Assembly (NCBI GenBank): GCA_947630065.1 | Contig: CANRGE010000001.1 | Span: 18,840-82,839 of the forward strand | DNA from: an uncultured Clostridia bacterium | GTDB taxonomy: Bacteria > Bacillota > Clostridia > TANB77 > CAG-508 | Length of the DNA: 64,000 nucleotides | Reading direction: 5' to 3' | Shown: positions 1 to 64,000 of the stretch, in pieces | Layout: every line of letters starts with the position of its first letter | How positions within the stretch are numbered: the stretch's first letter is position 1 | Position numbers and translations under genes: made by a program | Notes under the pieces: generated by a model | What the model saw: the letters and a program-made list of their open reading frames with translations, nothing else | What the model was told of the DNA's origin: nothing | The model's database searches: none

Positions 1-110
1 CATATAATCCAGTATGTATTTTTTCCATTTTTGTCATCATTCATATCTCCTTATAGCAAGAAACAAATAATCAATTTTTTATCGCCGTATTCGATGCTTT
101 TGCTTCCATT

Positions 111-647
111 TTAAATAAGCCTTTCGCCATCTGCTGTTAAATAATAATCTCCATTATCATCAATTTCTAAGCAAATTTGTGGAGTAATTATAATTTCCTC
201 ACCATTGCCTTTAATGTGTATACTTTTTATACTATAATTTTCGCCATAGTTGCGAATAACATTATAGTCTGTGCCGAACCTATTGTTAACATTGCTGTAA
301 CGGACGTAATATTTAGACTTACTACTTTTCCAATTTGGAATATAATCTGAACAATACATATCATAAAAACGTTCTGTTTTTAATAAAAACTTAATTTTTT
401 CAAGAACTTCATTTGCACGTTCTTCTGTATGAAAATAATCATTATTTTCAAAACATGAAATGTCATAATCAGTATGTTCTTCACAAGTTTTAGATATATC
501 AAGCTCACCACCTAAAATACGTAGATAATAGTAATATTCTCCAATGGCTTTACGTCTAAAATCAGATTCTTCACTCTGTTTAATTTCTTTTTTTAATTCT
601 TCTAAAGTCTGCTCAATTTGTTTTATTTTCTCTTCTATTTTATTCAT
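111..647 (-). CDS. hypothetical protein, tandem paralog 1 (N-terminal coiled coil)
   Basis: Intact 178-aa ORF with a GGAGA RBS. Shares the block NNxYFHTEERAxExLxKIxFxLKxE...CxDYxPxW with the genes at 794-1288 and 1281-1778. Confidence 0.6.
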   Translation of the reverse strand: MNKIEEKIKQIEQTLEELKKEIKQSEESDFRRKAIGEYYYYLRILGGELDISKTCEEHTDYDISCFENNDYFHTEERANEVLEKIKFLLKTERFYDMYCSDYIPNWKSSKSKYYVRYSNVNNRFGTDYNVIRNYGENYSIKSIHIKGNGEEIIITPQICLEIDDNGDYYLTADGERLI

Positions 648-688
648 AGTATTTCTCCTTTTAGTATTTTATTTTTCTTTACAATATA

Positions 689-717
689 ATTATATCATAA
701 TTTTTTGAAAATTTCAA
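689..717 (-). promoter_or_regulatory. sigma70-type promoter, conserved family copy 1
   Basis: Minus strand: -35 TTGAAA, 17-nt spacer, TGaTATAAT extended -10. About 35 nt upstream of the ATG at 647. Confidence 0.6.
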
Positions 718-793
718 ATATTTTATTCTTACAAATGTATAGTAACTGGTTAAAAAATTCCTACTTTTATTTTTAAAAATTCACAGGCATAAT

Positions 794-1288
794 TTATTCT
801 GCTTGCTATCTTCTAAAATCTTCATTTAATTTATCACAAATAATTTGTGCTGTTTCTCTATTTGGGAAATATACTCTTAAAATACCTCTATTCTTACAAT
901 CCCAATCTATTTTAAATCTTTTCCTTTCACTGTCATAATAGATATAGTATTTCGCCGCCTCTGAATCCCAATTAGGATAATAATTTGGACAATAAGTATC
1001 ATAATATTTTTCTAATTTTAGTAAAAGATTTACTTTATTTGCAACCTCGGCGGCACGTTTAGAATTAGTAAAATAATTATTGTTATCAAAATATGTAGTA
1101 ACATCATTAGTATTTAACCTATAATTATATATCTTGCCAGTATGAGGCTAAGATTTTATTATAAAGAATTGATTTTCAATATTAGGTTGAACTACAAAAT
1201 CTTTATCAAATTCCTTAAAATTTGATTCTGAAATACTTATTTTTTGTTTAGTCTATATAATTCTTTCTTCTAACTCTCTTTTATTCAT
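794..1288 (-). CDS. hypothetical protein, tandem paralog 2 (164 aa, 3 in-frame TAG)
   Basis: Missing from the ORF track because of TAGs. Read-through gives MNKRELEERII(TAG)TKQK...NNNYFTNSKRAAEVANKVNLLLKLEKYYDTYCPNYYPNWDS...NEDFRR(TAG)QAE then TAA at 794. The ATG overlaps the stop of the upstream paralog. Confidence 0.55.
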
Positions 1289-1778
1289 TTGCTATCTCAT
1301 TATTTAATTTATCACAAACTTGTTGAGCAATTGCATAAGATGGAAAATATGTTTTTACATGATGACAAAAAATAGTACTACTATTTACTTTAAATTTTTT
1401 TATTTCAGTGTCATAAGAAATACCATACTTATCTTCATCGTAAGAACTCCAATCTGGTTCATAATCAGGACAAAAGGTATCTTTATAACATTCAAGTTTT
1501 AACATAAAATTGATTTTCTTCAAAATTTCCATAGCTCTTTCTTCTGTATGAAAATAATTATTACTGTTAAAAAAATGTTCATCATAACTATAATTTTCTT
1601 TCCTTCTATCAATATAAAGTCCCGTGTCATCTGCACAAAAACAATAATAAAAATTATCAAGTGGCACATGATTAAAACTTGGTTCTTTAATAGTAGATAA
1701 TTCTTTTTCTAATATTTGTATTTTTTCTTTTAATTCATTTAATTCTTTTGTTATATTATCTATTTTTTGTATACTCAT
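1281..1778 (-). CDS. hypothetical protein, tandem paralog 3
   Basis: ORF 1281-1799. Preferred start is the ATG at 1778 (MSIQKID), preceded by GGAGGA. Same C-terminal motif family. Confidence 0.6.
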   Translation of the reverse strand: MSIQKIDNITKELNELKEKIQILEKELSTIKEPSFNHVPLDNFYYCFCADDTGLYIDRRKENYSYDEHFFNSNNYFHTEERAMEILKKINFMLKLECYKDTFCPDYEPDWSSYDEDKYGISYDTEIKKFKVNSSTIFCHHVKTYFPSYAIAQQVCDKLNNEIANE

Positions 1779-2475
1779 TATTATCCTCCATTTTAGCATT
1801 TTCTATTCTTGTTTTAGCAACCTAAAAATATTTTTCATTTAATTCTATTCCAATAAAATCTCTGTTAGTATTTATACAAGCAATACCTGTTGAACCACTT
1901 CCCATACAATTATCAAGAACAACTTCTCCTTCTTGTGTATAAGTTTTAATTAAATATTCAAGTAGTGGCACAGGTTTCTATGTTAGGTGTAAAGAACCTC
2001 TACATACTTTAGAATATTTTAATAATGTAATAGGTTGTTTATATTCGTAGGTTTTTTCATATTTTTTTCCTATTTCTTGCTGTTTTATAGGATAGACTTC
2101 CGTAGGTTTATTACCACCTTTTTTAATAGGCTTATCTCTTTTTATTAACTAAGGAAAATAAGGCAGACGCCCCTTAGAAAACACACTAATAGTTTCTATC
2201 TAACGCATAGGTTGAATTTTTGCGTTGACCATTCCACTTGGAATAACTTTATCCCAATACCAATCATATTTATAATTTTTTAAATTTGATATTCTAAGTT
2301 TACTACTGAATGGTTCACTACCAAAAAGAACTATTGCAGTATTCTTTTTTACTATTCTATTGTATTCAGTCCATAAAGGTTCAAAAGGTATTACATTATC
2401 CCATTTACAAGAAATCGTGCCATAAGGCAAATCACACAATATCATATCAATAGAATCATCTGGTATCATTTTCAT
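1756..2475 (-). CDS. DNA methyltransferase (N4/N6 family), 4 in-frame TAG
   Basis: Starts MKMIPDDSIDMILCDLPYG (DPPY-like motif). Read-through continues ...SLHLT(TAG)KPVPLLEYLI...VVLDNCMGSGSTGIACINTNRDFIGIELNEKYF(TAG)VAKTRI, ending at TAA 1756. The TAG at 1978-1980 sits where the paralog at 27190-28119 has Q in HPTQKP. Confidence 0.8.
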
Positions 2476-2523
2476 TAGTTCTAAACAATCTCCTCTTAAT
2501 AGCTACAATAAATCATCTCCTTC

Positions 2524-2832
2524 TTATTCTTTTTTAATATTATTATAATGTTTTTCTATTCTCTTAAAAACATTATCAGCAGTTAATTCACCTACTACAC
2601 TATCAATTTCATATTCTTCATCAGTTAATAATCCCATGATTTCTATTAAATCTTTTTCATGTCCATAAGAAAAAAAATGTTGAACTGCACTTAAAATTCT
2701 ATCAGTTTCATTTGGATAAAGAACCTGAAAACCATCATAAATACAATTAAATTTATAAGGTATTCCTGCCTCAGATAACATCTTAGCAAGTTTATATATT
2801 TCAGTATATTGATTTTCTTTAAAATCTTCCAT
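2524..2832 (-). CDS. hypothetical protein
   Basis: Intact 102-aa ORF, GGAGA RBS, TAA stop. Confidence 0.5.
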   Translation of the reverse strand: MEDFKENQYTEIYKLAKMLSEAGIPYKFNCIYDGFQVLYPNETDRILSAVQHFFSYGHEKDLIEIMGLLTDEEYEIDSVVGELTADNVFKRIEKHYNNIKKE

Positions 2833-3330
2833 TATTTATATCTCCTTTTAATTAACATTTTATATTTTATTTTGTCACTTCATACAATTCTTAATAATTT
2901 CTTTTAATGTACATTTTTTATCAATTAAATAATTTCCTTTTCCTTCCAAAATATCATTCAATACTTTTTCTAAATCATCAATATGAATATCCGTTGTACT
3001 TGCTATATTTTTTTTCGTTCAGTTTAAAATCAACAGTCACAAGATTCATTACATCTTTGCCTTCCATATCCATAATAACAGTATTTTTATAATTATCATA
3101 ATCAGGGTCTTTTGTGATTACAACAGCCACTTTTCTATATATCCATCAAGTGTGATATGCTCATTTGACCCCATATCTTTTATTATATTTTTCACTTTTT
3201 CTGTTAGATAATTTTGCATTGTAACCTCCAATTTAGACCTTTTATTAAATTTAATTTATTAGATTTTTGTTTAATAATATACTTTTATAAAAGTTTATCT
3301 TTAATTTTATGATTTCTATAATTAAAATAA

Positions 3331-3552
3331 TTATAATATTTCAATTAACATTGCTTCAATTTCATCAAAACGACTATCACGTTCTTTTTCATTGCTAAAA
3401 TCTTCTTCTACATAAGATGTAGAAACTGAACCATAGTCAAAAATAATTTGATAAACAATTTTTTCAAATTTAGGTACTTTATCTTTTTCAATATAACAAA
3501 CTCTATCAAGATTTACAAGCGTTCCATTATTTAATTTAATCCATTTTTTCAT
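3331..3552 (-). CDS. hypothetical protein (73 aa)
   Basis: ORF 3331-3636. Preferred start is the ATG at 3552 (MKKWIKLNNG), preceded by GGAGGA. Confidence 0.5.
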   Translation of the reverse strand: MKKWIKLNNGTLVNLDRVCYIEKDKVPKFEKIVYQIIFDYGSVSTSYVEEDFSNEKERDSRFDEIEAMLIEIL

Positions 3553-3595
3553 TCTAATTCCTCCATTATTTTTATTAGATTTCATTAACATTTTA

Positions 3596-3925
3596 TTATT
3601 CTTTAACATAATTTGATAACTCATCAAAATAATCATAAGATGTTTTAAAACTATTTAATTCATTTTTTTCAATCAATTGAAAAAATACAACTCCTTTATA
3701 TTCAACACTAATACAATAGTAATCACCATTTTCTTCTAAAATAAAAGGAGCGTCAGTATTAAGTCGAACTTCTTGTATTCCTGATGCTAAATGTACTCTT
3801 GGCATATTTTTTTCTACACTAAAAGATATAAATTTTATACTATTATCAAAATCCTTATATAATTTTGCATTAACAATAGACAACTCGACCAATTGATTTA
3901 ACAAAGAAACATTTTCGCTATTCAT
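3596..3925 (-). CDS. hypothetical protein
   Basis: Intact 109-aa ORF with AAGGTAAGG RBS. Confidence 0.5.
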   Translation of the reverse strand: MNSENVSLLNQLVELSIVNAKLYKDFDNSIKFISFSVEKNMPRVHLASGIQEVRLNTDAPFILEENGDYYCISVEYKGVVFFQLIEKNELNSFKTSYDYFDELSNYVKE

Positions 3926-4086
3926 ATAATACCTTACCTTTCTAAATCACAATAAACATCATTACTATCCAACATATATTCTACCCAATCTCTTATATCA
4001 TAGATACACTCTGTATCTATCCATTTTTTATAGTTTCTATATAAAGAACAATACAAAGACTTTTTATCTCGAAAAAATTTATGTAT

Positions 4087-4440
4087 TTAAGGATAAAAAT
4101 GTTTAAATTCTTTTTCTTCAATACCATAATATTCCTTTATTGTTTTAACTAAGTCGTCCCAATTCATGTTTGCCGCCGCAGCATAATCTTCTGGGTATGG
4201 TTCATACATAGTAAAAAGATTTTCTCCTGTATAATTCAGTTTTTCTAAAAGAATACTTTGTTTATCATAATCAGTAAGAATATCAAACTCTGTCAAAGTA
4301 TAAACTGTTCCTATATCGTTATCAATATGCAAATAGATATAAGTAGTAAATTGTATTATATCTTTTGTCGCCTCTGCTATAATTTGAGTCAAATCTTCTA
4401 AAACCTTATCATAATTTTTTAATATATAAATTTTTTCCAT
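4087..4440 (-). CDS. hypothetical protein
   Basis: Intact 117-aa ORF, AGAGG RBS, family promoter upstream. Confidence 0.5.
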   Translation of the reverse strand: MEKIYILKNYDKVLEDLTQIIAEATKDIIQFTTYIYLHIDNDIGTVYTLTEFDILTDYDKQSILLEKLNYTGENLFTMYEPYPEDYAAAANMNWDDLVKTIKEYYGIEEKEFKHFYP

Positions 4441-4472
4441 AGCAATACCTCTTTCTTTTTCTTTATAATACT

Positions 4473-4501
4473 ATTATACCATAAATTTTTTAAAATTACA
4501 A
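4473..4501 (-). promoter_or_regulatory. sigma70-type promoter, family copy 2
   Basis: Minus strand: TTGTAA, 17 nt, TATAAT. Confidence 0.55.
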
Positions 4502-4542
4502 ATATTTATTTTAAATATTATTCTATGTTTTTATTTTTTATT

Positions 4543-6225
4543 TTAACTAATTGACTACTCTGTAGTAGTCAAACCTAACATTACTTTATTTTCAAGATAA
4601 TAATTACTATTACTTACGGTATCACTATAACTTGAAATTCCCTCAAATTCTTCAACTAATTGTTTATTATCATTGTCGAGGTCTTTATATTGTTTTGTAC
4701 CATAATCGTCAGGGAGGAAGCCCTTTTTACGTCCTGCAAAAATGTTCCATTTCTTTAGCAAATCTTCATTAGTAAACCATATGTGAATAGTACCTTTTTT
4801 CATAAATTTTGCATCAAAAAATGCTCCATGAACTTTTTCACCGTCATAACCATTTCTACTTATATTCCTTAATATTGTACCAATAGTTTCTCCTTCTCTA
4901 TAACCACCATTAAGATAAGTTAAGACTTTTTCAATTTCATCAAGCATATCAGTTGCTTTATACAAGCTCCAACCAAATACATTTTCATAGATTCCATAAC
5001 AAGGAATTATGATTTTCTTATTTATCTTATATGCTTTATTAGTACACCACGAATTATAATAATGTATATTTCCAGATTTCATCTGACTATGTTCGTAAGT
5101 AAGTTTATCAAACTGCTCCATAATAGCTACTTCCAAATTACTATTTATAGATTCTACCAAATATATTTGCATAGTCTTTATGTTGTCTAAATTAAAATCA
5201 TAATTTCTTAATTTTTCCATGTTTCTTTGAAAATATGCACGCGTATTTTCTGTTAAATATTTAGAAACATCATCACTCTTAAAGAAAATATTCCAATATT
5301 TAGCACGTAATTCTCTAAGATAAAGATTTTGAATAGAATAGTTACTTGAATTTTCTTTTGTTAGAACTGTCATGTTTATAAGTGGCGATTCACTATGTGA
5401 CGAGCGCGGCAAAATATTTACAAATCTATTATAATTATCAAGCAAACTCAATCCTATTGTACATTCTTTATTATATTGGTCTAATATAATTTTTATAACA
5501 TCATTAACGGCAAGCTGATAATTGTTAGTCATACTTTCATATTGACTTTTATACTCTTGTGCTCTATGCATTTTAGAAAAAACATCAAAATCATATTGAA
5601 TCATAGGAATATCAACATAGATTAAAGCAATTTCAACTTTAGTGGTTCTTTCACTATCAACAAAAGTATCTGATAAAAACCCTATATCAGCTCTATATTC
5701 ATTTAATTTCTTTACAAGCTCTTTCCTTAATATACTATAAGGATTCTTTATAGTTTCAGCATTTAATATACAAACTATTTGTCCACCTGTGCGACAAAGG
5801 TTTAATGCTTTCATTAAATGCTTATCACCCTCTGAAAAAGGAGGATTCATAGCTATCAAATCATAACGAGTATAAGTATTCCACTCTAAAAAATCAGCAA
5901 CATTAACACTATAGTTATTATCTCTTAATATTGCCGCAAGGTTAGGGTCTATTTCAACACAATCTATAAATTTTATTTTTGATTTAACTTTTTGCAAAAT
6001 TTCTTTTTTTTCTGACTCTGTTATAGTTCTATCTAAATCTAATTTTTCAATCTTTTTTTGTTTCTTATCAAGCTCATTCTGATACAGATATTTATAAATT
6101 CCATCAATTATATCACCCTTGCCCGCAGATGGTTCGAGCATTGAATTAACTTTAGTCCAATCAACTTTTGCCGCCATTTTCATACTAAGACTTTCAGGTG
6201 TCGGATAAAATTGTATTCCAAACAT
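4543..6225 (-). CDS. N6-adenine DNA methyltransferase-like protein with long C-terminal domain
   Basis: Motif I LEPSAGKGDII and motif IV LIAMNPPF. The track ORF ends at TAG 4555. Read-through adds 4 codons (Q-S-I-S) to TAA 4543. Confidence 0.75.
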
Positions 6226-6260
6226 ATTAAACCTCCAAAAGCATTTTATTCTTTATATAT

Positions 6261-6289
6261 ATTATATCAAAAAAAAGTAGAAGAATCAA
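6261..6289 (-). promoter_or_regulatory. sigma70-type promoter, family copy 3
   Basis: Minus strand: TTGATT, 17 nt, TGaTATAAT. The -35 lies inside the inverted repeat gtagaagaatca/tgattcttctac. Confidence 0.6.
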
Positions 6290-6322
6290 ATATTTTTATG
6301 ATTCTTCTACTTCTCACTTTAC

Positions 6323-6820
6323 TTAATAAAAATAACAGTCACTACAATCTTTAACTTTTCCATCTTTTGAAAAAGTCCAACATTTTTGATTTAAACTTCC
6401 TCTTAATTGTGGTGTTTGTACATGAAGATTTTTATTGTATTTTCCATCAATTAAGAAATCTATACATTGTCTTTCCTTTTCGTTTAATTCTAATTGTGCT
6501 AATGTGAATCCTGTGTATACTACAATTTTTATATGGGGTAAATCATTACGAATCTTTTTAAGTAAGTTAAAAGAACTATTACGATTTTTTTCTGATAATG
6601 GTTCACCACCAAGTAATACAAAATAACCAATATGTGGCTTTTTTAAGCTATCACATATCACTTTATAAGTGTTATCTGTAAACTCTTTGCCGCAATTATA
6701 ATCCCATAATTCAGGATTAAAACAACCATCACATTTATTATCACAGCCACAAACCCATAAGGTTGTAGAATATCCATGACAATTTCCAGTATCATATGTA
6801 ATAATTTTGGAATATCTCAT
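6323..6820 (-). CDS. nrdG: anaerobic ribonucleotide reductase activating protein (radical SAM)
   Basis: CGCDNKCDGC (CxxxCxxC) and GGEPL motifs. Lies directly downstream of nrdD. Preferred ATG at 6820 after GGTGAG. Confidence 0.85.
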   Translation of the reverse strand: MRYSKIITYDTGNCHGYSTTLWVCGCDNKCDGCFNPELWDYNCGKEFTDNTYKVICDSLKKPHIGYFVLLGGEPLSEKNRNSSFNLLKKIRNDLPHIKIVVYTGFTLAQLELNEKERQCIDFLIDGKYNKNLHVQTPQLRGSLNQKCWTFSKDGKVKDCSDCYFY

Positions 6821-6824
6821 TTTT

Positions 6825-7412
6825 TTACTCACCAATTTCTAAGCCTGTGTGCTTAACTCTTTCTTCAACTTCAGCTTGTTTGCCTTCGTTGAAAGCAGTT
6901 TTATAATCTCCTGTTAAATCATTTTTATAATGGACTATTTCTTGCTCCGTAGAGCGTGTGTGTTTAGTCTCTGCATTTAGATAAGTGATATCATACATCA
7001 AAATCTTTTTTCTCTTTGCTTTTAAACGACTTCTTGCCGCCTCAAAAGTAAGAATTGTTGTTTGAGATATGTGCCGCGCCGCAGCAGCATAACTTTCAAA
7101 ATAAATATTATTAAGTAAGACTGGTTTCTTTTGACCTATATAGCGTAAATTTCTATAATCGTTATTATAAATGTTGCCATCAATATGACTAAGCTTTTTG
7201 TTCTGTAAATACTCACCTAACCAACATTCAGCAACAATTTTATCAATCATTATTTTTTTAGATTTTATAAAGCCAACATAACCATTTTCTTCTAACTTAA
7301 TTTTAATTTGTTTTTTTGATTTTACGTTTCTTAAAATTGTTCCATTCTCATTAACTTCATATAAAAATTTTAATGATTTCACTTTTCTAAACTCAAGGTT
7401 TGAATTATTCAT
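6825..7412 (-). CDS. HNH homing endonuclease encoded in nrdD intron 5, reading in frame into exon 6
   Basis: FLYEVNENGTILRNV (NUMOD4-like) and HIDGNIYNNDYRNL (HNH) motifs. GGAGG RBS. The last roughly 31 codons are the nrdD C-terminus, with a shared TAA. Confidence 0.7.
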   Translation of the reverse strand: MNNSNLEFRKVKSLKFLYEVNENGTILRNVKSKKQIKIKLEENGYVGFIKSKKIMIDKIVAECWLGEYLQNKKLSHIDGNIYNNDYRNLRYIGQKKPVLLNNIYFESYAAAARHISQTTILTFEAARSRLKAKRKKILMYDITYLNAETKHTRSTEQEIVHYKNDLTGDYKTAFNEGKQAEVEERVKHTGLEIGE

Positions 7413-10400
7413 CTCTTGATACCTCCATAGTCATTTTTTTATTTCTGTACCTTAATAGGACACCAACTATGGAAACTTCTTTTAAAAGAATTTACACAAC
7501 TTTAGGGGCATTTCTTTAGGAGATATTAGATAACCCCGTCACTCTTCTTAATCTCTTTATATTATTGCCGCCACATTGTGGACAAGCTGCAATAATTTCT
7601 CCCGTATATCCACAATCATCACATAAGTCATTCGGCACGTTTATAGCAAAATAAGGAATATCCTTATCCATTGCATAATTAACAATTTCTTCCAATGCGT
7701 TTATATTGTTTTGAAGATTGGTGTCCATTTCTACATAAGTTATACAGCCTGCTGAACTATAACCTGTGAGCTGACTTTCTATGTCAATTTTAGTGAAAAG
7801 GTCTACCTTTTCCCACACAGGAACGTGCATAGAATTTGTGAAATATTTATGGTCACTTACATTAGGAATTTCACCGTATTTTTTCTTAAATTGTTTCATT
7901 GCTGTAAAACAAAGATTTTCTGCCATTTATACCCTCGGTTTCCCGATATTTCTTAGGGGATTAGACTATATTTTCATCTAATATTCCCATTAGCGAAATA
8001 TTAGAGCCTTATCTTTCGCCGCAAGGCTACTCTACTCATTTATTCACATAAGAATTTCTCTCATGTTATACTTTCGATAGTCGTTAGAGAACAATGTTGT
8101 CCTACGGGATTAGCTTGCCATTTAGGTTTAGCCTTTCTTACCAACTTATTACGTTTGCCCGTTTAATAAGGTTTGTCATTATAGTTACCTATAAAGCTCC
8201 CAACAATTTTTAGGAGTATAATAAACACCAAAATTCAGCTTATATTCATTCTTAAATTGTGTACATCTATCTTTAAATAATTGTTCAATTCTTTTTGCTA
8301 AAACCATTCCTTTTTCATGAGCTTGATTAGTTTCGATAAGAATTTCAAGAGTTTCAGCAAGACCTAATTGCATTTATACCCTCGGTTTCCCGATATTTCT
8401 TAGGGGATTAGACTATACCATAGATTAACTAATCTCAACCATTATAGTCGTTGAAGCTTCTTCTCAAAGAGAAGTTTGCCTGCGTTTGATTGTCCAATCT
8501 TTGATGATTTTACCATACTGTTTCCGTTACTAAACACCACAGTAGCGTCACCGCGACTGCTTGGTTATCAAAGCTCTAAGGAGTTCCCCGCAATTTCGGT
8601 TGTTTAAAGTGAGCCAATTTTTTAACCCACCGCAAGTGTACCATGAATAAGAGCTGACCTAATTCCTTGTTCTGGTATGTAACCTGCCATTAAGCCATTC
8701 TCATACATAAATCTTGCACTTTCCATAGGTTGAGAGCATATCCACTCAAACCTTTCAATCAACATATCTTTTGCTTCATGAATTTTTTTATCAAGTAGCT
8801 CCATAAAATCTTCTACTAAATTATTAGAACCACTTTCTTTTACTTCCATGGCTAAAGTTGGTAATATAATGGTTACTGGACAAATGTTTCCTCGTCCATC
8901 TTTAAGTTGTCCTAAACCATTTATATCCCAGCCATTAGCTGTTCTACACGTGTTTATCTTATGTCACCATAAGCACTGACTATATGTTCTCTTACTAAAT
9001 AAGAGCCTCCCGCTTGGGGTTAGTGCCTATCTCTAACCCTACTCTGCTACACTCATCACAGATAGTCGATACATTTTATTTTTCATAATACTAAGAAATT
9101 TTTTTAAGAATATTACAAAAAATCTTAACACGGTCTCAGCTTTACTTAATAAAGTCCTAACCGTTAGCCTGTTTATACAGACACCCGTTGGCACGGTTCA
9201 AGAGGTTTTAAATGGGCTAAGTTTACGCCTACCCATTGTACTAAATTCTGTTTTAGGGTCGTCTGGGTCATACCCAGCATTACCTGTCCAATCTACATTA
9301 GCATAATTGGGATATAATCTCAAAGCCGTAGATTTTAAGGCTAATTTAAATAAATCATAATTTGGGTCGCCCTCATTACGATTGATTCCTTTTTTACACT
9401 TAAAAATGCCACAAGGAAAAATACTTGTTTTATGAAATTTCCCTACACCATTTATTGAACCCTCTATTAAAGATTTGATTACCATACGTCCTTCAAGAAG
9501 TGTGCAAGTTCCATAGTTAATTGAGGTGAACGGTCGGTTATGTTATCGTAAAGGCTTTTTATCCTTTACTTCTTATAGTTTCCTATAAGCCCAGCATACA
9601 TTTTCATCTTCGTCATTACACGTTAAGAGTCGAACACTCGTGGGTAGATTATATTTATTCACTACCTATGCGTTACGGTGTCTTTTAGCCTTTCGCTATC
9701 TAAAAGATTACCTCGGTGTTATCATATTTTAACAAAAATTGTGATATTGTAAAAAATTATTATATATATCTTTTTTACGAGTAAGATAAATTGTTGAATC
9801 ATTATATATCCAATCCCCTAAAATTTTCATATCTTTAGTACTTGCAACTTTTATTTCACTTAAATGTCTATCTTTATAATCACGAATTTTTGGTTGATGG
9901 CTTAATTGTAATTGTTCATATATATATCTTGCTATATCGTCCATTAGTTGATGAGTGCCACAAAAATGAATATATTGATAATAACGTCTATTATACTATT
10001 TTGCTGCTATACTTCCATCGCCATCAAATATTCCACGAATAAGATGAGACATTAAATTATCATCTATTTTTGGCAAATAAGTATGTAAAGTTTTTCGTGA
10101 GATTACACCGTATTTTTCAAGGTCTTTTGCCATAACATTACTGCGTACTGCAATTGTTTCACAACCTCGTCCATCGCAGTTTACAGAGGTATTTGCTTGC
10201 AAAACTTCTTTAAATTTTTCAAGCATATATCTATCTTTTTGCTATAAAGTAATAGATATAGATGCTTGCCTTCTACTATTTCTGTCTATAAAAACATTAC
10301 CATCTGTAATTAACAACCCTAAAAAATAAGCGGCAATTTCATTATCTATTGTTTGAAAAAAATGTTCTTTTAGGTTAGGATTATATAATTTTGCTTTAGG

Positions 10401-12973
10401 ATATTTAGGTATATTTGCAAGAATTTTTGTTATTGTTGGACTACATAAATTATATTTATCTGCTACTTGTTTTATTGTCATAGGTTGAGATAAATAATAT
10501 TTTATAATTTCTTGCTTTAATTCTTCTGTTATAATTTTACTTGGCATTATTCATCTCCTTTAAAATATTTTTGTTAAAACTTAGACTTTCACCGATTTTG
10601 CTCGATTTTTTCTAAAAAATTTCTTTTTTAGACAACCATACATTTTAGCTGATTTCCAGAGCGGCTTTGTAGAGAATTTAGGTTGTGATACATTCCTTCA
10701 ACTGCTTGGTCTAATTCCTTTTGTGTCATATCAAGTGCATATTGATAACTTCCTTTGTCATCATAAATATAAGTATCTGATATACTGTATTTGTCAGAGT
10801 CTTCTTTTGAAATACTAATTTCCTTTTTATCTTTCGCTATATATTTTAGCCCATCACAATAGTGCTTATAGAATGATTTTCTTACATAAGGAATCATTGT
10901 CCAATCTAAATGAGTAGCTGAAACTCCACCAAACTGATTTAACGATTGTAATTGAAAAATTACTGCTATTAGTTGAAAAGCCGTTTCGATACTATTAGCT
11001 GGACGTATATCTGTTTGACGTGTGTTAAATCCCTTAGCCAGCAAATCATCGAACGGGACAGATAAACAATTGTGTGATACATAATTATTTACAATAAACC
11101 AGTGTGATAATGTTTCTAAATCATATACATCTTCTTTTAAAGGCTCTGTTGTAATTGATATAATTTTTGTTTCATTAAAATTATTACTAATACCCATATA
11201 AGCATAAGAATCATTATATTTGAATGTATTTAATTCAGATTGTAAATTATAAACATCATCAGTTCGACCCACTGTTAAATTGAAACAATCATAATTTCTT
11301 GTTCCTGTTTTTCCTCTAATTTGATAGGTACTACCTTTTTTATTTATCAATGTTATGTGAGAAACATAGCCTAATTCCTTTAACATCATTGCTAATTGTT
11401 GCAAATAAGATTCACAGCAAGAAGTATAAGTTATTCCTCTACTTGTTACACTACCATCAGTATCTATACAAGCTGATAAATAAGCTAATTTTATTTTCTT
11501 ATTACCATTTAATACAAAATTAGGAACTGATATATCTCCTGCACCATTCTTCTTTGCTCCTGCAAAATTCTTAAATAATTTTACAATTATTCTTGAATCA
11601 TCTGTTACACGTATACAAGGTGAAGTGTGCCATTCTTTTGCATAAGATTTATTAAGATGCTTACCAAAAACAGCCTCATAACATTTTACAAAATCATCTA
11701 TTAGTTCTTCATTTATATTAGTAAATGTTAGAGAAAAAGTACTACTCTTTTCATTAATATATACACCACCATCTGCATATATATAGGCATATATTTTTGC
11801 AAGCTCAGGAGAATAAGGTATATATAATGGATATTCATTTTTACTACCACAGCTTTTAATTTTCAAAGAAGAAATAACATCAAAAGACAACGGATATTCT
11901 TTTGTAATTTTCTTAAAATCATTTAATTTTAATGTCAATGATGATGGCGGCAATTCAAAATTATGTTCTTTTGCAAAATCTGAAAATACTATATTATATT
12001 TAAATCTCAAATAATGTCTTAACACAGATAAGTTAGTAATTCTCAAATCTATTTGTTCATCATTTAATTGAGTTAAATCCAAAAAGCTACTCGCTATCTC
12101 TTCCTCTGATAAAGTTAAATTTTCTATATCTAAAAGACAATCACCTTTTTTTAGGTCTTTTACTTCTTTTAGCACTTCTTTACCATTCTCTATTATAGGT
12201 AATCTATGCTCACCAGTTAATTTTATTGGTATTCCAGAACGAGTTTTGATTGTATACAATAGTTCTTTGTCTTTCGGCGACCTTTTTGTAATAGATATTA
12301 GTTTTGTCCAGCCATCACGTGATAAAATAGAATAATTATCATTTTCGATAATAGCTATTTGATTTGTTTTAAGTAAAAACCTGTTTGCCAAATCCTCAAT
12401 TTTTATTGTTTCTATTTCATTATTATGTTTAACTTTAATAAATGATTTTCCTATAGTACAATTGTGTGAACCTATAGCATAACTATCTAAGTCATGAATG
12501 TAAATCTCATTATTTATATGATTATTTTTAGACATTTCTGACATACAGTTATCTAACGCATATTGTTTAAGAACCGTATTATTAACAGCTCCAACTCGTC
12601 CTCCAAAAGACCTTTCATCAACATTAGCGTTCTGATTTTCTACAATTTTTGCACCAATTTTATCACTAATTTCTTTCATAAGTTTAGAATTAGATTCTCT
12701 AACTCTTGTTCTATCATTACGATAGATGATAAAAGCTTTAGCAATATCCTTTCTATTACTTTGCATTAGCTTTTTTTCAATTAAATTTTGAATTTCTTCA
12801 ACTTCAATATTTGTTTCTTTTTTATTTTTTATTTCTGCTGCAATTTTTTCAGCAAGCTCTAAAGTTTTCTTATCCAAAATGGTATCAACAGCTAATGTCG
12901 CTTTGTTAATTGATGAGATAATTTTCTTTTCATCAAAAGCAACCTATCTACCATCTCTTTTAATTACATACAT
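6825..12973 (-). CDS. nrdD: anaerobic ribonucleoside-triphosphate reductase, split into 6 exons by 5 group I introns and carrying an intein
   Basis: Exons: 12973-10647 (intein 12460-11069), 9534-9231, 8948-8625, 8370-8212, 7923-7533, 6919-6825. Joining restores VIKRDGR(TAG)VAFD, IHDLDSYAIGSHN|CLSVPFDDLL, SGNQL|PFTSINYGT, STMG|CRTANGW, TLAVG|QLGLAETL, GVYYTP|AENLCF and RRVTG|YLTGDYKTAFNEGKQAEVEERVKH. Segment lengths sum to a whole number of codons (about 735 aa). Confidence 0.85.
6920..7532 (-). mobile_element. group I intron 5 of nrdD (613 nt, HNH ORF)
   Basis: The 5' exon ends ...ACGGGGT and the intron ends ...AAAAATG (terminal G). Splicing gives GGG T|AT TTA, which is G-Y-L of the glycyl-radical motif. 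Confidence 0.7.
7924..8211 (-). mobile_element. group I intron 4 of nrdD (288 nt, no ORF)
   Basis: The exon ends ...TATACTCCT and the intron ends ...GGGTATAAATG. The junction restores YYTP|AENL. GC-rich structured interior containing CGACTAT. Confidence 0.7.
8371..8624 (-). mobile_element. group I intron 3 of nrdD (254 nt, no ORF)
   Basis: The exon ends ...GCGGTGGGT and the intron ends ...GGGTATAAATG. Its last 47 nt are identical to intron 4. Confidence 0.7.
8949..9230 (-). mobile_element. group I intron 2 of nrdD (282 nt, no ORF)
   Basis: The exon ends ...ACAATGGGT and the intron ends ...AAACACG. The junction restores MG|CR at the active-site Cys. Confidence 0.7.
9535..10646 (-). mobile_element. 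group I intron 1 of nrdD (1112 nt, LAGLIDADG ORF)
   Basis: The exon ends ...AATCAGCT and the intron ends ...CATAACCG. CT|A CCG TTC restores SGNQL-PFTS. Confidence 0.75.
9729..10547 (-). CDS. LAGLIDADG homing endonuclease (double motif), 2 in-frame TAG
   Basis: Track ORFs 10242-10547, 9996-10226 and 9729-9944 share one frame and are separated only by TAGs at 10242 and 9996. Motifs YFLGLLITDGNV and LIRGIFDGDGSI. True stop is TAA at 9729. Confidence 0.8.
11069..12460 (-). mobile_element. intein (464 aa) with LAGLIDADG endonuclease domain in NrdD
   Basis: Begins C-TIGKSF after ...GSHN and ends ...VYDLETLSHWFIVNNYVSHN, followed by +1 Cys (CLSVPFDD). Block B is LTGEHRL. Endonuclease motifs IYAYIYADGGVY and LSACIDTDGSV. 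Confidence 0.85.
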
Positions 12974-13052
12974 AATAAAAACCTCCCATTTTTATTTCTA
13001 TGCAAACGTAAGAGTTTTGTTTTACGTTTCCATTTTCATCACCTCTATTATT

Positions 13053-13081
13053 ATTATACCATAAGAGAGAAACAAAGTCAA
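13053..13081 (-). promoter_or_regulatory. sigma70-type promoter, family copy 4 (nrdD)
   Basis: Minus strand: TTGACT, 17 nt, TATAAT. Confidence 0.6.
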
Positions 13082-13100
13082 GATTTTATAATCTTGACTT
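13075..13100 (-). terminator. hairpin terminator overlapping the -35 of the nrdD promoter
   Basis: 11-bp stem aagtcaagatt/aatcttgactt with a 4-nt loop, just after the TAA at 13103. T-rich tail on the minus strand. Confidence 0.5.
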
Positions 13101-13102
13101 CA

Positions 13103-13489
13103 TTAAATCTCTTCCCAATTTTTTAACATATCATCTGTGATACTTATAATATAACTATTGCCGCCCTTTTCTGTATATGCTTTATATAGGTAAAGCCAAT
13201 TTTCTTTTGCAAATTGAGGAATCTATTTTTCATCTTTATATCTAAAATAAAGCTAAGTAATAGCATTTCTAAGTATTAAAATGTCTACTTCTTCTGAATC
13301 ATTTGCTTTAATTTTTAACTATTCAACACTTTCCTATAATTCTTGATTCGCCGCTTTACTTTCTTCTCGAATTACTTTCTTAAAAGCTTGTAAAGGTCTT
13401 TTTGAAACTAATCCAAAAAAAGTTATAAGCGTTATCAAAATACCAATAAAAGAACCTATATCTTCAAAAATCTTTAATATGCTTGACAC
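13103..13489 (-). CDS. membrane-anchored hypothetical protein (128 aa, 4 in-frame TAG)
   Basis: GTG start after AGGTGAG. SSILKIFEDIGSFIGILITLITFFGLV (TM segment)...NWLYLYKAYTEKGGNSYII...WEEI then TAA. Only visible with TAG read-through. Confidence 0.5.
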
Positions 13490-13906
13490 TTATCTCACCT
13501 TCTTCTAATTTATTAGAATCATATTGTGAATAGGTGTTTTTACAATAAAATTTTTGTTATAAAAGATTTTTTCAAGAGTTAAATCTTCCAGTTCCCAATA
13601 CGGGATTCTGATTAAAGGAATATTATTTAGAATACAAAATCTATTTTTTCTAATATCATATTCCTTCTATTTACAAAAAGTTGACGGATTTTTATGAAAA
13701 TAAGGAGTATATTCAAAATGTTGTATTCCATCTATTTCAATAAGAGCAAGTAATTTTCCTTTGTTAAAAACACCAAAATCAAAACGCAATAACTCTTTAG
13801 CACCTTTTAATTCCCTAAAACTAACTTCCTATTTATACTATATGCCACCTTGTCTAAGAAGATTAGCAACAACTTTTTCACCTTTTGATTTTTTTGTCAC
13901 TAACAT
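13490..13906 (-). CDS. PD-(D/E)xK-type nuclease-like protein (138 aa, 4 in-frame TAG)
   Basis: MLVTKKSKGEKVVANLLRQGGI(TAG)YK(TAG)EVSF...LRFDFGVF...LIEIDGIQHF...IPLIRIPYWE, a pattern typical of small DUF559/Vsr-like phage nucleases. Confidence 0.5.
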
Positions 13907-14679
13907 TCATCTCGTTTTTTAGGTGAATTTTTCTTTTTAGGACAAGACTGTTGCGGCGCAGCAAAAGGATATACTGGAATAACAGTTGGTTCACACTAAT
14001 CGGCACATTCAATTTTAGAAGATTCAACATGATAAGTTGCTATATGTGCAAAATCACCACAATTATGATTTTTGTAAGGCTATTCCATAGTTCTTTTACG
14101 AGGTTCATAATACTTACAATTTAAAATTGCTGAAAAAGGTGTAGTGTTAATAACATCAACATTGGCTTTTAGTTTCTCTTCTGCCGTTTTACGCCAATCT
14201 GAAATTACTTTCTCAATTGTTTCGACACTTTCAGGTTTAATCTCATACTAAACGCCATAGTAAAGTTCTTTACCTATTTTTGGTTCATATCTTTCAAATT
14301 CTTTACTCCAATCAAAAATAAACATTACATAAAAATCTTCTATTTTATATAAAAATTTTACTCTGTTTATATCAGACCATTTAGCTGACATAAAGCTACC
14401 TTTGATTTCTTCTCCCTTTTTCTTAGGTATTATATCAATTTCCTACGGAAAAATTAAATTATCTTCAAAATCAAATCCCGTAAAACCATCATCACATAGC
14501 TGTATTTCTCTATCTTCTTGCGGCTCACCAAGAACTTGCTAAATTAGTGTTACGACTTTTCTATAATCTTTCTAAAACTAACAAACCTCTCGCTTATCAC
14601 ATTCTAAGCATTTAATCTTTACTATACAATGCGGCGGTGGACAAGGAACATTTATTGTATTTAAGTAAAGTCTATTCAA
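13897..14679 (-). CDS. Cys-rich hypothetical protein (260 aa, 8 in-frame TAG)
   Basis: TTG start 7 nt after AAGGAGGTG. One continuous frame with only TAG interruptions. Ends TAG-TGA, overlapping the next ATG. Confidence 0.5.
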
Positions 14680-14759
14680 GAAATTCACCTCCTTAAATAA
14701 AAGAGAACGATTCTTTCTCTTTCTATTTAAGTAAAAATTATATTATTTTTCTCTAAAAG

Positions 14760-15878
14760 TTAATTATTAACTATTTGTGACCAGTCACAATCATTAGGTG
14801 TTTTGTCAGGTCTTTCTTCTATAATTTTTGCGTGTCTTAAAGAATAATTGTCATTGATGTGTTCTATTTCCATTGCTGAAATTGAAAAGACTTTGTTAAT
14901 CCATTCGTCAGGATTTTGTACTATTCCTTTTTTCATTTCATCTGGTATACCACTTATCCAGCAAATGCGCACTGGATTGCCGTCTTTCATAACAGAAAAT
15001 GATAAAGAACCCGCATAATTAAGATAATAAGATTTTGTTATTGGTATAATAGTGTCACCACTTAAATAATTCTTAAAATAATTACCGCATAATTTTTTAT
15101 GATTTTTTAAGTCGTACCAATATTGCCATGTATCAATTTGACTACCCGTATAATCTCTTGTAGCTGCAACATATGCACCATCAATAAAAGCGTCAATTGT
15201 ATCATTCAATTCTTTTTTCATTTTAAGAGTTAATCGTGCCGTGCGCTTACCACAAGTATATGGTATGTCTTTTCGCTGAATTACAATACCCTCTTGTCCA
15301 TTTGCAATCGTGTCAAGATATAACTCCCATAAATCTTTACCGCAATAATAATGAGCTATCTCAATTGATTTTATTGGTTTAATATAAGATAAGTATTCTA
15401 TTCTTTTACTTATTGAAGTTTCTATTAAGATTTTATTATCCCATGCTAAAACGTCAAAAGCATAAAAATGAAGAGGACTTTGTCTCTGTCTTTGTAAACT
15501 TTTTTCTTTTAAACAATTCAAAATACTTGTTGCTTTACGACTACCTTCGTCTTTATATTTATAAATTTCACCTACTATTACAGAACCATTAGGAATTGTT
15601 TTTAACTCGTCTGTAATAGTGGGAATCCATTCACCTTTATCTGCATAAGTACCATCAACATTTTTTGTTCTACTTCTTAAATGAAAATTTCCAGAAGAAT
15701 CTTTTATTATCATAGACCAAATGCCATCTACTTTTCTTGCACCTATATATTCACCACTAAAAATCATATGTCTTGCTTCTTCTTTTTTCTTTTTAATATC
15801 ATAAGATTTAGGGTGACTCCAATATTTCATAGCCTCAAAATTATCCCAAAAATCAACGTCTGAAATAATTATGTTCAT
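14760..15878 (-). CDS. ATP-dependent DNA ligase
   Basis: Nucleotidyltransferase motifs ARKVDGI (I), FYAFDVL (III), EGIVIQRKD (IV) and LKMKKE (V). No TAG. Confidence 0.8.
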   Translation of the reverse strand: MNIIISDVDFWDNFEAMKYWSHPKSYDIKKKKEEARHMIFSGEYIGARKVDGIWSMIIKDSSGNFHLRSRTKNVDGTYADKGEWIPTITDELKTIPNGSVIVGEIYKYKDEGSRKATSILNCLKEKSLQRQRQSPLHFYAFDVLAWDNKILIETSISKRIEYLSYIKPIKSIEIAHYYCGKDLWELYLDTIANGQEGIVIQRKDIPYTCGKRTARLTLKMKKELNDTIDAFIDGAYVAATRDYTGSQIDTWQYWYDLKNHKKLCGNYFKNYLSGDTIIPITKSYYLNYAGSLSFSVMKDGNPVRICWISGIPDEMKKGIVQNPDEWINKVFSISAMEIEHINDNYSLRHAKIIEERPDKTPNDCDWSQIVNN

Positions 15879-15905
15879 AAAAAGACCCCTTTCATTTTTA
15901 ACAAA

Positions 15906-16127
15906 TCATCTTATCCACTTTTTTATGGTTTGATAAATGTCTTTTTCACACTCTACAAAAATGTTATCCCATTCAGCCATCGCAAGGGCGGCGGCGAGTT
16001 GTGATTTTGCACTTACTTTGAATTTGTGCCGTGGGTCAGTCAAATAAACCTCACTATCTATGTTTGAAACAGCATTTATGAAGTCTGTTACATCTTTCAT
16101 AGTTACAAGCTCAATTTTATTTTTCAT
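15906..16127 (-). CDS. hypothetical protein (weak HPr-like resemblance)
   Basis: Intact 73-aa ORF with GGAGG RBS. VSAKSQLAAALAM recalls the HPr-family KS..g...L segment. Assignment is weak. Confidence 0.4.
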   Translation of the reverse strand: MKNKIELVTMKDVTDFINAVSNIDSEVYLTDPRHKFKVSAKSQLAAALAMAEWDNIFVECEKDIYQTIKKWIR

Positions 16128-16265
16128 TCAAAAACCTCCAAATTACTTTTTCTTAAACAATATTTCCCAAATTATATTTATTATTCCTTTTATAAATAAA
16201 TAATAAACAATACCTAATATTATTAGTTTCATAATAAAAATCCTTTCTGTTTCTTTTATAATAAT

Positions 16266-16294
16266 ATTATATCATAATTTTTTCAGAAAAGCAA
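16266..16294 (-). promoter_or_regulatory. sigma70-type promoter, family copy 5
   Basis: Minus strand: TTGCTT, 17 nt, TGaTATAAT. Confidence 0.55.
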
Positions 16295-16457
16295 ATATTT
16301 TATAGACAAAGAAAGACTATGATTAACATAGTCTTTCATAATATTTATGATAAAAATTTATAATCTTTATTTGTTTTAAGAATTTCATTAAGATTCTGAA
16401 CTTCTAACGTAGCAACTTCATATTCTCCAAAATCTTTTTCAATACACCAACACCACA

Positions 16458-16733
16458 TCATTCATCATCACCCTTTGAAAAAATCTAATCTCTCTATATT
16501 TCAAAAAAATCTTTTTTCTATTCTGCCTAACGTTCTTTATAATTAGACTAAAATTTTTCTTGTTCTTTAGAAAAATTATCATCATTTTTTATTGGCTTTA
16601 ATTCTTTTTTCTCGTCCTATATTTCTTCTTTATCATTATATTGTTCTTTTTCTATAAAATCATTCTTAGGCTTTTTAGTAAAAACAGCAGCTATAATTAA
16701 AAGTGATACAATTAAAAATAATACAATAACCAT
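16458..16733 (-). CDS. membrane-anchored hypothetical protein (91 aa, 6 in-frame TAG)
   Basis: The ATG overlaps the thyX TAA (TAATG). MVIVLFLIVSLLIIAAVF (TM segment), then a charged tail. Ends TGA, overlapping an ATGATG start for a possible 38-aa ORF at 16345-16461. Confidence 0.45.
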
Positions 16734-17449
16734 TACTTTTCCTTTTTGGGATAGCGTCCACAGCTTTTCATTTCATCGCAATATCCACTTATTTCACACT
16801 TACTCTTAAAAATTTTCTCTTCTTCAATTAAATATTTCCATTCATCAGAATAGGCGGAAAGAGATTCCTCTATTTGCTTAAAAAGCTCTCTAAATTCATG
16901 ATAGGCTCTTGAACATTTTCTTACTTTTGCCATGTCAATCAACATTCTCAAATTTGTTCTAAATACAATTTTTGTTTCCATTCCTAAAGGAAAAATATTT
17001 GCTACATCTTCTTTAGGAATTTTGCACTCATTTTCTAAAAAATGTGCCGTTTCTATTATATTATTCATACACTTATCATATGCCTTTTTTGCTTTTTCAT
17101 TATCATTAACCTTTGGCGGCGTAAAATAAGAAAAATTAGAATAATTAACATATCTTGTTGATTCTTGTAAGTAAGTAGGTGCGCCGCCTATGTGTCTTGT
17201 AAATTCTCTTATAACTCTTGCAGACCAGCCGCTAAGAATTAAATAAATTTGTGGATATTCAAGAACTCGTCCATGTCCTGATTTCAAGCAATTAAGTCCT
17301 CTTTGAAAATTTTTCTCATGATTAGTAACATCAGCAGACCAACAAATTCCTGCAAATTCCCCAGCATCTGTAAGAGGTTCATCAGTAGTTGCAGAATGAA
17401 CAATTACCTTACCTGTTTGATTCCACCTTGACGCAAGCATATTATTCAT
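16733..17449 (-). CDS. thyX: flavin-dependent thymidylate synthase
   Basis: SGWSARVIREFTRHIGGAPTYLQESTRYV resembles the ThyX RHRxxxxxxxS..S.RY signature. 238 aa, no TAG. Confidence 0.65.
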   Translation of the reverse strand: MNNMLASRWNQTGKVIVHSATTDEPLTDAGEFAGICWSADVTNHEKNFQRGLNCLKSGHGRVLEYPQIYLILSGWSARVIREFTRHIGGAPTYLQESTRYVNYSNFSYFTPPKVNDNEKAKKAYDKCMNNIIETAHFLENECKIPKEDVANIFPLGMETKIVFRTNLRMLIDMAKVRKCSRAYHEFRELFKQIEESLSAYSDEWKYLIEEEKIFKSKCEISGYCDEMKSCGRYPKKEK

Positions 17450-17666
17450 CAGCCCCCTTTACACGTACAATATTACTACCATTACCAAAAAACATTCTTG
17501 CAAGAACATATAATCCAAAAAATTGCCAAAAATTAAGTTCTGGTAGACCAAAAGTTGGTACAAGGATGACAGTATACACAAACAAACCTAATTTTATTAA
17601 AGCCCAATAATAAATTAAAAGTACTACTATAGCTATAATAATTATTGAGAAGTTTACATCTTTCAT
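17442..17666 (-). CDS. small membrane protein
   Basis: 74-aa ORF with two hydrophobic segments and AAAGGAG RBS. Confidence 0.5.
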   Translation of the reverse strand: MKDVNFSIIIIAIVVLLIYYWALIKLGLFVYTVILVPTFGLPELNFWQFFGLYVLARMFFGNGSNIVRVKGADE

Positions 17667-18251
17667 TTATTGTTCTCCTTTCATTGAATTAAAAAATAAC
17701 TAATCATCTATTATTCTTGGTATTTCATTCATTTCAATAGGTTCATAACACCAATTATATATGCTTAGATTTAAAACTTTTTTGTTGAAAATTTCCCCCT
17801 TTTTAAGAATTTTTTCTTTTACTAAAGAAGATTCCGCTGCTGCAAAATAATAATTCTCATTATACCAAATTTTGGTATTATCTTTATTCATATTTATGAT
17901 AACTTTTTCTTCTTTATTATCTATAATTCCCTCAATAAAACCATCTAAGGAACAGGTTTTAATAATACCGATACTTTTCCATAAATCATCTCTTTTTATA
18001 ATAGGCTGATTATTTAAATCCGTCACAATACATTTAGACTATATCTAAGTTATTAAGGATTTAGTTTCCTCTACTTTACCATAACTAATCTCTCCAAACA
18101 AAAGTAAAAAATCATCTTTACTAACAATTGTATTTATCTTTTCTATAATCATTTGATTATATTCTGTTGCTGTAAGATTAGTTTTTTTAATCATTCGCGG
18201 GTCAAAAAATCTTGTATCAGCTGCTAAAAAAGTATTACAGATAATATTCAC
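17667..18251 (-). CDS. metallophosphoesterase-like protein (degenerate motifs), 3 in-frame TAG
   Basis: Track ORFs 18045-18251 and 17700-18026 share a frame and are joined by TAG-ATA-TAG. The TAG at 17700 is followed by 10 more codons to TAA 17667. FLAADTRFFDPR...LLLFGEIS resembles the sDtHFgH...LGD pattern. Confidence 0.4.
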
Positions 18252-18274
18252 CTCTTTTTCATTTTCTATATATT

Positions 18275-18303
18275 ATTATAGCATAATTTTTTAATAAAAT
18301 CAA
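18275..18303 (-). promoter_or_regulatory. sigma70-type promoter, family copy 6
   Basis: Minus strand: TTGATT, 17 nt, TATAAT. Confidence 0.55.
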
Positions 18304-18307
18304 ATCT

Positions 18308-20104
18308 TTAAAATCCTTTAAGCTCTATAAAGTTTAAATCACTACAAAGAATTTGTAAGCTACAATTACCATTCCAATAATTTAAGTTTCCTTTGCCAAC
18401 TACAGTGAAAATAAGATTTTTGCCATTAGTTTGTTCTAACTCTTCAATTATATTTTCTGCCTTAAATTTAATATAACTAATATCATTAACTATAAATTTT
18501 AATGTATCTTGATTTTTTCCTATTATTTGATAATCCTGAACCACAATATTTTCTACTACTATAATTGGTTCAGGGTTTCCTTGACCCCATAACTTTTTTC
18601 CATTATCTAAATCTAATATCAAATCTTTTAAATAAGAACAATTTTCATTAACAATAAAATCGGCTTCATAATAGCCTTCATTAAAATTAACATCTTTTAA
18701 TTTTTCGTTGGCATAACTCTAAAGTTTGCTTATGTCTGATTTGCTCATACCGAAACCAGCCGCATTAGCATGACCCTCAACGTAACTCATGTAATTGCTG
18801 TCCTACAAAAATTTTTTAAAGTCCTTTAATTCACTTTCTTCTCTTCCGCGAACCGAACCCTTTAAATATCCGTCTGGACTAATACGTCCAAGCATTGTAG
18901 GTTTTTTATATTTTGATGCAATTTCTCCTGCAATAAGTCCTGTAAGATTATTTGAAACATTTAAGTCATCAGCTTGCAAAATAAGAATCTTATTTTCATC
19001 AAGGCAATTATCGCTAATTTGAATGTCAAGTAATTCAATAGCTTTTTCTTTTTCTCTATTCTGTCTATTACGAGCATTGACACAATTTCTTGTACTTTGT
19101 TCTGTAATGGTTTCCATTGTATTTTCACCGCCGCGCTTTGTTGAAACAATCTGTTTGTCTCCTTCAATAAAGCTACGAAAAAGTATTTCTTTTTCATTTT
19201 GAGTTCCAACTCTAATAAGAGCATTGATAAGCGGCGTTACATAAAAAGCAACTTTAATTTGAGTAATTTCACCATTTGTATAATAATCGTTTGTCCATGA
19301 TTCTGGACGAATACCTAACATAGGATAGCATTGTTTTTTTATAATTTCTCTAAAAAGACTATTGTTTATATTACTTAAACCACAGTCACAAATATATCTA
19401 TTCTCAAAAGTCTACATATTCATCATGTCACCGATTTCTCCCAGTGCCACAAGGTCTAAGTATTCTTTAATCATTGGTTTGTAAGATTTTTCTATCATCA
19501 ACTTCTTTTCAAAATATTCAAGAAACTTATAAACTACACCAACACCACTTAAAAATTTATTAGGATAATTTTTAGAGAGCTAATTGTTTATAACTATAGC
19601 ATTTTCGCTATATTTATCTACTAAGTGATGGTCTAATACTAATAGGTCATAACCCATATCTGAAAGAATTTTATGCTACTCATAGTCATTACTTGAACTA
19701 TCTGGTAATACAATTAAATCATATTTTTTTTCATTTTCTAATTCAGACATTATACAACGTAATCCGTGTTCTTTACCTTGCGGAATATGATATGATAAAG
19801 TAAAATCATATAGTGATGAAAGAATATCTGTTAAATAATTATAAAATAAAGCCGCGCTTGTATAGCCGTCACAGTCTGGGTCAACTATAATTAAAATTGA
19901 ACTATTATTTTTTAGGTGTTTTAATAGTAATTGATAACCTTCTTCTATATTATCCAATAAATTAGCATCATATTCATTTTCTTTAGAAACATGAAAAAAA
20001 TTATAAATATCTTTTTCATCATGGGGTAAAATATTTCTTTCCTATAATAATTCATTTAAAAAATTCTCTTTTATTTCCTTGCTTGTTTTTCTTACATATT
20101 GCAA
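18308..20104 (-). CDS. recJ: RecJ-like DHH/DHHA1 single-strand exonuclease (598 aa, about 6 in-frame TAG)
   Basis: ORFs 19676-19957, 18803-19321 and 18308-18622 plus the gaps share one frame. IIVDPDCDG, LLVLDHH and EGHANAAGFG motifs. TTG start after TAAGGAGG. Confidence 0.8.
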
Positions 20105-20117
20105 TTAAAAAACCTCC

Positions 20118-21188
20118 TTATATCCAAACTGTGTTTTGCCAATATAATTTTAAGAAAGTTTCACCACCTCTATCCATTGGACTTTCTTTTAATTTTAAAA
20201 TATTATTACTATCCCAAATAAAGCCCATTTTCACTTTATTCTAATATTTTTTACAAAAATTCATTAACTTATTATAATATTTATCTTTTTCTTTCCAATT
20301 TGTCCCCTCTTTATCAAAAGCAATTAAAATTCGATTAACTCCTAAATTCAATAAGAGGTTAATCTAATAATCAGATATATTGCTGCCGCAAGCCGCAACG
20401 ACTATATTATCATGAGAACCAAAATAAGACATATATTGTAAACAAGACTTTTCTGATTCAGCTATTATAGCCATTCCTATACGTTTAATATTGCCTGCTA
20501 CAAAATTAAGTCCATATAAATTATAACCTAATGGGTGAGATAATACTTCTCCATTTACAACAATAGGTCTATATTTTCCGTTCAACTCTGCTTCATCTGG
20601 GTCTAATGCTCGTCCCCTAACTCCAATTAAATAGCCCTCTCTATTATAATGGGGAATTATTACTTTATTTTCTATTATTGAATATCCAATTTGATAATGC
20701 CGCATGGCTTCTTCTGTAATACCATCATCTAACCATTCTGCAATTGGATAAGTAATAAAAGTATTAAGAATATTGGGGTTTAAGTGCTTTAAATTAACTA
20801 TTATTTTTTTCTTCTAATATTTATCTAATTCTAAATCATATGGCTGATAAAAAGAACTTTCAAAAGGGGAGCTTGTATAATTTGCTTTTTTTGCTAATCT
20901 AAGTACTATATCTTTATAAAAATCATAATCTTGATTTAATATTTCATAACGTTTCTATAATAATTTAGCTATATTAAAAGTTCCACAGCAAGTATAACAG
21001 ACAAATAATTTACTATTTTTATAATAATAAAGTTTATGTGAACCATCTTCGGCGTAATGATTATGACATATAGTAGGAAAAATTATTTCATTTTTATGTT
21101 CTATATAATTTTCTCCACCAATAGAAGTCATTATTTCCTTAATATCATCTGTTGTTAAATTTTTAACAACTTCATTAACATCAATCAC
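20118..21188 (-). CDS. dnaG: DnaG-type DNA primase (356 aa, 3 in-frame TAG)
   Basis: Zn-finger region FPTICHNH...FVCYTCCG, RNA-polymerase core IIPHYNREGYLIGVRGR...KYRP...LYGL, and Toprim AIIAESEKSCL...IAFDKEG. ORFs 20955-21188 and 20364-20705 are in frame. Confidence 0.8.
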
Positions 21189-22904
21189 TTAAATCATATC
21201 TCCTATATTTAAGTCTTTAACAGTTTTAATTTGGTCTACTTCATTTTCAAAAGCATCTGTTATAAAAGAATTATTTTCAATATTATCTTGTGATTCTAAA
21301 TTATTCTTAATCATTGAGGTAAAATTGTTAAGTACTACATCTACACTATCATTTTTAAGTTTTTCATTATTATAATAATTTTCTAATTCAATCATTTCTT
21401 TAGTTTTTGTGATTTCAAAATCTATAATTCTTAATTCCTCTATTGGTTCATTATTGGGAGTAGTAACAAAAATATCTTCTCTTCTACACGTTCCCAAATC
21501 ATTATAGCCCCAGAGTCTTATCTAAGTCCAACGACCTCTTCTGTTCTTAAAAATATCTATTACAATATTAGGTTTATAACCAAAATTCTAACTAAATTCA
21601 GAAACTAATTTTAATTCTGATTGTGATGGTCTTGACATTATACACGCAAAATCAACTAAGTTTACAATCATTTTTGCGCTTTGAATTTGGTGATAATCTC
21701 TAAATCCACCATCTTCATTATCATTAGATATTTGAGTTGATGTCATAATAAAAGCATTTAATTCTACGGCAAGATTTTTTAAAGTTGTAGTAAAAAGTCT
21801 AAGACATACATATTCTGCTAAATGTAAATCCCTATATTCATTTAACATTGCAGGAGAGCTAAAAATGTAATCATAGAAAAAATATTGCACTCCTTTTTGT
21901 AGATTATAACGTCTAAAAAGATTTTTTATAACAGAAGCACAAGGGTCAGGAACTCTCACTAAATAAAAATTATCATTATATTTTTCCATGATTTGAATAG
22001 CTTTTGCTATTCTATCCGAATCAGCTAAATCAAAAGTACCATAAAGAAAACATTCTTCATTTATACCTGTAAGCCAAGATAAAATCATAGTTTGTATTTC
22101 AGATATATCTTGTTCTGTAGAAACATAACAAATTTTTTCACAATGTCCTGTTGCTACCCATTGATTTTCTATTGTATCATATCTAATTGGATAAGCTAAA
22201 TTACAACAATCTCCAACCATTGTACGTGATTTTCCTACACCACTTGATGCTGAACGTAAATAAAGTTTACCTAATCTTGCCCCTCTTGTAATTGTATTAA
22301 AAATTTCACCTTGAAGTGGTAAACCAATTTCAGGTTTTATTTCTAAGCTATTTAATAATTCTTTAACTCCTTCACCAGCTCTTACCTCCTCTATTTCTTG
22401 ATTAGAGGAATATTTATCTTCTAAAACAGCTACTTCACTCTTTAATCTATTTATTATATCATTAGGTTTAAGTTCATCAAATTTCTGATTTATTTTTGTA
22501 TAATCAGTATCTAAAGGATTCTCGCAATAAAATTGTGATATATCTCTTCCTGATTTTTGTAGCTCTCTTAATAACGCAAATTTTTTAAAGGTATTATAAT
22601 AATAATTAAAATTGCTAATTTCTGCATAAGTTTCACAATCCTATAGCATTTGTATACCTTTTTCATTTTGCATTAACTGCGCCGCCAAAGCGTTATCCTA
22701 TAAATATTGGTCTACATCTATTGTATGAATTTTTTCAGCACCATTGATATATAAATTATAGATAGCTGAAAATATATATCTATCTAATTGCCGTGGAAAA
22801 TCATTAGGTTCAATCTAATATTTATCTATATCATTTAAAATAAGTGGTTTTTGCATTAAAGAACCTAACACCTAAATTATTATTTTACGAGGTGTTTCTA
22901 TCAA
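21189..22904 (-). CDS. dnaB: DnaB-type replicative helicase (571 aa, 6 in-frame TAG)
   Basis: N-terminal ...(TAG)VLGSLMQKPLIL...FPRQLDRYIFSAIYNLY, Walker A LRSASSGVGKSRT, and C-terminal FKNRRGRW. TTG start 7 nt after GGAGGA. ORFs 21588-22220 and 21189-21497 are in frame. Confidence 0.85.
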
Positions 22905-23600
22905 TTATGATTCCTCCAAGTCTGAAAGATTGATTTCTTTCTTTTTCTTTTTAGTACTATAATATTGAGTTGGGTCATATACAATTGTAAATCTATCTTG
23001 CTCTAATTGTTTTTTTATTGCTTCTTCTACTTTTTCTCTCTTATCTTTTTCTTTTAACCAATAGGCTCTTGATTCATCATAGACATAAGGAATTATTCCT
23101 ATAGAGCCTTTTGATTTTTCAATAGAAGAGTGCTTAATTTCAAAAAAATATTTTAGAGTAAGTAATTGTGCTTTATAATTTATTCCTTTCTTTTTGAATC
23201 TCTCCATTTGAGTAACATTCCATGGACTAACTGTTTCACAATTAAAAAGTTTACAAATATAGTACCATAAAGCTTCTCTATCTTCATAATTCTTATCATT
23301 TTTTGTTAAATTTTCTTGTGTTAAAAATTTTTTTATAGTTGTTGTTGAAATGTGTAACTGTCTACTCACTTCTGCCATATTTTTACATTCGGCGTAAAGT
23401 TGATTGATTTTATCTATAAGTTCTGGTGTTATTTTTTGTTTATTATCGCTATTTTTATTTTCAGAAAATATTCCAGCAACTTTAAGATATTTACTAACTG
23501 TTGATACCGATATATTTAGTTCTCTTGCTACTTGTGATTTATTATGATATTCATTATAAAGTTTTGGAATTTTATCAATAATTTCTTGTGATAAAGCCAT
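22905..23600 (-). CDS. DNA-binding protein with two HTH repeats
   Basis: Duplicated YNEYHNKSQVARELNISVSTVSKYLK and YAECKNMAEVSRQLHISTTTIKKFL. No TAG. Confidence 0.5.
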   Translation of the reverse strand: MALSQEIIDKIPKLYNEYHNKSQVARELNISVSTVSKYLKVAGIFSENKNSDNKQKITPELIDKINQLYAECKNMAEVSRQLHISTTTIKKFLTQENLTKNDKNYEDREALWYYICKLFNCETVSPWNVTQMERFKKKGINYKAQLLTLKYFFEIKHSSIEKSKGSIGIIPYVYDESRAYWLKEKDKREKVEEAIKKQLEQDRFTIVYDPTQYYSTKKKKKEINLSDLEES

Positions 23601-23633
23601 AAAATCACTCCTAAAATTTTATTTTATATTTAT

Positions 23634-23662
23634 ATTATATCATAAAAAAGTAGAAAAGTCAA
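23634..23662 (-). promoter_or_regulatory. sigma70-type promoter, family copy 7
   Basis: Minus strand: TTGACT, 17 nt, TGaTATAAT. Confidence 0.6.
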
Positions 23663-23719
23663 TTTTTTGTTATTAAAAAGAAGTTAAAGGATTATTCTTT
23701 AACTTCTTAATACTCATTA

Positions 23720-24676
23720 TTAAATAAAATCATTAAATTCTTTTTTTATTCTTTTGATTTGTTCCTTAGAGAAATTTGAAAAATCTATATGAGAATTAAA
23801 ATTATCATAATTTAAAGAACGTGATACATCTTGTAGATGATATATAGCATAATTCCCCAATGCCACATTTTTTATTTCACGCTATTCTATATTTATTAAG
23901 CCCCAACTATTTAATAAATTAAGATATAAACGAATATTGGTATAACATATACTATTTGTATCACCATGACCCAAAATAAAACAAATATTCCTTATAGAAA
24001 AATCCTTATCATAAGGTATTGATGTTTTATTTAACTCTTTTAAATATAAGTATGTTCTTAATAAATCTATATTTTGACTATTTACCTTTGCGGGTTTTAG
24101 TAAAATTTCTGTAATTGCTTTATCATAATCTGTTGAAAAATTAGGAGTAATATAATAGTAATCACAATCTATCTTAATTAAATTATTATCACATAATTTA
24201 GCTAACGTATTATAAAAAGTTTGAGTACTTTTAATTCCTAAATTTTTACAAGTTTCTGAAATATTAAAGAAGTTTTTATTTATTCTTAAATTAGTCTATT
24301 CATCTGTTAAAATATTAGCTAAATTTATCATATAATAATATAATAACCACTATTTATTAGTTAATTTAATAGAGGAATTATCAATATTATTTTGACAAAA
24401 ACTTCCCTCGCCTCCAATAGTTCTATTATATCCATTTTTATAGCTATCATAGTAGCTAATCCAAAACTATTCTCTTTCATTTAACTATTGCTATGAACAT
24501 TCTTCTATAACATCAAAAGAAAAGTTATCTATTCTATTTACTTTCATATCCTAATATAAAGGATTATAAAGGTCTTTACATTTTTTATGTTCTCTCCAGC
24601 GTCTTTTAATATCAATAGATTGTCCTATATATACTTTTTTATTAACATTATTAGTAATTTTATAAATTCCTATCAT
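23720..24676 (-). CDS. free-standing GIY-YIG homing endonuclease (318 aa, 7 in-frame TAG)
   Basis: MIGIYKITNNVNKKVYIGQSIDIKRRWREH...NERE(TAG)FWISYYDSYKNGYNRTIGG. AGGTGA RBS. Absent from the ORF track because of TAGs. Confidence 0.75.
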
Positions 24677-24741
24677 TATTATTCACCTTATATAAAAAAG
24701 AAAGTTAAAGCCTATAAGACTCCAACTTTCTTTAGCTAATA

Positions 24742-24813
24742 TCACCGCAATTGGATTTGAACCAATGGTCTTGCCGTGAAAGGGCAAAGTCTTTACCACT
24801 TGACTATGCGGTG
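24742..24813 (-). tRNA. tRNA-Glu (anticodon UUC)
   Basis: Acceptor CACCGCA/TGCGGTG, D arm GTCAAGTGGTAAAGAC, anticodon arm TTGCC-CTTTCAC-GGCAA, T arm ATTGGTTCAAATCCAAT. Confidence 0.8.
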
Positions 24814-24817
24814 AGAA

Positions 24818-24888
24818 TTGCGGAACAAGGAGTCGAACCTTGATTTGAAGATAATGACTCTTCTGTCCTACCTTTAGACGATTCCGCG
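24818..24888 (-). tRNA. tRNA with anticodon CAU (Met, fMet or Ile2)
   Basis: Anticodon arm GAAGA-GTCATTA-TCTTC, T arm CAAGGTTCGACTCCTTG. The C1-A72 mismatch is like bacterial initiators, but the anticodon stem lacks the GGG/CCC run. Confidence 0.65.
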
Positions 24889-24889
24889 A

Positions 24890-24957
24890 ATTGCTATGTG
24901 AGGAATCGAACCTCACACCCTGTCTCGTCGCTAGTGTACTCCTTATACTAATAGCTA
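24890..24957 (-). ncRNA. aberrant tRNA-like element (no foldable anticodon arm)
   Basis: Canonical T arm GTGAGGTTCGATTCCTCAC, D-like GTAT-AAGGA-GTAC, acceptor TAGCTAT/ATAGCAA with one mismatch. Only about 19 nt lie where the anticodon arm plus variable loop should be, and I could not pair them. Confidence 0.3.
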
Positions 24958-25102
24958 ACCTTACTTCATGAAGTATTTTTCATATTAGAAAATTTAATTA
25001 TAATAAAACAATAAACACAAGCGTTCCAACAATTTGTTTTATCAATTTAACTTTACTATTTACTTTTAAAGGTAAGCTGAAAGTTATTAAAGCTGACCCA
25101 AG

Positions 25103-25176
25103 TTACGGTGGAAGGATTTGAACCTTCGGAGTGACGGAGTTAGAGTCCGCTGCCTTACCCGCTTGGCTACACCGTA
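25103..25176 (-). tRNA. suppressor tRNA, anticodon CUA (reads UAG), tRNA-Gln-like body
   Basis: TACGGTG TA GCCAAGCGGGTAAGGC A GCGGA CTCTAAC TCCGT CACTCC GAAGGTTCAAATCCTTC CACCGTA A. The anticodon is at 25141-25143. U1-A72, the D arm and the anticodon-stem GGA/TCC core match the tRNA-Gln(UUG) at 30050-30121. Confidence 0.85.
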
Positions 25177-25233
25177 ATAAATACTTTGAATAACAAAATA
25201 ATTAAAATTCTAAATTAAATAAATATATTATTA

Positions 25234-25851
25234 TTAAATTAAAATCCAATCTTCATCACTAATATTGTTAATGTCTTTCTTTTTACAAGGTAATCCTTCA
25301 TATTTACACCAATGTATAATTGTGTTATCACTAACACCATACATTTTACCTATTTTAACAAATGATGTAGTTCTAATTAAATTTTTTAATTCTTCTCTTG
25401 ACGGTCTATCAACTATTCTTCTACATTTTGCTACACAAGTGTTACATAATCCAGTTTTAGTTTTTTCATAAAGTTGCTTTCCACATTCAGAACAAAAATG
25501 TAAAGTTTTTTCTCTTAAAAGTTTTTTCTTCTCTCTTAATATGTTTGCATAATTCTCATCATATACTTTTTTCTATTCTAAATATTCTACAATATATAAT
25601 CCCGCATGAATTTCTCTATGACAATTAGCACAAACCAAAATACATTTTTTTAATTCTTCTAAATCTTTTTCTAAATCATGTGTGTTTCCTGTTGAAAGAC
25701 CATATTTTTTCTCTTCTGATATAATATGATGAAATTCTAATGCTGAATTAACCTTATTATATCCACATAAGCAACATCTCCCACCTGCGACTTTTACTAA
25801 ATTATCTTTACGCTTTCTTCTATAATTAGAAACATCTGTAGAACAACTCAT
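25234..25851 (-). CDS. free-standing HNH endonuclease with C-terminal HTH (205 aa, 1 in-frame TAG)
   Basis: CCLCGYNKVNSALEFHHI...KCILVCANCHREIH. The TAG at 25573 is followed in frame by ...HFCSECGKQLYEKTKTGLCNTC...IGKMYGVSDNTIIHWCK, ending at TAA 25234. Confidence 0.75.
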
Positions 25852-25871
25852 TATTCCTCCTTATAAATAAT

Positions 25872-25900
25872 ATTATATCATAATTTCTATAAAAAGTCAA
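25872..25900 (-). promoter_or_regulatory. sigma70-type promoter, family copy 8 (HNH gene and downstream tRNAs)
   Basis: Minus strand: TTGACT, 17 nt, TGaTATAAT. Confidence 0.6.
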
Positions 25901-25904
25901 ATAT

Positions 25905-26141
25905 TCAAGATTCCTCTAATGAAGATGGAATTACTCGTATTTGTGTTCGTGCTGTTACACTACATTCTTTTATATCAACTACCTTTACACGAGTGCCATA
26001 ACAAATATAATTATAATTATTATCCACCATTCTAATGATAGAACCTTTTTCTGGAATTTTCTCCTCTTCATTTAATTCATAATCATAAGTTTTGCCACGA
26101 AAAATCTTATTCTTATCTTTGAATTGAACAGTAATAAACAT
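25905..26141 (-). CDS. hypothetical protein
   Basis: Intact 78-aa ORF, AAGGAAG RBS, TGA stop. Confidence 0.5.
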   Translation of the reverse strand: MFITVQFKDKNKIFRGKTYDYELNEEEKIPEKGSIIRMVDNNYNYICYGTRVKVVDIKECSVTARTQIRVIPSSLEES

Positions 26142-26175
26142 AGATAACTTCCTTTCTGTTTTCTTTTATAATAAT

Positions 26176-26204
26176 ATTATATCATACTTTTTCCAAAAAG
26201 TCAA
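26176..26204 (-). promoter_or_regulatory. sigma70-type promoter, family copy 9
   Basis: Minus strand: TTGACT, 17 nt, TGaTATAAT. Confidence 0.6.
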
Positions 26205-26208
26205 ATAT

Positions 26209-26502
26209 TTATTTTTTTATTATTTGTGAAGAAAAAACCTCTTTTGTAATTTTTTTATCAAAATAATTCTTAATAAGTTGTAAGTTTTCTTCAATAAAAT
26301 CATTAACTTTCATAACAGCATCTATATCAACTTCACCCTTAGAACTGACTATTTTTATGGATTTATTGTAAAAAATATGAAATTCTTCACCGCTACTTCC
26401 ATATAAATAAAAATTTATATTATGACTACCTAAAACATTCGGCTCATCAAAAACTAAATCATACTTAAATCCTGTTGTTCTTTTAGAAAGGAAAACTCCC
26501 AT
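26209..26502 (-). CDS. hypothetical protein
   Basis: Intact 97-aa ORF with AGGTGAG RBS. Confidence 0.5.
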   Translation of the reverse strand: MGVFLSKRTTGFKYDLVFDEPNVLGSHNINFYLYGSSGEEFHIFYNKSIKIVSSKGEVDIDAVMKVNDFIEENLQLIKNYFDKKITKEVFSSQIIKK

Positions 26503-26507
26503 TTAAC

Positions 26508-27163
26508 TCACCTATTTAAATATTTTCTCTTTTCTTTGTTCTCATCTGATAATCCCATCAATACTCCTTCTCCATTATCAGCTACAAAAAATAAACGTTT
26601 CCGATTGCTTTCAGATATATAACATTTACAATTGGGTAATGCTCCCATCATATCAAGTAAAAATTGTGAATTAACAGAGATAACATTTTTTCCTAAAAAC
26701 CAAGCACCAGCAACATAATTTTTGGTTTCCCAGTATATTCTGCTTTATGAATTTTCACTGCTGCTTTTAACTCCTGTATAGAGGGAAGTTTAATCTCCAT
26801 GTCATAAGTACGTGATTTTTCTATAGTATCTAAGAAAAGAGAATTACTACTATCATCATCTAATTCCTCTAATTCCATGGGTTCAAAAAATTTTACAATC
26901 CTATAACTATCACAAATATATTGATTCCCATAAATTATTTTTGCACCTAATTTTATATTAGAAAATTCTGACATTTTTTTAGCTGATTTCAAAATACGCT
27001 TTGCGGCAGAGTATATTTTTGTGCTACCTTTTGACCGCATACTTTTTGTACAAATATCTTGTTTTATAGATGTTATTAAATTGTCTAATTCGAGCTTTGT
27101 TGCATCGTCCACTGTGGCAGTGGAGATTTTTACAAGTCTATTAAGCAATACTTCACTTGTCAT
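26508..27163 (-). CDS. hypothetical protein needing a -1 frameshift (or homopolymer correction) near 26719-26723
   Basis: Frame 1 starts at ATG 27163 after AAGGAG and ends at TAG 26693. The -1 frame continues ...NYVAGAWFLGKNVISVNSQFLLDMMGALPNCKCYISESNRKRLFFVADNGEGVLMGL to TGA 26508 with no start codon of its own. The shift site is CCA AAA ATT. Confidence 0.4.
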
Positions 27164-27189
27164 ACTATTTCTCCTTAACAAAATATTAT

Positions 27190-28119
27190 TTATTTTAAAT
27201 TTGCATTTCTTTCCCAAAAAATTCCATCTGCATATCCTTGAATTTTTTTATTTTCATCAGCCATTTCAAGTCTTTGTTCTGTCCATACACAATATTGTTT
27301 CTCTGCTTCAATGCCTAAATAATGTCTGTCAAGTTTCTTTGCAACAACACTTGTTGTTCCTGAACCTAAAAATGGGTCAAAAATTATATCTTTCGGATTA
27401 GAACTTGCCAATATCATTTTGGCAATAAGTTTTTCGGGCTTCTGTGTCGGGTGAGCAGTGTTTTCTGGCATCGACCAAAAAGGGATTGTTATATCGTCCC
27501 AAAAATTCGATGGGCAAGTATCACGATAATTGCTGGAATCTGTTTCAATCCAATCTTTGGGCTTTCCATCAACTCGATAAGGAGCAATAACCTTTTTGCG
27601 GATTTTGACTGAATCAAGGTTAAATGTATAATCATTACTTTTTGTAGCAAACCAAATGTCTTCCATTCCGTTTTTCCAGTTTGCCTTTGCACCACGACCT
27701 TTTTCTCTCTGCCATGTGATTCGGTTTTTGATGGTAAAAAATTCACCTAAAACTCTACCCACAATCAAACTCGTTTCCCAATCGCAGTAAACATATATTG
27801 AACCCGTTGGCTTTAACAGTGATTCTACTATTTCAAGCCATTTACGAGTATATTCTTCGTATTCAGTGTATTTTAGCTTTGTAAATTTTGTATTCCCAAA
27901 TACTTTGCTTAAATTATATGGTGGGTCTGCAATAATTAAATCCACACTTTCTTTAGGTAAATTAGGAATTACAGAAAAAGTATTCCCTAAAATGGTTTTA
28001 TCCAATACCGATTCAATATTTTGAATCGGTAAATCAACCTTGATACACCGTGAAAGATACTGTTGTCCTTCTGAAACAGTAGTATCAATTGTTTTATTCC
28101 TCGTAGATTTCTTATTCAT
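27190..28119 (-). CDS. DNA methyltransferase (N4/N6 family)
   Basis: DLIIADPPYNL, NTAHPTQKPEKLI and FDPFLGSGTTSVVA motifs. No TAG. Confidence 0.85.
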   Translation of the reverse strand: MNKKSTRNKTIDTTVSEGQQYLSRCIKVDLPIQNIESVLDKTILGNTFSVIPNLPKESVDLIIADPPYNLSKVFGNTKFTKLKYTEYEEYTRKWLEIVESLLKPTGSIYVYCDWETSLIVGRVLGEFFTIKNRITWQREKGRGAKANWKNGMEDIWFATKSNDYTFNLDSVKIRKKVIAPYRVDGKPKDWIETDSSNYRDTCPSNFWDDITIPFWSMPENTAHPTQKPEKLIAKMILASSNPKDIIFDPFLGSGTTSVVAKKLDRHYLGIEAEKQYCVWTEQRLEMADENKKIQGYADGIFWERNANLK

Positions 28120-28156
28120 TCTATATCACCTATTCATTTTAATAAGTATTTTGTAG

Positions 28157-28229
28157 TGCGCTTAGTGAGAATCGAACTCATACTCTCTAGATTAAGAATC
28201 TATTGCTCTACCTATTAAGCTATGGGTGC
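28157..28229 (-). ncRNA. tRNA-Lys(CUU)-like gene with three C-A mismatches in the acceptor stem
   Basis: Good D arm GCTTAATAGGTAGAGC, anticodon arm TAGA-TTCTTAA-TCTA, T arm ATGAGTTCGATTCTCAC. The acceptor is 5' GCACCCA against 3' TAAGCGC, with 3 of 7 positions as A-C or C-A. Confidence 0.45.
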
Positions 28230-28262
28230 ATTAAATTTGATTTTCTCTTTTTTACTATAATT

Positions 28263-28291
28263 ATTATAACATATTTTCAAGAGAAAATCAA
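28263..28291 (-). promoter_or_regulatory. sigma70-type promoter, family copy 10
   Basis: Minus strand: TTGATT, 17 nt, TATAAT. Confidence 0.55.
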
Positions 28292-28312
28292 ATTTTCAGT
28301 TTTTTTATTTTA

Positions 28313-28561
28313 TTAAAAATTTTCAATCAATTTTCTGCCACATTCTGGGCAAAATTTTGGAATATAATATCCTATATCTTCTCATTCGCCTCTACTTTCA
28401 TTCCATTTTGAAAATATGACTGTTGTTGCCATATTACTTCCAGATTTTATTTGTATATCATAGTCTTTTAAAGCTATACCAATTCCTATATAACTTAAAT
28501 CATTTTCTGGAGTTAATATTGACTCAACGGCGGCATTACAATAATATTTACAATATTGCAT
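28313..28561 (-). CDS. small Cys-rich protein with an in-frame TGA at 28382-28384
   Basis: The ATG overlaps the RNA ligase TAA (TAATG). MQYCKYYCNAAV...KWNESRGE(TGA)EDIGYYIPKFCPECGRKLIENF then TAA. The 22 codons after the TGA look coding (zinc-ribbon CPEC) but have no start. Confidence 0.4.
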
Positions 28562-29871
28562 TAAACACCTTCTTTCATCAATTCTTCAACTTCTTCTATG
28601 TCAGGTACTTCTGCTGTATCTTTAATTATGCCTTCTAATACCTTAAAGGCAAACGATTTAGTTTTATAAGCTGTAAAATGAGTTCTATTATCAATTCTTA
28701 CTACAACACCTTCAGTAACATGACTACCATTTGCTAAGGGTTCAGGTATATCCAAATATTTTTCGCATCTCTCATTTAAATCTTCCCAAGTTGTATATAA
28801 AAATTTTTCAACAAGCGGCACATATTCACAACCAAATCTTTCACACCATTTTATAGTTTCCTCTGTAGGTAATTCTATAGTTAATCCATCATCATTAGTT
28901 AAAGTTATACGATAGATATAACATTTATTTTCACCGCGGGCGCAACCATAAGTGAATATTGTTTCTTTTCCATACATTTTTTTGAAGTTTTTGTCTTTTA
29001 ACTTACTATTATCACACGTAGGCATTATAGGGGTATTTTCATCTATCCAGCCAACTATTTCTCCATATACAGTCATGCCTTTAGGCAATTTGTCAGCAAA
29101 AAAATTATGATATTTTTCACGGAATTTATTAGAGCCGTAAAAGCCACCATTAAAATTATCAAGAACAACACGACGAGTACCACTAACAACTTCAAATTCA
29201 GATTTAGTTTTGTCTTTTAAATGGAAAAGTTTCTTTAATATTTTATTTCTTTTTATGGTAGTAACCTTTAAAGTATTACTTACTCTAAAAGAAGTGCCAT
29301 GAAGCTTTCTGGTTATGTAGATAATATCATTTTTTTTGAAAGCACTTTCATTGTAAGCTAACTGTGCAGTGTCTATATGTTCTTCAAAGTAAGGGAAGCC
29401 AACAGTTTTGCGAGCTTCTTTTTTATTTTTAGCAATTTTAGGATTAGAAACATTAGATACTGTTTTACCGCGAGGTATATATTTCTGACATATAAGTTCA
29501 CCGTTAAGGACGGCAATTTTGTCGCCGTCAGATAATTTAGTTATGTCAGTATATTTTGCTAATACAGAAATAGGTAAGGCAAGACCATCAGATTTTTCGC
29601 CGCGAAGATTCAAAGCGCGTATGTTTCTTTTGTAAGGGTCAAGATAACCACCAACATTATTTCCATTTTCATCTTTCCTACGAACTAAATTGTTTTCGTT
29701 TGCAAATTTTTCACTAACTTGACCGTCAACAGGAAAATAAACAACTTTATCACCAACCTTATAGTCTAAACCAACTATAACGTTGTTGCCAAATATTTCG
29801 CAGCACTGTAATCTATCTGCATTAGAATGTTTGCGGATTTTATTTATAGTAGTTATATATGCACAATACAT
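28561..29871 (-). CDS. ATP-dependent RNA ligase (N-terminal OB-domain type)
   Basis: N-terminal INKIRKHSNADRLQCCEIFGNNVIVG...VVYFPVDG, motif I ITRKLHGTS, motif IV TEGVVVRID, motif V FTAYKTKSFAF. Sits between two tRNA islands. Confidence 0.7.
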   Translation of the reverse strand: MYCAYITTINKIRKHSNADRLQCCEIFGNNVIVGLDYKVGDKVVYFPVDGQVSEKFANENNLVRRKDENGNNVGGYLDPYKRNIRALNLRGEKSDGLALPISVLAKYTDITKLSDGDKIAVLNGELICQKYIPRGKTVSNVSNPKIAKNKKEARKTVGFPYFEEHIDTAQLAYNESAFKKNDIIYITRKLHGTSFRVSNTLKVTTIKRNKILKKLFHLKDKTKSEFEVVSGTRRVVLDNFNGGFYGSNKFREKYHNFFADKLPKGMTVYGEIVGWIDENTPIMPTCDNSKLKDKNFKKMYGKETIFTYGCARGENKCYIYRITLTNDDGLTIELPTEETIKWCERFGCEYVPLVEKFLYTTWEDLNERCEKYLDIPEPLANGSHVTEGVVVRIDNRTHFTAYKTKSFAFKVLEGIIKDTAEVPDIEEVEELMKEGV

Positions 29872-29909
29872 CTATTTCTCCTTTCATATCTCTCATCTTT
29901 ACTATAATT

Positions 29910-29938
29910 ATTATACCATATTTTGAAGAAAAAATCAA
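29910..29938 (-). promoter_or_regulatory. sigma70-type promoter, family copy 11
   Basis: Minus strand: TTGATT, 17 nt, TATAAT. Confidence 0.55.
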
Positions 29939-29966
29939 ATATTTTAATAAAAATTTTTCTTTTGAC

Positions 29967-30047
29967 TGCGCCCAGCAAGACTCGAACTTGCACGCCATAA
30001 GACATTAGAACCTAAATCTAACGTGTCTGCCATTCCACCATGAGCGC
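29967..30047 (-). tRNA. tRNA-Leu (anticodon UAG), class II
   Basis: Acceptor GCGCTCA/TGGGCGC, anticodon arm TTAGA-TTTAGGT-TCTAA, long variable arm TGTCTTATGGCGT, T arm GCAAGTTCGAGTCTTGC. Confidence 0.85.
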
Positions 30048-30049
30048 AA

Positions 30050-30121
30050 TTGTGGTAGCAGGATTTGAACCTGCGCATAATGGAGTCAAAGTCCATTGCC
30101 TTACCACTTGGCTATACCACA
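30050..30121 (-). tRNA. tRNA-Gln (anticodon UUG)
   Basis: TGTGGTA TA GCCAAGTGGTAAGGC A ATGGA CTTTGAC TCCAT TAT GCGCAGGTTCAAATCCTGC TACCACA A, with a U1-A72 pair. Confidence 0.85.
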
Positions 30122-30133
30122 AAATTTATATAA

Positions 30134-30817
30134 TTACATTAGCCGAGATTTAGCAATATCATAATAATTACTATCTATCTCAATGCCAATGAATTTTCTA
30201 TTAGTGTTTTTACAAGCGATTCCTGTCGTCCCGATTCCCATAAATGGGTCAAGAACTATTTCATTTTCTTTAGAAGAATTTTCAACAAATATTTGCATAA
30301 GTTCTACTGGCTTTTCTGTATTATGCAAATTTTTACCATCTTTACCTTTTGTTTTTACATTCTTAACTGATAATATATCACTCGTTCCACAATTATTTAT
30401 GCGGACTCCTTTACCTTTACGAAAAAACAAAATATATTCAAATGCTGACATATAATATTGCCCCATCACTTTATTACCCTTATCCCAAATCAAAGATTTA
30501 ATAAAATGAAAGCCGTTTTGCTCAAAAGTATTGAGCATATGAATAAGATTTTTATGATTAGTCATTATATAGCAATGACCACCATCTTTAAGAACTCTGT
30601 AAAATTCTGGGGCATATTCTTTACAATCTGTACTGTTATATGCAAAAACATTGCCATCATTAAAAATTCTTTCTTGCAACATACCACCAGTATTACCCGC
30701 ATTTCCTCTTGTAGTAACCTTATATGGTGGGTCAGTAATTAACAAATCAATACTATTATCTTGTATTTCTGAAAAATAATCCATACAATTAGCACATATT
30801 AGTTGCATTTTCTCCAT
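30134..30817 (-). CDS. DNA methyltransferase (N4/N6 family)
   Basis: DLLITDPPYKV, NTEKPVELM and LDPFMGIGTTGIA motifs. No TAG. Confidence 0.85.
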   Translation of the reverse strand: MEKMQLICANCMDYFSEIQDNSIDLLITDPPYKVTTRGNAGNTGGMLQERIFNDGNVFAYNSTDCKEYAPEFYRVLKDGGHCYIMTNHKNLIHMLNTFEQNGFHFIKSLIWDKGNKVMGQYYMSAFEYILFFRKGKGVRINNCGTSDILSVKNVKTKGKDGKNLHNTEKPVELMQIFVENSSKENEIVLDPFMGIGTTGIACKNTNRKFIGIEIDSNYYDIAKSRLM

Positions 30818-30829
30818 ACTTTTTCTCCT

Positions 30830-31789
30830 TTAAGCTACTTTTAAAGCTTTACTTTCTAACAAAATTCTCTTTTCAATAGATTTTGCTGGTAACTCTTTAG
30901 CAAATTCTGTAACTGCATTTATAAAAGCCCATTTACTTGGTGTACCATATTCTTTTGTGTAAGTATTGAAAATAGTAATAACTTTTTCAGCTTCTTTATT
31001 ATTAAGCTGCAACTCTTTAGCAACATATGTCTTTTTAAAATCATCTTGTAATTCTTGAATTGTTGCCGTTTCAGCTGTTGTTTGTGAAACTATTTTTTGA
31101 ATTTCTCCTTTTTTTTCTGAAAGAAATTCCACACTTTCACTAAACTCTGCGGCAATATCTTTTCTACCTCTATGAACAGCTCTGCAAAGTATAAAATCGT
31201 TAATAGGAATTATCATACCATTTTCGCAAACTTGTCTATATACTCCAACTCTAATCTTAAAAGCACTCTTTCCAACCATTGAGTTGTCTATGTAATAAAG
31301 CATATACAAGTTGCTATCATCATTATCTACTGTAAAAGGATTATCAAGGTCAATTGCACGAAGATGTAATCTTTCTGGCGTAGTAAGAGCATATTGAAAA
31401 CGATATTTTGCAAGAGGACTATCATTGATAATATTCATTACTTCATTATCATCAAAATAAGAATATTTATCAGTTACTATTCCATAAATTTTATCATAAA
31501 ATTCTCTGGCATAAAGTTCTCGTTTGTTTTTATCACAGAAGTTTGTCACTCTATCACGTATAATCTTATTTGCAAGTGATGAATTAGTAGTACTAATTTC
31601 TGTGATAAAATTAGCAGGAAAACCAACTGCTTTTCCAAGACTTTTTAATCCATATTCAGAGTAGTTACTTATATTACATATTTTGTCAAAATTAGATGCT
31701 TCAATATGAAAAGTATTCTCTGTATCTGTTATGCTTTTTATAGACTGTCTTACATCATTAAAGCTCATTGTTCTTGATTTAATATTCAT
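30830..31789 (-). CDS. DUF932-like protein
   Basis: 319-aa intact ORF. VGVYRQVCENGMIIP matches the R.vC.NGm signature I associate with DUF932. Confidence 0.5.
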   Translation of the reverse strand: MNIKSRTMSFNDVRQSIKSITDTENTFHIEASNFDKICNISNYSEYGLKSLGKAVGFPANFITEISTTNSSLANKIIRDRVTNFCDKNKRELYAREFYDKIYGIVTDKYSYFDDNEVMNIINDSPLAKYRFQYALTTPERLHLRAIDLDNPFTVDNDDSNLYMLYYIDNSMVGKSAFKIRVGVYRQVCENGMIIPINDFILCRAVHRGRKDIAAEFSESVEFLSEKKGEIQKIVSQTTAETATIQELQDDFKKTYVAKELQLNNKEAEKVITIFNTYTKEYGTPSKWAFINAVTEFAKELPAKSIEKRILLESKALKVA

Positions 31790-31828
31790 ATCAATTCTCC
31801 TTTTTAGACAACTAATAATATTTGCGAA

Positions 31829-31917
31829 CGGTGTGGGTGAGATTTGAACTCATACATCAATAGCTGATTACTGACGGTTTAGCAAACCGCTGCCTTACCA
31901 ATTAGGCTTACCACACC
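31829..31917 (-). tRNA. tRNA-Ser (anticodon GCU), class II
   Basis: Acceptor GGTGTGG/CCACACC, anticodon arm GCGGT-TTGCTAA-ACCGT, long variable arm with ATCA/TGAT stem, T loop TTCAAAT. Confidence 0.8.
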
Positions 31918-31931
31918 TTGTAAAATGATAA

Positions 31932-32031
31932 TGTGGTATGCAAGTCCTGCCCTTGCTGGTCGTTACCTATCGAATAAACGACCTATTTTCGATAGGTTGA
32001 ATATGCGTCATCTCGCCGCATTGATACCACA
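31932..32031 (-). ncRNA. structured RNA candidate X1 (closing stem, two hairpins, H-type pseudoknot)
   Basis: Minus strand: TGTGGTAT...ATACCACA (8 bp), ATGCG/CGCAT hairpin, CCTATCGAA/TTCGATAGG (9 bp) whose loop GGTCGTT pairs with downstream AACGACC (7 bp), and GCAAG-GGCAGGA-CTTGC next to the 3' closing strand. GC-rich island in AT-rich DNA. Confidence 0.45.
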
Positions 32032-32082
32032 TATAATAAACTATTTTACTTTATAACTATTGATTATATGATTTTTATTTAG

Positions 32083-32242
32083 TGGAGCGCACGAGCCTCG
32101 AACTCGCAACCTCTGTCAGCTAACAGCGTGCCTATCCGCGACAATCTACATACTTATGAAACGCTACTTTCAAAGTTTCGCCAAGCTGCTCCCCTGCATT
32201 ACAGTGAGTCTTATACTTGTTTTGTCTATACACCCGCGCCCC
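32083..32242 (-). ncRNA. tRNA-Ala-like / tmRNA-like element X3 (G3-U70 acceptor, T arm, about 107-nt insert, 4-nt loop in place of anticodon loop)
   Basis: 5' GGGGCGC pairs with 3' GCGCTCC-A, including a G3-T70 wobble. T arm GCGAG-TTCGAGG-CTCGT, D-like GCG-GATAGGCA-CGC, stem CTGTT-AGCT-GACAG. About 107 nt separate the 5' acceptor strand from the D arm. Confidence 0.45.
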
Positions 32243-32245
32243 AAA

Positions 32246-32314
32246 TGGTACTGATAGTAGGACTTGAACCTACACATTTGATATAATCATTGTTCTTCAT
32301 TAAACTATATCAGC
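32246..32314 (-). ncRNA. tRNA-like element X2 with encoded CCA and a 3-nt loop in place of the anticodon loop
   Basis: GCTGATA TA GTTT-AATGAA-GAAC A (A)TGAT-TAT-ATCA(A) ATGT GTAGG-TTCAAGT-CCTAC TATCAGT A CCA. Standard cloverleaf spacing except the anticodon loop is 4 nt short. Ends 3 nt before X3. Confidence 0.45.
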
Positions 32315-32467
32315 ACATGAATAAGCTGATTTACCTCACAGCCATTGGTCGTGTTAATTTTATTCATGCGTGAGAACACAAACTCACTACTCTTAACGCC
32401 GAGTCCACGCCTACTCATATTTCTTTTATATCCATATTATTGATATAAATTACTCTATTTTCAGTTT

Positions 32468-32544
32468 TGGTACGCCTTAATGGATTTGAACCATCAACTT
32501 ACCGCTTAGAAGGCGATTACTCTATCCTATTGAGTTAAAGGCGT
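32468..32544 (-). tRNA. tRNA-Arg (anticodon UCU), CCA encoded
   Basis: ACGCCTT TA ACTC-AATAGGATA-GAGT A ATCGC-CTTCTAA-GCGGT AAGTT GATGG-TTCAAAT-CCATT AAGGCGT A CCA. Confidence 0.85.
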
Positions 32545-32547
32545 ATA

Positions 32548-32620
32548 AGCTGAATGACGGACTTGAACCGTCAACCTGTTGATTACAAATCAACTGCACC
32601 ACCAATTGTGCTAATTCAGC
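32548..32620 (-). tRNA. tRNA-Thr (anticodon UGU)
   Basis: GCTGAAT TA GCAC-AATTGGTG-GTGC A GTTGA-TTTGTAA-TCAAC AGGTT GACGG-TTCAAGT-CCGTC ATTCAGC T. Confidence 0.85.
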
Positions 32621-32792
32621 ATAGAATATTTTTAAATATTCCTCTTGTGTACAATTACGACAAGCTTCTTTTTTCGCTTTCTTTTTTTTGTTTTCAATTA
32701 CTTTGTGTCGCGGCAAATCTTGTAGAAGTTTTCTTTTAGTACCAAAATAAAATTGTTTTTTAGTCATTTTCTTTTTCATTGTTACTACCTCT

Positions 32793-33128
32793 TTATTTTT
32801 TATATATGGAGTAATTACAATTTTCGTTATCGTTATCGTTATCGTTTAAGAGAAATATTTCTCTTATACCACTCTCCGTATCATATTTACAAATAGCTCT
32901 ATATTTTGAACCAGTATTTAATAATGTTAAAATGGATTCAAGTCTGCCTCCCCATTCAAATAAGCTATTTGTATAACTTTCTTTTGCTTCAACACATTCT
33001 GTTTCTGATATATAGTTATTATCACAATTTTTCTATGTTTCTTTTATACACATTACAAAACGGTTTATTTGTGTACAAATACGTCTTAATTCTTTTTCAA
33101 TAATCTCAAATTTTATTTCCACATTCAT
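32793..33128 (-). CDS. hypothetical protein (111 aa, 1 in-frame TAG) with (Asn-Asp)3 repeat
   Basis: MNVEIKFEIIEKELRRICTQ...KET(TAG)KNCDNNY...FLLNDNDNDNENCNYSIYKK. The cgttat x3.5 repeat at 32825-32846 encodes NDNDND. Confidence 0.5.
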
Positions 33129-33149
33129 AACCTTCCTCTTTTTATTAAG

Positions 33150-33460
33150 TGCAGGAAAAGGGACTTGAACCCTCACGACCGAAGTCAATGGATTTTCGTA
33201 CCACTCTATGTCACCATAGCCATTTTACAATGTTGTGGTCTGGAGTACGTCTTTACCATATCTTATGACTTAGGTAGTTGGTGTATACTCTCTACACACG
33301 GTTAAAAACCTTGCACGGCGTTCTCTATTCGCCTTCGCCGTTTTAGCCAACTTCTACTCTTAGCGTTTCCGCTAAGGCACTCTCTATTTTTTAAATAGTA
33401 TTACTTAAAGTAACAGAATAGATTAAAGTCCATTGCGTCTGCCTATTCCGCCATTCCTGC
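33150..33460 (-). tRNA. tRNA-Leu (anticodon UAA) interrupted by a group I intron in the anticodon loop
   Basis: 5' exon 33460-33426: GCAGGAA TG GCGGAATAGGCAGACGC A ATGGA CTT. 3' exon 33196-33150: AAAA TCCAT TGACTTCGGTCGT GAGGG-TTCAAGT-CCCTT TTCCTGC A. Joined loop is CTTAAAA. The mature class II tRNA is 82 nt. Confidence 0.85.
33197..33425 (-). mobile_element. group I intron (229 nt) between U34 and A35 of tRNA-Leu(UAA)
   Basis: Follows a U and ends in G (…GAGTGGTACG). Same insertion point as the classical cyanobacterial and plastid tRNA-Leu intron. GC-rich paired segments such as GCCTTAGCG-GAAA-CGCTAAG and GGCG..CGCC. Confidence 0.8.
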
Positions 33461-33475
33461 ATTTTCTATAATAAT

Positions 33476-33504
33476 ATTATATCATAGATTTTTTAGAAAA
33501 TCAA
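33476..33504 (-). promoter_or_regulatory. sigma70-type promoter, family copy 12 (tRNA-Leu UAA)
   Basis: Minus strand: TTGATT, 17 nt, TGaTATAAT. The predicted start is about 10 nt upstream of the tRNA 5' end. Confidence 0.6.
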
Positions 33505-33526
33505 ATATTTATTTTTAATTTTCTAA

Positions 33527-33596
33527 TTTTCTTGGTGGGAGTCGAACCCACATTACCTACTTTATGTAGGTATCCTTCCATTTAGACCACAAGAAA
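33527..33596 (-). ncRNA. unusual 70-nt tRNA-like gene (anticodon loop CAUAAAG)
   Basis: Perfect acceptor TTTCTTG/CAAGAAA, T arm GTGGG-TTCGACT-CCCAC, anticodon stem ACCTA/TAGGT. The loop has A at position 33 and would present UAA on a class I body with a 3-nt variable loop. Confidence 0.45.
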
Positions 33597-33600
33597 ACCA

Positions 33601-33780
33601 AACTTTTAACTTCAATAGATAAGGTGTTTTAACCGACTTGTGTAGCTACATAGCCTTTTAACTTTGGCTAATAATAGGATAAGGTAGCTTAACCGACCAG
33701 ATTTCGCCGCATAACTAAGGGCTATTATTTATCTTTTTAACTTTTAAGGGTAAGGTGTTTTCACCGACCTTTTTGTTTTT
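33601..33780 (-). repeat. three imperfect ~35-nt direct repeats phased exactly 60 bp apart
   Basis: Plus-strand cores ataaggtgttttaaccgac (33622-33647), ataaggtagcttaaccgac (33682-33707) and gtaaggtgttttcaccgac (33749-33767), each preceded by cttttaactt. Each core can form a GGT(N6)ACC mini-hairpin. Lies between a family promoter and the tRNA-like gene. Confidence 0.5.
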
Positions 33781-33788
33781 CTATATAT

Positions 33789-33817
33789 ATTATATCATAG
33801 ATTTCTTAGAAAATCAA
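33789..33817 (-). promoter_or_regulatory. sigma70-type promoter, family copy 13
   Basis: Minus strand: TTGATT, 17 nt, TGaTATAAT. Would transcribe the repeat region at 33780-33601. Confidence 0.6.
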
Positions 33818-33822
33818 ATATT

Positions 33823-34092
33823 TTATTTTTCTGTGAAAATGTAAACATATTTTCCGTCTTTTCTAATATATATTACATTAAAAATGAAATTTTCAGGTTC
33901 TTTGTCAACAAATTCTATTTGCCTTTTCTTTTTATTATGAAAATCTTCCTCTAAACTTTTTCTAAACATTACTTTACTGGCTCTTATGCGTTGTGCATCA
34001 ACAACTTTTAATTTTTCTTCTTCATTTTTCTGTAAATACGTAATTTTTAAAATAAAATGTGCTTTTAAGAAACTTAAATCCATTCTTTTCAC
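33823..34092 (-). CDS. hypothetical protein
   Basis: Intact 89-aa ORF with GAGGTG RBS. Confidence 0.5.
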   Translation of the reverse strand: MKRMDLSFLKAHFILKITYLQKNEEEKLKVVDAQRIRASKVMFRKSLEEDFHNKKKRQIEFVDKEPENFIFNVIYIRKDGKYVYIFTEK

Positions 34093-34106
34093 CTCTCTAT
34101 AATTAT

Positions 34107-34135
34107 ATTATATCATAAAAAAGAGAGAGAATCAA
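34107..34135 (-). promoter_or_regulatory. sigma70-type promoter, family copy 14
   Basis: Minus strand: TTGATT, 17 nt, TGaTATAAT. Confidence 0.6.
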
Positions 34136-34139
34136 ATAT

Positions 34140-34550
34140 TTATTCTTCACCTTTTACAAAATAAACTATATCTTCTGTTTTTTCATTTTCGGGCAAAGCC
34201 TGATAATCTGTATTAGATATTTCTTTATGTGTTATTTTATCTTCTTTATTTTCTAAAACAGTAATTCTGGCTTCATAAGACTCAAAAGTCTTTTTATTCT
34301 ATTTATTCTATTCAGTAATTTTATCATCTAAAGTAGTTTGCTGTCCTGTTAAATCTTGTATCTAACCATCTAATTGTTCTATCTAATCCCTTATTTCCTA
34401 AAATAATTCAGGATTTTCTTTTAATAATTCTTTTACATATTCTTTTATTTGTTCTTCATCTATAGAATTACCTTTTATTGGACGGCGTGCAAAATAAGCT
34501 GGGTCAAGAGTGTCGTCTTTGGTAAAAAATTGTTCCTAAAATAAAATCAC
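34140..34550 (-). CDS. coiled-coil protein with DDTLDPAYF motif (136 aa, 6 in-frame TAG); paralog of 62596-62880
   Basis: GTG start after AGGGAGG. ILF(TAG)E(TAG)FFTKDDTLDPAYFARRPIKG..., then a heptad-like region. Confidence 0.5.
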
Positions 34551-34627
34551 AACTAAAACCTCCCTTTTTAAGTATTGGGACGCGAAATCCTAATTATAAA
34601 GTGAGATTCTTTGTAAAATTATCTAAA

Positions 34628-35089
34628 TTACATCTTTTTAATATGAAATAATAAAATTATCAAATTATCATCGTCTGCCTTATAAGCTACATATCCATGC
34701 ACTCTGAATAATGGAGTTGGGAAAAATTTGCAATAAAAATGTTCTGTTTCGGTAGAAAAACTTTCAATTTCTGCCGCGACATCATCTAAATGATTTTTAT
34801 CAATATCAATACAAGATAAAAATTCTAATATTTTATCAAAAACATCAAAAGGCTCTTCTAATAAACAAAGCCTCCCCTCAATTAAAATAGGAACATTTGA
34901 TGAAATTAAACGATTTTTACAAATAACTTTTTTCTTTATTAAATCTTTATAAACTTCTCCACATACAATTTCTCTGGCAGGACGAACTAATTCCAAATAC
35001 CTAACCTATTTATTACAAAAAAAGTTATGAAGTGGTTCAAAAATTTCTATTTTTATATTATCATCTTTATAGATAGTATGTAAATCCAT
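34628..35089 (-). CDS. hypothetical protein (153 aa, 1 in-frame TAG)
   Basis: The ATG at 35089 overlaps the helicase TAA. MDLHTIYKDDNIKIEIFEPLHNFFCNK(TAG)VRYLELVRPAREIV... joins track ORF 34628-34996. Confidence 0.5.
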
Positions 35090-36186
35090 TAAAATTTTAC
35101 CACTCCTTGTTTTGCTTTTTTGAATCTTCCATTCTTTTTAGAAGCTCCATTTGTTTTCTTAAAAGCAGGACACCAATAAAGATTTTGTTCTGCTCTTGTC
35201 GCCGCTACATAAGAGATTTTTCTTTCTTCTGAATTATAAACTAACGCACCAACCACAATCACATTTGGGGCTTCCAGTCCTTTTGCCGCATGAATTGTCA
35301 TTACTTTTACAACATTTTTTGACATTAAAGCCTTCATTTGGTTTAGACTTAAATTCCCTCTTTTAAAAGTAATATAAGGTACTTTTCTCTTGCTCAATAC
35401 TTGCATTATTGAATATACTTCTTTATTAGTTCTTGCTATTATAAACCAATCTTTCCAATTACCAGATTCTTCTAATTCCTCCAAAGCTTCATTAAAACTG
35501 CAATGGCAAATAAAGCCATTTTTGGTTTTCATAGGAATTGATTGAGGACTTAAATTTTCTCTCTCATTAAGAAAAGAATCTGCAAATTCAATTATTTCTG
35601 GTGTATTACGATAATTTTCATTTAAAAAATACTTTTTATAAGTTTTGTCATAATACATAGTATACAAATATTTATCCGAACTACCTTTAAATCCATAAAT
35701 AGTTTGTCTTTCATCACCTGTCCAATATTCATTATCTTTAATGAGATAAGATAAAAACTTAAATTCAAGCTCACCCAAATCTTGACATTCATCAACAAAA
35801 AGATAACCTATTTTTCCTAAACGACTACGAGGAATTAACAATGCTTTTTTAATAATTCTGTCATATTGTTCTTTAACTATTAAATCACTGGTGTCAATTC
35901 CATTTAAAATACAAATTTTATTAGCATAAGAATGAAGTGTACCTATAAAAACTTCTTCACCGACTTCGCCCAATCGTGAATACATTTCCTGACTTGCTTG
36001 ATTAGTAAAGGTTATAGCTACTATGTCTTTTGGAGCAACTTGTTTTTCTGTTATTATATATCTTATTCGTTCTGTTAACGTTCTTGTTTTCCCACTGGCG
36101 GCGGAAGCTAAACATAATATTTTTGGTTCATCAGCCTATATTACTTTCTTTTGTTTGAGATTTAATTTAAATTCATTATCTTCCAT
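35089..36186 (-). CDS. UvrD/Rep-like SF1 helicase (short form, 365 aa, 1 in-frame TAG)
   Basis: MEDNEFKLNLKQKKVI(TAG)ADEPKILCLASAASGKTRT (Walker A), FVDECQD, GDERQTIYGFKG, NYRNT, TIHAAKGLEA and YVAATRA motifs. Confidence 0.8.
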
Positions 36187-36218
36187 TTTTAAATCCTCCT
36201 ATTTTTTTATCTATTATT

Positions 36219-36247
36219 ATTATAACAAAAAAAAGAGAGAAAATCAA
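36219..36247 (-). promoter_or_regulatory. sigma70-type promoter, family copy 15
   Basis: Minus strand: TTGATT, 17 nt, TATAAT. The -35 lies within the palindrome gagagaaaatcaa/ttgattttctctc. Confidence 0.55.
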
Positions 36248-36262
36248 TATTTTGATTTTCTC

Positions 36263-36610
36263 TCATAAACTTTTTAATAAGCTTTGCAATCCTGCATCAT
36301 TTTCTTCATCATATTCATCATTGATATAAATAACTATATCAAGCTAATCTAAAGATTCTTTATTATTTACATAAGTATCATTATGCATAGCATAATGGTC
36401 TCTTTTCTTTTCAGGTAAATGTAAATACAATTGAACAGTGTTAGATACTACTTTATCATTTTTATTTAATTCAATCTTAAAACCATGAAAAATATGTTCA
36501 TCTTTTTGAACTTTATTATTAACTGCCTCTATAACACTCTGATATTCTTCTAAAGAAAACTAAGTAACTTTATCTTTTGCTCCTAATTTAACCTAATGGA
36601 CGATTGCCAT
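36263..36610 (-). CDS. hypothetical protein (115 aa, 3 in-frame TAG)
   Basis: MAIVH(TAG)VKLGAKDKVT(TAG)FSLEEYQSV...ESLD(TAG)LDIVIYINDEYDEENDAGLQSLLKSL then TGA. Confidence 0.45.
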
Positions 36611-36938
36611 TTTCTTTATCCACCTAATTTTTATCATAGTTATAAGTTAAATACCGATTAAAAATTTCTTTTAATGAATCAAATCCTTTCATTGACACAT
36701 AAGCAGATATAAAGCCCATTAGTATTGCTATTAATATAGCTTCTAATACAATTCCATAACAAGCAATACTAATTCCTAAACTAAAGAGTAATGAAACAAT
36801 TAGTGTTAAAATTTGAGTCGGGAATTTTTTAGAAACACATTGTTTTAATACCTCAACAACTACAGTTGTAATAGCAGCAATAAAACCTAAATCCGTTAAT
36901 GTAAAACCGCTGCCTAATCCTAATAGTTTTTCAATCAT
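36588..36938 (-). CDS. holin-like membrane protein
   Basis: Three hydrophobic segments (GFIAAITTVVVEVL, ILTLIVSLLFSLGISIACYGIVL, AILIAILMGFISAYV). Directly downstream of the endolysin. The TAG at 36624 is followed by 11 more codons to TAA 36588. Confidence 0.6.
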
Positions 36939-36968
36939 TTTATATCACCTCAATTTTATATAAAGGTG

Positions 36969-38387
36969 TTATTCTATGTAAATGTCGCCATCTATTCTTG
37001 CACAGACCCAGCCACTTGGAATTTGTAGCCAATATTCTTTATCAGAAATCTTTTTAACTTCTAATGCAGTAACTTTAGTTCCTGTTTTTAATACCGCTTT
37101 AGTTTGGTTATAAGAATTTTTCTTGCCATCAGCTGTTAATTGACTTCTATCTTTCCAAGTATAAGAAGTTCCTGCTCCTGTTCTAACCTTTAAATCAACT
37201 AATAATTTATAAACTTTGCCTTTAGTATAAGGAGATTTCGTATTAGTTTCTTTTTTAGTTGTAGTATTATTTTTCGCTGTAAAGTCTTTATAAAAATAGC
37301 TCATGTCAACGCCGCTTGAAATTCCTTTAACCTTATAAACTGACGTAAATTGCCAACCATCATAATTACTAATATTTGGTTTTGTCTGAGCTGTGCCATT
37401 ATTAGTTCCATATTTTGCAACCCAAATACTATAATTTTTAATATCAGCATATGTGATTTTTGTATCAAACCATGATTCACTTGTATAAACGCCTGCTTTT
37501 AAACCTTTCTTCTCTATATATTTACAAAAAGCAACTGCGACTTTTGTTCTATCACTTTTAGAAATTTTATCAGCTCTTCCATTACCACTACCTTCGGTAC
37601 TTTCTTCTACATCAATATAAATTGGTAAAGAGGGCTTATAAGATTTTATTAAGTTATAAGCATATTTTGCTTCTTCTTCTCCCTCTGTAGCATTTTTAGC
37701 CTACGAAAGAAAATAAAATCCATAAGGAATTTTATTATCTACTAAACCTTTAATATGAGAATCAAACTTGTTATCTTTACATAAAGTTCCTGCCGTTCCC
37801 CAACCTCTATAACCAATTCTTATAATAGCTCCATCAATTTCTTTAGCTACTGCGGCGTAATCTACAGTGGTTTGCCATTCACTTATGTCAAGAATTTTAT
37901 AAGGACTTGATGAATTTTTGTTTGTTGATTTCTCTTTAGTTGATATTTTAATTCTACTTTGGTCTTTAGGTCTTAAAACACCTAAAACATGATTATAATT
38001 GTGTTTAATTTTTGTAGCTGGGTCATGATTCCCAGTCCAATTACAATCCCAAGAATTAAACCAAGTTGTGTCTCCTTCGCCTGAACAAATGGCTATATGA
38101 CCCCAACCGCCTTTAGATAAGGAACTTGACCATACCATTATATCTCCTTTCTACGGCACAAAATCAGGTGTATTGGCAATTCTTGTAAAGTTTTCTTTTA
38201 GCTAAGGAACATTATTAAAATTGTCGTAATAGTCATGAGCATCACCCCAAGCTCCAGGTTGTAAGCCAAACACTTCATTTAGATAATATTTTGCTAAATC
38301 AACACATTGACAACCTGCAACACCATCATAATCTAAAGCTTTTCCTTTGTGAGCTTCTATAAATTGTTTATAAGTATATTTTGCCAT
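36969..38387 (-). CDS. endolysin: CHAP + GH25 muramidase + SH3 (472 aa, 3 in-frame TAG)
   Basis: CHAP motifs GVAGCQCVDLAKYY and GGWGHIAI. GH25 motifs ILDISEWQ, GAIIRIGYRG and YGFYFLS. C-terminal SH3-like VRTGAGTSY...WLQIPSGWV. ORFs 38202-38387, 37701-38138 and 36969-37304 are in frame. Confidence 0.8.
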
Positions 38388-38389
38388 TT

Positions 38390-38950
38390 TTATTCACCCC
38401 TTAATGTGAACGAATATGAATCACCATTTTTTTGACATTTATAATATTTATTTTCTATTAAATCAAAAAATAATGAATTTATATCAGAATCTGTAAGTGT
38501 TAATTCTGTAGTGAAATCCTAAGAATTATAGAATTTATTTTCATGAAAATATCCTGTTCGCATTGGATATTTTTGTACCTTAAAAAACCATAATGGGAAG
38601 CCTGTTATAACTATGTGTTGAGTTGTTTTATTAAAATAAATTTTTCTTAATATTCCAAAATTATCTACATACAATTTACCTATATCTTCTTCTGGTATTT
38701 CAATACCAGAAGTGTCTGAAAAAACAAGAGAATTATAATCTTGATAATCTATCTCATCATTTTCACGATTTATTTGTGGAGATATCATATCTACTTTTTG
38801 TTGAATTATATAATTCTAAGGGTCATTAGTAAAATTCACATGAGTTACATAAAAACAATTATCTAAAAAATTTTTACAATTATTATAATTTACCGATTCA
38901 TCACTTTTTAAAGAATAGTTATTAGTTATATGACAAGCTGTAACATACAT
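38390..38950 (-). CDS. hypothetical protein (186 aa, 2 in-frame TAG)
   Basis: ATG at 38950 after AGGTGA. Joins MYVTACHITNNY...NDP(TAG)NYII... to track ORF 38519-38788 and on to TAA 38390. Confidence 0.45.
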
Positions 38951-38952
38951 TT

Positions 38953-40323
38953 TTATTCACCTATGGCTTCTGATAACCAACTTTTTGGAACTATTTTTGT
39001 AGTTTGAGTTAAATAATATTCTACTTCTGCTGGCGACATTTCTAATACTATTCCCGCTAACATTTTTCCTTTTAATGGTTCTGCATTATCTGAACGCTGT
39101 TGCCAATCCCAATCTTCTTCACCTGGGTCAAGAGGTTCTATGATTTTTCCATTTTTATCAAAAGCGACAGGAGTCATAAAACCTTCTATATAATTTGCCT
39201 TTTCACCATTAGGCACAACCTTTTCAACCCAAACAACTAAACCTATTATATAAGGCAACTCTTCAAAGACTACATCTAATTGTGGTGCAGCTTTATTATA
39301 TGATGCATAAGAATCAAGTTCAGTACTATCTTTATGAATATTAGTATATCCACCAAAAGCCCAATTCTAATAAAATAAACTACTAGAAAATGTTGAATAT
39401 GAACTTGACCTTGTTTTTATAAAAGCATTATTTGTTTTTACTTGATTTGTTAATATATCAGATATTTTTTTGTTATCTGCATAGCATTTATAATAATAAT
39501 AATTTTTTTCTTCAACTAAAGCCTAATCATGTAAATTTATATAATTAAAGTAAAAATATCCATCTGAGGAGGAGAAACTTGTCGAAGAATAAGGAATCTA
39601 ATGACTACATTTACCACCATCACCACTATCATTCATAGGCACAATAGCAGTATATAACCATGGAATCTTAATCCCCTCTATAGTAGGCTTATCACCTTTT
39701 AATACCTAAATCTTTTTTTCTAACTTACCATATAATGAGTCCTCTTTATACTTATCCCCATCTTTTAATGCCAATGAGTTTGCACTAATACACAAAACCT
39801 AACAAGCAACAATTTCATCTCTAACACTTTCAGTACTATAAACTCTCATTCCACCATTTAAGGGGATTTCTATGTCATTACTTACAACATCTAAAGTATT
39901 ATCAGAATTACTATTACCATTAGCATCTACTAACATTATAGCATTTTCTACAAATAAATCATTACTTATAGGTATTGTAACAACACCTTCTCCGTCTGGC
40001 TCTAACTAAACTTCGCCATCACTTAAATCCTAAAGAAACTTTTTAGCTTCTTCTTTATTCATACTATTCAAAATATTATCTATAAGCTTTCCTTTTAATA
40101 TCACATTTATCCCTCCTACTCCTTTTAAGAAGAAGGCAACATTTGATTTCATAAGCTCATCATAAAATTTTCTAAAAACAGAAGAGCTAATCTATTCAAC
40201 TTTTAATACCTCATCAGCACTTGTATATTTATCAATATCATTCAATTCTGAATCAGGTACAACCTCTATATGTTCTATGCCGCCAATGGCACAATCATTT
40301 ATAAATTCATCAATTGTTGGCAT
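38953..40323 (-). CDS. hypothetical protein (456 aa, about 9 in-frame TAG)
   Basis: ATG at 40323 after GGAGGGG. One frame interrupted only by TAG. C-terminus is track ORF 38953-39258. Confidence 0.45.
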
Positions 40324-40384
40324 ATAATCCCCTCCATCAATGACCTCTAACTTTAAGTAAAAATATTTTGTTAAAAATCTAATA

Positions 40385-40627
40385 TTACTACTACAATATT
40401 TTTAGAATTTCATCAATCTTTTCTTCTATTCTATCAATCTTTTCATCTTGATTTATTAAATGATTTTCAATTCTATCAGAAATAATATCTGCCGCTTTCT
40501 AAGAATTTTGTAGTATTTCATCTTTATCACTCTAAGTTAAATTTTCCTAATAGTTTAATAAACCTAAAATAAAAGATGCAACATTTATATTATAACTTAA
40601 TCGCTCCTATAATTCATTCAACTACAT
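40385..40627 (-). CDS. coiled-coil protein (80 aa, 8 in-frame TAG, including codon 2 and the last two codons)
   Basis: M(TAG)LNEL(TAG)ERLSYN...DRIEEKIDEILKIL(TAG)(TAG) then TAA. Family promoter upstream. Confidence 0.4.
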
Positions 40628-40643
40628 CACCACTTTTTATTTT

Positions 40644-40672
40644 ATTATACCACAATTTTCATAAAAAGTCAA
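40644..40672 (-). promoter_or_regulatory. sigma70-type promoter, family copy 16
   Basis: Minus strand: TTGACT, 17 nt, TATAAT. Confidence 0.55.
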
Positions 40673-40681
40673 AATATCAAA

Positions 40682-40708
40682 ATAAAAAGAGTAGGCAAAC
40701 CTACTCTT
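40682..40708 (-). terminator. rho-independent terminator after the PIN-PhoH gene
   Basis: 9-bp stem aagagtagg/cctactctt, loop caaa, T-run on the minus strand. Confidence 0.65.
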
Positions 40709-40715
40709 AAAAAAA

Positions 40716-41918
40716 TCAATTACCAGACAACTCATCTAAATAATCAGCTATTTGTGCTGTTTTAGACCTCTCTACTTTTGTAAGTCTAACTGTGGCAAAA
40801 TTTTCAGCATAAGGAGAATTAGCTAACTATAAAATACTCCTTAGACCATTTCTATTCTTAAATATATCTGAATCTATTTGCTATAAACTTCCATCAAAGA
40901 ATATTCTTGAATTTTTTCCAACTCTACCTATTAAAAGTTTAACATGATTTTCGTCCAAATTCTATGCTTCATTAACTAAAATAATTGAATTATCAAAATT
41001 TCTTCCTCTCATATAAGCAATAGGCACAATTTCTAAACGCCCATCTTGCATTAGTCGTACAACTTCATCAATTCCAATTAAATCAACTAAAGTTCCAATC
41101 ATTGGTGTAATTTTTTCAAAACTTGTACCAGGCAAGAACCCTAATTCCATAGAATTTTTTACATAGTTATTATTAGGTATATAAACAATTTTATTTATTT
41201 CATCATTATATAACGATTCTAAAGCTAAATTATTAACTAAAAAAGATTTTCCCACTCCTTGTGCGCCGCCAGCGTAAAGAATTGTTACATTAGGATTATG
41301 AAGGGCATCAAATAAGCATCTTTGTTCTGGATTTTTGGGTGTAATTTTTGTAATCCATTTATTTCTAATAGAACCAAATCCAACTTCTTCTAATTTTCCT
41401 TTTCTGTAAACATAAATTTTAATAACTTCACCATCTGGGTCTTTAACAATTAAATATTGATTCTCAACCATTGAAAACTAAGGCGGCAAAACATTGTTTT
41501 CTAATAATTCTTGTAAGCTATTAGAATACATATCTAAAACGTCCCAATAAAGAACACCTGTATAAACTTCATCATTACCATATCCAGAAGTTCTTATATT
41601 ATTAGCAGTAGCCTTAACTTTCAAGTAAACATCATTTGTTATAAGTTCACCCGCATAGCTTTTAGTTAATTCAATTAACTTATCATCAACTTTCTTATTT
41701 TCATTATCAAGAGAAAGATTAAAAATTATATTAGTTAAATTTCTTGATATAGCTATTGCCGCTCTCCGCGCCTTAAAAGCAATTTCTGGATTTTGATTAA
41801 GTTTTAAGCCATCTAATTCTTTAAGAACATCTCCCGCTATAATAAGGTCAGGTTCTTTAGACAGAATTTGTGGATAATCTAATAAAATACAAGAATCAAC
41901 TATTTTGAATTTACTCAT
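40716..41918 (-). CDS. phoH: PIN-domain + PhoH-like ATPase (400 aa, 4 in-frame TAG)
   Basis: ORFs 41478-41918 (PIN-like) and 40962-41471 (GGAQGVGKSF Walker A, GFLPG, AYMRGRNF) are in frame across a TAG. ILVNEA(TAG)NL matches the canonical DEAQN. Continues GSL(TAG)QIDS to TGA 40716. Confidence 0.8.
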
Positions 41919-41931
41919 TATTCACACTCCT

Positions 41932-41960
41932 AAAAAATAAGAGAGGGGAGTTCCCCTCTC
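41932..41960 (-). terminator. rho-independent terminator
   Basis: GC-rich stem gagagggg/cccctctc, T6 run on the minus strand. Confidence 0.65.
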
Positions 41961-41963
41961 TCC

Positions 41964-42938
41964 TTAAAGTAATTCCTTTATCTCGCCGAGAACTCGGTTA
42001 ATGGCTTCAACCTCATTTTTAGGAATTTCTGAAAATTTAATCTTTTTACCAAATTCCTTTTCCAAAATTGCTTGTGCCTTTTCTATTTGTCCTTTTTCAT
42101 ATATTTTATTCCAAACTATAGCGGCGTCTTCCATTAAATCTTCATAATTTAATTGATAATATGGATTAGACTCATTTGTTCCTTCACCGCCGCCCTTATG
42201 TTTAATCTCTTCATCAATAGCATTGTAAATTGCATTGATAAGATTATCATAAGATAATTCAACTCTTGGCTCTATATATGCAAATCGAGAACCAGCTTGG
42301 AAACGACTATCTCCCCTAAAATATAAATAACGTTTCTGAACAGTTCCTTCTCCTTCTTGTATTTCTACTTGTCTTAAATAAGCTATTATATCAACAAGTT
42401 TATTGATTATGCCCAAAGGTCGTTCAGGCAATGCTGGAGCTATTTGTACATATTCTTGTCCTTTATCATTAACAAGTGTTTTTTCTTTTGCATGAGAAAT
42501 AAAGAATAGTCCATAGCCAGAAAAAGCCAATTCTCTAAAGGTAGAAGAAAATTCATCATCTAATAATTTATAGCCGCCACCAAAAGGTATATCTTTTATA
42601 GCTTCAATTCCATTTTGTTCACAAACGAATTTTTCACAAAGCTTATAAGCTTCATCTACTGTATCAATTGTGATAATACGAATTTTGCTATCTAACTTAT
42701 CTTTATTCTAAACTAATTGGCGTACTACTTTTTTCCAATCCTGCCATTTAACTATAGGCTGTACTAATACATTATGTAAAGCATTTGTACCCTGCTCAAA
42801 ACTACAGATTAAACCCTTATCTATCTAACTTGCAAGTGTAGTTTTCCCCGTTTTTACATTTCCATATACAAGACAAAATTTTCCTTTTAAATCTTTACTA
42901 ATCTTTTGTGGTTCAAGAGTAAGTAAATCTATAGCCAT
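41964..42938 (-). CDS. Sak4-like / AAA_24 RecA-fold ATPase (324 aa, 2 in-frame TAG)
   Basis: MAIDLLTLEPQKISKDLKGKFCLVYGNVKTGKTTLAS(TAG)IDKG... (Walker A) joins track ORF 41964-42530. GGAGGA RBS. Confidence 0.65.
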
Positions 42939-43000
42939 TTAATGTTCCTCCTATAATAGATATTTTATTATAATAAACCGCACAAAGGCGGCTTATTACA

Positions 43001-43900
43001 TTAAAAATCATCAAAAGTGGTACTTGGACGATTTGTAGTAGAGGGCTTATTTTTATTTTTACCCATTTCACGAATCTCTTCTATTTTCTTAGTTCTATCT
43101 TTAAGCAAAAGCTTTATAGAATCTGCATCATAGCTAAGTGCTTCATCTGCGCCGCAGGGTGAACCACCCGTAATATAGAGTTCACGTCTTGATTCCGTTT
43201 TATGTCTTTTTATAGGTTCACCAAAACCTTGCTCTTCTTCCCATTCAACAACCTTGTAAGAATAAATTACTCTACCAGTTGCTATAACAGTGTCGCCCTG
43301 ATTCCAGTTATTTTCAAAAAACGTTTTTCTTGAACCCTCTGCTATTAACTCAACAACATTAGGCGTACCACCCCAGCCAACAACGACTAAAGAAATTTTC
43401 ATACGTCCAGTTTCTTCACCATTCTTGTCAACTTCATCAATCATTTTAGCAACTACACCTTGAATTTTAAAAACTGCAAGTTCTTCCTCTTCAGGTCTTT
43501 TCTTATTCAAAAAAGATGCTAAGAATTGAGTAGAAGAGATTACATCATTGATTCTATCACTGTACCAATTATTTTCTCTTACCTTAGCTATTACACTAAC
43601 ATATGACGCACTTTTAGCATCGTCCGCGGCTCTTACAGAGGTAAAAATATCCTTATATCCCAAAATTCTGTCATATCTGGGATTAAGAGTATTATCATTC
43701 TTATATCTAAAAGCTATCATTTTTACTGGAATTTCGCTTTCAACTACTTTTCCGTCAATTTCTTGGTCTACCTGAATCTTCGCTGTACCATGAACATATG
43801 GTTTACCATCTCTTGTAGTAGACTCTACTATATCAAGCTCATTTAACAATCCGTTTATAATTATTTCATTGTGACACTCATCTTTTTTTACATCTAACAT
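43001..43900 (-). CDS. single-stranded DNA-binding protein-like
   Basis: About 299 aa, with a C-terminal tail ...NKPSTTNRPSTTFDDF resembling the acidic/aromatic SSB tip. Sits in the recombination/replication neighbourhood. Preferred ATG at 43900. Confidence 0.45.
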   Translation of the reverse strand: MLDVKKDECHNEIIINGLLNELDIVESTTRDGKPYVHGTAKIQVDQEIDGKVVESEIPVKMIAFRYKNDNTLNPRYDRILGYKDIFTSVRAADDAKSASYVSVIAKVRENNWYSDRINDVISSTQFLASFLNKKRPEEEELAVFKIQGVVAKMIDEVDKNGEETGRMKISLVVVGWGGTPNVVELIAEGSRKTFFENNWNQGDTVIATGRVIYSYKVVEWEEEQGFGEPIKRHKTESRRELYITGGSPCGADEALSYDADSIKLLLKDRTKKIEEIREMGKNKNKPSTTNRPSTTFDDF

Positions 43901-43995
43901 AAGCAAAATTCCTCCAAAAATTTAAAATCAAAATTAAAAGAGTTAAGAATAGGCAAGTTAAACTTGCCTATTTAACTCAAAATTTAGTTTAGTAA

Positions 43996-44241
43996 TTACT
44001 CTGCATCAGGATTATAATTTACACCCTCATCAGTCAAAGCAAAATACTTAATTTCATTACCATCTGCATCAGCCTCAGTAAATCTTACTGCATAGCCTTT
44101 GCCTTCAAGACTTCTCAAAGAACCTACTATAGCTATGGGCTTTTCAATGCCGAGAGCTTTCTGAAGTTCCTTGATTGTAAACTTTGTTCCTGCACCAGCT
44201 TCTTTAAGATAATTCAACACTTTACGACTATTTTCACTCAT
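43996..44241 (-). CDS. small winged-helix-like DNA-binding protein
   Basis: 81-aa ORF: FTIKELQKALGIEKPIAIVGSLRSLEGKGYAV. Confidence 0.45.
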   Translation of the reverse strand: MSENSRKVLNYLKEAGAGTKFTIKELQKALGIEKPIAIVGSLRSLEGKGYAVRFTEADADGNEIKYFALTDEGVNYNPDAE

Positions 44242-44332
44242 TAAAAATCCACTCCTGTATAATTTTATTTTTTATATATTTTAATAAAACAAAAGATAAC
44301 TGGTCTTATGTTTTATTTTTTTCTATATTTAT

Positions 44333-44361
44333 ATTATATCACTATTTAATGATAAAGTCAA
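44333..44361 (-). promoter_or_regulatory. sigma70-type promoter, family copy 17
   Basis: Minus strand: TTGACT, 17 nt, TGaTATAAT. Confidence 0.6.
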
Positions 44362-44365
44362 ATAC

Positions 44366-44788
44366 TCATTTTGAACTTTCTGATAATTTTTTAATAAAGT
44401 CTTTTACCTCTTCTAAACGTTTAGTAAAATTATCAATGTCTTTTTCCAAAACTCCCATAATAAAGATTAGAGAAGCTACTATTAGGTTGACTTCAAAGAG
44501 TGACAAATTAAAGTCATTATCTATTAACTTGCGTCTAACTTTTTCAAACTTTTGAGCTTCATCTTTAAAACCTTTAATAAAAGTTTCTATTTTTATATCA
44601 GGTGTTAAACCCTCTTTTAAATTACCATTTTCATCAAAATAATTATCTACTAAATTATAAATGCTATCCAAATAAGAGTTAAGTGACTTTATAAAAAATT
44701 CTTTATTTTCCTTTATTATTTCAATTTTATCATTATAACTTTTAATATAATAACTTTTAATATATTTTTCATCTTCTTTAATAATCAT
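44366..44788 (-). CDS. hypothetical protein
   Basis: Intact 140-aa ORF, AAGGAGGA RBS, TGA stop. Confidence 0.5.
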   Translation of the reverse strand: MIIKEDEKYIKSYYIKSYNDKIEIIKENKEFFIKSLNSYLDSIYNLVDNYFDENGNLKEGLTPDIKIETFIKGFKDEAQKFEKVRRKLIDNDFNLSLFEVNLIVASLIFIMGVLEKDIDNFTKRLEEVKDFIKKLSESSK

Positions 44789-44797
44789 AGTTCCTCC

Positions 44798-47197
44798 TTA
44801 ACTGTTATTTTCCATAACTAAACCTATGACCTTTTCATTTTCTTTTAAATCAACACCTTTTACGCCCATTGCAGTGCGAGAAAGTAATCTTAATTCATTT
44901 GTGCTGATTTTTATTGCTTTTTTATTCACTGATATTATTATATCATAGTCTTTTTCCAAAATCAAATAATCAACAATTTTATCATTTTCTTTTACTTCTG
45001 AAATTTTCTTACCTTTTGTTCCTCGATTTGCTACTGGTAAATCAGTAATTGAACTCTTTTTTATTATTCCTTGCTCACTGATAGTTATTAAATAATTACT
45101 ATTATTGGGAACGGCGTAAGCTTTAATAACATAGTCATCATCATTAAGATTTATTCCTTTAACTCCCATTGATATACGACCAATACTATTGATTTCAGTT
45201 GTTTTTACTCTAAGAAAATTGCCATTATTAGTTAAAATAGTTAAATCCTCATCATTTATAAATAAAACCTTTATAACTTCATCATTCTCTTTTAAGTTAA
45301 TAGCTCTTAAACTTTTTCCTTTTCTAATATTATATTCTGATACATCTGACTTTTTTATTATACCATTCTTTGTAATGAAAATCAAATATTTAAAAGCATT
45401 TTTGTTTTGAATAGTAGTTAATGCTGTAAGTTTTTCTTGTGCCGAAAAATTAAAAATTTGATTAGCATTAACTTTTGTATTTAATGGTAAATCATCTGTT
45501 GAGACAACACTCATTATTCCTTTATTAGAGAAAGCAAGCAATGAACTATAATTATTATCTCTTAATGTTTGAACTATAAACTCATTAGCTTCACTTTTTA
45601 TTTTTGTGCCTTTTGCACCACGGCGCGAACGAATTAAAGTATTAGATTCAGTAGTATAAATGTTATTAAAATTAGTATAGTTAATTAAAAGCTCTTTTTT
45701 TTCAATTGACTCTGAATCTTCATTTTCAGAAGTAAAATCAAGACTTATATTTTTTGTGCGCCGACTATCACCATATTCATTTTTAATGTTAATAACGTCT
45801 TGAATCATGGCTTGTTTTATATTTTCTTCACTCGATAGTATTTTTTTAATACTATTAGCTTTTGTAGTTTTTTCTTCTGCCTCTTTTTTAATTTTATCAA
45901 CCTCTAAATGTGATAAACTTGATAATCTTAATTTTAATATATAATCAACTTGACTTTCAGAAAAACTATATTTTTTCATTAAAGTTTCTCTTGCCAATGT
46001 TATAGAATCAGAATAACGAATAATTTTTATAATATCATTTAAATTATCATAAACAGTAATTAGTCCTTCGAGTATGTGAAGTCTTTCTAATAAAATTTTT
46101 AAATCATAATTATAAGCTTTAACACTAATTTCTCTAAGGAAATCAACATAAGTTTGCATGGCTTCTTTCCAAGTAAATAATTTTGGATTTTTTCCATTTT
46201 CAAGCATATTCATATTTATAGGATAAAAGCTTTGTAGAGCTGTATGTTTATAAAGCATTTTAGTAACTCTATTAACATTCACACCTTTTGATAATTGAAT
46301 ATAAATTTTACAACCCTCAAAATCTGTACCGTCAATAACATTGTCAATTCCAGTTATGAGTTCTTCATCAATTGCCTTAGCTATAGAAGCAACAATAGTA
46401 TTAGTAAAAGTCATATAAGGAATTTCTCTTACTATCAATTCATTTTTATCACCATTATAATCAATTGTTGCTCTTACTAATGCCGCTTTACCATTACCAT
46501 TTTTTAATGATTCTTTAACTTCATTTTCATTTATTATTGTACCACCAGTTGGAAAATCTATAGGACAATAAATTTCTTCAAAATCTATATCAGGATTTTT
46601 TATCAGTTTAATTACAGCATCACATACATCATTCAAATTATGTGGCGGCAAACTTGAAGAACAAGCAACTCCTATCCCATATGAACCATTTACAAGAGCG
46701 TATGGAAATTTAGATGGGAGAACTGTTGGATACAATTCTTCTCCCGTATAATTAAGTTTCCAATCATCAATTGTTTCTTTATCCAATAAATGCGTCATGT
46801 CATAGGCAATTTTGTTTCCTTGCATTTCAAGATAACGAGATTGAGAATAATCATCACCTGATAATACAGAGCCATTATTACCTTGTACTGATATAACTGG
46901 ATAACGCAAAGAAAAATTTTGTGACATTCTAACAGCTGTCCCTAAAATAGAACTATCACCATGAACACTAAAACGCATTGCGGCATTTACAGTTGAAACA
47001 GCTTTTCTTCTTTTATCTTTATAAGTTAGTTTATCCTTATATTGACTAAAAAGAATAAAACGCGCACCAGTTTTTAAACCATCTCTTGCATCGGGTAATG
47101 CACGTGTTTGAATTACATAAGAAGCATAAGGAACATAAAAAGATTGTAATGCTTCACTAACTTCTATTTTATCTTTATCAAATTGAATTTCTGCCAT
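44798..47197 (-). CDS. gyrA: type IIA topoisomerase subunit A (GyrA/ParC-like)
   Basis: 799 aa. RALPDARDGLKTGARFILF, SVHGDSSILGTAVRMSQNFS and YPVISVQGNNGS motifs, with a C-terminal beta-pinwheel-like repeat region. No TAG in about 800 codons. Confidence 0.85.
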   Translation of the reverse strand: MAEIQFDKDKIEVSEALQSFYVPYASYVIQTRALPDARDGLKTGARFILFSQYKDKLTYKDKRRKAVSTVNAAMRFSVHGDSSILGTAVRMSQNFSLRYPVISVQGNNGSVLSGDDYSQSRYLEMQGNKIAYDMTHLLDKETIDDWKLNYTGEELYPTVLPSKFPYALVNGSYGIGVACSSSLPPHNLNDVCDAVIKLIKNPDIDFEEIYCPIDFPTGGTIINENEVKESLKNGNGKAALVRATIDYNGDKNELIVREIPYMTFTNTIVASIAKAIDEELITGIDNVIDGTDFEGCKIYIQLSKGVNVNRVTKMLYKHTALQSFYPINMNMLENGKNPKLFTWKEAMQTYVDFLREISVKAYNYDLKILLERLHILEGLITVYDNLNDIIKIIRYSDSITLARETLMKKYSFSESQVDYILKLRLSSLSHLEVDKIKKEAEEKTTKANSIKKILSSEENIKQAMIQDVINIKNEYGDSRRTKNISLDFTSENEDSESIEKKELLINYTNFNNIYTTESNTLIRSRRGAKGTKIKSEANEFIVQTLRDNNYSSLLAFSNKGIMSVVSTDDLPLNTKVNANQIFNFSAQEKLTALTTIQNKNAFKYLIFITKNGIIKKSDVSEYNIRKGKSLRAINLKENDEVIKVLFINDEDLTILTNNGNFLRVKTTEINSIGRISMGVKGINLNDDDYVIKAYAVPNNSNYLITISEQGIIKKSSITDLPVANRGTKGKKISEVKENDKIVDYLILEKDYDIIISVNKKAIKISTNELRLLSRTAMGVKGVDLKENEKVIGLVMENNS

Positions 47198-47200
47198 TTA

Positions 47201-49045
47201 TTAGTCCTCCAAATTATCAAAGTCTGCATTAGCAAATACATATTTTCTTCTTTCCTCAATGTTTGTTCCAAGCAGAATATCAAAATATTCCGCTGCGGCA
47301 TTACCATCTTCCATTGTCATTTGAACCATACGAGCATTTTCAGAAAATATAGTTTGTCTGAAATCTGATGGTTGAGATTCACCTAATCCCTTAAATCTTG
47401 TAACATCACCTTTTGGCAATTTTTTAAATTCTTCATCATTATAAGCAAAATAGGTTTTTCCTTTTGATACTACCTTAAATAATGGTGTTACACCCCAATA
47501 TATTTTTCCAGCTTTTAAAAGTTGTGGATAAAAAGTATAAAAAAATGTTAAAATTAAGCAAGCTATTGCATAGCCATCTTTATCCATATCACACATTATA
47601 ACTATTTTACCGTATCTCAATTTATTTATATTAAATCTTTCACCTATTCCACAGCCTAAAGCAATATGAAGTTGAGTAATTTCTTCATTCTTCACAATTT
47701 TTTCATCATTATTTTTAAGAGTGTTAATCAATTTTCCTCTTAAATCAAAACAAGCCGTTGTATCACTATTACGAGCTTTTACTAATGCACCTTTAGCAGA
47801 CTTACCCTCACAAATCATCAATTGACTTTTTTCATTATGATAACGACAATCAACTAATTTTGTAGCCAACAAAACTTTCTTCCTTGAAGCATTATCAATT
47901 TCTTTATTTTGAGCAAGTTCAGCTTCTCTTGCTTTATCTGCCGCTTTTTCAGCTCTTTGAAAGCGTCTAATAATATTAGCTATAGTTTCAAATTCAGCTG
48001 TATAGCTAAATTGTTCCAAACATTCTTTTGTAGCTTGACTTGCTAATGTTCTTAAATTTGTATTATTTATACGATTTTTTGTCTGCCCCTCAAAACTTGG
48101 ATTAGCTACTTTACAATTTACAACATAACATAATCCTTTTCTAAAAATTTCAGGTTCTATATTTTTATCAATAAGCCGTTTTAATGTATTAGTTATACTT
48201 GTTTTGATCCCAGTAATGGGTGCGCCACCCTCATTACAAAAACCACCGTTAACAAAGCAAAAAGATTGTTCCTTTTCTTCCGTCCAAATTAAAGCAACTT
48301 CAACTTCATCTGTTCCATCAGATTTGGTAGTCATAATAGGTTTACTTAATAAAGGCTTTTTTATTTTATTTACAATAAAATCAGCAATTCCGTTTTCTGA
48401 ATAAAAGGTTTTAGTTTGTGAATTATTAGAATTGATAACTTCAAATTGAACGCCACTATTTAAATATGAAATATTTTCTACTTCTTCACAAATTCTTTTA
48501 TAAGTTAATGGTTTTTCTGCATCTTTAAAAACCTCTTTTGAGGGGCTATAAGTTATGAGTGTTCCATTTGGCTCTTTTGTTTCTTTTTCTTCGTATGAAG
48601 TATTATCACCCTCTTCAAATTTTGCTATTGCAACAATGCCATCACGATAACTTTTTACTATGAAGAATGAGGCTGATAAACAAGTAGCACTTGAACCTAT
48701 TCCATTTGTTCCCACTGATTGAGCATAAGCCTTATGATTAAATTTCCCACCAGTATGAGGTTTTGAAAAGATTGACACTAAAACATTTTCACCATCTTCT
48801 CTAAAACCAAAAGGAACAGAACGTCCAAAATCTCTTACACTAAATTTTTGATTTTGTTCATCAACAGTTATAATGATTTTTTTTCCAAAACCAGCATGAG
48901 ATTCATCTGTTGAATTGTTAATTATTTCTTTTAATCCTTGCCAAAGTCCTTCCGTGGTTGAACTACCTAAATACATTTGTATTCTTTGCCGAACTCCCTC
49001 TTTGAAAGATAAACTTTCTATTGAATTTATATCGTAATTGTCCAT
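47201..49045 (-). CDS. gyrB: type IIA topoisomerase subunit B (GyrB/ParE-like)
   Basis: GHKL ATPase region (EIINNSTDE, GRSVPFG, GGKF...GTNGIGSS), Toprim region (LMICEGKSAKG, IVIMCDMDKDG), and FKGLGES. No TAG. Confidence 0.85.
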   Translation of the reverse strand: MDNYDINSIESLSFKEGVRQRIQMYLGSSTTEGLWQGLKEIINNSTDESHAGFGKKIIITVDEQNQKFSVRDFGRSVPFGFREDGENVLVSIFSKPHTGGKFNHKAYAQSVGTNGIGSSATCLSASFFIVKSYRDGIVAIAKFEEGDNTSYEEKETKEPNGTLITYSPSKEVFKDAEKPLTYKRICEEVENISYLNSGVQFEVINSNNSQTKTFYSENGIADFIVNKIKKPLLSKPIMTTKSDGTDEVEVALIWTEEKEQSFCFVNGGFCNEGGAPITGIKTSITNTLKRLIDKNIEPEIFRKGLCYVVNCKVANPSFEGQTKNRINNTNLRTLASQATKECLEQFSYTAEFETIANIIRRFQRAEKAADKAREAELAQNKEIDNASRKKVLLATKLVDCRYHNEKSQLMICEGKSAKGALVKARNSDTTACFDLRGKLINTLKNNDEKIVKNEEITQLHIALGCGIGERFNINKLRYGKIVIMCDMDKDGYAIACLILTFFYTFYPQLLKAGKIYWGVTPLFKVVSKGKTYFAYNDEEFKKLPKGDVTRFKGLGESQPSDFRQTIFSENARMVQMTMEDGNAAAEYFDILLGTNIEERRKYVFANADFDNLED

Positions 49046-49075
49046 CAAATACCCCCTTATTTTTTCTTCTATTCT

Positions 49076-49104
49076 ATTATATCATAAAAAAGAAAAAAAG
49101 TCAA
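49076..49104 (-). promoter_or_regulatory. sigma70-type promoter, family copy 18 (gyrB-gyrA)
   Basis: Minus strand: TTGACT, 17 nt, TGaTATAAT. Confidence 0.6.
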
Positions 49105-49123
49105 AAGTTTTACACTTTTGATC

Positions 49124-49711
49124 TTAATATATCCAATCAAAAAATGTCTACTGGGAGAATTTGCCATTTTCGTCCTTGTAAAAAATAGCCCAACAATAAG
49201 CACAATTGGAATTTATTATATCATTTATATTACCATTGCGATAATGCTTTAATCTGTTAGCATACATATAAATGTTTTGCGGCTTATATTTGCTATAAAT
49301 CTAATCATATCGTTTTTTAGATTCTAATTGTGCAAGTTTCTAAAAGCTGCAAACATAACCATTGCATTTTACATCTTGTAATGCTTTTATTAACATTTCT
49401 GAAAAACCAATATTATATTTAATATTATAACTTTTTATAGGGAATTGAGTTATTATTAAGTCATAAGTATCTTTACAATTTAATTCCATATAATCTTGTT
49501 TTATAATATCTTGTCTTTTTGGTGTTATGTCATAACTATCAATCGGTATTTTTGTAAGCTAAAATAATCTATCAGATATAAAGCCGCCGCCTGCACAAGG
49601 CTCTAAAGCTTTTTTACATTTTCTAATTTCTGGCAAAACGACTAAAAGATTATTAACTATTATGGGGTCAGTAGCATAATTATCACTTTCTATTTTTTCT
49701 TTAGTCATCAT
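49124..49711 (-). CDS. SAM-dependent methyltransferase-like protein (195 aa, 4 in-frame TAG)
   Basis: MMTKEKIESDNYATDP...ALEPCAGGGFISDRLF(TAG)L (motif I) ...YDLIITQFPI (degenerate NPPF-like motif IV). Ends ...FS(CAG)(TAG)TFFDWIY then TAA. Confidence 0.45.
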
Positions 49712-50225
49712 TTAAATCACCTAATATATAACTATTATAAAAAATTGAGGCTTCTACTTGTAAATCTTTAATAGTAGAATCATTGTGTATAATTATATCA
49801 TATTCATAATTATATACTTCATCATCTGCTGAATTGCCATAATTGTTATTTCTCGTCCTGCTATTATCTACCAAAATTGTCTTAGCATTATAATATTTTT
49901 TGAAATTATCAATATCTTCTTTTTCTCTCATATCAATAAAAAGAACATCATAACATTCATCAACAAAGATTTTTACTTCATCAAGAACTATTTGTAAAGG
50001 TAAAGAATTATAATCAGTTAATAGTTTTTTTAAGTCACAAAGAAATTTTCTATCTTTATTGGTTTTTGAACCATTCCATTTACAAAGAGAGGCTATTTCT
50101 TTTACATAATCAATTATTGATATTACTTCACATTCCAAGTCATTTTTGCTACAAAGCTTTTTTATGTAGTTTTCAAAGGTAGTTTTTCCAGAGCCGCCTT
50201 TCCCATTAACTATGAAAATTTTCAT
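49701..50225 (-). CDS. P-loop NTPase (nucleotide-kinase-like)
   Basis: MKIFIVNGKGGSGKTT Walker A at the N-terminus, 174 aa. Confidence 0.45.
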   Translation of the reverse strand: MKIFIVNGKGGSGKTTFENYIKKLCSKNDLECEVISIIDYVKEIASLCKWNGSKTNKDRKFLCDLKKLLTDYNSLPLQIVLDEVKIFVDECYDVLFIDMREKEDIDNFKKYYNAKTILVDNSRTRNNNYGNSADDEVYNYEYDIIIHNDSTIKDLQVEASIFYNSYILGDLNDD

Positions 50226-50228
50226 TTA

Positions 50229-51191
50229 TTATCCTCCACAAATATTATTTATTATTTCTAATTCTGTTTTATTTTCTTTTTTACATATATCTTCAAAACC
50301 TATGAATTTTATATTATAATTATCATCTTGAAAATCTTTTAATAATGATATATTATTAAGATTACCATAATTTTCAGATGGAATATTTGTTCTTCTTAGT
50401 ATTAACCAATTAAATAATTTATCTTCTAATATTTCTGGTTTATCTTTATAAAAATATAAAGATATTACATTTTCATTTTCCATTTGATTAAGATTTTTAG
50501 AATCTTTAATATTATCATTAGATAGATAAATAACATAAATAGGAGGTTTATTTTCATCTATAATATTTTTTAAGTCTAAATTATATTTTAAGGGATTATT
50601 ACACCAATTATTAAAATGTTCTATTATTGTATTAGAAAATTTAATTATTGGGTCTTGATAACCTATTTTAAAGAACAATGACATAATAAATATTTCATCT
50701 GGAGTAGGATAATTATTAAATAAGTTATAAGTGTCAAATTTATTATATATTGTTTTTATTTTATAATTATAAATAATAGAATTAGATATTTTATTATCAT
50801 TTAATACTTTATAAATAGGATTATTAGAGGACTCTATAATAAGAGTTTTATCTTTATTTAAAGCTAATAATTGTTTATATTTTATATATTTTTCTTTTTT
50901 AGAAAAATAATTTTTTATTTTTTGAGGTTTATTATATATAATAAAATCAAAATCAGATATACTTCTTATACTACACAATATATGATATTCTATTATAGAT
51001 AATATATCATCATTATTAAAAAAAATATATGTTTTATTTTTAAATAAAGTAGATTCTTGTTTAATAAAATTATTTATAACTTTATTTATTAAAATATTAG
51101 TTTGTATATCTATATTTTGAGAAGATACTTTATAATCCATATTTAATAAATAGTGTAATAATTTATTATTTATATCATGCATATTATTCAT
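50229..51191 (-). CDS. hypothetical protein (Asn/Ile/Lys-rich)
   Basis: Intact 320-aa ORF with GAGGTGA RBS. First gene of the leftward block. Confidence 0.45.
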   Translation of the reverse strand: MNNMHDINNKLLHYLLNMDYKVSSQNIDIQTNILINKVINNFIKQESTLFKNKTYIFFNNDDILSIIEYHILCSIRSISDFDFIIYNKPQKIKNYFSKKEKYIKYKQLLALNKDKTLIIESSNNPIYKVLNDNKISNSIIYNYKIKTIYNKFDTYNLFNNYPTPDEIFIMSLFFKIGYQDPIIKFSNTIIEHFNNWCNNPLKYNLDLKNIIDENKPPIYVIYLSNDNIKDSKNLNQMENENVISLYFYKDKPEILEDKLFNWLILRRTNIPSENYGNLNNISLLKDFQDDNYNIKFIGFEDICKKENKTELEIINNICGG

Positions 51192-51209
51192 ATCATCACC
51201 TCTATATAT

Positions 51210-51238
51210 ATTATAATATATTTTTAATAATAAGTCAA
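51210..51238 (-). promoter_or_regulatory. sigma70-type promoter, family copy 19
   Basis: Minus strand: TTGACT, 17 nt, TATAAT. Confidence 0.55.
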
Positions 51239-51290
51239 ATATTTGATTTATATAATAATATATGTTATAATAATATATAGAGAAAGAAAA

Positions 51291-51340
51291 TTATATAATA
51301 TATAATTATTATATAATATATAATTATTATATAATTTATA
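51291..51340. repeat. 18-bp tandem repeat, about 2.6 copies
   Basis: ttatataatatataatta occurs at 51291-51308 and 51309-51326, then a partial copy. Confidence 0.7.
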
Positions 51341-51389
51341 TTATTATTTATATCATTATTATTATAGTTAAGAAAAATAAAAGATAGTT

Positions 51390-51469
51390 ATTTAATAATG
51401 CGTTAGCATTATTAAATATTCCTATATTAACATGAGTAATTACGTAGTAATTACGAGTGTTAATATAGG
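51390..51469. repeat. two adjacent long palindromes in the divergent intergenic region
   Basis: atttaataatgc-gtta-gcattattaaat (51390-51417, 12-bp stem). cctatattaaca...tgttaatatagg (51421-51469, 12-bp arms) encloses two copies of the self-complementary octamer gtaattac. Confidence 0.7.
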
Positions 51470-51627
51470 AACTAAAATAACTTATAATATATATATTATA
51501 AAAATATTATTATAACAATATATTATTACATAAAAATAAATATTATTTATATAAAAAATTAAATATTATATAGATATTTTAATATTATTTAAAATAATTA
51601 TTTAAAATAAATAGGAGGGAGAAAATT

Positions 51628-54600
51628 TTGGCAACTTACACACAAGCTGAATTAAATGCTTTTAAAAGCGCAATGACACAAATTGTGCCTATAATTAGTG
51701 GCGCAACTCCTATATCAATGGAAGAGGCAGTTAGTTTTTTATCTACTTATGAAGGTTTAGAAGATACAGTAAAAAACCCTATAAAATTATGGGAACTAAT
51801 GGTGAATTATCTTGCTAATGAAAATTAGTCAGGATTCTTAGGATTACCTCTTATTAGTCAACAAAATTTTGCAGGAAGTAATAACAACACTATTTTTGCT
51901 TATCTTAATAACAACATAGATTTACCTGATAGCAGATTCAAAACTCTTTTAAATAATTATAAAGGTTAGATAGATTTAAGTACACCCAGCGGCACAACTT
52001 ATAATGCACCATTTTGGAATGAATCTGTTAGCTATTTAATGGCAAATTTACTTGCAGATTTTGATTTATCAACTATCAAATCTTTAGAAAATTAGGGATT
52101 TAATGAAAATATCTCACCCGTTCAAAGACCTAATGCACGAATAAAAAATAATGGACAAGCTGCATTTAGAATTACAGATGTAATATCAGCAGATGCAGGA
52201 AGAGATTTTAGCCAATACTATGTAAGACCATCTTATAATATTCAAGGACAAAAATATACTGATGTAAGAAATAGTGATTTAATTTCAACAGATGCAAAAA
52301 ATTCTGGACAATTATAGTATACAAATTCTACAAATGATTATTTAAGATTGTTAATGCCTATGTATACTCGTCAAGTTAAAGTTGAAGATTTAGATAGAAA
52401 TTTTTGGGTAATTGGACAATCTATTGCGGCAATTTGTGCTTATTTATTTGAAGATGATTCACCTTTAGTAAATATACTAAATAAAATGTTAAATGAAATT
52501 TTTCAACTTTGGGAAAATGTTTTGTTTTTATGGGTATTAACTGCATTAAATACTTATAAAGAAGAAGAAAAATATACTGATGTACATTGTGAGGTTGTTC
52601 CTTATCCTCAAAATGCTAATATGCATAATTATAAATATGATAATGCTTATTATAATGATGTGGATTTTGATGGGAATAGTTTTAAAGGAACTCTTTATGA
52701 TTTTGGTGAGGGTATAAAGGGTGAACTGATTACTACTGATTCTACTAATGCTACTTATTCAAAAATTTTGAAGAATAATATAAAATTATTTAGTTACTTA
52801 AAAGACAGCTATCCTAAAAGTAATTTATGTATAATACCTTTTATTAGATGTCATAATTATGAACATAATTATTATAGTGTTGAATATTATCCCGGTGTAA
52901 TTTACTATGATAGAAATAGTGACAAGTGGGGTATGTAGAGTTTTAAAATAAATCAAGAGAGTGACACTACAAAAAAACCAGATTATAGAAGTTATGATGC
53001 TAATTTAGATAAATCAATAACTGTACAAGATTTAATACGTATGCAAAAATATATCAATGGTGATGAGGTAGATTTTACAGGACAATTATATTCAGAGTTA
53101 ATAAAAAATAATACTATAGAGCAATATTATAAGATAGACCCAACAAACAATTTAAACGATTTTATAGTCGGAGATGCCAACAATGATAAAGAAATCAATA
53201 TAAAAGATACTATACGTATACAAAAACTTATAAATGAACATAACGATATAGAATTAAACGAAGATGGTTCAATAAAGTCAGAAAGCGGTGGGAATAGTAA
53301 CCCTGGAATAACTGTTATAAATAATGACTATGGAATACTAATTGTTGCATCATTTTATAAACAATATATAGGAGCTATAAGTGATGAAATTGATAATAAA
53401 AGATATTATGTATATCCTTTTTCTGACTTGGAAGAAAAAACTGAATACGAACCTAAAACATATAGAACTATTTTAAGAACAATTTTTGATAATAATAGTG
53501 TAAGTGCTTCTTTATCAGGAAAAGAAATAAATGGAATGAATGTAAGATTAAATAGATTTTCTATGTTAATAGAAGATGTTGCGAGAAATTTAGAAATAGA
53601 AAGTGACCCCGATTCAGAAGAAAACCCCATGCCAATAATTCTATATGAGTTAAATAAAAATGAAACAGATGGAACGTTAGATATAGAAACTGTTTCAATT
53701 ATAAAACAACCAGAAGCTAATCAGCATATTTTAGGTAAAGAAATAAAAATAACAAAAGGTTATTATTTAGGAGAATTAGTTTCTGAAACAAAAAGAAGTA
53801 ATCAAAAAAATTATACTTTTAAAACAAAAGAAATAAATTTAATGCCTATTAAAAATAATTAGGCTTGGAATAATATAAGTAAAATAAATAATTATGACGA
53901 AAATTAGTTTAAACAAATAGCTGATATAGATAAAGATAAGGAGTCAATACAAATAAATATTGTTACTCATGATAGTGATTTATACCATCAAAGTGAAAAA
54001 ACAAATTTACATAAATACTATGTTGATGGTGTTGAAATAGTACCAAATGGCACTACAATTCCAGATAAAATATTAGATGTTAGTTTATCAGATAATAATA
54101 TTATAAGTTCAAATAGTTCTAATAATTTCTTAAATAGTTATAGAGAACAAGTCTATTCTTATGCTTAGATTACTGCTCCTTTTTTAGAAAAAGGAATAGA
54201 TTATTCAAATTATATTGGGTATAATTATCTACCCAAAGCAGGAAATATTACAGATGGTATTGTTTCATCAATACTTGTACCACAAAAAAATAATGATAAT
54301 GGAATATTATCATTACCTTCTGATGAAGATAATGCATCGATTAAAAGAGCAAGATAGTCTTGGGATTACACATTATTTGAAATTTATGCTACAGAAAAAC
54401 CTATAACGAAAGATAATTGGATTATATCGGTAGTAAAAACCAATTGTATTTTTGGTGCTTTGCCAAGTTTTAAACCTTATGACTCCATAAATAATATAAA
54501 AGTTTTGACTAATATATCAGACGATGTATTAACATATGATAAAAATAATGAAGATGTAATCAATATAATAAAAAACATGATAAAAAATAATGTAGTTAAG

Positions 54601-55086
54601 GCTCATATTTCTACAACTTTACAATTAAATAATAGTTCAATAAAAAAATATATAATACCATTCTTTTTAATAGGCTATCCAATGCCAGATAAAGATAATG
54701 AAGATTATAATACATCAGATTACACTAAATTATATAAAGATTTTAATACATTATATGATATTGTAAGTAAGACTGATAATAACAATACAATTAAAACTGC
54801 AATAATGAATAGTGAAATACAACTAATTCCAGCCTTTTTGAATCAACAATGGCACTATTATTTTAATGCTAATGGTGAAGTTCATTATGAACATAAATAT
54901 ATATATAATTATAATTCAAACGAGTCAAATACAAAAACGAAATATGATAATGAACAAGAATATAATAGATTAAAATAGCAAGTTAAAACTTAGGTAAAAC
55001 CATATGGTAGAGAAGCTTCAATAATGGATAATGGAAAAATACCTTTTAATTTTGACATTTATCCACATAATGGATATAATTATTAA
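51628..55086 (+). CDS. giant protein L1 (1152 aa, 11 in-frame TAG), putative virion protein with dockerin/EF-hand-like loops
   Basis: TTG start after AGGAGGGAG. Track ORFs 51628-51828, 52348-52938, 53041-53862 and 54460-54978 are all in frame 1. I checked every gap codon by codon and found only TAG interruptions. TAA at 55084. Confidence 0.7.
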
Positions 55087-55097
55087 GAGATGGTTAA

Positions 55098-57833
55098 ATG
55101 ACTATACAAACTTTTTTTGAGCAACTAAAACAAACAAGTAGTATATTTCCAAATTTAATAAAAAATCTTGCAGATGAATATAAAAAAAGAAACAAATTTC
55201 CTAATATTGACTTCGATAAAGAATTTTTATCATATTTTTAGCAACATATTCCTTTTGAAAAAGCCGCAAATAATTCACCATTAGGAAATATTCAAAGAAA
55301 TATAGATTTAGATGATGAACAAATTGATAATATAATTGAACAAATTTAGAACAATAATCTCACTAATAAACCATGGAATGAATCAGTTGTTAATCTTGCT
55401 ATTGAAATATTAAAATTATCAAAAGATAATTTAATAAAATCCTCTGGTGGAACAGAAGAAATTTTCAAAAAAGCTGACGCTGGTAATTCTTTTACAGACT
55501 TAAACAATGTAGTAAAACCAATGACTAATTTAAGTAATGATAATTTTAAGTCAATTATCGGTAATTCAGCGGAAGTACTTAAAGCATTATTAAATGATAA
55601 GCATATTCAAAAAACAAATAATATAACAGATGAGTACCCTTTTATATCACTCTTAATGCCAAAAAATACAAGACGAGTTGAAATAGCAGATTTAAATAGG
55701 AATTTTTGGGTTATAGGTGCAATTACAACTCTTATTAACAATATGCTATTCAAGCAAGATAATAATTATCAACAAGTTTTTTCTAATATGATAAATGAAA
55801 TTACTTAGTTATGGGAAAATCTACTCTATTTATGGGCAACTACTATTCTTACTGAATTATTAGAAGAAACTCCTCTCCATGTTGAATTTTTATATTTACC
55901 AAATAATGAATTTTAGAATTATAGAAAATTTGATAATTTTGCTTTTAATGAAAAAATAAATAATAACTGGAATTTAGGCAATAAAGACGAAGAAGAAAAA
56001 ATGTTAAAAAGTCGTTTGAATTTTTTAAAATAGAAATATCCTGAATATAATATTTGTATAATTCCAATTATAAGATGTAATAATTATGAATCTAATTATT
56101 ATAAGGAAGAAATTTATGAATGTTTTTATTTTATACCTGCAAAATCGAATAATTATCATATAACTTATATGGCACAATTTACCAATAAAATCAATTTTCC
56201 ATGGCGAAATTCAATTAGTATTGATAATAACTGTATAGCATATAAAAAAGATGATGCAGGAAATTATTATTATATATCTCCTTTTAATAAAGTTTCTAAT
56301 GTTTATGAGTACAATCCTACTAAATACTATGCTGCCGCCAGAATTACGCCAACATTAGAGTACAGTTATAAAAATAATATAATATCCATAAAAGGTGGAA
56401 AAGATAAAGGACTTTCTATAAAAGTAACTGATGCTATAGCTAAGGCAGCGAATTTATCAGAAAGTTTTTCAATGGATATTTTTTTACAAAATAATTTACA
56501 ATATAATTTTACAACTGGAATTATTGAAACGCCTGAATCAATTACAATTGGTGAAGATGGTAGAGAAAGAATAAAAGTATCAGTTTATACTAATTCTCAT
56601 ACAATTCAAATGGACACCCCTAAAAAATTTTCCTTTCTTAATGGTTTTTATTTAGGTGAATGTGTTTCTGATTATAAAAATTCACAAAGTATTTCTTATG
56701 ATTTAGTTCTTAAAGAGATTGAATTAGAACCTTTTATAAATTCAGCTGTAGAAAATACTAATTTTAATGGAGTTTCTTATCCCTCAATTTATACAATCCA
56801 AAATAATGAAGAAAAAATCAACCCCATTTTTTCTGAAAGAGCCAGTCTCGAAAATAGTGGAACAATTATAGAAAGATACACTAAAGATAATTAGACAGAA
56901 TTTTAGGGTACATCTTATATGACATTAAATGTTGGGAGACATTCCATAGGTTGGTGGGGTGAGGGTTCAACAAAAACAGAATTTTGGAATATAAAAAATG
57001 ATAAATTGCTTCTTGATTCAAAAACTATACCTTTTACTCATCATTCTGGAAACTTATATAAAGGTGCAGCGTTAGTTGACCCATTAAATGATAAAATAAC
57101 TTCATATTCTGAGTACTATTGGTATACAACAGGAATACCTGGTATTGCACCATATGTATTTAAAGATTCAGGTTTTACATACTGGATGCATAATAAGAAT
57201 TTTACCTTTATTTATACTAAAAATGGTGAAGATTTAAGTAGTGACAATTGGATAATTAGATATGTTCAATTTTCTGGTGCGCTTACATTTGATACATAGT
57301 CTGCTTTTCAAAATACGGATAATCAAACAATTAAAGATTTTTGTATAAATTTAAATAAATGGAAATTTCCTTTATCAGCTACTAATGATAATACTTTTAT
57401 TTGTTATCAAGATAGCCTAAAGGAATATAATAGCTATTCCTATGAAATAGAAAATGGTGCATTATATACAGGCGGACATAGTTATTTCTATCCAGTAATA
57501 TCAAAAGTACAAACCAATATTTTCTATCCAAATGGAAATTATGATATAAATATAGACGTATTAACTTATAATAATCAACCTATTTATCTTTATAATAAAG
57601 AAATTGACTATACAAATCAAAACTATACTGATTCAAATTGTCCATTTAAGTGGAAATCAATTAAAACAAGTGACAATTATTCCAATATAATATCTCAATT
57701 AACAGATGAAAAACTAAATTCTCCAGTATCAACTAACAAATATTATTGGCTTGGAGATTTCTCAAACACATTGGATTTCACAAAATATCAAATAGATGGA
57801 AAACGTAAAGGACAAAAAACGACAAAAATTTGA
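55098..57833 (+). CDS. giant protein L2 (911 aa, 8 in-frame TAG), paralog of L1
   Basis: ATG at 55098. ORFs 55521-55808, 56169-56894 and 56919-57299 are in frame, and the gaps contain only TAG. Shares LLMPxxTRxVxxxDLxRNFWVIG...NEIx(Q/TAG)LWEN...CIIPxIRCxNYExNYY with L1. TGA at 57831. Confidence 0.7.
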
Positions 57834-57858
57834 AAAAACATAAAAAAAATGATATAAT
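57830..57858 (+). promoter_or_regulatory. sigma70-type promoter, family copy on the plus strand
   Basis: TTGAAA, 17 nt, TGaTATAAT. Upstream of the gene at 57906. Confidence 0.55.
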
Positions 57859-57905
57859 AATATTATAAGGTTTTATATTAGGTTCTTTAACCTTGGAGGA
57901 CTAAT

Positions 57906-58118
57906 ATGAGTAAGTTTTTAGTTGCTTTTTCAGCCCCTACCATGCATTATATGAACGATAAGGACTTTTATACAGAAGTATATGAAATTGAAGTTAATAA
58001 AAACGACCTCTCTATTGAAAAAGAAAAACTTTTAAGAAAGTTTTGTATTAGTCATAATGTAGCACTTAATGATGCTTTTGAATTATGGACTCTAAAAGTT
58101 AAACAGCCAGTTAAATAA
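57906..58118 (+). CDS. hypothetical protein
   Basis: Intact 70-aa ORF with GGAGGA RBS, its own promoter and terminator. Confidence 0.5.
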   Translation: MSKFLVAFSAPTMHYMNDKDFYTEVYEIEVNKNDLSIEKEKLLRKFCISHNVALNDAFELWTLKVKQPVK

Positions 58119-58122
58119 TTTT

Positions 58123-58149
58123 AAGCCCCTTTAAAGGGGCTTCTTTTTT
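58123..58149 (+). terminator. rho-independent terminator (plus strand)
   Basis: aagcccct-ttaa-aggggctt followed by cTTTTTT. Confidence 0.75.
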
Positions 58150-58153
58150 ACCA

Positions 58154-58181
58154 TAAAAAAATCCACGATTTAATCGTGGAT
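58154..58181 (-). terminator. rho-independent terminator (minus strand, end of tail-fibre operon)
   Basis: atccacgat-tta-atcgtggat with a T7 run on the minus strand. Convergent with the plus-strand terminator. Confidence 0.7.
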
Positions 58182-58190
58182 TCTTTATTG

Positions 58191-59258
58191 TTATTGAACT
58201 GTAACAGTTCCCTCTGTTCCAGTAAAAGACGGTTGTGTGATAGTTCCTTTAGGAGTGTAAGTGATACTAACAGTTGCATCATCACCAGTAAATACAGGCT
58301 TACTAATATCACCTTCGGGAGTATAATCAACACTAATAGTTGAAGGAGTTCCTGTAAAAGTTGGAGTTGCAATAGTCCCTGTAGGAGTATAGGAAGCTGT
58401 TAATGTTGAAGCACTTCCTGCAAATGTAGCAGTTAAATCAGTAGGAGTTCCAGTAAAAGAGGGTGTGGTAGTAGTTGCTGATTTAATTCCAGTTACAACA
58501 GTTACTGCACTTCCCTAAGTCGGCAATGCACCAGTAGTCCATTTAAGCTCCAAAGTTTCATCAGCCACAGTTGTTTCAAGACTGGGTAATGTACCGACTG
58601 ATGTAATCGGCGTTATAGTGTCAGTATTGGGAGTAACTGTAGTTGTTAATGCACCAATAGTACCAGCGGGAGTGTAATTACCTGAACTACTTACAGGAGA
58701 TGTTGCTTTTATGGTTACATTTCCAGACGGAGTGTAACTATTTGTAGTTATTGTATCTGCGCCGCCAGTGAATGTTAAACTACCTATAGTGCCTTGTGGC
58801 GTAAAGGCAGTTGAAAGTGTTTTCTTAGTGCCAGTAAATGTCAAATCGCCAACAGTACCTGTAATAGAAACATTGGAATCAGTCAAAGTTTCCTGCGTAC
58901 CACTAAAAGTAATAGCTGAAATACTACCTTGTGGTGTGAATTTGCCTGTTGCACTATCCTTAAAGGCTAAAGCCTTTAATGACCCCATGTCACCAAATTC
59001 TTTCCATTGAGTGCCATTCCAAGCAAACTCTTTATCATTATATATTACTACATCACCAGAATTTGGCGTTACGCTATCAGTGTCTATTTGAATAGGAGAA
59101 GTAGTAGATTTATCCGTTATTTGAGTAGTTGTTTCTCCTATGTAGTGCATTGCACCAGTTAATCCAGTTTTTAAGTCACTTATTTCTTGTCTTGCCTATG
59201 TGTCTTTAATGTTATATGTATTACCGCTTGGTAATTTTATTTTAGAAATATCAGGCAT
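58191..59258 (-). CDS. tail fibre protein 1 with periodic YTPxGxI...FTG repeats (355 aa, 2 in-frame TAG)
   Basis: N-terminus MPDISKIKLPSGNTYNIKDT(TAG)ARQEISDL. At least 8 repeats of about 25-30 aa of the form (F/Y)TPxG(T/S)I..(L/P)(T/S)F(T/S)G. ORF 58515-59150 continues past TAG 58515 to TAA 58191. Confidence 0.65.
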
Positions 59259-59273
59259 TATTTTTCACCTCAA

Positions 59274-60698
59274 TTAGTAAATAGAAAAAAGTATTTCAAT
59301 TATGTTGTCTGTTATACGTTTTACAACTCTATAGCCTTTTTCAGAAGATGTCGCTATGCCGTTTTCGCCACAAGTACAATATTCATTTACTTTGCAAGTT
59401 CCATCATCTCTTACTCTTATATAGCCAAGCATACCAATTGCAGCCCATTCAGGACGTTCAGCACGAGAAATATATTTTTGGTTTTCATCGTAATCAGGAT
59501 TTATTGTTAAAGGTTTACCATCTTCTTCATTACCATAGATAAATCTACCAAAATCATCTCTTATATATGTTTTAGACCAACATTCATCTGCATTACCTAC
59601 AATACTTGGAGTACCAGAAACAATTCCTGCAATAAAATCACCAGGCTATGCAATGTTGATTTTATCACCATTTAAGGTTACAAATAATCCTACTCTATCT
59701 TCATTAAATAAGTTGCCATCTTCCCATTCTTTATATTCTGCATAATCTGCGCCAGAGGTATGAAAAGACTAAAGTCCATAAGCAGTTCCATCATAGTTTA
59801 CTCTAAAAGCATTAGCCTAACTACTTGCTGTGCCATTACCTATTACAAAAGCTGTTCCAGAAGTTCCATTAACAGAACCATAATTTGATGTTCTGTTATA
59901 ATGTCCAAAGGCAATCCCCCCAGTAAAACCACGAGCATTACTACCTATAGCAACGGCTTCAGAACCCTATTTAGTTATTGTACAATTGTTACCTAAACAT
60001 AAACCATACATAGAATCTACAGTATTGTTAAAACCAATACCTACACAAGTATTTGCATTTTCCTAAAATGTATTAGTAAATCCTATTGCAACACAAGTAT
60101 CAGATGTATCAAATTGATTATTATTTCCAATTGCAGAAATAGTTCCAGACCCACTTATAGTATTTAAATCACCCATTATATAACAATTTGATGACCAATC
60201 TTGTATATAATTTTGGTTGCCAGCAATAAAACATTTTTCTGATGAATCAATATTACTATTATATCCACATATTATTGTAGAATAATCACTATCTACCCCT
60301 ATCGTATTAGTTTCACCAGCTACAAAATTTAAACTACTGCTACAAGTATTATCAAAACCAATTGCAAAGTTATTTTCTCCACCATATATTATGTTAGAAG
60401 AACCAAATAAAGTATGATAATTTCCAGCTACATTTTGTTGATTATCCCCTGCTATAAAACAACAAGTGCTTTGACTGGTTCCAAGTGATAAATTATTGAT
60501 TTTAAAATTCCCTAAACTTTCTGGGTCATTATAACTAACTACTTCTAAATTATCTCTTGCTTCTTCTGCTGTAGTCGCACCTGTGCCACCTTGCGTAATT
60601 GGTACAGGCACGGATATTAAATTACTACTTCTCGCAACACTATCCTTTATATTATAAACCTAACCATCAGGTAATTTAATTTTAGATATATCTGCCAT
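59274..60698 (-). CDS. tail fibre/appendage protein 2 with beta-helix repeats and peptidase-G2-like C-terminal domain (474 aa, 6 in-frame TAG)
   Basis: N-terminus MADISKIKLPDG(TAG)VYNIKD. Repeats of N.aiG..n. C-terminal NAFRVNYDGTAYGL(TAG)SFHTSGADYAEYKEWEDGN...RPEWAAIGMLGYIRV resembles the autoproteolytic intramolecular-chaperone domain of phage tail spikes. Confidence 0.65.
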
Positions 60699-60709
60699 TA
60701 TTCATCACA

Positions 60710-61138
60710 TCACTTATTAGTAAATATTAACAATTCACTGTCAACAGACGATTCATCAATAGTTACTTTTTCATTCCATTTATTTTTATCCTAAATTGTA
60801 ACATGAATATCTTGATTCTCTATATGTTGAGAATAAAGTGTGTCTATAAAAGGTAAATCAGCTAAATATGAATTGCCATCACCTATTTTTATTCCTGCTA
60901 CATCTTTACTTAAATCCTGTTTATAGTTACTATAAATATAAATAGTACCTTTTTTAGGAATTAAAATAGACTAACTTGCCCAATTTTCTTTTGTATCACA
61001 AAAAATTTCTGCATTTGCAGCATTAACATCAACAGTTAATTTATTGATTTTTTTCATAATTACACTGTTTTCATCATTTAATTTATTCCAAAGGAGCTAT
61101 AATCCCTCCTCATCTAAATATTTTTTATTTTTAATCAT
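60710..61138 (-). CDS. tail-associated protein (142 aa, 3 in-frame TAG)
   Basis: MIKNKKYLDEEGL(TAG)LLWNKL... This N-terminal YLDxxGLxxLW motif recurs in the gene at 61131-62594. Confidence 0.5.
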
Positions 61139-62594
61139 TGTTACTCATTCCTTTTTTCAGATAATAAATAGTTAAGTTGCTTATGGTAGTGTCTTTTAAT
61201 TCGCTGCCGTCAATCTTTAACGGTTTAATAACAACACTATCACCGTCATACCAATGTTCAAATTTTAGACAAGAGCTTTCATATTTATCACTCTATATAT
61301 CAACTATAATAGAGTCTTTCAAAGTAAAACTATAAGTACCTTGATTATCAATTGCGGCACTTGTAAAACTACTTATCTATATTCCTTTAGTTTTCTAAAA
61401 GAAATCTTCAAAATTATTATTAGTTAAAACCACATCAGTTTCTACATCTTTCCATGTGCCATCGCCTTGTGCGGAAGTCCAATCTTCTTTTTTAATCACG
61501 GAATTTCCTTGCTTTAGAACCGTAATATTAAAAGTTCCACTATTAGCTTTCCTATAAGCTACTAAGCAAAATTCTGTATCTGTAGTATAATAACCAAATT
61601 TTGTTCCATTTGCAGATGGTGTTACTAATTCAACAACTTTCATTTGTCCAACACCATTATGTAATCCTGCTTGAACTAACCAAACGCCGCCAATCATGTA
61701 CTAATATCTTGCTATATCGGTAATAATTAAACTAACAGAATTTTCAGGTTTACTTTCTTCTAACTTTAGAGGTATTTTACAGAAAGTAGTATATCTATCG
61801 GCATTATGAGAACCAAATTCATAGTTAAAGCTATTATCTAATCTTATATTTTGAGAACCATCAAAATTAGTATTGTTAATAGTGACTATTCTATCAAGCT
61901 AATGCGCCGTGGCGCAACTATTTTTAATACTTTCAATAGTAGAATCAGTAATATCATCTGAAACTATATTGCTATCTGTTTCTTTACTTAACATATCATA
62001 TAAGTTCCAACTACTTTCTTTATCATTATAATTATTGTGTTCTTCTAAAACCTAAAACATATAATTGTCTGTCTTAGAACATTTAACAGCTAAAAGAATT
62101 TCACTCTCGCCACAAATAAGTTTGAAATCTTGTGGGTCTATGTCACCACTTAATAAATTCCACTTTAGATTTTTATTAGAAATATTCCCATCGTTAATTT
62201 CTATAAAAGCAGTTAAAATTCCTATACTATCACTATTGTTACTTTTTCTAACAATAAAACTAATACTTGTGTCACCATTATTAAGATAAGTGTCGGCGAA
62301 AATTCTCCAACCTTTTTCTTCATTATTACTATTGCCCTCTATTAAACACTTTCTATAAGGCATTGCACCAACATCTTCATAAGTTGGCATTTGATGAATG
62401 TGGTCGGCTCTACTAAACTTGTTACTGATACCAGGCTCAGGTTCGTCCTCAAAATTCTTAGGTAAATCATCAGATGGTTCAGTTACAAAAACTTTAATAG
62501 CATCAATCTTATTTATAATTTTACTATTCTATTCATCTAATTTATCCCATATTTGTTTTAAGCCTTTTTCATTCAAGTAATACTTTTTTGCCAT
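61131..62594 (-). CDS. tail fibre protein 3 (487 aa, 7 in-frame TAG)
   Basis: MAKKYYLNEKGLKQIWDKLDE(TAG)N...GISNKFSRADHIHQMP. ORFs 62052-62390 and 61395-61697 are in frame. TAA at 61131 overlaps the next ATG. Confidence 0.6.
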
Positions 62595-62595
62595 T

Positions 62596-62880
62596 TTAAC
62601 CACTCATTGTAAAAGTTAAAGAATTTATAAAATCTGCACTTATTGGCTCAAAATCGTTAATAGAGGTTTCAATATCTTGAATTTTTGTAGTATTATCACC
62701 TATTGACTAATCCTAAGTTTTATTAGTTTGGTCTAATTGCTAATATTTTTGTTTCAAATCGGCAATGTCTTTATCAGAAGCTGCACCGCCAGACGTGTCA
62801 GCAGCGATACTTCTATCTTTGAAATAGGCGGGGTCAATAGTATCATCTCTTACTTTCTATTCCTATAGATATATATTCAC
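62596..62880 (-). CDS. coiled-coil protein with DDTIDPAYF motif (94 aa, 5 in-frame TAG); paralog of 34140-34550
   Basis: GTG start after GAGGTGA. NIYL(TAG)E(TAG)KVRDDTIDPAYFKDRSIAADTSGG... Confidence 0.5.
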
Positions 62881-62994
62881 GCATTATCACCTCATTTTAC
62901 TTATTTAATTTTGTTTTAACTATTAGAAAAAACAAAATTTTAATTCTATTATAAAGTAACAACCTTTATTTTTATCTCTAAACAATATAAAATA

Positions 62995-63023
62995 TTGATT
63001 TTTACTATTTTTTATGATATAAT
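62995..63023 (+). promoter_or_regulatory. sigma70-type promoter (plus strand) for the polymerase gene
   Basis: TTGATT, 17 nt, TGaTATAAT. Confidence 0.6.
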
Positions 63024-63055
63024 ATATATAAGAAAAAATAATAGAGGTGATTTGT

Positions 63056-64000
63056 TTGAATGAATTTTATGGTTCTTGTCACAATCATACTGACCGTAGT
63101 AATCATGATTTAAGAGATTCAACTAATAGATTAGATGAATTATGTTGGTATGCCGCAGATACTTTGAAACATAATTTTATTGCAATAACAGACCACGAAA
63201 CAATTATGACGGCGATAGATTGTCAAGAAGTAGAAGAAAAAATTAGACAAACTTATCCTGATTTTAAGGTTATTAGAGGAAATGAAATTTATCTTTGCAG
63301 AAATGGACTTAATGCAGAAAACTATGTAAGAGGAAAAGACAAATTTTATCATTTTGTACTCTTAGCAAAAAACATAGAAGGACATAGACAAATAAGAGAA
63401 TTATCAACAAGAGCATGGCTTAGAAGTTTTAAGCAAGGCAAAATGAGAAGAATACCAACTTATTATTCTGATTTACAAGAAGTTATTGGTAATAATTCTG
63501 GTAATGTAATTTTTAGTACAGCGTGTCTTGGTTCAAGATTAGCTAATCTTGCTATTAATTATAACTCTAATCCAACAGATGATAAATTACAATATATTAT
63601 TACATGGATTACAGAAATGCAGCAAATTTGCGGCAAAGAGAATTTCTTTCTTGAAGTTCAACCATCTTTTACAGAAGAGCAAAAAATAATTTATAAAGTC
63701 TATAAAGAGCTTTCAGAAAAATTAAACATTCCTGTAGTAATTTCACTTGATGCTCATTATTTAAGAAAAGAAGATAAAGAAATTCATCATGCTTTCTTAA
63801 CAGCACAAGAGGGTGAAAGAGAAACAGAAGCTTTCTATTCTTCAACTTATATGATGAATAGAGAAGAAATTCATTCTTATATGGACGAAGTTATAGGAAC
63901 AGAAACGGTTTCATTATGGCTTAATAACACAAAAAACATTTATGATATGTGTAATGATTATGATTTAACAAAACCTACAAAGATTGGTTATATTCCTTTA
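63056..64000 (+). CDS. dnaE: DNA polymerase III alpha subunit-like (DnaE-type), N-terminal PHP domain; runs off the window
   Basis: TTG start after AGAGGTGA. LNEFYGSCHNHTDRSNHDLRDS...FIAITDHETI...IRGNEIYL...HFVLLAKN...FFLEVQP...ISLDAHY are typical PHP-domain motifs. Open to the window end with no TAG in 315 codons. Confidence 0.75.
   Translation, partial: MNEFYGSCHNHTDRSNHDLRDSTNRLDELCWYAADTLKHNFIAITDHETIMTAIDCQEVEEKIRQTYPDFKVIRGNEIYLCRNGLNAENYVRGKDKFYHFVLLAKNIEGHRQIRELSTRAWLRSFKQGKMRRIPTYYSDLQEVIGNNSGNVIFSTACLGSRLANLAINYNSNPTDDKLQYIITWITEMQQICGKENFFLEVQPSFTEEQKIIYKVYKELSEKLNIPVVISLDAHYLRKEDKEIHHAFLTAQEGERETEAFYSSTYMMNREEIHSYMDEVIGTETVSLWLNNTKNIYDMCNDYDLTKPTKIGYIPL

Follow-up and report, generated by a model that had tools for sequence, protein, structure and literature searches.

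In-frame TAG as a probable glutamine codon in a partially recoded, uncultured tailed phage with its own suppressor tRNA

Introduction

The amber suppressor supE (glnV44) of E. coli is a tRNA-Gln with a CUA anticodon that inserts glutamine at UAG against RF1. It arose by mutation on the chromosome, suppresses only partially, and sits in a genome where TAG remains a stop codon. For phages, a model based on genetic code 15 has been published for crAss-like phages, Lak phages, the clades of Borges et al., and Phassvirus. In crAss-like phages, metaproteomics confirmed that TAG is translated as glutamine (Peters et al. 2022, PMC9523058). An uncultured phage from the gut, Phassvirus phAss-1 (~136 kb; OQ749652; Babkin et al. 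2023, PMC10607447), filed at NCBI under “Caudoviricetes code 15 clade”, carries TAG in 28% of its ORFs and tRNA-CUA suppressor genes judged to be of the Gln type, and a dedicated synthetase was not found.

Here, we analyzed a 64,000-nucleotide stretch (“the window”) of a phage contig of at least 153 kb, in which a preliminary description had taken TAG to be read as sense, most likely as glutamine. The reading we favor, with a probability of about 0.93, is that of an uncultured tailed phage that uses code 15 through its own suppressor tRNA of the Gln type, is only partially recoded, and would delay part of its gene expression by means of TAG; its host is probably a member of the Firmicutes. Since code 15 is well documented in phages, as the preliminary description had noted and the literature agrees, this finding is correct rather than new and will not surprise specialists, and it is needed to read the window at all.

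TAG as a sense codon

Judged from its sequence, the window is part of a phage genome in which TAG is a sense codon and TAA and TGA are the terminators. Under a greedy ORF tiling, coding density was 0.60 with table 11 and 0.86–0.87 with TAG as sense, and median ORF length increased from 102 to 175 aa; this rise was only marginally matched with TGA as sense (0.63). A tiling with TAA as sense reached 0.79 with mixed strands and was judged spurious, because the window has a GC content of only 28%. While a crude gene model contained 135 in-frame TAGs, the refined model (71 genes, 18,503 codons) contained 148, distributed over 38 of the 71 genes, in line with an earlier hand count of roughly 140–150. 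We also counted, independently of any gene model, the stops flanked on each side by ≥40 open codons in the same frame: these included 37 TAGs, 16 TAAs, and 13 TGAs, and 3.4 such TAGs were expected from triplet shuffles. In total numbers, TAG was the rarest stop triplet (2,045 vs 5,382 for TAA).

Conserved domains likewise extend across TAGs within single profile matches. For the N6/N4 DNA methyltransferase (1756..2475, − strand; 4 TAGs), one PF01555 match spans residues 9–221 (profile 1–220 of 221) and all four TAGs. Similarly, PF02562 covers residues 191–389 of the PIN-PhoH ATPase (40716..41918, −; 4 TAGs), PF13479 residues 21–219 and both TAGs of an AAA_24 protein (41964..42938, −; Sak4-like according to the GenBank annotation of its homologs), PF01541 residues 2–84 and four of the 7 TAGs of a GIY-YIG homing-endonuclease-like gene (23720..24676, −), and phrog_47 (E = 2.7e-40) residues 21–335 of the DNA primase, TAGs included (20118..21131, −; 4 TAGs). 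Homolog alignments, too, run on past TAGs. Other TAG-containing genes encode a RecJ-like exonuclease (18308..20104, −; 6 TAGs; Pfam DHH, DHHA1, and RecJ_OB, and a PDB RecJ match), a DnaB-like helicase (21189..22856, −; 5 TAGs; PF03796, DnaB_C), and an endolysin with CHAP and GH25 domains (36969..38387, −; 3 TAGs; Pfam and PDB matches), directly downstream of which lies a multi-pass membrane protein (36588–36938, −) whose hydrophobic segments and position make it a probable holin. All five ORFs of a tail-fibre-like module (58191..62880, −) are TAG-rich, with 2, 6, 3, 7, and 5 TAGs, and a Peptidase_G2 domain sits in the ORF at 59274–60698. The Pfam, PHROG, and PDB searches thus recovered the gene identities initially assigned by eye, i.e., DnaB, RecJ, PIN-PhoH, primase, endolysin, and tail-fibre protein.

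Because these genes look broken under table 11, and a few TAGs lie ≤5 codons from the end of their ORF, one could take TAG for a true stop and the genes for pseudogenes, sequencing errors, or parts of a decaying element with occasional programmed read-through. We regard this as extremely unlikely. The genes are interrupted by TAG only, and not by TAA, TGA, or frameshifts; TAGs are placed evenly along them (chi-square P = 0.41); the conserved domains go on past TAGs; related phages swap TAG and Gln codons at conserved columns; and a matching suppressor tRNA is encoded. In addition, at least five independent assemblies carry the same sequence at 99.8–100% identity, indicating that the TAGs are not errors. 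The observation that TAG is a sense codon, supported by the gain in density and by profile matches and alignments with relatives that continue across TAGs, is therefore confirmed.

The proposal that true gene ends are TAA or TGA stands with a qualification. Genes do end in TAA (58) or TGA (13), but by construction, since ORFs were defined that way, and TAGs occur 1–5 codons before the end of g02, g10, g20, g21, and g55 (which ends TAG-TAG-TAA). Conceivably, TAG has a dual meaning, as a stop for certain early genes while the host code applies and as a glutamine codon later, so that a few of the 148 TAGs would be real ends, followed by short read-through tails. In the TAG-poor gene at 4543–6225, the sole TAG precedes the TAA by 4 codons; the gene at 13897–14688 closes with TAG-TGA, and the one at 40385–40627 with TAG-TAG-TAA. 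However, the six TAGs found in the last five codons compare with ~2.8 expected by chance, a weak, ~2-fold signal, and we consider a dual meaning unlikely overall; some near-end TAGs may act as terminators in early infection.

Glutamine as the assigned residue

The sequence comparisons support glutamine as the sole assignment that fits TAG. When 42 TAG sites were compared to the aligned residues in 40 standard-code relatives, Gln made up 15.5% of the residues opposite TAG vs 2.8% across all sites, a 5.5-fold enrichment. Opposite sites of any other residue class, the Gln share was ≤5.5%, and none of 3,000 draws of 42-site samples from each of the 19 other classes reached 15.5%. The maximum-likelihood residue at TAG was Q, 7.5 nats over K and in 98% of bootstraps, but the classifier is prone to label weakly conserved Lys and Glu sites as “Q”, which makes this result weaker on its own than it appears. 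The argument for glutamine is thus carried by the Gln-fraction test and by conserved columns. Gln conservation was lower at TAG sites (0.155) than at CAA/CAG sites (0.279; P = 0.005).

Well-conserved columns opposite TAG correspond to Gln in RecJ (TAG at 19580–19582; 17 of 17 standard-code relatives), primase (20364–20366; 20 of 22), DnaB (22641–22643; 17 of 24), and PhoH (40962–40964; 14 of 17). Among recoded relatives, the RecJ, primase, and PhoH columns contain nothing but Gln codons and TAG (at the RecJ site, relatives other than the 17 standard-code ones have Q 19 times and TAG 5 times), and the DnaB column adds I and N. In the reverse direction, the window codon most commonly found opposite TAGs of recoded relatives was CAA. 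Alignments to PDB chains cover two of the motifs singled out in the preliminary description, both exactly placed: the PhoH TAG (NEA-TAG-NL) falls in the Walker B DEAQ box, where PDB 3b85 has Q, and the methyltransferase TAG at 1978–1980 (−; HLT-TAG-KPV) falls within the HPTQKP motif, where PDB chains place Q and the paralog in the window has CAG (27442–27444). Two giant paralogs (51673–55086, +, 1,137 aa, 11 TAGs; 55098–57833, +, 911 aa, 8 TAGs) align Q with TAG at two sites, NEIF-Q-LWEN/NEIT-TAG-LWEN (CAA at 52504–52506 vs TAG at 55806–55808, as first described) and GQL-TAG-YT/KHI-Q-KT.

Could TAG instead be read through with another residue, such as Lys, Glu, Tyr, Leu, Ser, or Trp, which classical suppressors insert, or pyrrolysine? 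Opposite TAG in the relatives, Lys is as frequent (0.17) as Gln (0.155), K, E, R, or Y prevails in a few TAG columns, the classifier leans to Q at weakly conserved sites, and ARAGORN names the suppressor tRNA “Pyl”. Yet Lys reaches 44% opposite real Lys sites and only 17% opposite TAG, while Gln accounts for 4–5.5% opposite Lys and Glu sites and 15.5% opposite TAG, and each non-Gln class is rejected at P < 1/3000. All TAG columns with ≥17 standard-code homologs and a majority >80% are Gln columns; one TAG column is led by Glu, with n = 7 standard-code homologs only. Together with a Gln-type tRNA body that folds into a normal cloverleaf and has a short variable region, and with no pyl genes seen in the window, this makes any residue other than glutamine very improbable.

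A phage-encoded decoder

The tRNA with a CUA anticodon announced by the preliminary description was found at 25102..25176 (−; ARAGORN, Rfam), and the sequence comparison shows a tRNA-Gln body, making this phage-encoded tRNA the predicted decoder of TAG. It matches the Rfam tRNA model with 62 bits, forms a full cloverleaf with 0 non-canonical pairs, and is 74% identical to the tRNA-Gln(UUG) of the window and 73% to E. coli tRNA-Gln(CUG), vs ≤61% to the other eight tRNAs of the window. Its nearest kin in the window, the ordinary tRNA-Gln(UUG) at 30049..30122 (−; ARAGORN, sequence comparison), has in common with it the U1-A72 pair, the D arm GCCAAG.GGTAAGGCA, the anticodon stem GGACT/ACTCC, and the T arm GGTTCAAATCC. 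ARAGORN assigned the label “Pyl” because of the anticodon alone, and 9 of 13 annotated GenBank phage matches are tRNA-Gln. With so short a variable region, it cannot belong to the Leu, Ser, or bacterial Tyr tRNA types. Relative to the E. coli GlnRS identity set, the tRNA agrees at U1-A72 and G10 and departs at A2-U71, C3-G70, and A73 of the acceptor stem. Searches of the window and of the 10 kb to its left yielded no release factor, aminoacyl-tRNA synthetase, or RF1 antagonist. Charging with Gln would be carried out by a host enzyme.

Partial recoding and a possible delay

Recoding does not reach every gene: around half of them have no TAG, and TAG use differs between genes (heterogeneity P < 5e-5). 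At one extreme, the gyrA-like (44798–47197, −) and gyrB-like genes (47201–49045, −; both Pfam) together have 1,413 codons with 0 TAGs and 39 CAA/CAG, such that the standard code suffices to read both (low TAG share, P = 0.006 and P = 0.005, respectively). At the other, the 80-aa ORF at 40385..40627 (−), with no Pfam or PHROG match, has TAG as codon 2 and in 7 of 9 Gln-like codons (binomial P = 0.0009), and the GIY-YIG gene uses TAG 7 times, CAA 7 times, and CAG 0 times. TAG avoidance is kept in recoded relatives for gyrA (1 TAG vs 311 Gln codons, n = 20), gyrB (2 vs 219, n = 17), ligase, nrdG, and the C-terminal exon of nrdD, the last two being TAG-free or nearly so, as is the DNA ligase of the window; PhoH (42 TAGs/170 Gln codons) and RecJ (34/151) are TAG-loaded. 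A TAG-poor block (25234..34083, −) includes 8 of the 10 ARAGORN tRNA genes, two methyltransferases, an RNA ligase, and a DUF932 protein, with the suppressor tRNA just downstream; it holds 4 TAGs in ~2,200 codons vs ~17.6 expected from the window average (Poisson P ~1e-4, from the codon-count table).

The nrdD/nrdG genes of the window have a single TAG, codon 10 of nrdD. The fragmentation of nrdD results from group I introns and an intein, so not all gene splitting is caused by TAG.

We propose that TAG is both a Gln codon and a built-in delay, since full-length products of the 38 TAG-containing genes would appear only after the suppressor is charged. TAG-free genes could be translated at once by the host machinery after infection, including the gyrase subunits, ligases, genes around the tRNA cluster, and nrdD/nrdG with their one TAG. 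The suppressor tRNA would then be transcribed, charged with Gln by host enzymes (GlnRS, or GluRS followed by the GatCAB amidotransferase), and compete with release factor 1 at UAG. The delayed set would comprise DnaB, primase, RecJ, PhoH, the homing endonucleases, the endolysin region, the giant genes, and the tail fibres. Such early/late timing is suggested by codon content, and because DnaB and primase carry TAGs, the split is not simply one between replication and structure.

Comparison with known systems

Like crAss-like phages (PMC9523058), this phage combines a probable reading of TAG as glutamine with a presumed standard-code host, a phage tRNA(CUA), and partial recoding. It differs in lineage and in an endolysin of the Gram-positive type. 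The nearest cultured homologs are from Firmicutes phages (Enterococcus and SPbeta-like), at ≤36.5% identity for AAA_24.

Compared by description, the window resembles the clades of Borges et al. in its low GC and suppressor tRNA, in the share of genes with in-frame stops (54% vs 26%–71%), in recoded structural and lysis genes with variably recoded replication genes, and in a recoded homing endonuclease within an otherwise nearly TAG-free gene. Code state is likewise patchy among close relatives, with at least 8 switches on a 63-tip gyrA tree, and the contig of at least 153 kb fits the larger clades (averages of 154–210 kb). The comparison placed the phage in none of the named clades, and the window holds no terminase. 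Over the 74 kb inspected, a “code change module” with RF2 or a synthetase was not seen.

With phAss-1, the window has in common in-frame TAGs and a Gln-type CUA suppressor tRNA with no dedicated synthetase seen. The two are unrelated in sequence, with only a homing-endonuclease-like match to the first 50 of 136 kb, which have a GC content of 40% vs 28% here, and phAss-1 tRNAs are absent from the blastn matches of the window suppressor.

Like supE, the tRNA described here joins a CUA anticodon to a tRNA-Gln body, and it shares 73% identity with E. coli tRNA-Gln(CUG). Unlike supE, it is encoded by a phage, whose genome, with 148 TAGs read as sense, has adapted to it.

TAG is translated in the window

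The window has a GC content of 28% and carries nearly all of its genes on the minus strand (111-51290 and 58191-62883), with a plus-strand block at 51673-57833. Under greedy ORF tiling, the standard bacterial code (table 11) yielded a coding density of 60% and a median ORF of 102 aa, compared to 86% and 175 aa when TAG was treated as a sense codon. With TGA as sense, density rose by only 0.03 over table 11, to 63% with no gain in median ORF, and we rejected TGA recoding on this basis, while the 79% obtained with TAA as sense was spurious because mixed-strand ORFs arise in AT-rich sequence. The gain is therefore specific to TAG (0.86 vs 0.63 for TGA), and this rise in density from 0.60, together with profile matches that cross TAGs, bears out the claim of the preliminary description that TAG is a sense codon here. 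A refined model placed 71 genes over 86.7% of the window, with 148 in-frame TAGs among 18,503 codons (the earlier hand count was 140–150): 38 genes contain TAG, 33 do not, and all end in either TAA (58) or TGA (13). We also counted stop triplets with an in-frame open stretch of ≥40 codons on either side, i.e., a measure that presumes no gene model, with triplet shuffles as the null. TAG occurred 37 times in this setting, TAA 16 times and TGA 13 times, while shuffles yielded 3.4 flanked TAGs, and TAG is nonetheless the rarest stop triplet. Along genes, TAGs were evenly spread, with no significant N-terminal enrichment (chi-square P = 0.41), and glutamine codons displayed the same slight N-terminal excess as TAG.

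Profile matches run unbroken through these codons. The N6_N4_Mtase profile was matched over positions 1-220 of 221 across four TAGs, PhoH over 1-198 of 205 across three, AAA_24 over 4-195 of 195 across two, and phrog_47 over primase residues 21-335 across four; a GIY-YIG match likewise spans four TAGs, DnaB_C and RecJ domains were matched too, and alignments to related phages run on past TAGs. Since at least five independent assemblies contain the same genome at 99.8–100% identity, the TAGs are no assembly artefact. The window belongs to a contig of at least 153 kb, and its source samples are filed in ENA as ERZ27249329, ERZ27249603, and ERZ27249118 (runs ERR10663753 and ERR10663750). In two further assemblies of the phage, the only difference from the window is an indel of 18 nt or 36 nt somewhere within 34.8-57.2 kb (listed for window region 51251-51672).

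Without table 15, i.e., the genetic code in which TAG is read as glutamine, about a quarter of the window's coding sequence is lost or broken, with density falling from 0.87 to 0.60. Every other reading of the window depends on the right code, making table 15 essential for annotation. Public gene calls for window positions 1-10647 and the 10 kb to their left differ between two assemblies of this same phage: the one called with the standard code has a methyltransferase of 91 aa and a LAGLIDADG gene in three pieces, while the one called with TAG as sense has a methyltransferase of 239 aa and a LAGLIDADG gene of 272 aa. Such discordance illustrates the practical cost of a wrong code.

TAG most likely encodes glutamine

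To establish which residue TAG encodes, we gathered relatives via the TAG-free gyrA-like protein. An IMG/VR scan with gyrA as a single protein found no relatives, and an alignment-based scan was needed, which provided 80 loci. From their gain in coding density, 40 of these were assigned to the standard code and 20 were considered TAG-recoded. All loci were translated afresh, which kept imputed residues out of TAG positions. At the positions facing 42 TAG sites of the window, weighted equally, glutamine made up 15.5% of residues in standard-code relatives, compared to 2.8% over all sites in the same relatives, 4.3% opposite true lysine sites, 5.5% opposite true glutamate sites, and lower values still for other residues. 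When 42-site samples were drawn from each of the 19 non-glutamine classes (3,000 draws each), a glutamine fraction of 15.5% was never attained.

Conserved columns gave the same answer. Standard-code relatives displayed glutamine opposite the TAG in 17 of 17 cases for RecJ (19580-19582), 20 of 22 for primase (20364-20366), 17 of 24 for DnaB (22641-22643), and 14 of 17 for the DEAQ box of PhoH (40962-40964). Among recoded and intermediate relatives, the RecJ and primase columns held only glutamine codons or TAG; the DnaB column added I and N to these, and the PhoH column also held glutamate, as it does in standard-code relatives. In the reverse test, CAA was the commonest window codon opposite the TAGs of recoded relatives. 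PDB chains aligned Q to TAG both at the DEAQ motif of PhoH and at the HPTQKP motif of the methyltransferase, but did not discriminate between residues for RecJ and endolysin because TAGs there sit at variable positions. In the giant paralogs (51673-55086 and 55098-57833, plus strand), TAG faces Q at two sites. The codons from which glutamine had first been proposed, i.e., TAG at 1978-1980 in the methyltransferase, TAG at 40962-40964 in PhoH, and CAA at 52504 facing TAG at 55806 in the giant paralogs, lie exactly at these coordinates, and the proposal itself holds both for the overall fraction and at the conserved columns.

A likelihood computed over the 20 residues also favoured Q, which led K by 7.5 nats and won 98% of bootstraps, but it is only supporting because the same classifier labelled weakly conserved lysine and glutamate control sites as Q; the weight of the assignment rests on the glutamine-fraction test and the conserved columns. 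Glutamine conservation was lower at TAG sites than at CAA/CAG sites (0.155 vs 0.279, P = 0.005), i.e., TAG codons are placed preferentially at variable positions.

A suppressor tRNA with anticodon CUA

The tRNA with anticodon CUA announced in the preliminary description is encoded at 25102-25176 on the minus strand, where it was detected by both ARAGORN and the Rfam tRNA model (62 bits). It folds into a complete cloverleaf with zero non-canonical pairs and is 74% identical to the window's own tRNA-Gln(UUG) and 73% identical to E. coli tRNA-Gln(CUG), the reference sequence of the latter having been verified against annotated genomes. Identity to the other eight tRNAs was at most 61% (55% for Glu and 51% for Lys). 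Of its 13 annotated matches in GenBank phages, 9 were tRNA-Gln, and it has U1-A72 and G10 in common with the phage tRNA-Gln(UUG). On the model of E. coli supE, we infer that a host enzyme charges this tRNA with glutamine. Neither the window nor the 10 kb to its left yielded a gene for a release factor or a synthetase, and the relatives' loci, fetched around gyrA, contain almost no tRNAs.

ARAGORN labels this tRNA "Pyl", which would suggest pyrrolysine at TAG. This label reflects the anticodon alone: the molecule is glutamine-like and matches the standard tRNA model, folding as a normal cloverleaf rather than in the pylT-type manner, and none of the Pyl-related domains expected with pyrrolysine decoding (pylS, pylBCD) occurs among the window proteins. 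Pyrrolysine is further disfavoured by the enrichment in glutamine of the residues opposite TAG.

TAG is unevenly distributed among genes

Overall, TAG makes up 24% of glutamine-type codons, with strong gene-to-gene heterogeneity (P < 5e-5). GyrA and gyrB have 0 TAG in 1,413 codons, and TAG is also absent from DNA ligase, RNA ligase, ThyX, nrdG, most nrdD exons, and two methyltransferases. A TAG-poor block at 25.2-34.1 kb, with 4 TAGs against about 17.6 expected by arithmetic from codon counts, contains eight of the ten ARAGORN tRNA genes, with the suppressor (25102-25176) just downstream. By contrast with these TAG-free genes, TAG is found in homing endonucleases, DnaB, primase, RecJ, PhoH, endolysin, the giant genes, and the tail-fibre module (58191-62880, minus strand), with 8 TAGs each in the genes at 38953-40323 and 13897-14688. 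The share reaches 75–78% of glutamine codons in small membrane proteins: an 80-aa ORF at 40385-40627 (minus strand), 2 kb upstream of the endolysin, uses TAG for 7 of 9 glutamine-type codons including codon 2 and ends in TAG-TAG-TAA, while a 91-aa membrane protein at 16458-16733 (minus strand) does so for 6 of 8. Both contain a hydrophobic segment; neither had a match in Pfam, nor did the former in PHROG, and both are similar to the membrane proteins, strongly recoded and associated with lysis, that Borges et al. described.

Two small paralogous minus-strand ORFs at 34140-34550 and 62596-62880, one of them just upstream of the tail-fibre module, have no ATG and an apparent GTG start. They contain 6 and 5 TAGs, respectively, and in both a TAG occurs within five or six codons of the start. 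The motif D-T-(L/I)-D-P-A-Y-F is common to the two, and a coiled-coil-like tail comes after it.

The same division extends to recoded relatives, where TAG and glutamine codons numbered 1 and 311 in gyrA, 2 and 219 in gyrB, and 0 and 64 in ligase, compared to 42 and 170 in PhoH and 34 and 151 in RecJ. Across these relatives, gyrA, gyrB, ligase, nrdG, and the C-terminal exon of nrdD are TAG-free or nearly so. For other recoded phages, the published reading is that early genes are readable with the host code while later ones depend on the suppressor (bioRxiv 10.1101/2021.08.26.457843), and the split between TAG-free and TAG-loaded genes in the window, known here from codon content, follows the pattern published for those phages. 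We tentatively propose, with a probability of around 0.45, that across this clade of gyrase-encoding phages (contigs of about 90–220 kb) the code change is a conserved two-tier expression programme and not mere codon drift. The gene set kept free or nearly free of TAG across independently recoded relatives would form the standard-code tier, while the single suppressor tRNA, as it accumulates, would act as a timer releasing replication helpers, virion genes, and lysis. With at least 8 switches of code state among 63 sampled relatives, the clade would be a natural system in which to study the gain and loss of a genetic code change.

Probable introns, an intein, and an unusual tRNA-like element

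Interruptions other than TAG divide the nrdD gene (7519-12973, minus strand) into at least five pieces: 10628-12973, 9201-9485, 8625-8849, 8188-8373, and 7519-7926. The first comprises an ATP-cone, the N-terminal NRDD part, and an intein that carries a LAGLIDADG domain. Three of the gaps gave sub-threshold Rfam matches to group I introns, at 8389-8634 (E = 1.3e-6), 7942-8221 (E = 0.0016), and 8957-9219 (E = 0.25), and the fourth is occupied by a gene for a LAGLIDADG endonuclease (9729-10547), in which TAG occurs twice. Among relatives, gyrB is split around a 213-aa ORF and PhoH around a LAGLIDADG ORF, DnaB is followed by another LAGLIDADG ORF, and one relative has an OrfB_IS605/Cas12f-like TnpB gene. 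The clade thus seems rich in introns and homing elements.

A further tRNA-like element at 32249-32314 (minus strand), missed by ARAGORN and scoring 50 bits with the Rfam tRNA model, has normal acceptor, D, and T arms and an encoded CCA, but an anticodon loop of only 3 nt (UAU). It is unable to decode a codon and may be a pseudogene or have another role.

Comparison with known code 15 phages

The preliminary description had presented code-15-like recoding as a known phenomenon, which the literature confirms. Borges et al. described TAG-to-glutamine recoding in eight phage clades, where recoding is partial, suppressor tRNAs occur, and the code often switches (bioRxiv 10.1101/2021.08.26.457843), Peters et al. 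confirmed glutamine at TAG in crAss-like phages by metaproteomics (PMC9523058), and Babkin et al. described the Phassvirus group (PMC10607447). In addition, NCBI taxonomy lists a "Caudoviricetes code 15 clade", and a public protein collection already includes the proteins of this phage with Q at TAG.

Among about 50,000 GenBank phage records, the lineage itself is without a close relative: a megablast of 10 kb of the window against GenBank phages gave no match, and the best identities were ≤34% for gyrA and ≤36.5% for AAA_24 (Enterococcus and SPbeta-like phages). The named clades of Borges et al. (e.g., Agate, Jade, and Sapphire) are assigned by position in a large-terminase phylogeny at ≥95% bootstrap support, and the window contains no terminase gene. 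phAss-1 (OQ749652) was considered as a relative and rejected: a single weak homing-endonuclease match was obtained from the 50 kb compared (the first 50 of its 136 kb), and its GC content is 40% vs 28% for the window.

Taken together, the mechanism in the window is the known code 15 mechanism, and both the original observation and its interpretation are correct. This phage leaves the known picture of stop-codon recoding unchanged and adds to the code 15 list a Firmicutes-type lineage without a close GenBank phage relative. The published proposal that recoding sets the timing of late genes could be examined in its clade, where recoded and non-recoded members are both numerous and the TAG-free gene set is conserved. 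On a gyrA neighbour-joining tree of the clade with 63 tips, code state switches at least 8 times, a patchiness that Borges et al. also reported in theirs.

Follow-up and report, generated by a model that had tools for sequence, protein, structure and literature searches.

This locus raises the question of why genes free of in-frame TAG codons sit beside TAG-dense genes, apparently within the same operons. The window, that is, the whole 64,000-nucleotide stretch analysed here, is part of a phage genome of ~150 kb with a GC content of 28%, whose host is probably a Firmicute. The 64-kb window holds no terminase gene by which the phage could be placed in a named clade. An earlier note on this DNA described the use of TAG as strongly mosaic and offered two explanations: recent import of the TAG-free genes from standard-code genomes, or their translation before the suppressor tRNA accumulates.

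Genetic code and suppressor tRNA

Open reading frames of at least 100 aa total 20,385 aa when only TAA and TGA are read as stops, compared with 14,306 aa in code 11. A CUA suppressor tRNA derived from tRNA-Gln was found by ARAGORN at 25102..25176 (Rfam 62 bits; minus strand, as are all coordinates below unless the plus strand is named). By tRNA comparison, its nearest match is its paralogue, the phage's own tRNA-Gln(UUG) (30049..30122), with the D-arm and anticodon stem in common and a U1–A72 pair. At the TAG sites of the window, glutamine is the commonest aligned residue in relatives (24%; the figure for CAA/CAG sites is 30%), and TAG occupies conserved glutamine positions in DnaB (codon 72; Gln in 49 of 61 relatives), primase (codon 256; Gln in 45 of 51), RecJ (codon 57) and PhoH (codon 319). 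As glutamine is the residue most often aligned with TAG sites and the suppressor resembles the phage tRNA-Gln, it is established at the sequence level that TAG is decoded as glutamine by the CUA suppressor tRNA that the phage encodes.

Distribution of TAG over the window

With TAG taken as sense, 126 in-frame TAG codons fall in 66 ORFs of 17,837 codons, and 50% of the genes carry at least one. Uniform models were assessed with 20,000 multinomial simulations, both per codon and per glutamine-like codon (TAG+CAA+CAG). Heterogeneity per codon was G = 190 against 72 ± 10 simulated, a value reached by none of the 20,000 simulations (P < 5e-5), and per glutamine-like codon it was G = 133 against 68 ± 10 (P < 5e-5). 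Genes without TAG number 33, against 17.9 expected per codon or 20.7 per glutamine codon. The described mosaic is thus confirmed, and a density that merely tracks gene length or glutamine content is rejected. The blocks are short, with 1–10 genes each being TAG-free or TAG-bearing (25 runs against 34 expected among 66 genes, P = 0.02). Codon usage is nearly alike in the two classes: GC3 is 0.178 in TAG-free and 0.165 in TAG-bearing genes, which is not a significant difference, and CAA+CAG make up 2.5% and 2.6% of codons, respectively, so that TAG is added on top of ordinary glutamine codons. TAG shows no bias to the 5' ends of genes in the window (KS P = 0.29). Genes that rely more on codons served by phage-encoded tRNAs tend, weakly, to be denser in TAG (rho = 0.34, P = 0.02).

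The TAG-free genes include gyrB (47201..49045, 614 codons; Pfam DNA_gyraseB, Toprim, GyrB_C), gyrA (44798..47197, 799 codons; DNA_topoisoIV, GyrA_C), an ATP-dependent DNA ligase (14760..15878, 372 codons; DNA_ligase_A_M), an RNA ligase (28561..29871, 436 codons; RNA_ligase), the NrdG activase (6323..6820, 165 codons), ThyX (16733..17449, 238 codons; Thy1), a YorF/SSB-like gene (43001..43900, 299 codons; PF27337 YorF, phrog_2367), a DUF932 gene (30830..31789, 319 codons), the PHP domain at the start of dnaE (63206..64000, plus strand, 264 codons) and two N6/N4 DNA methyltransferases (27190..28119, 309 codons, Pfam N6_N4_Mtase; 30134..30817, 227 codons). NrdD exon 1 with its LAGLIDADG intein (10628..12973; ATP-cone, NRDD, Intein_splicing, LAGLIDADG_3) spans 781 codons, of which TAG occupies only codon 10, in the ATP-cone domain; the intein itself is TAG-free. 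The earlier list of TAG-free genes therefore stands except for its third methyltransferase (4543..6225, with DUF4942), which has a single TAG four codons ahead of its TAA. Taken singly, only gyrA and gyrB are significantly TAG-free (between them, 0 TAG among 39 glutamine-like codons); for most of the others P lies between 0.05 and 0.4.

TAG accumulates in the genes for DnaB, primase, RecJ, PhoH and AAA_24, and in homing endonucleases, lysis, tail and giant genes. The DnaB-like helicase (21189..22856) has 5 TAG in 555 codons, the DNA primase (20118..21131; phrog_47) 4 in 337, the RecJ-like exonuclease (18308..19750) 5 in 480 and the PIN-PhoH gene (40716..41918) 4 in 400, which corresponds to one per 84–111 codons rather than the one per 30–90 first estimated. 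As these replisome genes, DnaB, primase and RecJ, carry TAG, the earlier note was right that no simple early/late or replication/structural divide accounts for the split. The AAA_24 ATPase (41964..42938) has 2 in 324. The estimate of one per 10–120 codons for small ORFs, lysis and giant genes is replaced by individual counts. A leader ORF of 80 codons (40385..40627), directly 3' of a strong promoter and first in the putative lysis operon, has 7 TAG (codons 2, 7, 27, 32, 43, 79 and 80), and a 91-codon ORF with a predicted transmembrane start (16458..16733), whose start overlaps the stop of the adjoining ThyX, has 6. The endolysin (CHAP + GH25, 36969..38387) is not enriched, at 3 in 472 codons. 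A gene without assigned function (38953..40323; 8 in 456) is the only large gene with significant enrichment (P = 0.002 per glutamine codon). Two giant genes of 1137 and 911 aa (51673..57833, plus strand) hold 11 and 8, and four tail-fibre-like genes with a Peptidase_G2 domain (58191..62594) hold 2, 6, 3 and 7. Further TAG-bearing genes are a GIY-YIG homing-endonuclease-like gene (23720..24676; 7 in 318), an HNH/homing-endonuclease-like gene (13490..13906; 4 in 138; phrog_559, phrog_9084) and a methyltransferase-like gene just upstream of gyrB (49124..49711; 4 in 195; phrog_799).

Conservation of TAG avoidance in relatives

The synteny of gyrA and gyrB is kept in more than 80 related viral contigs of 90–220 kb at 38–72% identity, and the two closest relatives (71–72% gyrA identity) repeat the TAG pattern gene for gene. 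Across 15 recoded lineages sharing less than 85% gyrA identity, gyrAB contain 2 TAG in 19,859 codons, against 143 in 39,219 for 11 neighbouring families (Fisher P = 5e-23), and the density in gyrAB is the lower one in all 15. Counted by family in recoded relatives, gyrB has 2 TAG in 10,227 codons (17 relatives), gyrA 1 in 15,023 (19 relatives), DNA ligase 0 in 2,928 (8 relatives), NrdG 0 in 1,129 and the NrdD C-terminus 0 in 1,118. The RNA ligase is TAG-free in 80 of 80 relatives clade-wide (L091–L170), clearly recoded loci among them, and both ThyX orthologues checked (L087 and L090) are TAG-free.

The TAG-bearing state recurs as well. The PIN-PhoH orthologues of the two closest relatives have 8 and 6 TAG, codon 38 of AAA_24 is TAG in the window, L086 and L087, and the L086 orthologue of the methyltransferase-like gene upstream of gyrB has 7. 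DnaB has 17 across relatives, and the HNH/homing-endonuclease family is the densest of all (28 in 1,901 codons). The YorF/SSB-like family is not consistently TAG-free, its members in recoded relatives holding 19 TAG in 5,520 codons.

Scarce opportunity fails to explain the avoidance in gyrAB, since these genes in recoded relatives contain 294 CAG codons, any of which a single transition would turn into TAG, against 3 TAG. TAG/(TAG+CAG) is thus ~0.01, compared with 0.16–0.37 in DnaB, primase, RecJ, PhoH and AAA_24. Nor does the degree of protein conservation, as mean identity to the window is 45–48% for gyrA and gyrB versus 57–61% for DnaB and RecJ, and family identity is not significantly related to TAG density (Spearman 0.16, P = 0.56). 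These comparisons demonstrate a conserved avoidance of TAG beyond what protein conservation explains. The best reading is that purifying selection keeps gyrA, gyrB, DNA ligase, NrdD/NrdG and RNA ligase free of TAG, here and in diverged recoded relatives; from its two orthologues, ThyX probably belongs to the same class.

Proposed translation timing and a possible cost of truncation

The account that we favour, with modest confidence, is family-specific selection against TAG in which the TAG-free proteins are made under the standard code of the host while TAG gates the rest. The TAG-free proteins would be translated by the host's standard-code system, either ahead of effective suppression or without depending on it, and TAG in the remaining genes would delay or gate translation even on an mRNA shared with TAG-free genes. 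Such gating would be clearest in the lysis operon, whose opening ORF has TAG as its codons 2 and 7. The idea that TAG acts as a timing gate on translation has been published (Borges et al., bioRxiv 10.1101/2021.08.26.457843), and the observations made here match that model.

The arrangement of promoters bears on this proposal. Close gene spacing, together with the promoters and terminators predicted, suggests that TAG-free and TAG-dense genes share operons. A sigma-A-type promoter with TG (TTGACT-N17-TATAAT, 49076..49104), one of ~20 near-identical copies, lies 31 nt before gyrB. In the window, the TAG density of first genes after such promoters is 2.8 per 1,000 codons, while that of the other genes is 8.7 (post-hoc permutation P = 0.005); however, in 16 recoded relatives the difference (2.7 versus 4.8 per 1,000) falls short of significance (Wilcoxon P = 0.13), and since gyrB frequently comes first behind a promoter, the effect is confounded. 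Strong sigma-A-type promoters also stand directly ahead of TAG-rich ORFs, at 40672 (the 7-TAG ORF) and 18303 (a 3-TAG ORF). The suppressor tRNA gene lies within a TAG-poor stretch after a sigma-A-type promoter (25900-25872), so a host-type promoter appears to drive it and any period before the suppressor is present may be short. Of the suggestion that TAG-free genes are translated before the suppressor accumulates, the part that holds is its agreement with the conserved family-specific avoidance and the published model; the promoter-proximity signal lends it no significant support in relatives, and the timing itself is inferred.

Further observations count against this account, namely the sparse TAG of the endolysin, the lack of 5' bias, the TAG codons of YorF/SSB-like genes in relatives and the fact that few TAG-free genes besides gyrA and gyrB come near significance when taken singly.

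Conserved family-specific avoidance fits equally well with a reading that assigns no role to timing, which we consider unlikely but worth weighing. TAG would be avoided wherever incomplete suppression, in competition with RF1, yields truncated products that are costly, as in enzymes with toxic fragments or a critical dose. Since gyrase subunits and ligases pass through covalent or adenylated intermediates, their truncated forms could plausibly be harmful. However, truncated subunits of the hexameric DnaB should be poisonous too, and its gene carries TAG here and across relatives; the very long proteins tolerate many TAG codons (11 in 1,137 and 8 in 911); and tail and giant genes, some of them presumably structural and abundantly made, carry TAG.

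Import, evolutionary rate and chance as improbable explanations

That the TAG-free genes came recently from standard-code genomes, of the host or of other phages, and have not yet gained TAG is improbable as a general account, and applies at most to the methyltransferases. Within the window, codon usage is most unusual in the methyltransferase at 27190-28119 (z = -5.2, GC3 0.256), which shares 75–90% identity with methyltransferases from MAGs of Clostridia, Synergistales and Syntrophomonadales and is likely a recent import; its neighbour at 26648-27163 is also atypical (z = -3.3). The methyltransferase at 30134-30817, 65% identical to that of a Fusobacterium phage, is a weaker candidate. For the main genes the suggestion of import fails. 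For gyrA (z = +1.5), gyrB, DNA ligase, NrdG, DUF932 and the dnaE start, codon usage conforms to that of the window as a whole (z between -0.3 and +1.5), orthologues are TAG-free in at least 15 recoded lineages whose neighbouring genes hold TAG, and gyrAB, DNA ligase, NrdG/NrdD and RNA ligase are all present clade-wide. Identity ranking and synteny indicate that gyrAB fall inside the phage clade, congruent with their TAG-bearing neighbours, and the best gyrA match in the phage database reaches just 34%. Import of the core TAG-free genes is rejected on these grounds, and comparison with relatives establishes their vertical inheritance.

It is very improbable, and already largely refuted, that TAG density merely reflects the rate of protein evolution, with conserved proteins gaining fewer TAG codons. 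The equal CAA+CAG density of the two gene classes would suit this idea, as would the many TAG sites at which relatives have K, E, N or R, as expected at variable positions, and the small, fast-evolving ORFs and homing endonucleases in the TAG-rich set. However, conservation and TAG density are uncorrelated among families, the TAG-carrying DnaB and RecJ exceed gyrA and gyrB in conservation, and a change from CAG to TAG, synonymous in code 15, is still avoided in gyrAB. Chance, or gene length and glutamine content, has been refuted: most single TAG-free genes are indeed not significant alone, but no simulation reached the observed heterogeneity, and independent relatives show the pattern again.

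Comparison with known systems

Partly recoded code 15 phages of the gut and rumen include crAss-like, Lak, Jade, Sapphire, Agate and other phages, in which the share of TAG-bearing genes ranges by clade from 26 to 71% (Borges et al., bioRxiv 10.1101/2021.08.26.457843). The present phage resembles them in its low GC, CUA suppressor tRNA and partial recoding, in its recoded structural and lysis genes and variable replication genes, in the abundance of the recoded codon in homing endonucleases, in code-change genes that lie within standard-code-compatible stretches, and in a clade that interleaves standard-code and recoded members. It differs in that the patches are blocks of 1–10 genes inside apparent single transcription units rather than one late block, in that DnaB, primase and RecJ are recoded but gyrase, ligases and Nrd are not, and in that the small leader ORF and the gene without assigned function upstream of the endolysin, but not the endolysin itself, are preferentially recoded.

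In T4-like phages, as cited by Borges et al., expression is tuned temporally through codon usage and tRNAs. The weak tendency of TAG density to follow phage-tRNA codons is akin to the reliance of later T4 genes on phage tRNAs; tuning there concerns efficiency among sense codons, whereas here a stop codon is involved and translation ends without the suppressor. Dual-code gene finders such as Mgcod handle phage genomes with blocks of two codes and assume that these are long and contiguous. The window likewise combines standard-code-compatible and TAG-recoded genes in one genome, but with 25 alternations among 66 genes. The best database matches of the RNA ligase are Bacillus/Lysinibacillus siphoviruses of ~160 kb, similar in genome size (vB_BcoS-136, Kirov, Thrax1 and LC76P1; 49–51% identity); unlike it, gyrA has no close match among cultured phages in the phage-database search (at most 34% identity). 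The phage of the window thus adds to the known partly recoded phages, with a family-specific avoidance of TAG that is common to its recoded relatives.

Gene content and genetic code

In the window, at 28% GC, nearly every gene between 1 and 51,191 is on the minus strand. Beyond them come two plus-strand giant genes (51,673–57,833; 1,137 and 911 aa), a minus-strand tail-fibre-like cluster (58,191–62,594) and, at the window end, the start of a PHP/dnaE gene. Pfam and PHROGs identified gyrB, gyrA, a YorF/SSB-like gene, AAA_24, PIN-PhoH, UvrD, DnaB, primase, RecJ, ThyX, an ATP-dependent DNA ligase, an RNA ligase, DUF932, several N6/N4 methyltransferases, a CHAP+GH25 endolysin, NrdG, an NrdD gene interrupted by an intein and by introns, and endonucleases of the GIY-YIG, HNH and LAGLIDADG types. 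Metagenome contigs as long as 153 kb encode the exact gyrA protein. The stretch 50000–52000 has a GC content of 18.6%, a change in the sign of GC skew and divergent transcription (51191/51673), and is a candidate replication origin or major divergent promoter region.

The nrdD region, 7516–12973(−), lies in pieces: exon 1 with a LAGLIDADG intein (10628–12973), a free-standing LAGLIDADG ORF with two TAG codons (9729–10547) and NrdD fragments at 9198–9485 and 7516–7926(−). Two sub-threshold group I intron matches fall at 8389–8634 (E = 1e-6) and 7942–8221 (E = 2e-3), and an identical sequence of ~45 nt precedes both 7926 and 8373.

TAG encodes Gln in the window phage. When it is read as sense, ORFs of 100 aa or more add up to 20,385 aa instead of 14,306 aa, and in-frame TAG codons lie inside the domains of DnaB, RecJ, PhoH, UvrD and NrdD. 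In tblastn alignments with relatives, the residue most often opposite the window's TAG sites is Q (24%, compared with 30% at CAA/CAG sites), and TAG stands on strongly conserved Q at DnaB 72 (49/61), primase 256 (45/51), RecJ 57 (35/39) and PhoH 319 (35/45). Among 10 tRNAs between 24.7 and 33.6 kb, one, at 25102–25176(−), has a CUA anticodon, and its nearest likeness is the phage's own tRNA-Gln(UUG), the U1–A72 pair included. The features of phages recoded under code 15 (TAG to Gln) are thus present: in-frame TAG in conserved genes, alignment with Q and a phage CUA tRNA. Partial TAG-to-Gln recoding with a phage suppressor tRNA and variably recoded replication genes was described by Borges et al. 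(bioRxiv 10.1101/2021.08.26.457843), and the window phage is an instance of it.

A 212-nt spacer, 24890–25101(−), separates the suppressor tRNA from tRNA-Met and holds a tRNA-like T-arm element at ~24893–24960. Theta/HDV-like elements have been reported adjoining such tRNAs in gut phages; a search for a theta/HDV-like ribozyme beside this suppressor gave no Rfam match. A further tRNA-like gene at 32249–32314(−) scored 50 bits in Rfam and was missed by ARAGORN; its anticodon loop is cut to ~2 nt, leaving it without a readable anticodon.

TAG usage within the window

With TAG taken as sense, the ORF set comprised 66 ORFs and 17,837 codons, including 126 TAG, 404 CAA and 52 CAG. The earlier note had described TAG use as mosaic, and this unevenness is borne out: G was 190 against 72 ± 10 in 20,000 simulations (maximum 118), and 133 against 68 ± 10 when computed per Gln-like codon. 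A TAG density that simply tracks gene length or Gln content therefore fails to account for the pattern. Half of the ORFs (33/66) lack TAG, about 18–21 being expected, and TAG-free and TAG-bearing states are clustered (25 runs versus 34 expected, P = 0.02). The pattern is a mosaic of modules of 1–10 genes, neither a random interleaving nor a two-block split. The genes that the note listed as TAG-free were confirmed, save that one methyltransferase (4543–6225) has a single TAG four codons before its TAA; the density given there for DnaB, primase, RecJ and PhoH, one TAG per 30–90 codons, was somewhat too high, the count being one per 84–111. TAG is almost absent from the tRNA region at 25.9–31.8 kb.

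Within genes of the window, no bias of TAG towards 5' ends was found (KS P = 0.29; first 25 codons, P = 0.09). A weak signal was seen at the other end, where TAG is ~2-fold enriched in the final 5–12 codons (P about 0.03), as in ORFs 4543–6225, 13897–14391, 794–1300, 13490–13906 and 49124–49711. Such codons may be relics of earlier TAG stops, with translation now running on to the following TAA or TGA.

The tail-fibre and giant genes carry 5.6–14.4 TAG per 1,000 codons (2/355 to 7/487), compared with 7.1 overall. The predicted lysis operon consists of a leader ORF, a gene of unknown function with eight TAG codons, the endolysin and a membrane protein, in that order. Its first two genes are enriched for TAG (leader ORF, 7/80; gene 38953–40323, 8/456, P = 0.002), and the endolysin (3/472) is not. 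The leader, an 80-codon ORF at 40385–40627(−), has TAG at codons 2, 7, 27, 32, 43, 79 and 80, followed by TAA, and starts 17 nt behind a strong promoter, just after a terminator, both predicted. It may be a TAG-gated leader of the lysis operon.

Codes of related phages

Neither a megablast search with gyrAB against a phage collection nor a scan of IMG/VR with the gyrA sequence alone gave a match; an alignment-based scan recovered a large gyrA family with identities of 38–72%, whose members lie on 90–220-kb viral contigs. The clade comes from gut and rumen samples, cattle among the sources. In most of these relatives the order gyrB-gyrA-two small ORFs-YorF-AAA_24-PhoH-HTH-DnaB-primase-RecJ is syntenic. 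ORF coverage alone proved too noisy for assigning codes, as freeing TGA lengthens spurious ORFs too, and the code of each relative was set by counting in-frame stops within tblastn alignments to the window proteins. About 30 loci look standard-code because none of their orthologues has an in-frame TAG, while 19 loci, representing 15 lineages at <85% gyrA identity, are TAG-recoded. The two nearest relatives (71–72% gyrA identity) are recoded and a 64% relative is not, so both codes occur interspersed in one clade, an arrangement that Borges et al. report from other phage clades.

One relative (loci L010/L090, IMGVR_UViG_3300045988_142677) has a near-identical CUA suppressor tRNA adjoining ThyX, and its gyrase-to-RecJ module is nearly TAG-free, with a single TAG in the HNH-like gene. 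This genome suggests that recoding enters genomes of the clade stepwise, with TAG perhaps reaching late genes and homing endonucleases before the replisome. The gyrA-centred loci of the relatives yielded no tRNAs.

The replication genes of the clade are visited by mobile introns or inteins. In close relatives gyrB is interrupted by insertions with homing-endonuclease-like ORFs (locus L086, 7192–9998; locus L087, 7023–9996), and in locus L088 a LAGLIDADG ORF interrupts PhoH (11541–13884).

Selection on TAG in gene families

The TAG-free state belongs to the gene family and not to the window genome alone. In recoded relatives, gyrA has one TAG in 15,023 codons and gyrB two in 10,227; DNA ligase (2,928 codons), NrdG (1,129) and the NrdD C-terminus (1,118) have none, and RNA ligase has none in 80/80 relatives, clearly recoded loci among them. 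Counts for other families in the recoded relatives are 17/8,936 for DnaB, 15/5,311 for primase, 27/6,011 for RecJ, 20/6,937 for PhoH, 22/5,965 for AAA_24, 22/3,954 for the HTH protein and 28/1,901 for the HNH-like endonuclease. With one representative for each of the 15 lineages, gyrAB had 2 TAG in 19,859 codons and eleven families in its neighbourhood had 143 in 39,219 (Fisher P = 5e-23); the gyrAB TAG density was below that of the neighbours in 15/15 lineages.

TAG density could not be predicted from family conservation (rho = 0.16, P = 0.56): gyrA and gyrB are on average 45–48% identical to the window, DnaB and RecJ 57–61%. Under code 15, CAG to TAG is a synonymous single transition. The gyrAB genes of recoded relatives use 294 CAG and only 3 TAG, whereas TAG/(TAG+CAG) is 0.16–0.37 in DnaB, primase, RecJ, PhoH and AAA_24, which points to selection against the TAG codon itself in gyrase. 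The same logic extends to the ligases and Nrd. Judged by comparison of sequences, there is clear evidence that selection keeps gyrase, the ligases and Nrd TAG-free in many recoded lineages.

Such selection could arise if TAG were avoided in particular enzymes owing to the cost of incomplete suppression. We consider this rival less likely than timing, as DnaB carries a TAG load and so do the 1,137-aa and 911-aa proteins. The proposal in the earlier note that TAG-free genes are recent imports fares worse. TAG-free and TAG-bearing genes hardly differ in codon usage or in GC3 (0.178 versus 0.165, not significant), and gene by gene the codon-usage z is typical for gyrA (+1.5), gyrB (+0.4), DNA ligase (+0.2), NrdG (+0.6), the dnaE start (+1.1) and DUF932 (−0.3). 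Further, gyrAB, ligase, Nrd and RNA ligase are present clade-wide, gyrAB in conserved synteny. Given this typical usage and the family-wide TAG-free state, recent import is rejected for the core genes; it is supported for a single methyltransferase at 27190–28119, which has the most atypical codon usage of the window (z = −5.2), matches genes of Clostridia, Synergistales and Syntrophomonadales MAGs at 75–90% identity, and is probably a widely mobile gene of recent acquisition. With its downstream neighbour it makes up 26648–28119(−), where codon usage departs furthest from the rest of the window. Co-conversion by homing endonucleases from standard-code relatives, which could erase TAG in genes that bear introns or inteins (gyrB, nrdD), is argued against as a general cause, as PhoH is invaded in a relative yet bears TAG and the tracts would be short against 1,400 TAG-free codons.

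Promoters and possible translational timing

About 20 near-identical intergenic motifs on the coding strand, ATATTTGAYT-N14-TRTGnTATAAT, are predicted sigma-A-type extended −10 promoters, a type typical of Firmicutes. Examples lie at 51238, 49104, 44361, 40672, 36247, 34135, 29938, 28291, 26204, 25900, 23662, 18303, 13081, 6289 and 717 on the minus strand and at 57830 and 62995 on the plus strand. From these promoters, the CHAP+GH25 endolysin and matches to Clostridia-labelled MAGs, we infer a Firmicute host.

Most TAG-free blocks begin directly behind such a promoter, among them gyrB, ORF 50229–51191, the small ORF before YorF, RNA ligase, the tRNA-Lys-methyltransferase unit and dnaE. In a post-hoc comparison within the window, first genes behind these promoters had 2.8 TAG per 1,000 codons versus 8.7 elsewhere (P = 0.005); in 16 relatives the effect was not significant (P = 0.13), and the promoter proximity of TAG-poor genes is no more than a hint. 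The suppressor itself sits in a TAG-poor stretch behind a sigma-A-type promoter, and a host-type promoter at this place implies that the pre-suppressor interval would be short. This short interval does not suit a tidy timing story, nor do the lack of significance in the relatives, the strong promoters that directly precede some TAG-rich ORFs, the endolysin without TAG enrichment and the absence of a 5' bias of TAG within genes.

In the model of Borges et al., genes compatible with the standard code come first in translation, next the machinery of the code change, and last the recoded genes. In the window such standard-code-compatible genes exist (33/66 ORFs), and the code-change machinery belongs with them. 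The window further fits this model in its TAG-poor first genes, the context of the suppressor, the lysis leader, its TAG-rich homing endonucleases and a weak correlation between TAG density and how much a gene uses codons decoded by phage-encoded tRNAs (rho = 0.34, P = 0.02). An intron endonuclease with high recoded-codon content was also noted by Borges et al.

Timing of this kind is, on balance, the likeliest reason for the selection against TAG in particular families. A bolder reading, which we offer tentatively and with some doubt, is that TAG content serves as a graded translational timer, specific to each family and conserved in many recoded lineages of this ~150-kb clade, with zero, few and dense TAG classes. 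A fixed 'pre-suppressor' set of proteins would be recognisable by the lack of TAG (gyrase, DNA and RNA ligases, NrdDG, ThyX, anti-restriction methyltransferases), the replisome by a few TAG, and the homing endonucleases and the leader ORF gating the lysis operon by dense TAG.

Implications

Compared with the phages of Borges et al., the additions are modest: a mosaic that is fine-grained even within apparent operons, a replisome that is recoded beside gyrase, ligases and Nrd that are not, and comparative evidence for selection keeping families TAG-free. Partial stop-codon recoding in phages has been proposed as a translational clock, and the evidence so far is mostly the genomic placement of recoded codons. 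This clade offers many related genomes, standard-code beside recoded, in which the same families stay TAG-free while equally or more conserved neighbours gain TAG, making codon selection separable from gene history and protein constraint. Gyrase, ligases and Nrd versus DnaB, primase and RecJ, as well as the TAG-laden leader ORF, are named candidates for experiments. Such genomes will be mis-annotated by gene callers built for a single code or for long one-code blocks. If the timer is real, sequence could directly reveal the immediate-early proteome of uncultured recoded phages, and genes sharing one mRNA could be separable in time by translation alone.

Follow-up and report, generated by a model that had tools for sequence, protein, structure and literature searches.

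Very probably, the region described here carries an intact, expressible class III nrdD gene from an uncultured gut phage in which TAG encodes Gln, and five group I introns and a single LAGLIDADG intein have settled in this gene. The anatomy of the gene, the precision of its junctions, the covarying pairs of the ribozyme cores and the variable presence of the elements among relatives are all observed. The window is the whole stretch of DNA that was analysed (64 kb); all coordinates are given within it. I1 to I5: introns 1 to 5 of nrdD, numbered 5′ to 3′ along the gene.

Table 1. Features of the nrdD locus and the suppressor tRNA gene. Features of nrdD are sorted along the gene. P1 and P3 are given as their two strands, separated by a slash; elsewhere a slash marks a junction.
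Feature	Coordinates	Strand	Description
nrdD, whole gene	12973-6825	minus	ATG at 12973, TAA stop 6827-6825; 6 exons, 5 introns, 1 intein
Exon 1	12973-10647	minus	ATP-cone domain and N-terminal NrdD core; houses the intein CDS; ends in ...SGNQ-CT/
Intein	12460-11069	minus	464 aa; boundaries GSHN/C...VSHN/C
I1, predicted group I	10646-9535	minus	1112 nt; P1 CAGCU/GGUUG
I1 ORF, putative LAGLIDADG homing endonuclease	10547-9729	minus	272 aa; TAG at codons 102 and 184, TAA end
Exon 2	9534-9231	minus	LPFTSINYG...EFSTMG
I2, predicted group I (IA-like, ORF-less)	9230-8949	minus	282 nt; P1 AAUGGGU/GCCCAUU
Exon 3	8948-8625	minus	CRTANGW...HGTLAVG; first codon is the Cys290 equivalent
I3, predicted group I (ORF-less)	8624-8371	minus	254 nt; canonical P/Q/R/S; P1 GGUGGGU/GCUCACU
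Exon 4	8370-8212	minus	159 nt; QLGLAETL...GVYYTP
I4, predicted group I (ORF-less)	8211-7924	minus	288 nt; P1 CUCCU/GGGAG
Exon 5	7923-7533	minus	AENLCF...zinc ribbon CxxC...CxxC...RRVTG and base 1 of the Tyr codon
I5, predicted group I	7532-6920	minus	613 nt; P1 GGGGU/GCCCC; P3 UGUGU/ACACA
I5 ORF, putative HNH-type endonuclease	7412-6920	minus	164 codons in the intron; continues in frame into exon 6
Exon 6	6919-6825	minus	(Y)LTGDYKTAFNEGKQAEVEERVKHTGLEIGE, then stop
nrdG	6323-6820	minus	Activating radical-SAM enzyme; intact, directly downstream of nrdD; Fer4_12 E=3e-33
tRNA, anticodon CUA (amber suppressor)	25102-25176	minus	Resembles tRNA-Gln

Gene anatomy, predicted spliced product and TAG recoding

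Removal of 1112, 282, 254, 288 and 613 nt and of the 464-aa intein gives a mature NrdD of 735 aa. These lengths had been proposed in the initial annotation and are reproduced exactly on the minus strand. Its description of the junctions also holds: the last base is T in all five upstream exons and G in all five intervening sequences, and the total exon length, 3600 nt, is divisible by 3. No frameshift and no TAA or TGA stop is found across these 3600 nt. After crossing into each intron, the frame of the 5′ exon meets TAA or TGA, never TAG, within 0-10 codons. A Shine-Dalgarno sequence (GGGAGG) lies upstream of the ATG.

The 735-aa product aligns to NrdD end to end, as had been expected (TIGR02487, 1-581/581, 467.6 bits, cutoff 326.35). 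Other alignments cover PF13597 (2-562/562), the ATP-cone domain (1-87/88) and PDB 8p23 (residues 9-741). The score against NF005497 is 645.9 bits, below the cutoff of that model (764). NrdD motifs had been claimed to be remade at the junctions; the alignment is indeed gapless at all six. The glycyl-radical motif RVTGY, the equivalents of the active-site cysteines Cys79 and Cys290 and CDDC...CPQC of the C-terminal zinc ribbon all align with 8p23 and T4 NrdD, and all the catalytic residues are conserved. Mapping on T4 NrdD places the elements where they had been located: the intein before the Cys of GSHN/C, I2 between G and C of MGCR (Gly289 and Cys290 in T4 numbering), I5 between G and Y of RVxGY (Gly580 and Tyr581). 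The nrdD structure is found again in several independent assemblies, and nrdG corresponds to a 165-aa gene call in another record (L088).

Codon 10 of nrdD is an in-frame TAG (12946-12944, minus strand; VIKRDGR-TAG-VAF), so the reading frame is open only if TAG is a sense codon. The initial annotation did not include this requirement for read-through. Translation of TAG as Gln by the phage is supported by the TAG at codon 10, by the CUA tRNA and its resemblance to tRNA-Gln, and by a relative (L093) in which TAG stands at the invariant Gln of GNQLPF. The CUA tRNA would be required for translating both codon 10 of nrdD and the I1 endonuclease ORF.

Group I features of the intervening sequences

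P1: a helix of 5-7 bp closed by the splice-site U•G is found in all five introns (P1 of 5 bp or more is reached at 17% of random T positions). Terminal G (omega-G): found in all five, at junctions set by protein alignment. Conserved core: found in I1 to I5, with an uncertain assignment of P4-P6 in I2 and I5. These hallmarks support the proposal that each intervening sequence is a group I intron, for I1 and I5 through covariation; self-splicing is predicted. Group II introns are excluded: an RT ORF and a GUGYG...AY boundary are both absent, and three of the sequences have only 254-288 nt. Translational bypassing is also excluded, the gaps being far too long.

The Rfam model RF00028 had been proposed as a check, and the prediction stands in part. 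I3 (model 1-253, 35.3 bits, E=5.4e-7) and I4 (model 1-253, 25 bits, E=6.7e-4) give full-length matches below the threshold, I2 a weak full-length one (17.5 bits, E=0.11; 20.9 bits for its L093 orthologue). I1 and I5 give none, and none of the five introns reaches the gathering score (50 bits), which is an annotation cutoff and not a mechanistic criterion. No group I match is obtained over the 64-kb window with the gathering threshold, nor over 6.9 kb at E<=10. I2 to I4 match when 1.4 kb is searched; the null result on long stretches is thus an effect of the filter and of the search space. One nrdD intron of L093 exceeds the gathering score (66.3 bits). A regex scan of the 64-kb window for R/S elements elsewhere gave weak candidates only, the best of which has no Rfam support.

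Searches with the 3′ core of I1 alone and with I5 alone give zero matches to RF00028. Both introns are missed by Rfam because the endonuclease ORFs split their cores. Comparative analysis rescues both, as group I introns with a predicted P3/P7 pseudoknotted core. In I1, the 5′ strands of P3 and P4 lie upstream of the ORF, which is located in the P5 loop; the last ~190 nt hold P4′, P6, P7, P7.1, P3′, P8, P7′, P9 and P9.1. In the core alignment, 97.1% of cells are paired and 28 of 46 pairs are compensatory, including P3 and P4, which span the ORF; the observed values are reached in 0/500 shuffles. The I1 ORF matches PF14528 (37.6 bits, cutoff 22.5) only when both TAG codons are read as sense (Gln), and corresponds to a 272-aa gene called in ENA for another record (L089).

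I5 has two covarying hairpin domains 5′ of its ORF. The 3′ end of this ORF contains R (GCAGAGACUA), P8 (GCUC-UACG-GAGC) and S (AAGAAAUAGUCC). Paired cells amount to 94.2%, vs 31-41% in slid controls; 8 of 24 pairs are compensatory, across P3, the P6-like helix, P7 and P8, and the covariation score is reached by 0/500 shuffles. Covariation also links the internal guide sequence to an exon base whose change is synonymous. The ORF has an unusual place: it follows a closed P6-like helix and precedes P7. The closing helix has no covariation support. Another P7 (the 5′-proximal GACUA) was considered at first and dropped: L093 does not conserve its G, and the segment forms a local helix of 7 bp. The I5 ORF scores 16.2 bits against Pfam HNH_3, below the cutoff (24.8). 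In pairwise alignment it lacks 40 residues of its HNH_3-positive L093 orthologue, including the region after NLRY. The I5 endonuclease is probably in decay.

I2 has AUCGACUAUC as R and ACAUAUAGUCAG as S, with further P7.1, P7.2, P8 and P9. Comparison with its orthologue gives 11 compensatory pairs, with P3, P7.1, P7.2, P8 and P9 present. RNAalifold folds the P4-P6 region as three serial hairpins, not as textbook P4/P5/P6. I3 and I4: the final 47 nt are identical, the 3′ half of I3 matches 333 phage records, and orthologues of I4 are found in L093, L094 and L097.

Three alternatives bear on these data. The first is that most of the sequences are group I introns and at least one, likeliest I2 or I5, is impaired in splicing or depends on a protein or trans factor, nrdD expression then being conditional or inefficient. 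The weakest Rfam score and the non-canonical P4-P6 of I2, as well as the atypical position of the ORF in I5 and the short stretch (~12 nt) that follows P7′ in this intron, point that way. However, relatives with an otherwise intact nrdD retain both introns with compensatory changes, and P1 and the terminal G have been kept. This alternative is rather unlikely.

A nrdD that is a dead relic, broken by mobile elements and endonuclease genes and no longer spliced to a functional mRNA, is very improbable. Such a relic would fit the Rfam scores below the gathering score, the decaying I5 endonuclease, the three ORF-less introns and the view of Dwivedi et al. that some split phage RNR genes are degenerating (PMC3653736). 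It would not fit 3600 nt of exon sequence devoid of frameshift, TAA and TGA, the conservation of every catalytic residue, the intact nrdG or the identical structure in several independent assemblies. Pairing in the ribozyme cores is kept via compensatory changes, which argues for purifying selection on RNA structure.

The least probable alternative, also very improbable, is separate translation of the fragments and their non-covalent assembly, as in NrdA of Aeromonas phage Aeh1, with no RNA splicing. I3 and I4 end in GAGGGTATAAATG, an SD-like motif with an ATG exactly at the exon start, and gene callers give separate ORFs for exons 2-5. However, independent ORFs start 17 codons inside exon 2 and 33 codons inside exon 3, so that LPFTSINYG and the Cys290-equivalent residue would be lost; exon 6 lacks a start codon; catalytic motifs are interrupted by the breaks (G/C, G/Y); and the intervening RNAs carry conserved group I cores.

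Intein and proposed expression of nrdD

The sixth insertion has the sequence features of a canonical class 1 LAGLIDADG intein, for which autocatalytic splicing is predicted. Motifs: Cys1 (CTIGKS...), block B LTGEHRL (TGEH), C-terminal HN (...YVSHN/C), +1 Cys. Two LAGLIDADG motifs are found (YAYIYADGG, LSACIDTDGS). The search of intein models suggested in the initial annotation gives matches in Pfam, to PF14890 (Intein_splicing, 55.1 bits, cutoff 35.8) and PF14528 (LAGLIDADG_3, 48.4 bits, cutoff 22.5), and in NCBIfam, to intein-containing models; PI-PkoII also matches. The intein directly precedes the equivalent of T4 Cys79, which is its +1 Cys. Its removal restores a host protein that is gapless at IHDLDSYAIGSHN/CLSVPFDDLL (vs 8p23 and T4 NrdD). 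Homologous inteins (31-32% identity) occupy exactly the same position, ahead of the Cys79 equivalent, in nrdD of Fusobacterium phage phiKSUM and of Aeromonas phage vB_AceP_PAc. The nrdD of phiKSUM is likewise in pieces (three CDS annotated). These two phages and Thomasclavelia phage TR-TP1 differ from the present one in being cultured and in having fewer insertions in nrdD.

RNA splicing, protein splicing and endonuclease activity are predicted for the nrdD elements as follows. Transcription of the nrdD-nrdG region would be the first step. Each intron would adopt a group I core and exogenous G would attack the U•G pair closing P1. The freed 3′-OH of the exon would then attack after the terminal G, joining the six exons into the 3600-nt ORF. 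Decoding of codon 10 by the CUA suppressor tRNA would give a precursor of 1199 aa. Self-excision of the intein (Cys1, His-Asn, +1 Cys) would remake the active-site region around the Cys79 equivalent and free the 735-aa NrdD, which NrdG would activate at the glycine of RVTGY. Arrival and persistence of the elements would be due to homing, through the intact LAGLIDADG ORF of I1, the decaying HNH ORF of I5 and the LAGLIDADG domain of the intein. Homing endonucleases target conserved DNA, which would explain why the insertion sites gather on the most conserved codons. The ORF of I1 contains in-frame TAGs, and expression of its endonuclease, and with it mobility of the intron, may require the amber-suppressor tRNA encoded by the phage. 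I1 would then be a mobile element fitted to a code in which TAG is recoded.

Known systems and relatives

The initial annotation knew of no nrdD as crowded as this one; the implied rarity was overstated. Multiply interrupted nrdD or other RNR genes have been published (PMC12880540, PMC7886860, PMC3653736, PMC4143802), and metagenome relatives have up to four introns. The present nrdD is an extreme, yet not unprecedented, pile-up of selfish elements in one essential gene, and its novelty is modest: Jug phages, crAss-like phages, Brochothrix A9 and Trichodesmium all provide earlier examples of multiply split nrdD or other RNR genes.

T4: nrdD (sunY) has one group I intron with I-TevII (PMC2988022, PMC1865063). 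[quoted passage not shown] Jug (jumbo gut) phages: in 95/104 genomes, group I introns together with insertions of intein domains split nrdD, up to four fragments are shown and metatranscriptomes support splicing (PMC12880540). These phages have genomes of 360-402 kb, the standard code and Bacteroides or Phocaeicola hosts, whereas the present phage is TAG-recoded with a contig of about 153 kb; its six interruptions exceed those shown for Jug phage nrdD.

[quoted passage not shown] They belong to another lineage and another host gene is concerned; here, six elements lie in one gene and none was detected elsewhere in the 64-kb window. Firmicute phages: nrdE carries three introns and an intein in Brochothrix A9, two introns in Staphylococcus Twort, an intron and an intein in SPbeta (PMC3653736). 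It also encodes an RNR large subunit with elements near catalytic residues, but of class Ib, not class III, and with fewer elements. [quoted passage not shown] It belongs to a cellular genome and has no group I intron.

It is tentatively suggested that the gene holds the record number of self-splicing elements in a phage protein-coding gene (5+1), that the nrdD genes of this clade together have eight or more different intron positions and a single intein site, clustered on catalytic residues, and that the I1 endonuclease is adapted to the recoded code. The locus extends a known pattern, the accumulation of homing elements on RNR catalytic codons, and provides an example of an intron endonuclease ORF with recoded stop codons; it reveals no new mechanism. 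At nrdD, the usual pipelines predict nine or ten ORFs and default Rfam finds zero introns, which makes the locus a concrete test case for annotation failures in intron-rich, recoded phages.

Among cultured phages, a Thomasclavelia phage has the closest nrdD. When the whole region is compared with phages by megablast, a short I1 segment is the sole match, and distant blastn of I2 and of I5 vs phages gives none. Orthologues of I2 and I5 were recovered from metagenome contigs via the exon-5 protein. Empty sites: 80 viral loci have an uninterrupted nrdD (64-71% identity). Introns in nrdD of relatives number 0, 1, 2 or 4, at the same or adjacent sites: four in L093, four in L094, two in L096, one in TR-TP1. 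The L094 intron of the I1 type lies 8 nt upstream of the I1 site. The TR-TP1 intron contains HNH; it and an L094 intron lie 4 nt upstream of the I2 site. The nrdD orthologues form a natural series of 0, 1, 2, 4 and 5 introns, usable for the study of gain and loss and of splicing by closely spaced tandem ribozymes.

Gene structure, intein and predicted spliced product

The gene nrdD (class III anaerobic ribonucleotide reductase) starts at an ATG preceded by GGGAGG. Its exon ends were placed on the minus strand by landmark searches; the positions are the same as those implied by the initial annotation, which had proposed five group I introns (I1 to I5) and one intein. The five intervening sequences (1112, 282, 254, 288 and 613 nt) and the 464-aa insertion are reproduced exactly. 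As had been claimed, T is the last base of each 5′ exon and G the last base of each intervening sequence at all five sites, and the summed length of the six exons (3600 nt) is a multiple of 3. The joined exons encode a precursor of 1199 aa, insertion included (boundaries GSHN/C...VSHN/C; slashes mark insertion points). Without the insertion, NrdD has 735 aa. The proposed alignment to TIGR02487 runs end to end (1-581/581, 467.6 bits; cutoff 326.35). PF13597 (2-562/562), the ATP-cone domain (1-87/88) and Prevotella copri NrdD (PDB 8p23, residues 9-741) are also aligned, and no gap is found at any of the six junctions in these four alignments. In T4 numbering, the intein lies just before Cys79, I2 between Gly289 and Cys290, and I5 between Gly580 and Tyr581, in agreement with the conserved motifs named for these insertions (GSHN/C, G/C and G/Y).

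The intein carries Cys1, a block B TGEH, two LAGLIDADG motifs, a C-terminal His-Asn and a +1 Cys. It is matched by Pfam and NCBIfam intein models, as the initial annotation would have it; PI-PkoII is the closest solved structure. Full-length homologues (31-32% identity) are found at the identical nrdD site in Aeromonas phage vB_AceP_PAc and Fusobacterium phage phiKSUM.

Coordinates of the features (window, unless a contig is named)
Feature	Location	Position (strand)
nrdD, from the ATG	window	12973-6825 (-)
TAG, nrdD codon 10 (VIKRDGR-TAG-VAF)	window	12944-12946 (-)
TAG, I1 ORF, two	window	10242-10244 (-); 9996-9998 (-)
TAG at the invariant Gln of SGNQLPF	L093	~2081-2083
tRNA, anticodon CUA	window	25102-25176 (-)
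Common 3′ end of I3 and I4	window	8371-8417 (-); 7924-7970 (-)
I5 endonuclease ORF	window	6920-7412 (-)
I5 endonuclease ORF	L093	3933-4640
AT/G intron with HNH	L001	2121-2997
Staggered introns	L094	~5724-6569; ~5047-5398
556-aa ORF	window	4555-6225 (-)
S-like/R-like hexamer pairs, two	window	24083 / 24296 (-); 5092 / 5176 (-)

TAG as a sense codon

In this phage, TAG appears to be a Gln codon, a point absent from the initial annotation. In-frame TAGs are found at nrdD codon 10, twice in the I1 ORF (which ends with TAA) and, in the related nrdD of the metagenome contig L093, at an invariant Gln. The window has a tRNA (anticodon CUA) that is much closer to the phage's own tRNA-Gln than to its tRNA-Glu or tRNA-Lys. 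When TAG is taken as sense, the summed length of stop-to-stop frames (≥100 codons) in the window rises from 13,918 aa to 19,988 aa. The 5′-exon frames entering the introns meet TAA or TGA after 0-10 codons; TAG is never the stop. In ENA, one assembly of this phage already carries gene calls through these TAGs.

Ribozyme cores of the five introns

No group I intron match was returned by Rfam at the gathering threshold, nor at E ≤ 10 across 6.9 kb. When the search suggested in the initial annotation (RF00028, the Rfam group I intron model) was run on a 1.4-kb stretch, three introns were matched exactly and at full length (model 1-253): I3 (35.3 bits, E=5.4e-7), I4 (25 bits, E=6.7e-4) and I2 (17.5 bits, E=0.11), all below the gathering score of 50 bits. 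Endonuclease ORFs interrupt the cores of I1 (~820 nt) and I5 (~490 nt), which is why neither gave an Rfam match. One further, related intron, in the nrdD of L093, exceeds the gathering score (66.3 bits). A P1-like helix of at least 5 bp is found at all five junctions, two being of 7 bp (background at random T positions: ≥5 bp in 17%, ≥7 bp in 3%). The interpretation as group I introns plus an intein is right.

The last ~190 nt of I1 constitute a module kept in 96 phage records. In all six fetched relatives (L002-L007), it falls in a gap between annotated genes; in three, the CDSs on either side are two halves of one gene or belong to it (DNA polymerase, terminase, helicase), and in four it comes immediately after an ORF (LAGLIDADG, HNH or unannotated). 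RNAalifold on seven members found compensatory changes in 27 of 40 pairs, and strands 5′ of the ORF covary with partners 3′ of it: P4, UCGGUG/CACCGA, UCGGUA/UACCGA, ACGGGA/UCCCGU; P3, UCGAG/UUCGA, UCGGG/UCCGA, CCCAG/CUGGG, UUGAG/UUCAA. An explicit structure (P3, P4, P6, P7, P7.1, P9 and P9.1, with the P3/P7 pseudoknot), tested on ORF-deleted sequences, has 97.1% of cells paired versus 33-43% with partners slid and double changes in 28 of 46 pairs; none of 500 shuffles matches any observed measure. The ORF is located in the P5 loop and encodes a 272-aa LAGLIDADG protein if TAG is read as Gln. The I1-type core is also seen next to tail and head-tail genes, where it occupies gaps; the fetched records are from Leptolyngbya, Clostridioides, Staphylococcus and crAss-like phages. 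None of them annotates it as an intron, and RF00028 does not detect the window copy.

Comparison of I2 with its L093 orthologue (72% identical) shows a 7-bp P1 ending with the splice-site U•G and supports P3, P7.1, P7.2, P8 and P9 (11 compensatory pairs); the predicted layout is that of subgroup IA, as judged outside the P4-P6 region.

I5 orthologues were recovered from the metagenome contigs L093-L096. Among them, covariation is seen in P7 (GACUA/UAGUC to GACUG/CAGUC) and P8 (GCUC-UACG-GAGC to ACUC-UACG-GAGU), P3 shows four pair types, and the P1 guide tracks the synonymous third base of the exon Thr codon (GGGGU/GCCCC, AGGGU/GCCCU, CGGGU/GCCCG). Formally, 94.2% of cells are paired versus 31-41% in slid controls, 8 pairs have double changes, and the covariation score is reached by none of 500 shuffles. 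The I5 ORF encodes a shortened HNH_3 endonuclease (40 residues deleted; score under the Pfam cutoff), and the R and S elements (GCAGAGACUA, AAGAAAUAGUCC) lie within its 3′ end. The ORF overlaps R, P8 and S; in both the window and L093, it lacks a stop of its own and continues in frame into exon 6 to end at the nrdD stop codon.

The 3′ 47 nt of I3 and I4 are 100% identical and their 5′ parts differ, which points to a recent exchange between them, by recombination or gene conversion. This common end closes with GAGGGTATAAATG: an SD-like motif and an ATG, the last base of which doubles as the intron's terminal G. Exon 4, between them, is in frame (159 nt); exon skipping or deletion would therefore preserve the frame.

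Insertion sites in relatives, known systems and neighbourhood

An uninterrupted nrdD is found in 80 IMG/VR loci (64-71% identity). L093 has four introns (HNL/N, G/C, TP/AE, G/Y) and no intein; L094, four (SG/NQ, AT/G, TP/AE, G/Y); L096, two; Thomasclavelia phage TR-TP1 (L001), one (AT/G). Counted together with the window, members of the clade thus have introns at no fewer than eight positions and an intein at one; the window copy holds 5+1 of these. The best 120 of 1,940 database matches of the exon-5 ORF are all of 133-238 aa, many of them from contigs that are 20-157 kb long. Splitting at site 4 is thus common. Around the same motifs, the positions of introns, related or unrelated, are staggered by a few nucleotides: the AT/G introns of TR-TP1 (with HNH) and L094 lie 4 nt upstream of the I2 site, and the I1-type intron of L094 (SG/NQ) 8 nt upstream of the I1 site.

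Among phage ribonucleotide reductase genes, nrdD is split most often, and Brochothrix A9 nrdE has three introns and one intein (PMC3653736). Jug phage nrdD is fragmented in 95 of 104 genomes, RNA-seq supporting splicing (PMC12880540). Seven selfish insertions are given for Trichodesmium erythraeum nrdJ (Liu 2003, as cited in PMC4143802). The locus is no new kind of system; it is a clean example of a known phenomenon, and probably an extreme one.

Directly downstream of nrdG (radical-SAM activase), a 556-aa ORF is assigned to DUF4942 in precomputed Pfam calls; its N-terminus looks methyltransferase-like. A regex scan found two more S-like/R-like hexamer pairs, one within this ORF and the other near the tRNA cluster; both are probably chance matches.

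Follow-up and report, generated by a model that had tools for sequence, protein, structure and literature searches.

A glutamine-type amber suppressor tRNA of a TAG-recoded phage appears to derive from a CUG-type tRNA-Gln lineage

Introduction

Suppressor tRNAs are key parts of stop-codon recoding in phages, and their origins show how a virus changes its genetic code. The locus that we consider here, a tRNA gene with the anticodon CUA on a contig recovered from a gut metagenome bin, raises two such questions: which amino acid does this tRNA deliver to UAG, and from which tRNA did it arise? The original prediction held that it is of Gln identity and that it is a duplicated and retargeted copy of the phage's own tRNA-Gln, which has the anticodon UUG. 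These are separate claims, and as we describe below, the evidence treats them differently. The window (i.e., the whole stretch of DNA that was analyzed, 64,000 nucleotides) corresponds to C1:18840-82839, where C1 is one of the 92 contigs of a 2.15-Mb metagenome bin.

Results

TAG as a sense codon on contig C1

Contig C1 is 153 kb long with a G+C content of 28.7%, and because it encodes topoisomerase II, RecJ, DnaB, NrdD and both HNH and GIY-YIG endonucleases, we take it to be a large phage contig. With TAG as a stop, stop-to-stop ORFs of at least 100 aa cover 65% of the window, and with TAG as sense they cover 87%; for ORFs of at least 150 aa on C1, the two values are 37% and 75%. The same treatment leaves the coverage of three other contigs of the bin unchanged, and in these contigs TAG is used as a stop. 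The 121 non-overlapping ORFs of C1 contain 460 in-frame TAG codons (vs. 165 CAG and 927 CAA), and their own ends are TAA in 97 cases and TGA in 24. TAG is the second Gln-like codon of the C1 phage: it makes up about 30% of the Gln-like codons and outnumbers CAG by almost 3 to 1, and its use reaches the replication genes too (6 TAG codons in DnaB and 6 in RecJ).

Elsewhere on this contig, the ORFs at its right end, beyond the window (C1:139000-153374), depart from the others in lacking TAG and in being relatively rich in CAG. This segment could be an early region that keeps the standard code, or it could be DNA that is flanking or foreign. A 28-nt direct repeat (ACGCTTGTTATATAACAACGTGAGCTGC) occurs three times at about C1:145.5 kb, and 29 in-frame CGG codons are present in those phage ORFs of C1 that are at least 120 aa long.

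No near match of the phage was found among GenBank phages or in IMG/VR (including by a DnaB search of IMG/VR). Many contigs of 100-190 kb carry RecJ homologs with about 60% identity, and those of them that we fetched for comparison are themselves TAG-recoded; in the examined regions of the closest RecJ relatives (L003-L006), no tRNAs were found.

The CUA tRNA gene

The gene at issue and its anticodon are as follows:

25103-25176, minus strand: tRNA(CUA), a predicted Gln-type amber suppressor (ARAGORN; Rfam RF00005; nearest neighbors all tRNA-Gln)
25141-25143, minus strand: anticodon CUA, TAG on the plus strand (ARAGORN and reading of the sequence)

ARAGORN places the start of the gene at 25102 or 25103 and its end at 25176 on the minus strand. 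The 74-nt sequence (TACGGTGTAGCCAAGCGGGTAAGGCAGCGGACTCTAACTCCGTCACTCCGAAGGTTCAAATCCTTCCACCGTAA) matches Rfam family RF00005 across the full model (positions 1-71) with 62 bits, a score that is well above the gathering threshold of the family (29 bits) and within the range of the other phage tRNAs. In the ARAGORN fold, the cloverleaf is intact and regular, and all conserved tertiary positions are present. The acceptor stem has 7 bp and opens with U1-A72/A2-U71/C3-G70; the D arm has a 3-bp stem with A13/A22 and an 8-nt loop with GGG, including G18G19; the anticodon arm combines a 5-bp stem with the loop CUCUAAC and has U35; the variable loop is of class I, with 6 nt (CACUCC); and the T arm (GAAGG-UUCAAAU-CCUUC) is followed by A73, with CCA not encoded. 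The gene at 25103-25176 is a real, well-formed tRNA.

The label 'Pyl' that ARAGORN attaches to this gene stems from the anticodon alone, and the shape is not that of tRNA-Pyl. The hallmarks of tRNA-Pyl are a compact D loop without G18G19, a 6-bp anticodon stem, a 3-nt variable loop and an atypical T loop, and in their places the suppressor has an 8-nt D loop with GGG, a 5-bp anticodon stem, a 6-nt variable loop and the T loop UUCAAAU.

One might still suppose that the CUA tRNA is decayed or a decoy and that TAG is decoded by a host factor or by an undetected tRNA, a view that draws some support from a survey in which TAG suppressor tRNAs were detected in just 40% of the phage genomes recoded at TAG (Borges et al., bioRxiv 10.1101/2021.08.26.457843). 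But given the intact cloverleaf, the full set of tertiary positions and the normal bit score, together with the fact that this is the sole CUA tRNA both on C1 and in the bin while the phage has 460 TAG codons to read, we consider such a decoy extremely unlikely.

Amino acid read at TAG

Because the fetched phages with related RecJ proteins are TAG-recoded themselves, codons were compared directly. At positions where either member of an aligned pair has TAG, in orthologs from two of these TAG-recoded relatives (L003 and L006), the commonest residue opposite is Q, in 28 of 134 cases against a background of 2.9%, followed by K and E. When residues were scored against the substitution profile of each amino acid as drawn from the same alignments, Gln gave the best pooled fit, 44 nats ahead of Lys; and when only the TAG codons of the window phage were considered, with each of the relatives taken alone, Gln led Lys by 9.6-13.8 nats and Glu by 15-18. 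At the level of a single codon, TAG 175 of RecJ falls in an alignment column that is Q in 120 of 120 homologs, one of which is an NCBI protein annotated under code 11 with an identical context (AIVINNQLSKNYPNK).

Two other sources of comparison were less informative. RecJ alignments from the PDB are too distant, the column of TAG 175 being M or L there, and a tblastn search of the phage ORFs against the other contigs of the bin, as standard-code comparators, gave too few homologs with TAG positions. Overall, the ortholog alignments support well the view that TAG fits Gln better than any other amino acid.

Gln isotype of the suppressor

The isotype of the tRNA was judged from its nearest neighbors and its identity elements. 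Among the 45 tRNAs of the bin, the best matches to the suppressor are the tRNA-Gln(UUG) of the phage and the tRNA-Gln(CUG) of the bin; Tyr, at 67%, is the first other isotype to follow. The seven annotated matches in GenBank phages are tRNA-Gln without exception (7/7). Of 200 sampled Clostridia genomes, 68 have a match to the suppressor, and among the Clostridia loci that were fetched, the best match is a tRNA-Gln in 28 of 29 (20 UUG and 8 CUG). The features of the tRNA-Gln family (U1-A72, a 3-bp D stem with A13/A22, a class I variable loop and U35) are all present.

Gln identity of the suppressor is therefore well supported by its sequence neighbors, and the part of the original prediction that saw in it a retargeted tRNA-Gln stands, in that all identifiable nearest neighbors are tRNA-Gln and TAG aligns like Gln; the part that derived it by duplication is not supported.

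Origin of the suppressor

The proposed parent is the other tRNA-Gln gene of the window:

30050-30121, minus strand: tRNA-Gln(UUG) of the phage, 72 nt (ARAGORN; Rfam, 74.2 bits)

If the suppressor arose within this phage by duplication of the tRNA-Gln(UUG), the copy must have undergone U34C and G36A, two single-base insertions (in the D loop and the variable loop) and about 15 further substitutions. There are several reasons to take this account seriously. ARAGORN finds ten tRNAs on the minus strand of the window, and in pairwise comparisons of 11 tRNA-like genes, the CUA and UUG genes are each other's best match, with 76% identity as against 46-65% for all other pairs. The two genes are only 5 kb apart in the same tRNA-rich region, and the features that had been listed for both of them are indeed there: U1-A72, the D arm GCCAAG(C/T)GG(G)TAAGGC, the anticodon-stem core GGA/TCC and the loop frame CUnnnAC. 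They are also alike in the T loop TTCAAAT, in A73 and in the lack of an encoded CCA.

The resemblance, however, has less to say about kinship than these numbers suggest. The statement that the other tRNAs of the window do not have these features fails for the T loop TTCAAAT, which is found in the Glu, Ser and Arg tRNAs of the window as well. Moreover, bacterial tRNA-Gln in general have U1-A72, this D arm and the CUnnnAC loop, as does the tRNA-Gln(CUG) of the bin; these features therefore mark the isotype and not a kinship specific to the two phage genes. There is no derived character common to the pair, and the flanks of the two genes have no similarity.

Comparisons outside the window are less favorable still to an origin by duplication. 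Many bacterial tRNA-Gln and phage CUA tRNAs are closer to the suppressor than is the phage's own tRNA-Gln(UUG), which ranks 28th of 61 by closeness, and in 33 of the 200 Clostridia genomes some tRNA outscores it. The UUG tRNA, for its part, is closer to other tRNAs than to the suppressor: it has 91-92% identity over the aligned core to the tRNA-Gln of T4-like Citrobacter phages and of Bacillus phage G, and 86% over the full length to Enterococcus and Listeria sequences. In a maximum-likelihood tree of tRNAs (anticodon masked, 70 columns), it belongs to a clade with other phage and Firmicutes tRNA-Gln (support 97/92) that excludes the suppressor, and the suppressor sits in an unresolved polytomy, nearest to Ruminococcus CUG and phage CUA tRNAs. 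The tree separates the two genes, and forcing them to be sisters costs 24 log-likelihood units, but with only 70 columns the AU test does not reject the sister relation (p = 0.10).

The sequences to which the suppressor is closest point to another source. A pattern that combines its anticodon stem and T arm with the variable loop, and that allows R at position 36, retrieved 27 GTDB records, mostly of Ruminococcus (including R. albus), in which all 28 matching genes (28/28) are tRNA-Gln(CUG); their identity to the suppressor is 78-85%, and 84-85% for most, in what is an ascertained sample, the pattern having been taken from the suppressor itself. The same genes have the 6-nt variable loop CAYUCC, the T stem GAAGG/CCUUC and C34 of the suppressor, and some have A73. 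From the R. albus-type tRNA-Gln(CUG), the suppressor differs by 10 substitutions and 1 indel (vs. 17 substitutions and 2 indels from its own tRNA-Gln(UUG)), and of those 10, one is the anticodon change G36A and six fall in three compensated pairs of the acceptor stem. Over positions 10-66, the differences from Ruminococcus tRNA-Gln(CUG) come down to an extra G in the D loop, position 27, G36A and one base of the T loop. The tRNA-Gln(CUG) of the bin itself is more remote, with only 65-72% identity.

Other phages carry similar tRNAs. A metagenome scan for a Gln-like D arm followed by CUA returned 13 loci, mostly phage-like tRNA arrays, with CUA tRNAs of up to 84% identity to the suppressor (80-84% for the closer ones), two of which have the acceptor start UACGG. 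An exact search of IMG/VR for the suppressor's motif of anticodon, variable loop and T arm, with CUA, gave no match. In the tree, a phage-array tRNA-Gln(CUG) and the CUA tRNA of another contig (L069:2062-2136 and L077:132-206) are sisters (93/90), a pair that shows, at the level of sequence, that a one-step switch between CUG and CUA occurs among phage tRNAs.

Since the duplication model requires two anticodon changes and two indels where a CUG-type ancestor requires one anticodon change, and the parent that it names has closer relatives elsewhere, we regard descent from the phage's own UUG tRNA as disfavored and rather unlikely. On present comparisons, the suppressor looks derived from a CUG-type tRNA-Gln lineage by a single change of the anticodon.

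Genomic neighborhood

Several features surround the suppressor on the same strand:

25872-25900, minus strand: promoter-like site TTGACT-17-TATAAT with an extended -10 TG, upstream of the HNH gene (consensus scan, 11 of 12 matches)
25234-25851, minus strand: HNH homing-endonuclease gene, 205 aa (PHROG HNH families, E = 2.5e-20; translation)
24742-24888, minus strand: tRNA-Met(CAU) and tRNA-Glu(UUC), downstream of the suppressor (ARAGORN; Rfam)
24697-24733, minus strand: terminator-like hairpin followed by a T run, just 3' of tRNA-Glu (consensus scan)

That the suppressor lies downstream of an HNH gene which itself needs one TAG read-through was correctly noted in the original prediction. The HNH gene is directly upstream of the suppressor on the minus strand, and its one in-frame TAG is codon 93 (25575-25573), which lies between the CxxC...HH...CANCH nuclease motif and the C-terminal part. 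Judging from the consensus matches, the HNH gene, tRNA(CUA), tRNA-Met and tRNA-Glu probably form a candidate single transcript, running from the promoter-like site at 25900-25872 to the hairpin at 24733-24697. The tRNA-Met(CAU) at 24818-24888 (minus strand) has a C1xA72 mismatch, a hallmark of bacterial initiator tRNA, which gives it an initiator-like look.

At a broader scale, the genes for DnaB, an HTH protein, PhoH, AAA_24, YorF and topoisomerase are contiguous and without tRNAs in the relatives L003 and L006, and in the window (about 23700-33600) the same stretch of genes is broken by tRNA genes and by two endonuclease genes, one HNH and one GIY-YIG. This segment of the window looks like an insertion-rich island of tRNAs and homing endonucleases.

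Aminoacylation in the putative host

The phage is linked to its putative host by co-binning only. The comparison of CRISPR spacers and shared DNA gave only low-complexity chance matches, and the bin has no CRISPR array. In this bin, which is 96% complete, we found no GlnRS, the best match to TIGR00440 (40.9 bits) being on the GluRS gene; we did find one GluRS (311 bits) and GatB (601 bits). If the bin is the host, charging would therefore proceed via GluRS and GatCAB, the bin being without GlnRS but having GatB. No GlnRS or GluRS, other aminoacyl-tRNA synthetase, GatB or release factor was found on the phage contig C1. The bin has one class I release factor (C30:19274-20353 of G000), which has a PxT motif of the RF1 type (PDT); no RF2 was found in the bin by PF00472 or tblastn, yet TGA seems to end ORFs of the bin contigs.

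Bacterial GatCAB recognizes U1-A72 and the D loop (PMC2811023), and at least one GluRS that is specific to tRNA-Gln ignores the anticodon (PMC2777447). By contrast, the identity set of E. coli GlnRS, as given in PMC2777447 (citing Jahn 1991 and Hayase 1992), comprises G2-C71, G3-C70 and G73 plus U35, and at the first three of these the suppressor has A2-U71, C3-G70 and A73. The U1-A72 pair of the suppressor fits charging by GluRS and GatCAB, as far as identity elements can indicate.

An indirect route brings with it a different possible outcome: the tRNA might be glutamylated by GluRS in a host lacking GlnRS and then not be amidated by GatCAB (e.g., owing to the extra base of the D loop), such that TAG means Glu. 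The bin is in fact without GlnRS, and Glu is the second or third commonest residue opposite TAG. Against this reading, the Gln profile is ahead by 15-18 nats with each relative alone and one TAG falls in an invariant Q column; the pair U1-A72 is present, and genuine tRNA-Gln with D loops of 8 to 9 nt exist in Clostridia. We therefore judge it very unlikely that TAG is read as Glu, and retain Gln as the preferred assignment.

A conserved small protein and a common acceptor start

Upstream of the HNH gene lies one more conserved feature:

25908-26141, minus strand: conserved 78-aa ORF, a predicted five-strand beta protein (homologs beside Gln-like tRNA(CUA) genes)

The HNH gene sits between this ORF (MFITVQFKDKNK...GTRVKVV) and the suppressor. 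In eight other loci, homologs of the 78-aa protein occur within about 1.5 kb of a CUA tRNA, mostly adjoining it; seven of these loci are among the 13 metagenome loci that were obtained from the tRNA pattern alone, and one is from IMG/VR. When the search was led by the protein, it returned 15 IMG/VR loci, all in tRNA arrays, with a CUA tRNA within 3 kb in 6 of the 15 (the homologs as a whole are at L002, L069-L071, L073, L074, L079, L081 and L086-L100). Some of these IMG/VR phages have tRNA-Gln(UUG) genes by the 78-aa ORF, which we considered as a source of the suppressor and rejected: their identity to it is 52-64%, and their D arm is different. The protein has no significant match in Pfam or PHROGs. 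It is confidently predicted (pLDDT 90) to form a five-strand beta fold, for which a fold search of the PDB returned nothing significant, the best match being the N-terminal domain of PriA (TM 0.46-0.55, E > 1).

The acceptor start of the suppressor also recurs. The sequence UAC...GUA (25170-25176 and 25104-25110 of the window) is present in 9 of 21 other unique phage CUA tRNAs as against 0 of 54 tRNA-Gln, an enrichment with a Fisher p of 2e-6 among sequences that are not independent. The CUA tRNAs with this start are from L069, L071, L073, L077-L081 and L095, and some of them have bodies that are not Gln-like.

These two observations allow a speculation, to which we give low credence: in Firmicutes without GlnRS, phages might reassign TAG to Gln via GluRS and GatCAB, with a convergent or common U1-A72/A2-U71/C3-G70 signature that, together with the 78-aa beta protein, would make up a previously unrecognized 'code-change module' that aids charging or competition with RF1.

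Discussion

The reading that best accounts for these results is that the gene is a functional phage suppressor of the Gln type, that it belongs to a lineage derived from a CUG-type tRNA-Gln, and that TAG serves the phage as a second Gln codon. Weighing the sequence evidence as a whole, we put the probability of this complete reading at about 0.7.

How such a tRNA could have come about and could work may be pictured as follows. A CUG-type tRNA-Gln, similar to those of Clostridia and Ruminococcus, would have acquired the anticodon CUA by G36A, as in E. coli supE, and its acceptor stem would have been remodeled to U1-A72/A2-U71/C3-G70, as in other phage CUA tRNAs; the suppressor thus most likely belongs to a phage-borne suppressor lineage that goes back to a CUG-type tRNA-Gln, and would not be a recent copy of the phage's own UUG tRNA. 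Its gene would be co-transcribed with those for HNH, tRNA-Met and tRNA-Glu, from the promoter-like to the terminator-like site, and because CCA is not encoded, the suppressor would need CCA addition. If the bin is the host, its single GluRS would first attach Glu to the tRNA, and GatCAB would then convert this Glu to Gln, a step for which known enzymology suggests that U1-A72 is required. At UAG, the suppressor would compete with the RF1 of the host.

The evidence thus points to a simple route for the change of code, in which the anticodon of a CUG-type tRNA-Gln would have changed once and TAG would then have taken the place of the rare CAG, and it speaks against the more elaborate account of duplication and retargeting. 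If the host is indeed without GlnRS, the suppressor must pass GluRS and then GatCAB, and this is relevant to the frequent reassignment of TAG to Gln.

As a gene, the suppressor is one more example of a published class. Gut phages that reassign TAG to Gln ('code 15') and carry CUA tRNAs are well described, and include crAss-like, Lak and Garnet/Topaz phages and the phAss-1 group (Borges et al., bioRxiv 10.1101/2021.08.26.457843; PMC10607447; PMC9523058). The suppressors of the phAss-1 group were assigned to Gln by tRNAscan-SE (PMC10607447), and validation of TAG-to-Gln by mass spectrometry is reported in PMC9523058. Like these phages, the one considered here comes from the gut, is low in GC and has hundreds of in-frame TAG codons that align to Gln, and its putative host in the bin uses the standard code; its Gln-type CUA tRNA is phage-borne, and no aminoacyl-tRNA synthetase or release factor of the phage was found. 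As a point of difference, its recoding extends to replication genes and is not confined to late genes. Borges et al. proposed host GlnRS as the charging enzyme (bioRxiv 10.1101/2021.08.26.457843), whereas the putative host here is without GlnRS. Phage-encoded amidotransferase subunits have been mentioned as a possible indirect route in recent papers on crAss-like phages.

A second parallel is with E. coli supE (glnV), in which the anticodon of tRNA-Gln(CUG) is changed to CUA. The suppressor resembles it in having what appears to be the body of the CUG isoacceptor with the single change G36A, and in its predicted reading of UAG as Gln. It differs in its place on a phage genome, where it is a permanent component of the code, whereas supE is a mutant allele of the host, and in lacking the GlnRS elements G2-C71, G3-C70 and G73, such that its charging would probably be by GluRS and GatCAB. 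The Ruminococcus albus and other Oscillospiraceae tRNA-Gln(CUG), with 84-85% identity, have the D arm, anticodon stem and U1-A72 in common with the suppressor, and in R. albus A73 as well; unlike the suppressor, tRNAs of this type have the anticodon CUG, the acceptor UGGGG(C/U)G, a D loop of 7 nt and the T loop UUCGAAU, and most of their genes encode CCA.

With its CUA anticodon, in a phage genome with many in-frame TAG codons that align to Gln, the suppressor belongs to the known class of code-15 phage suppressor tRNAs. The present analysis adds a more specific origin, which looks to be CUG-type and supE-like, and the context of a putative host without GlnRS.
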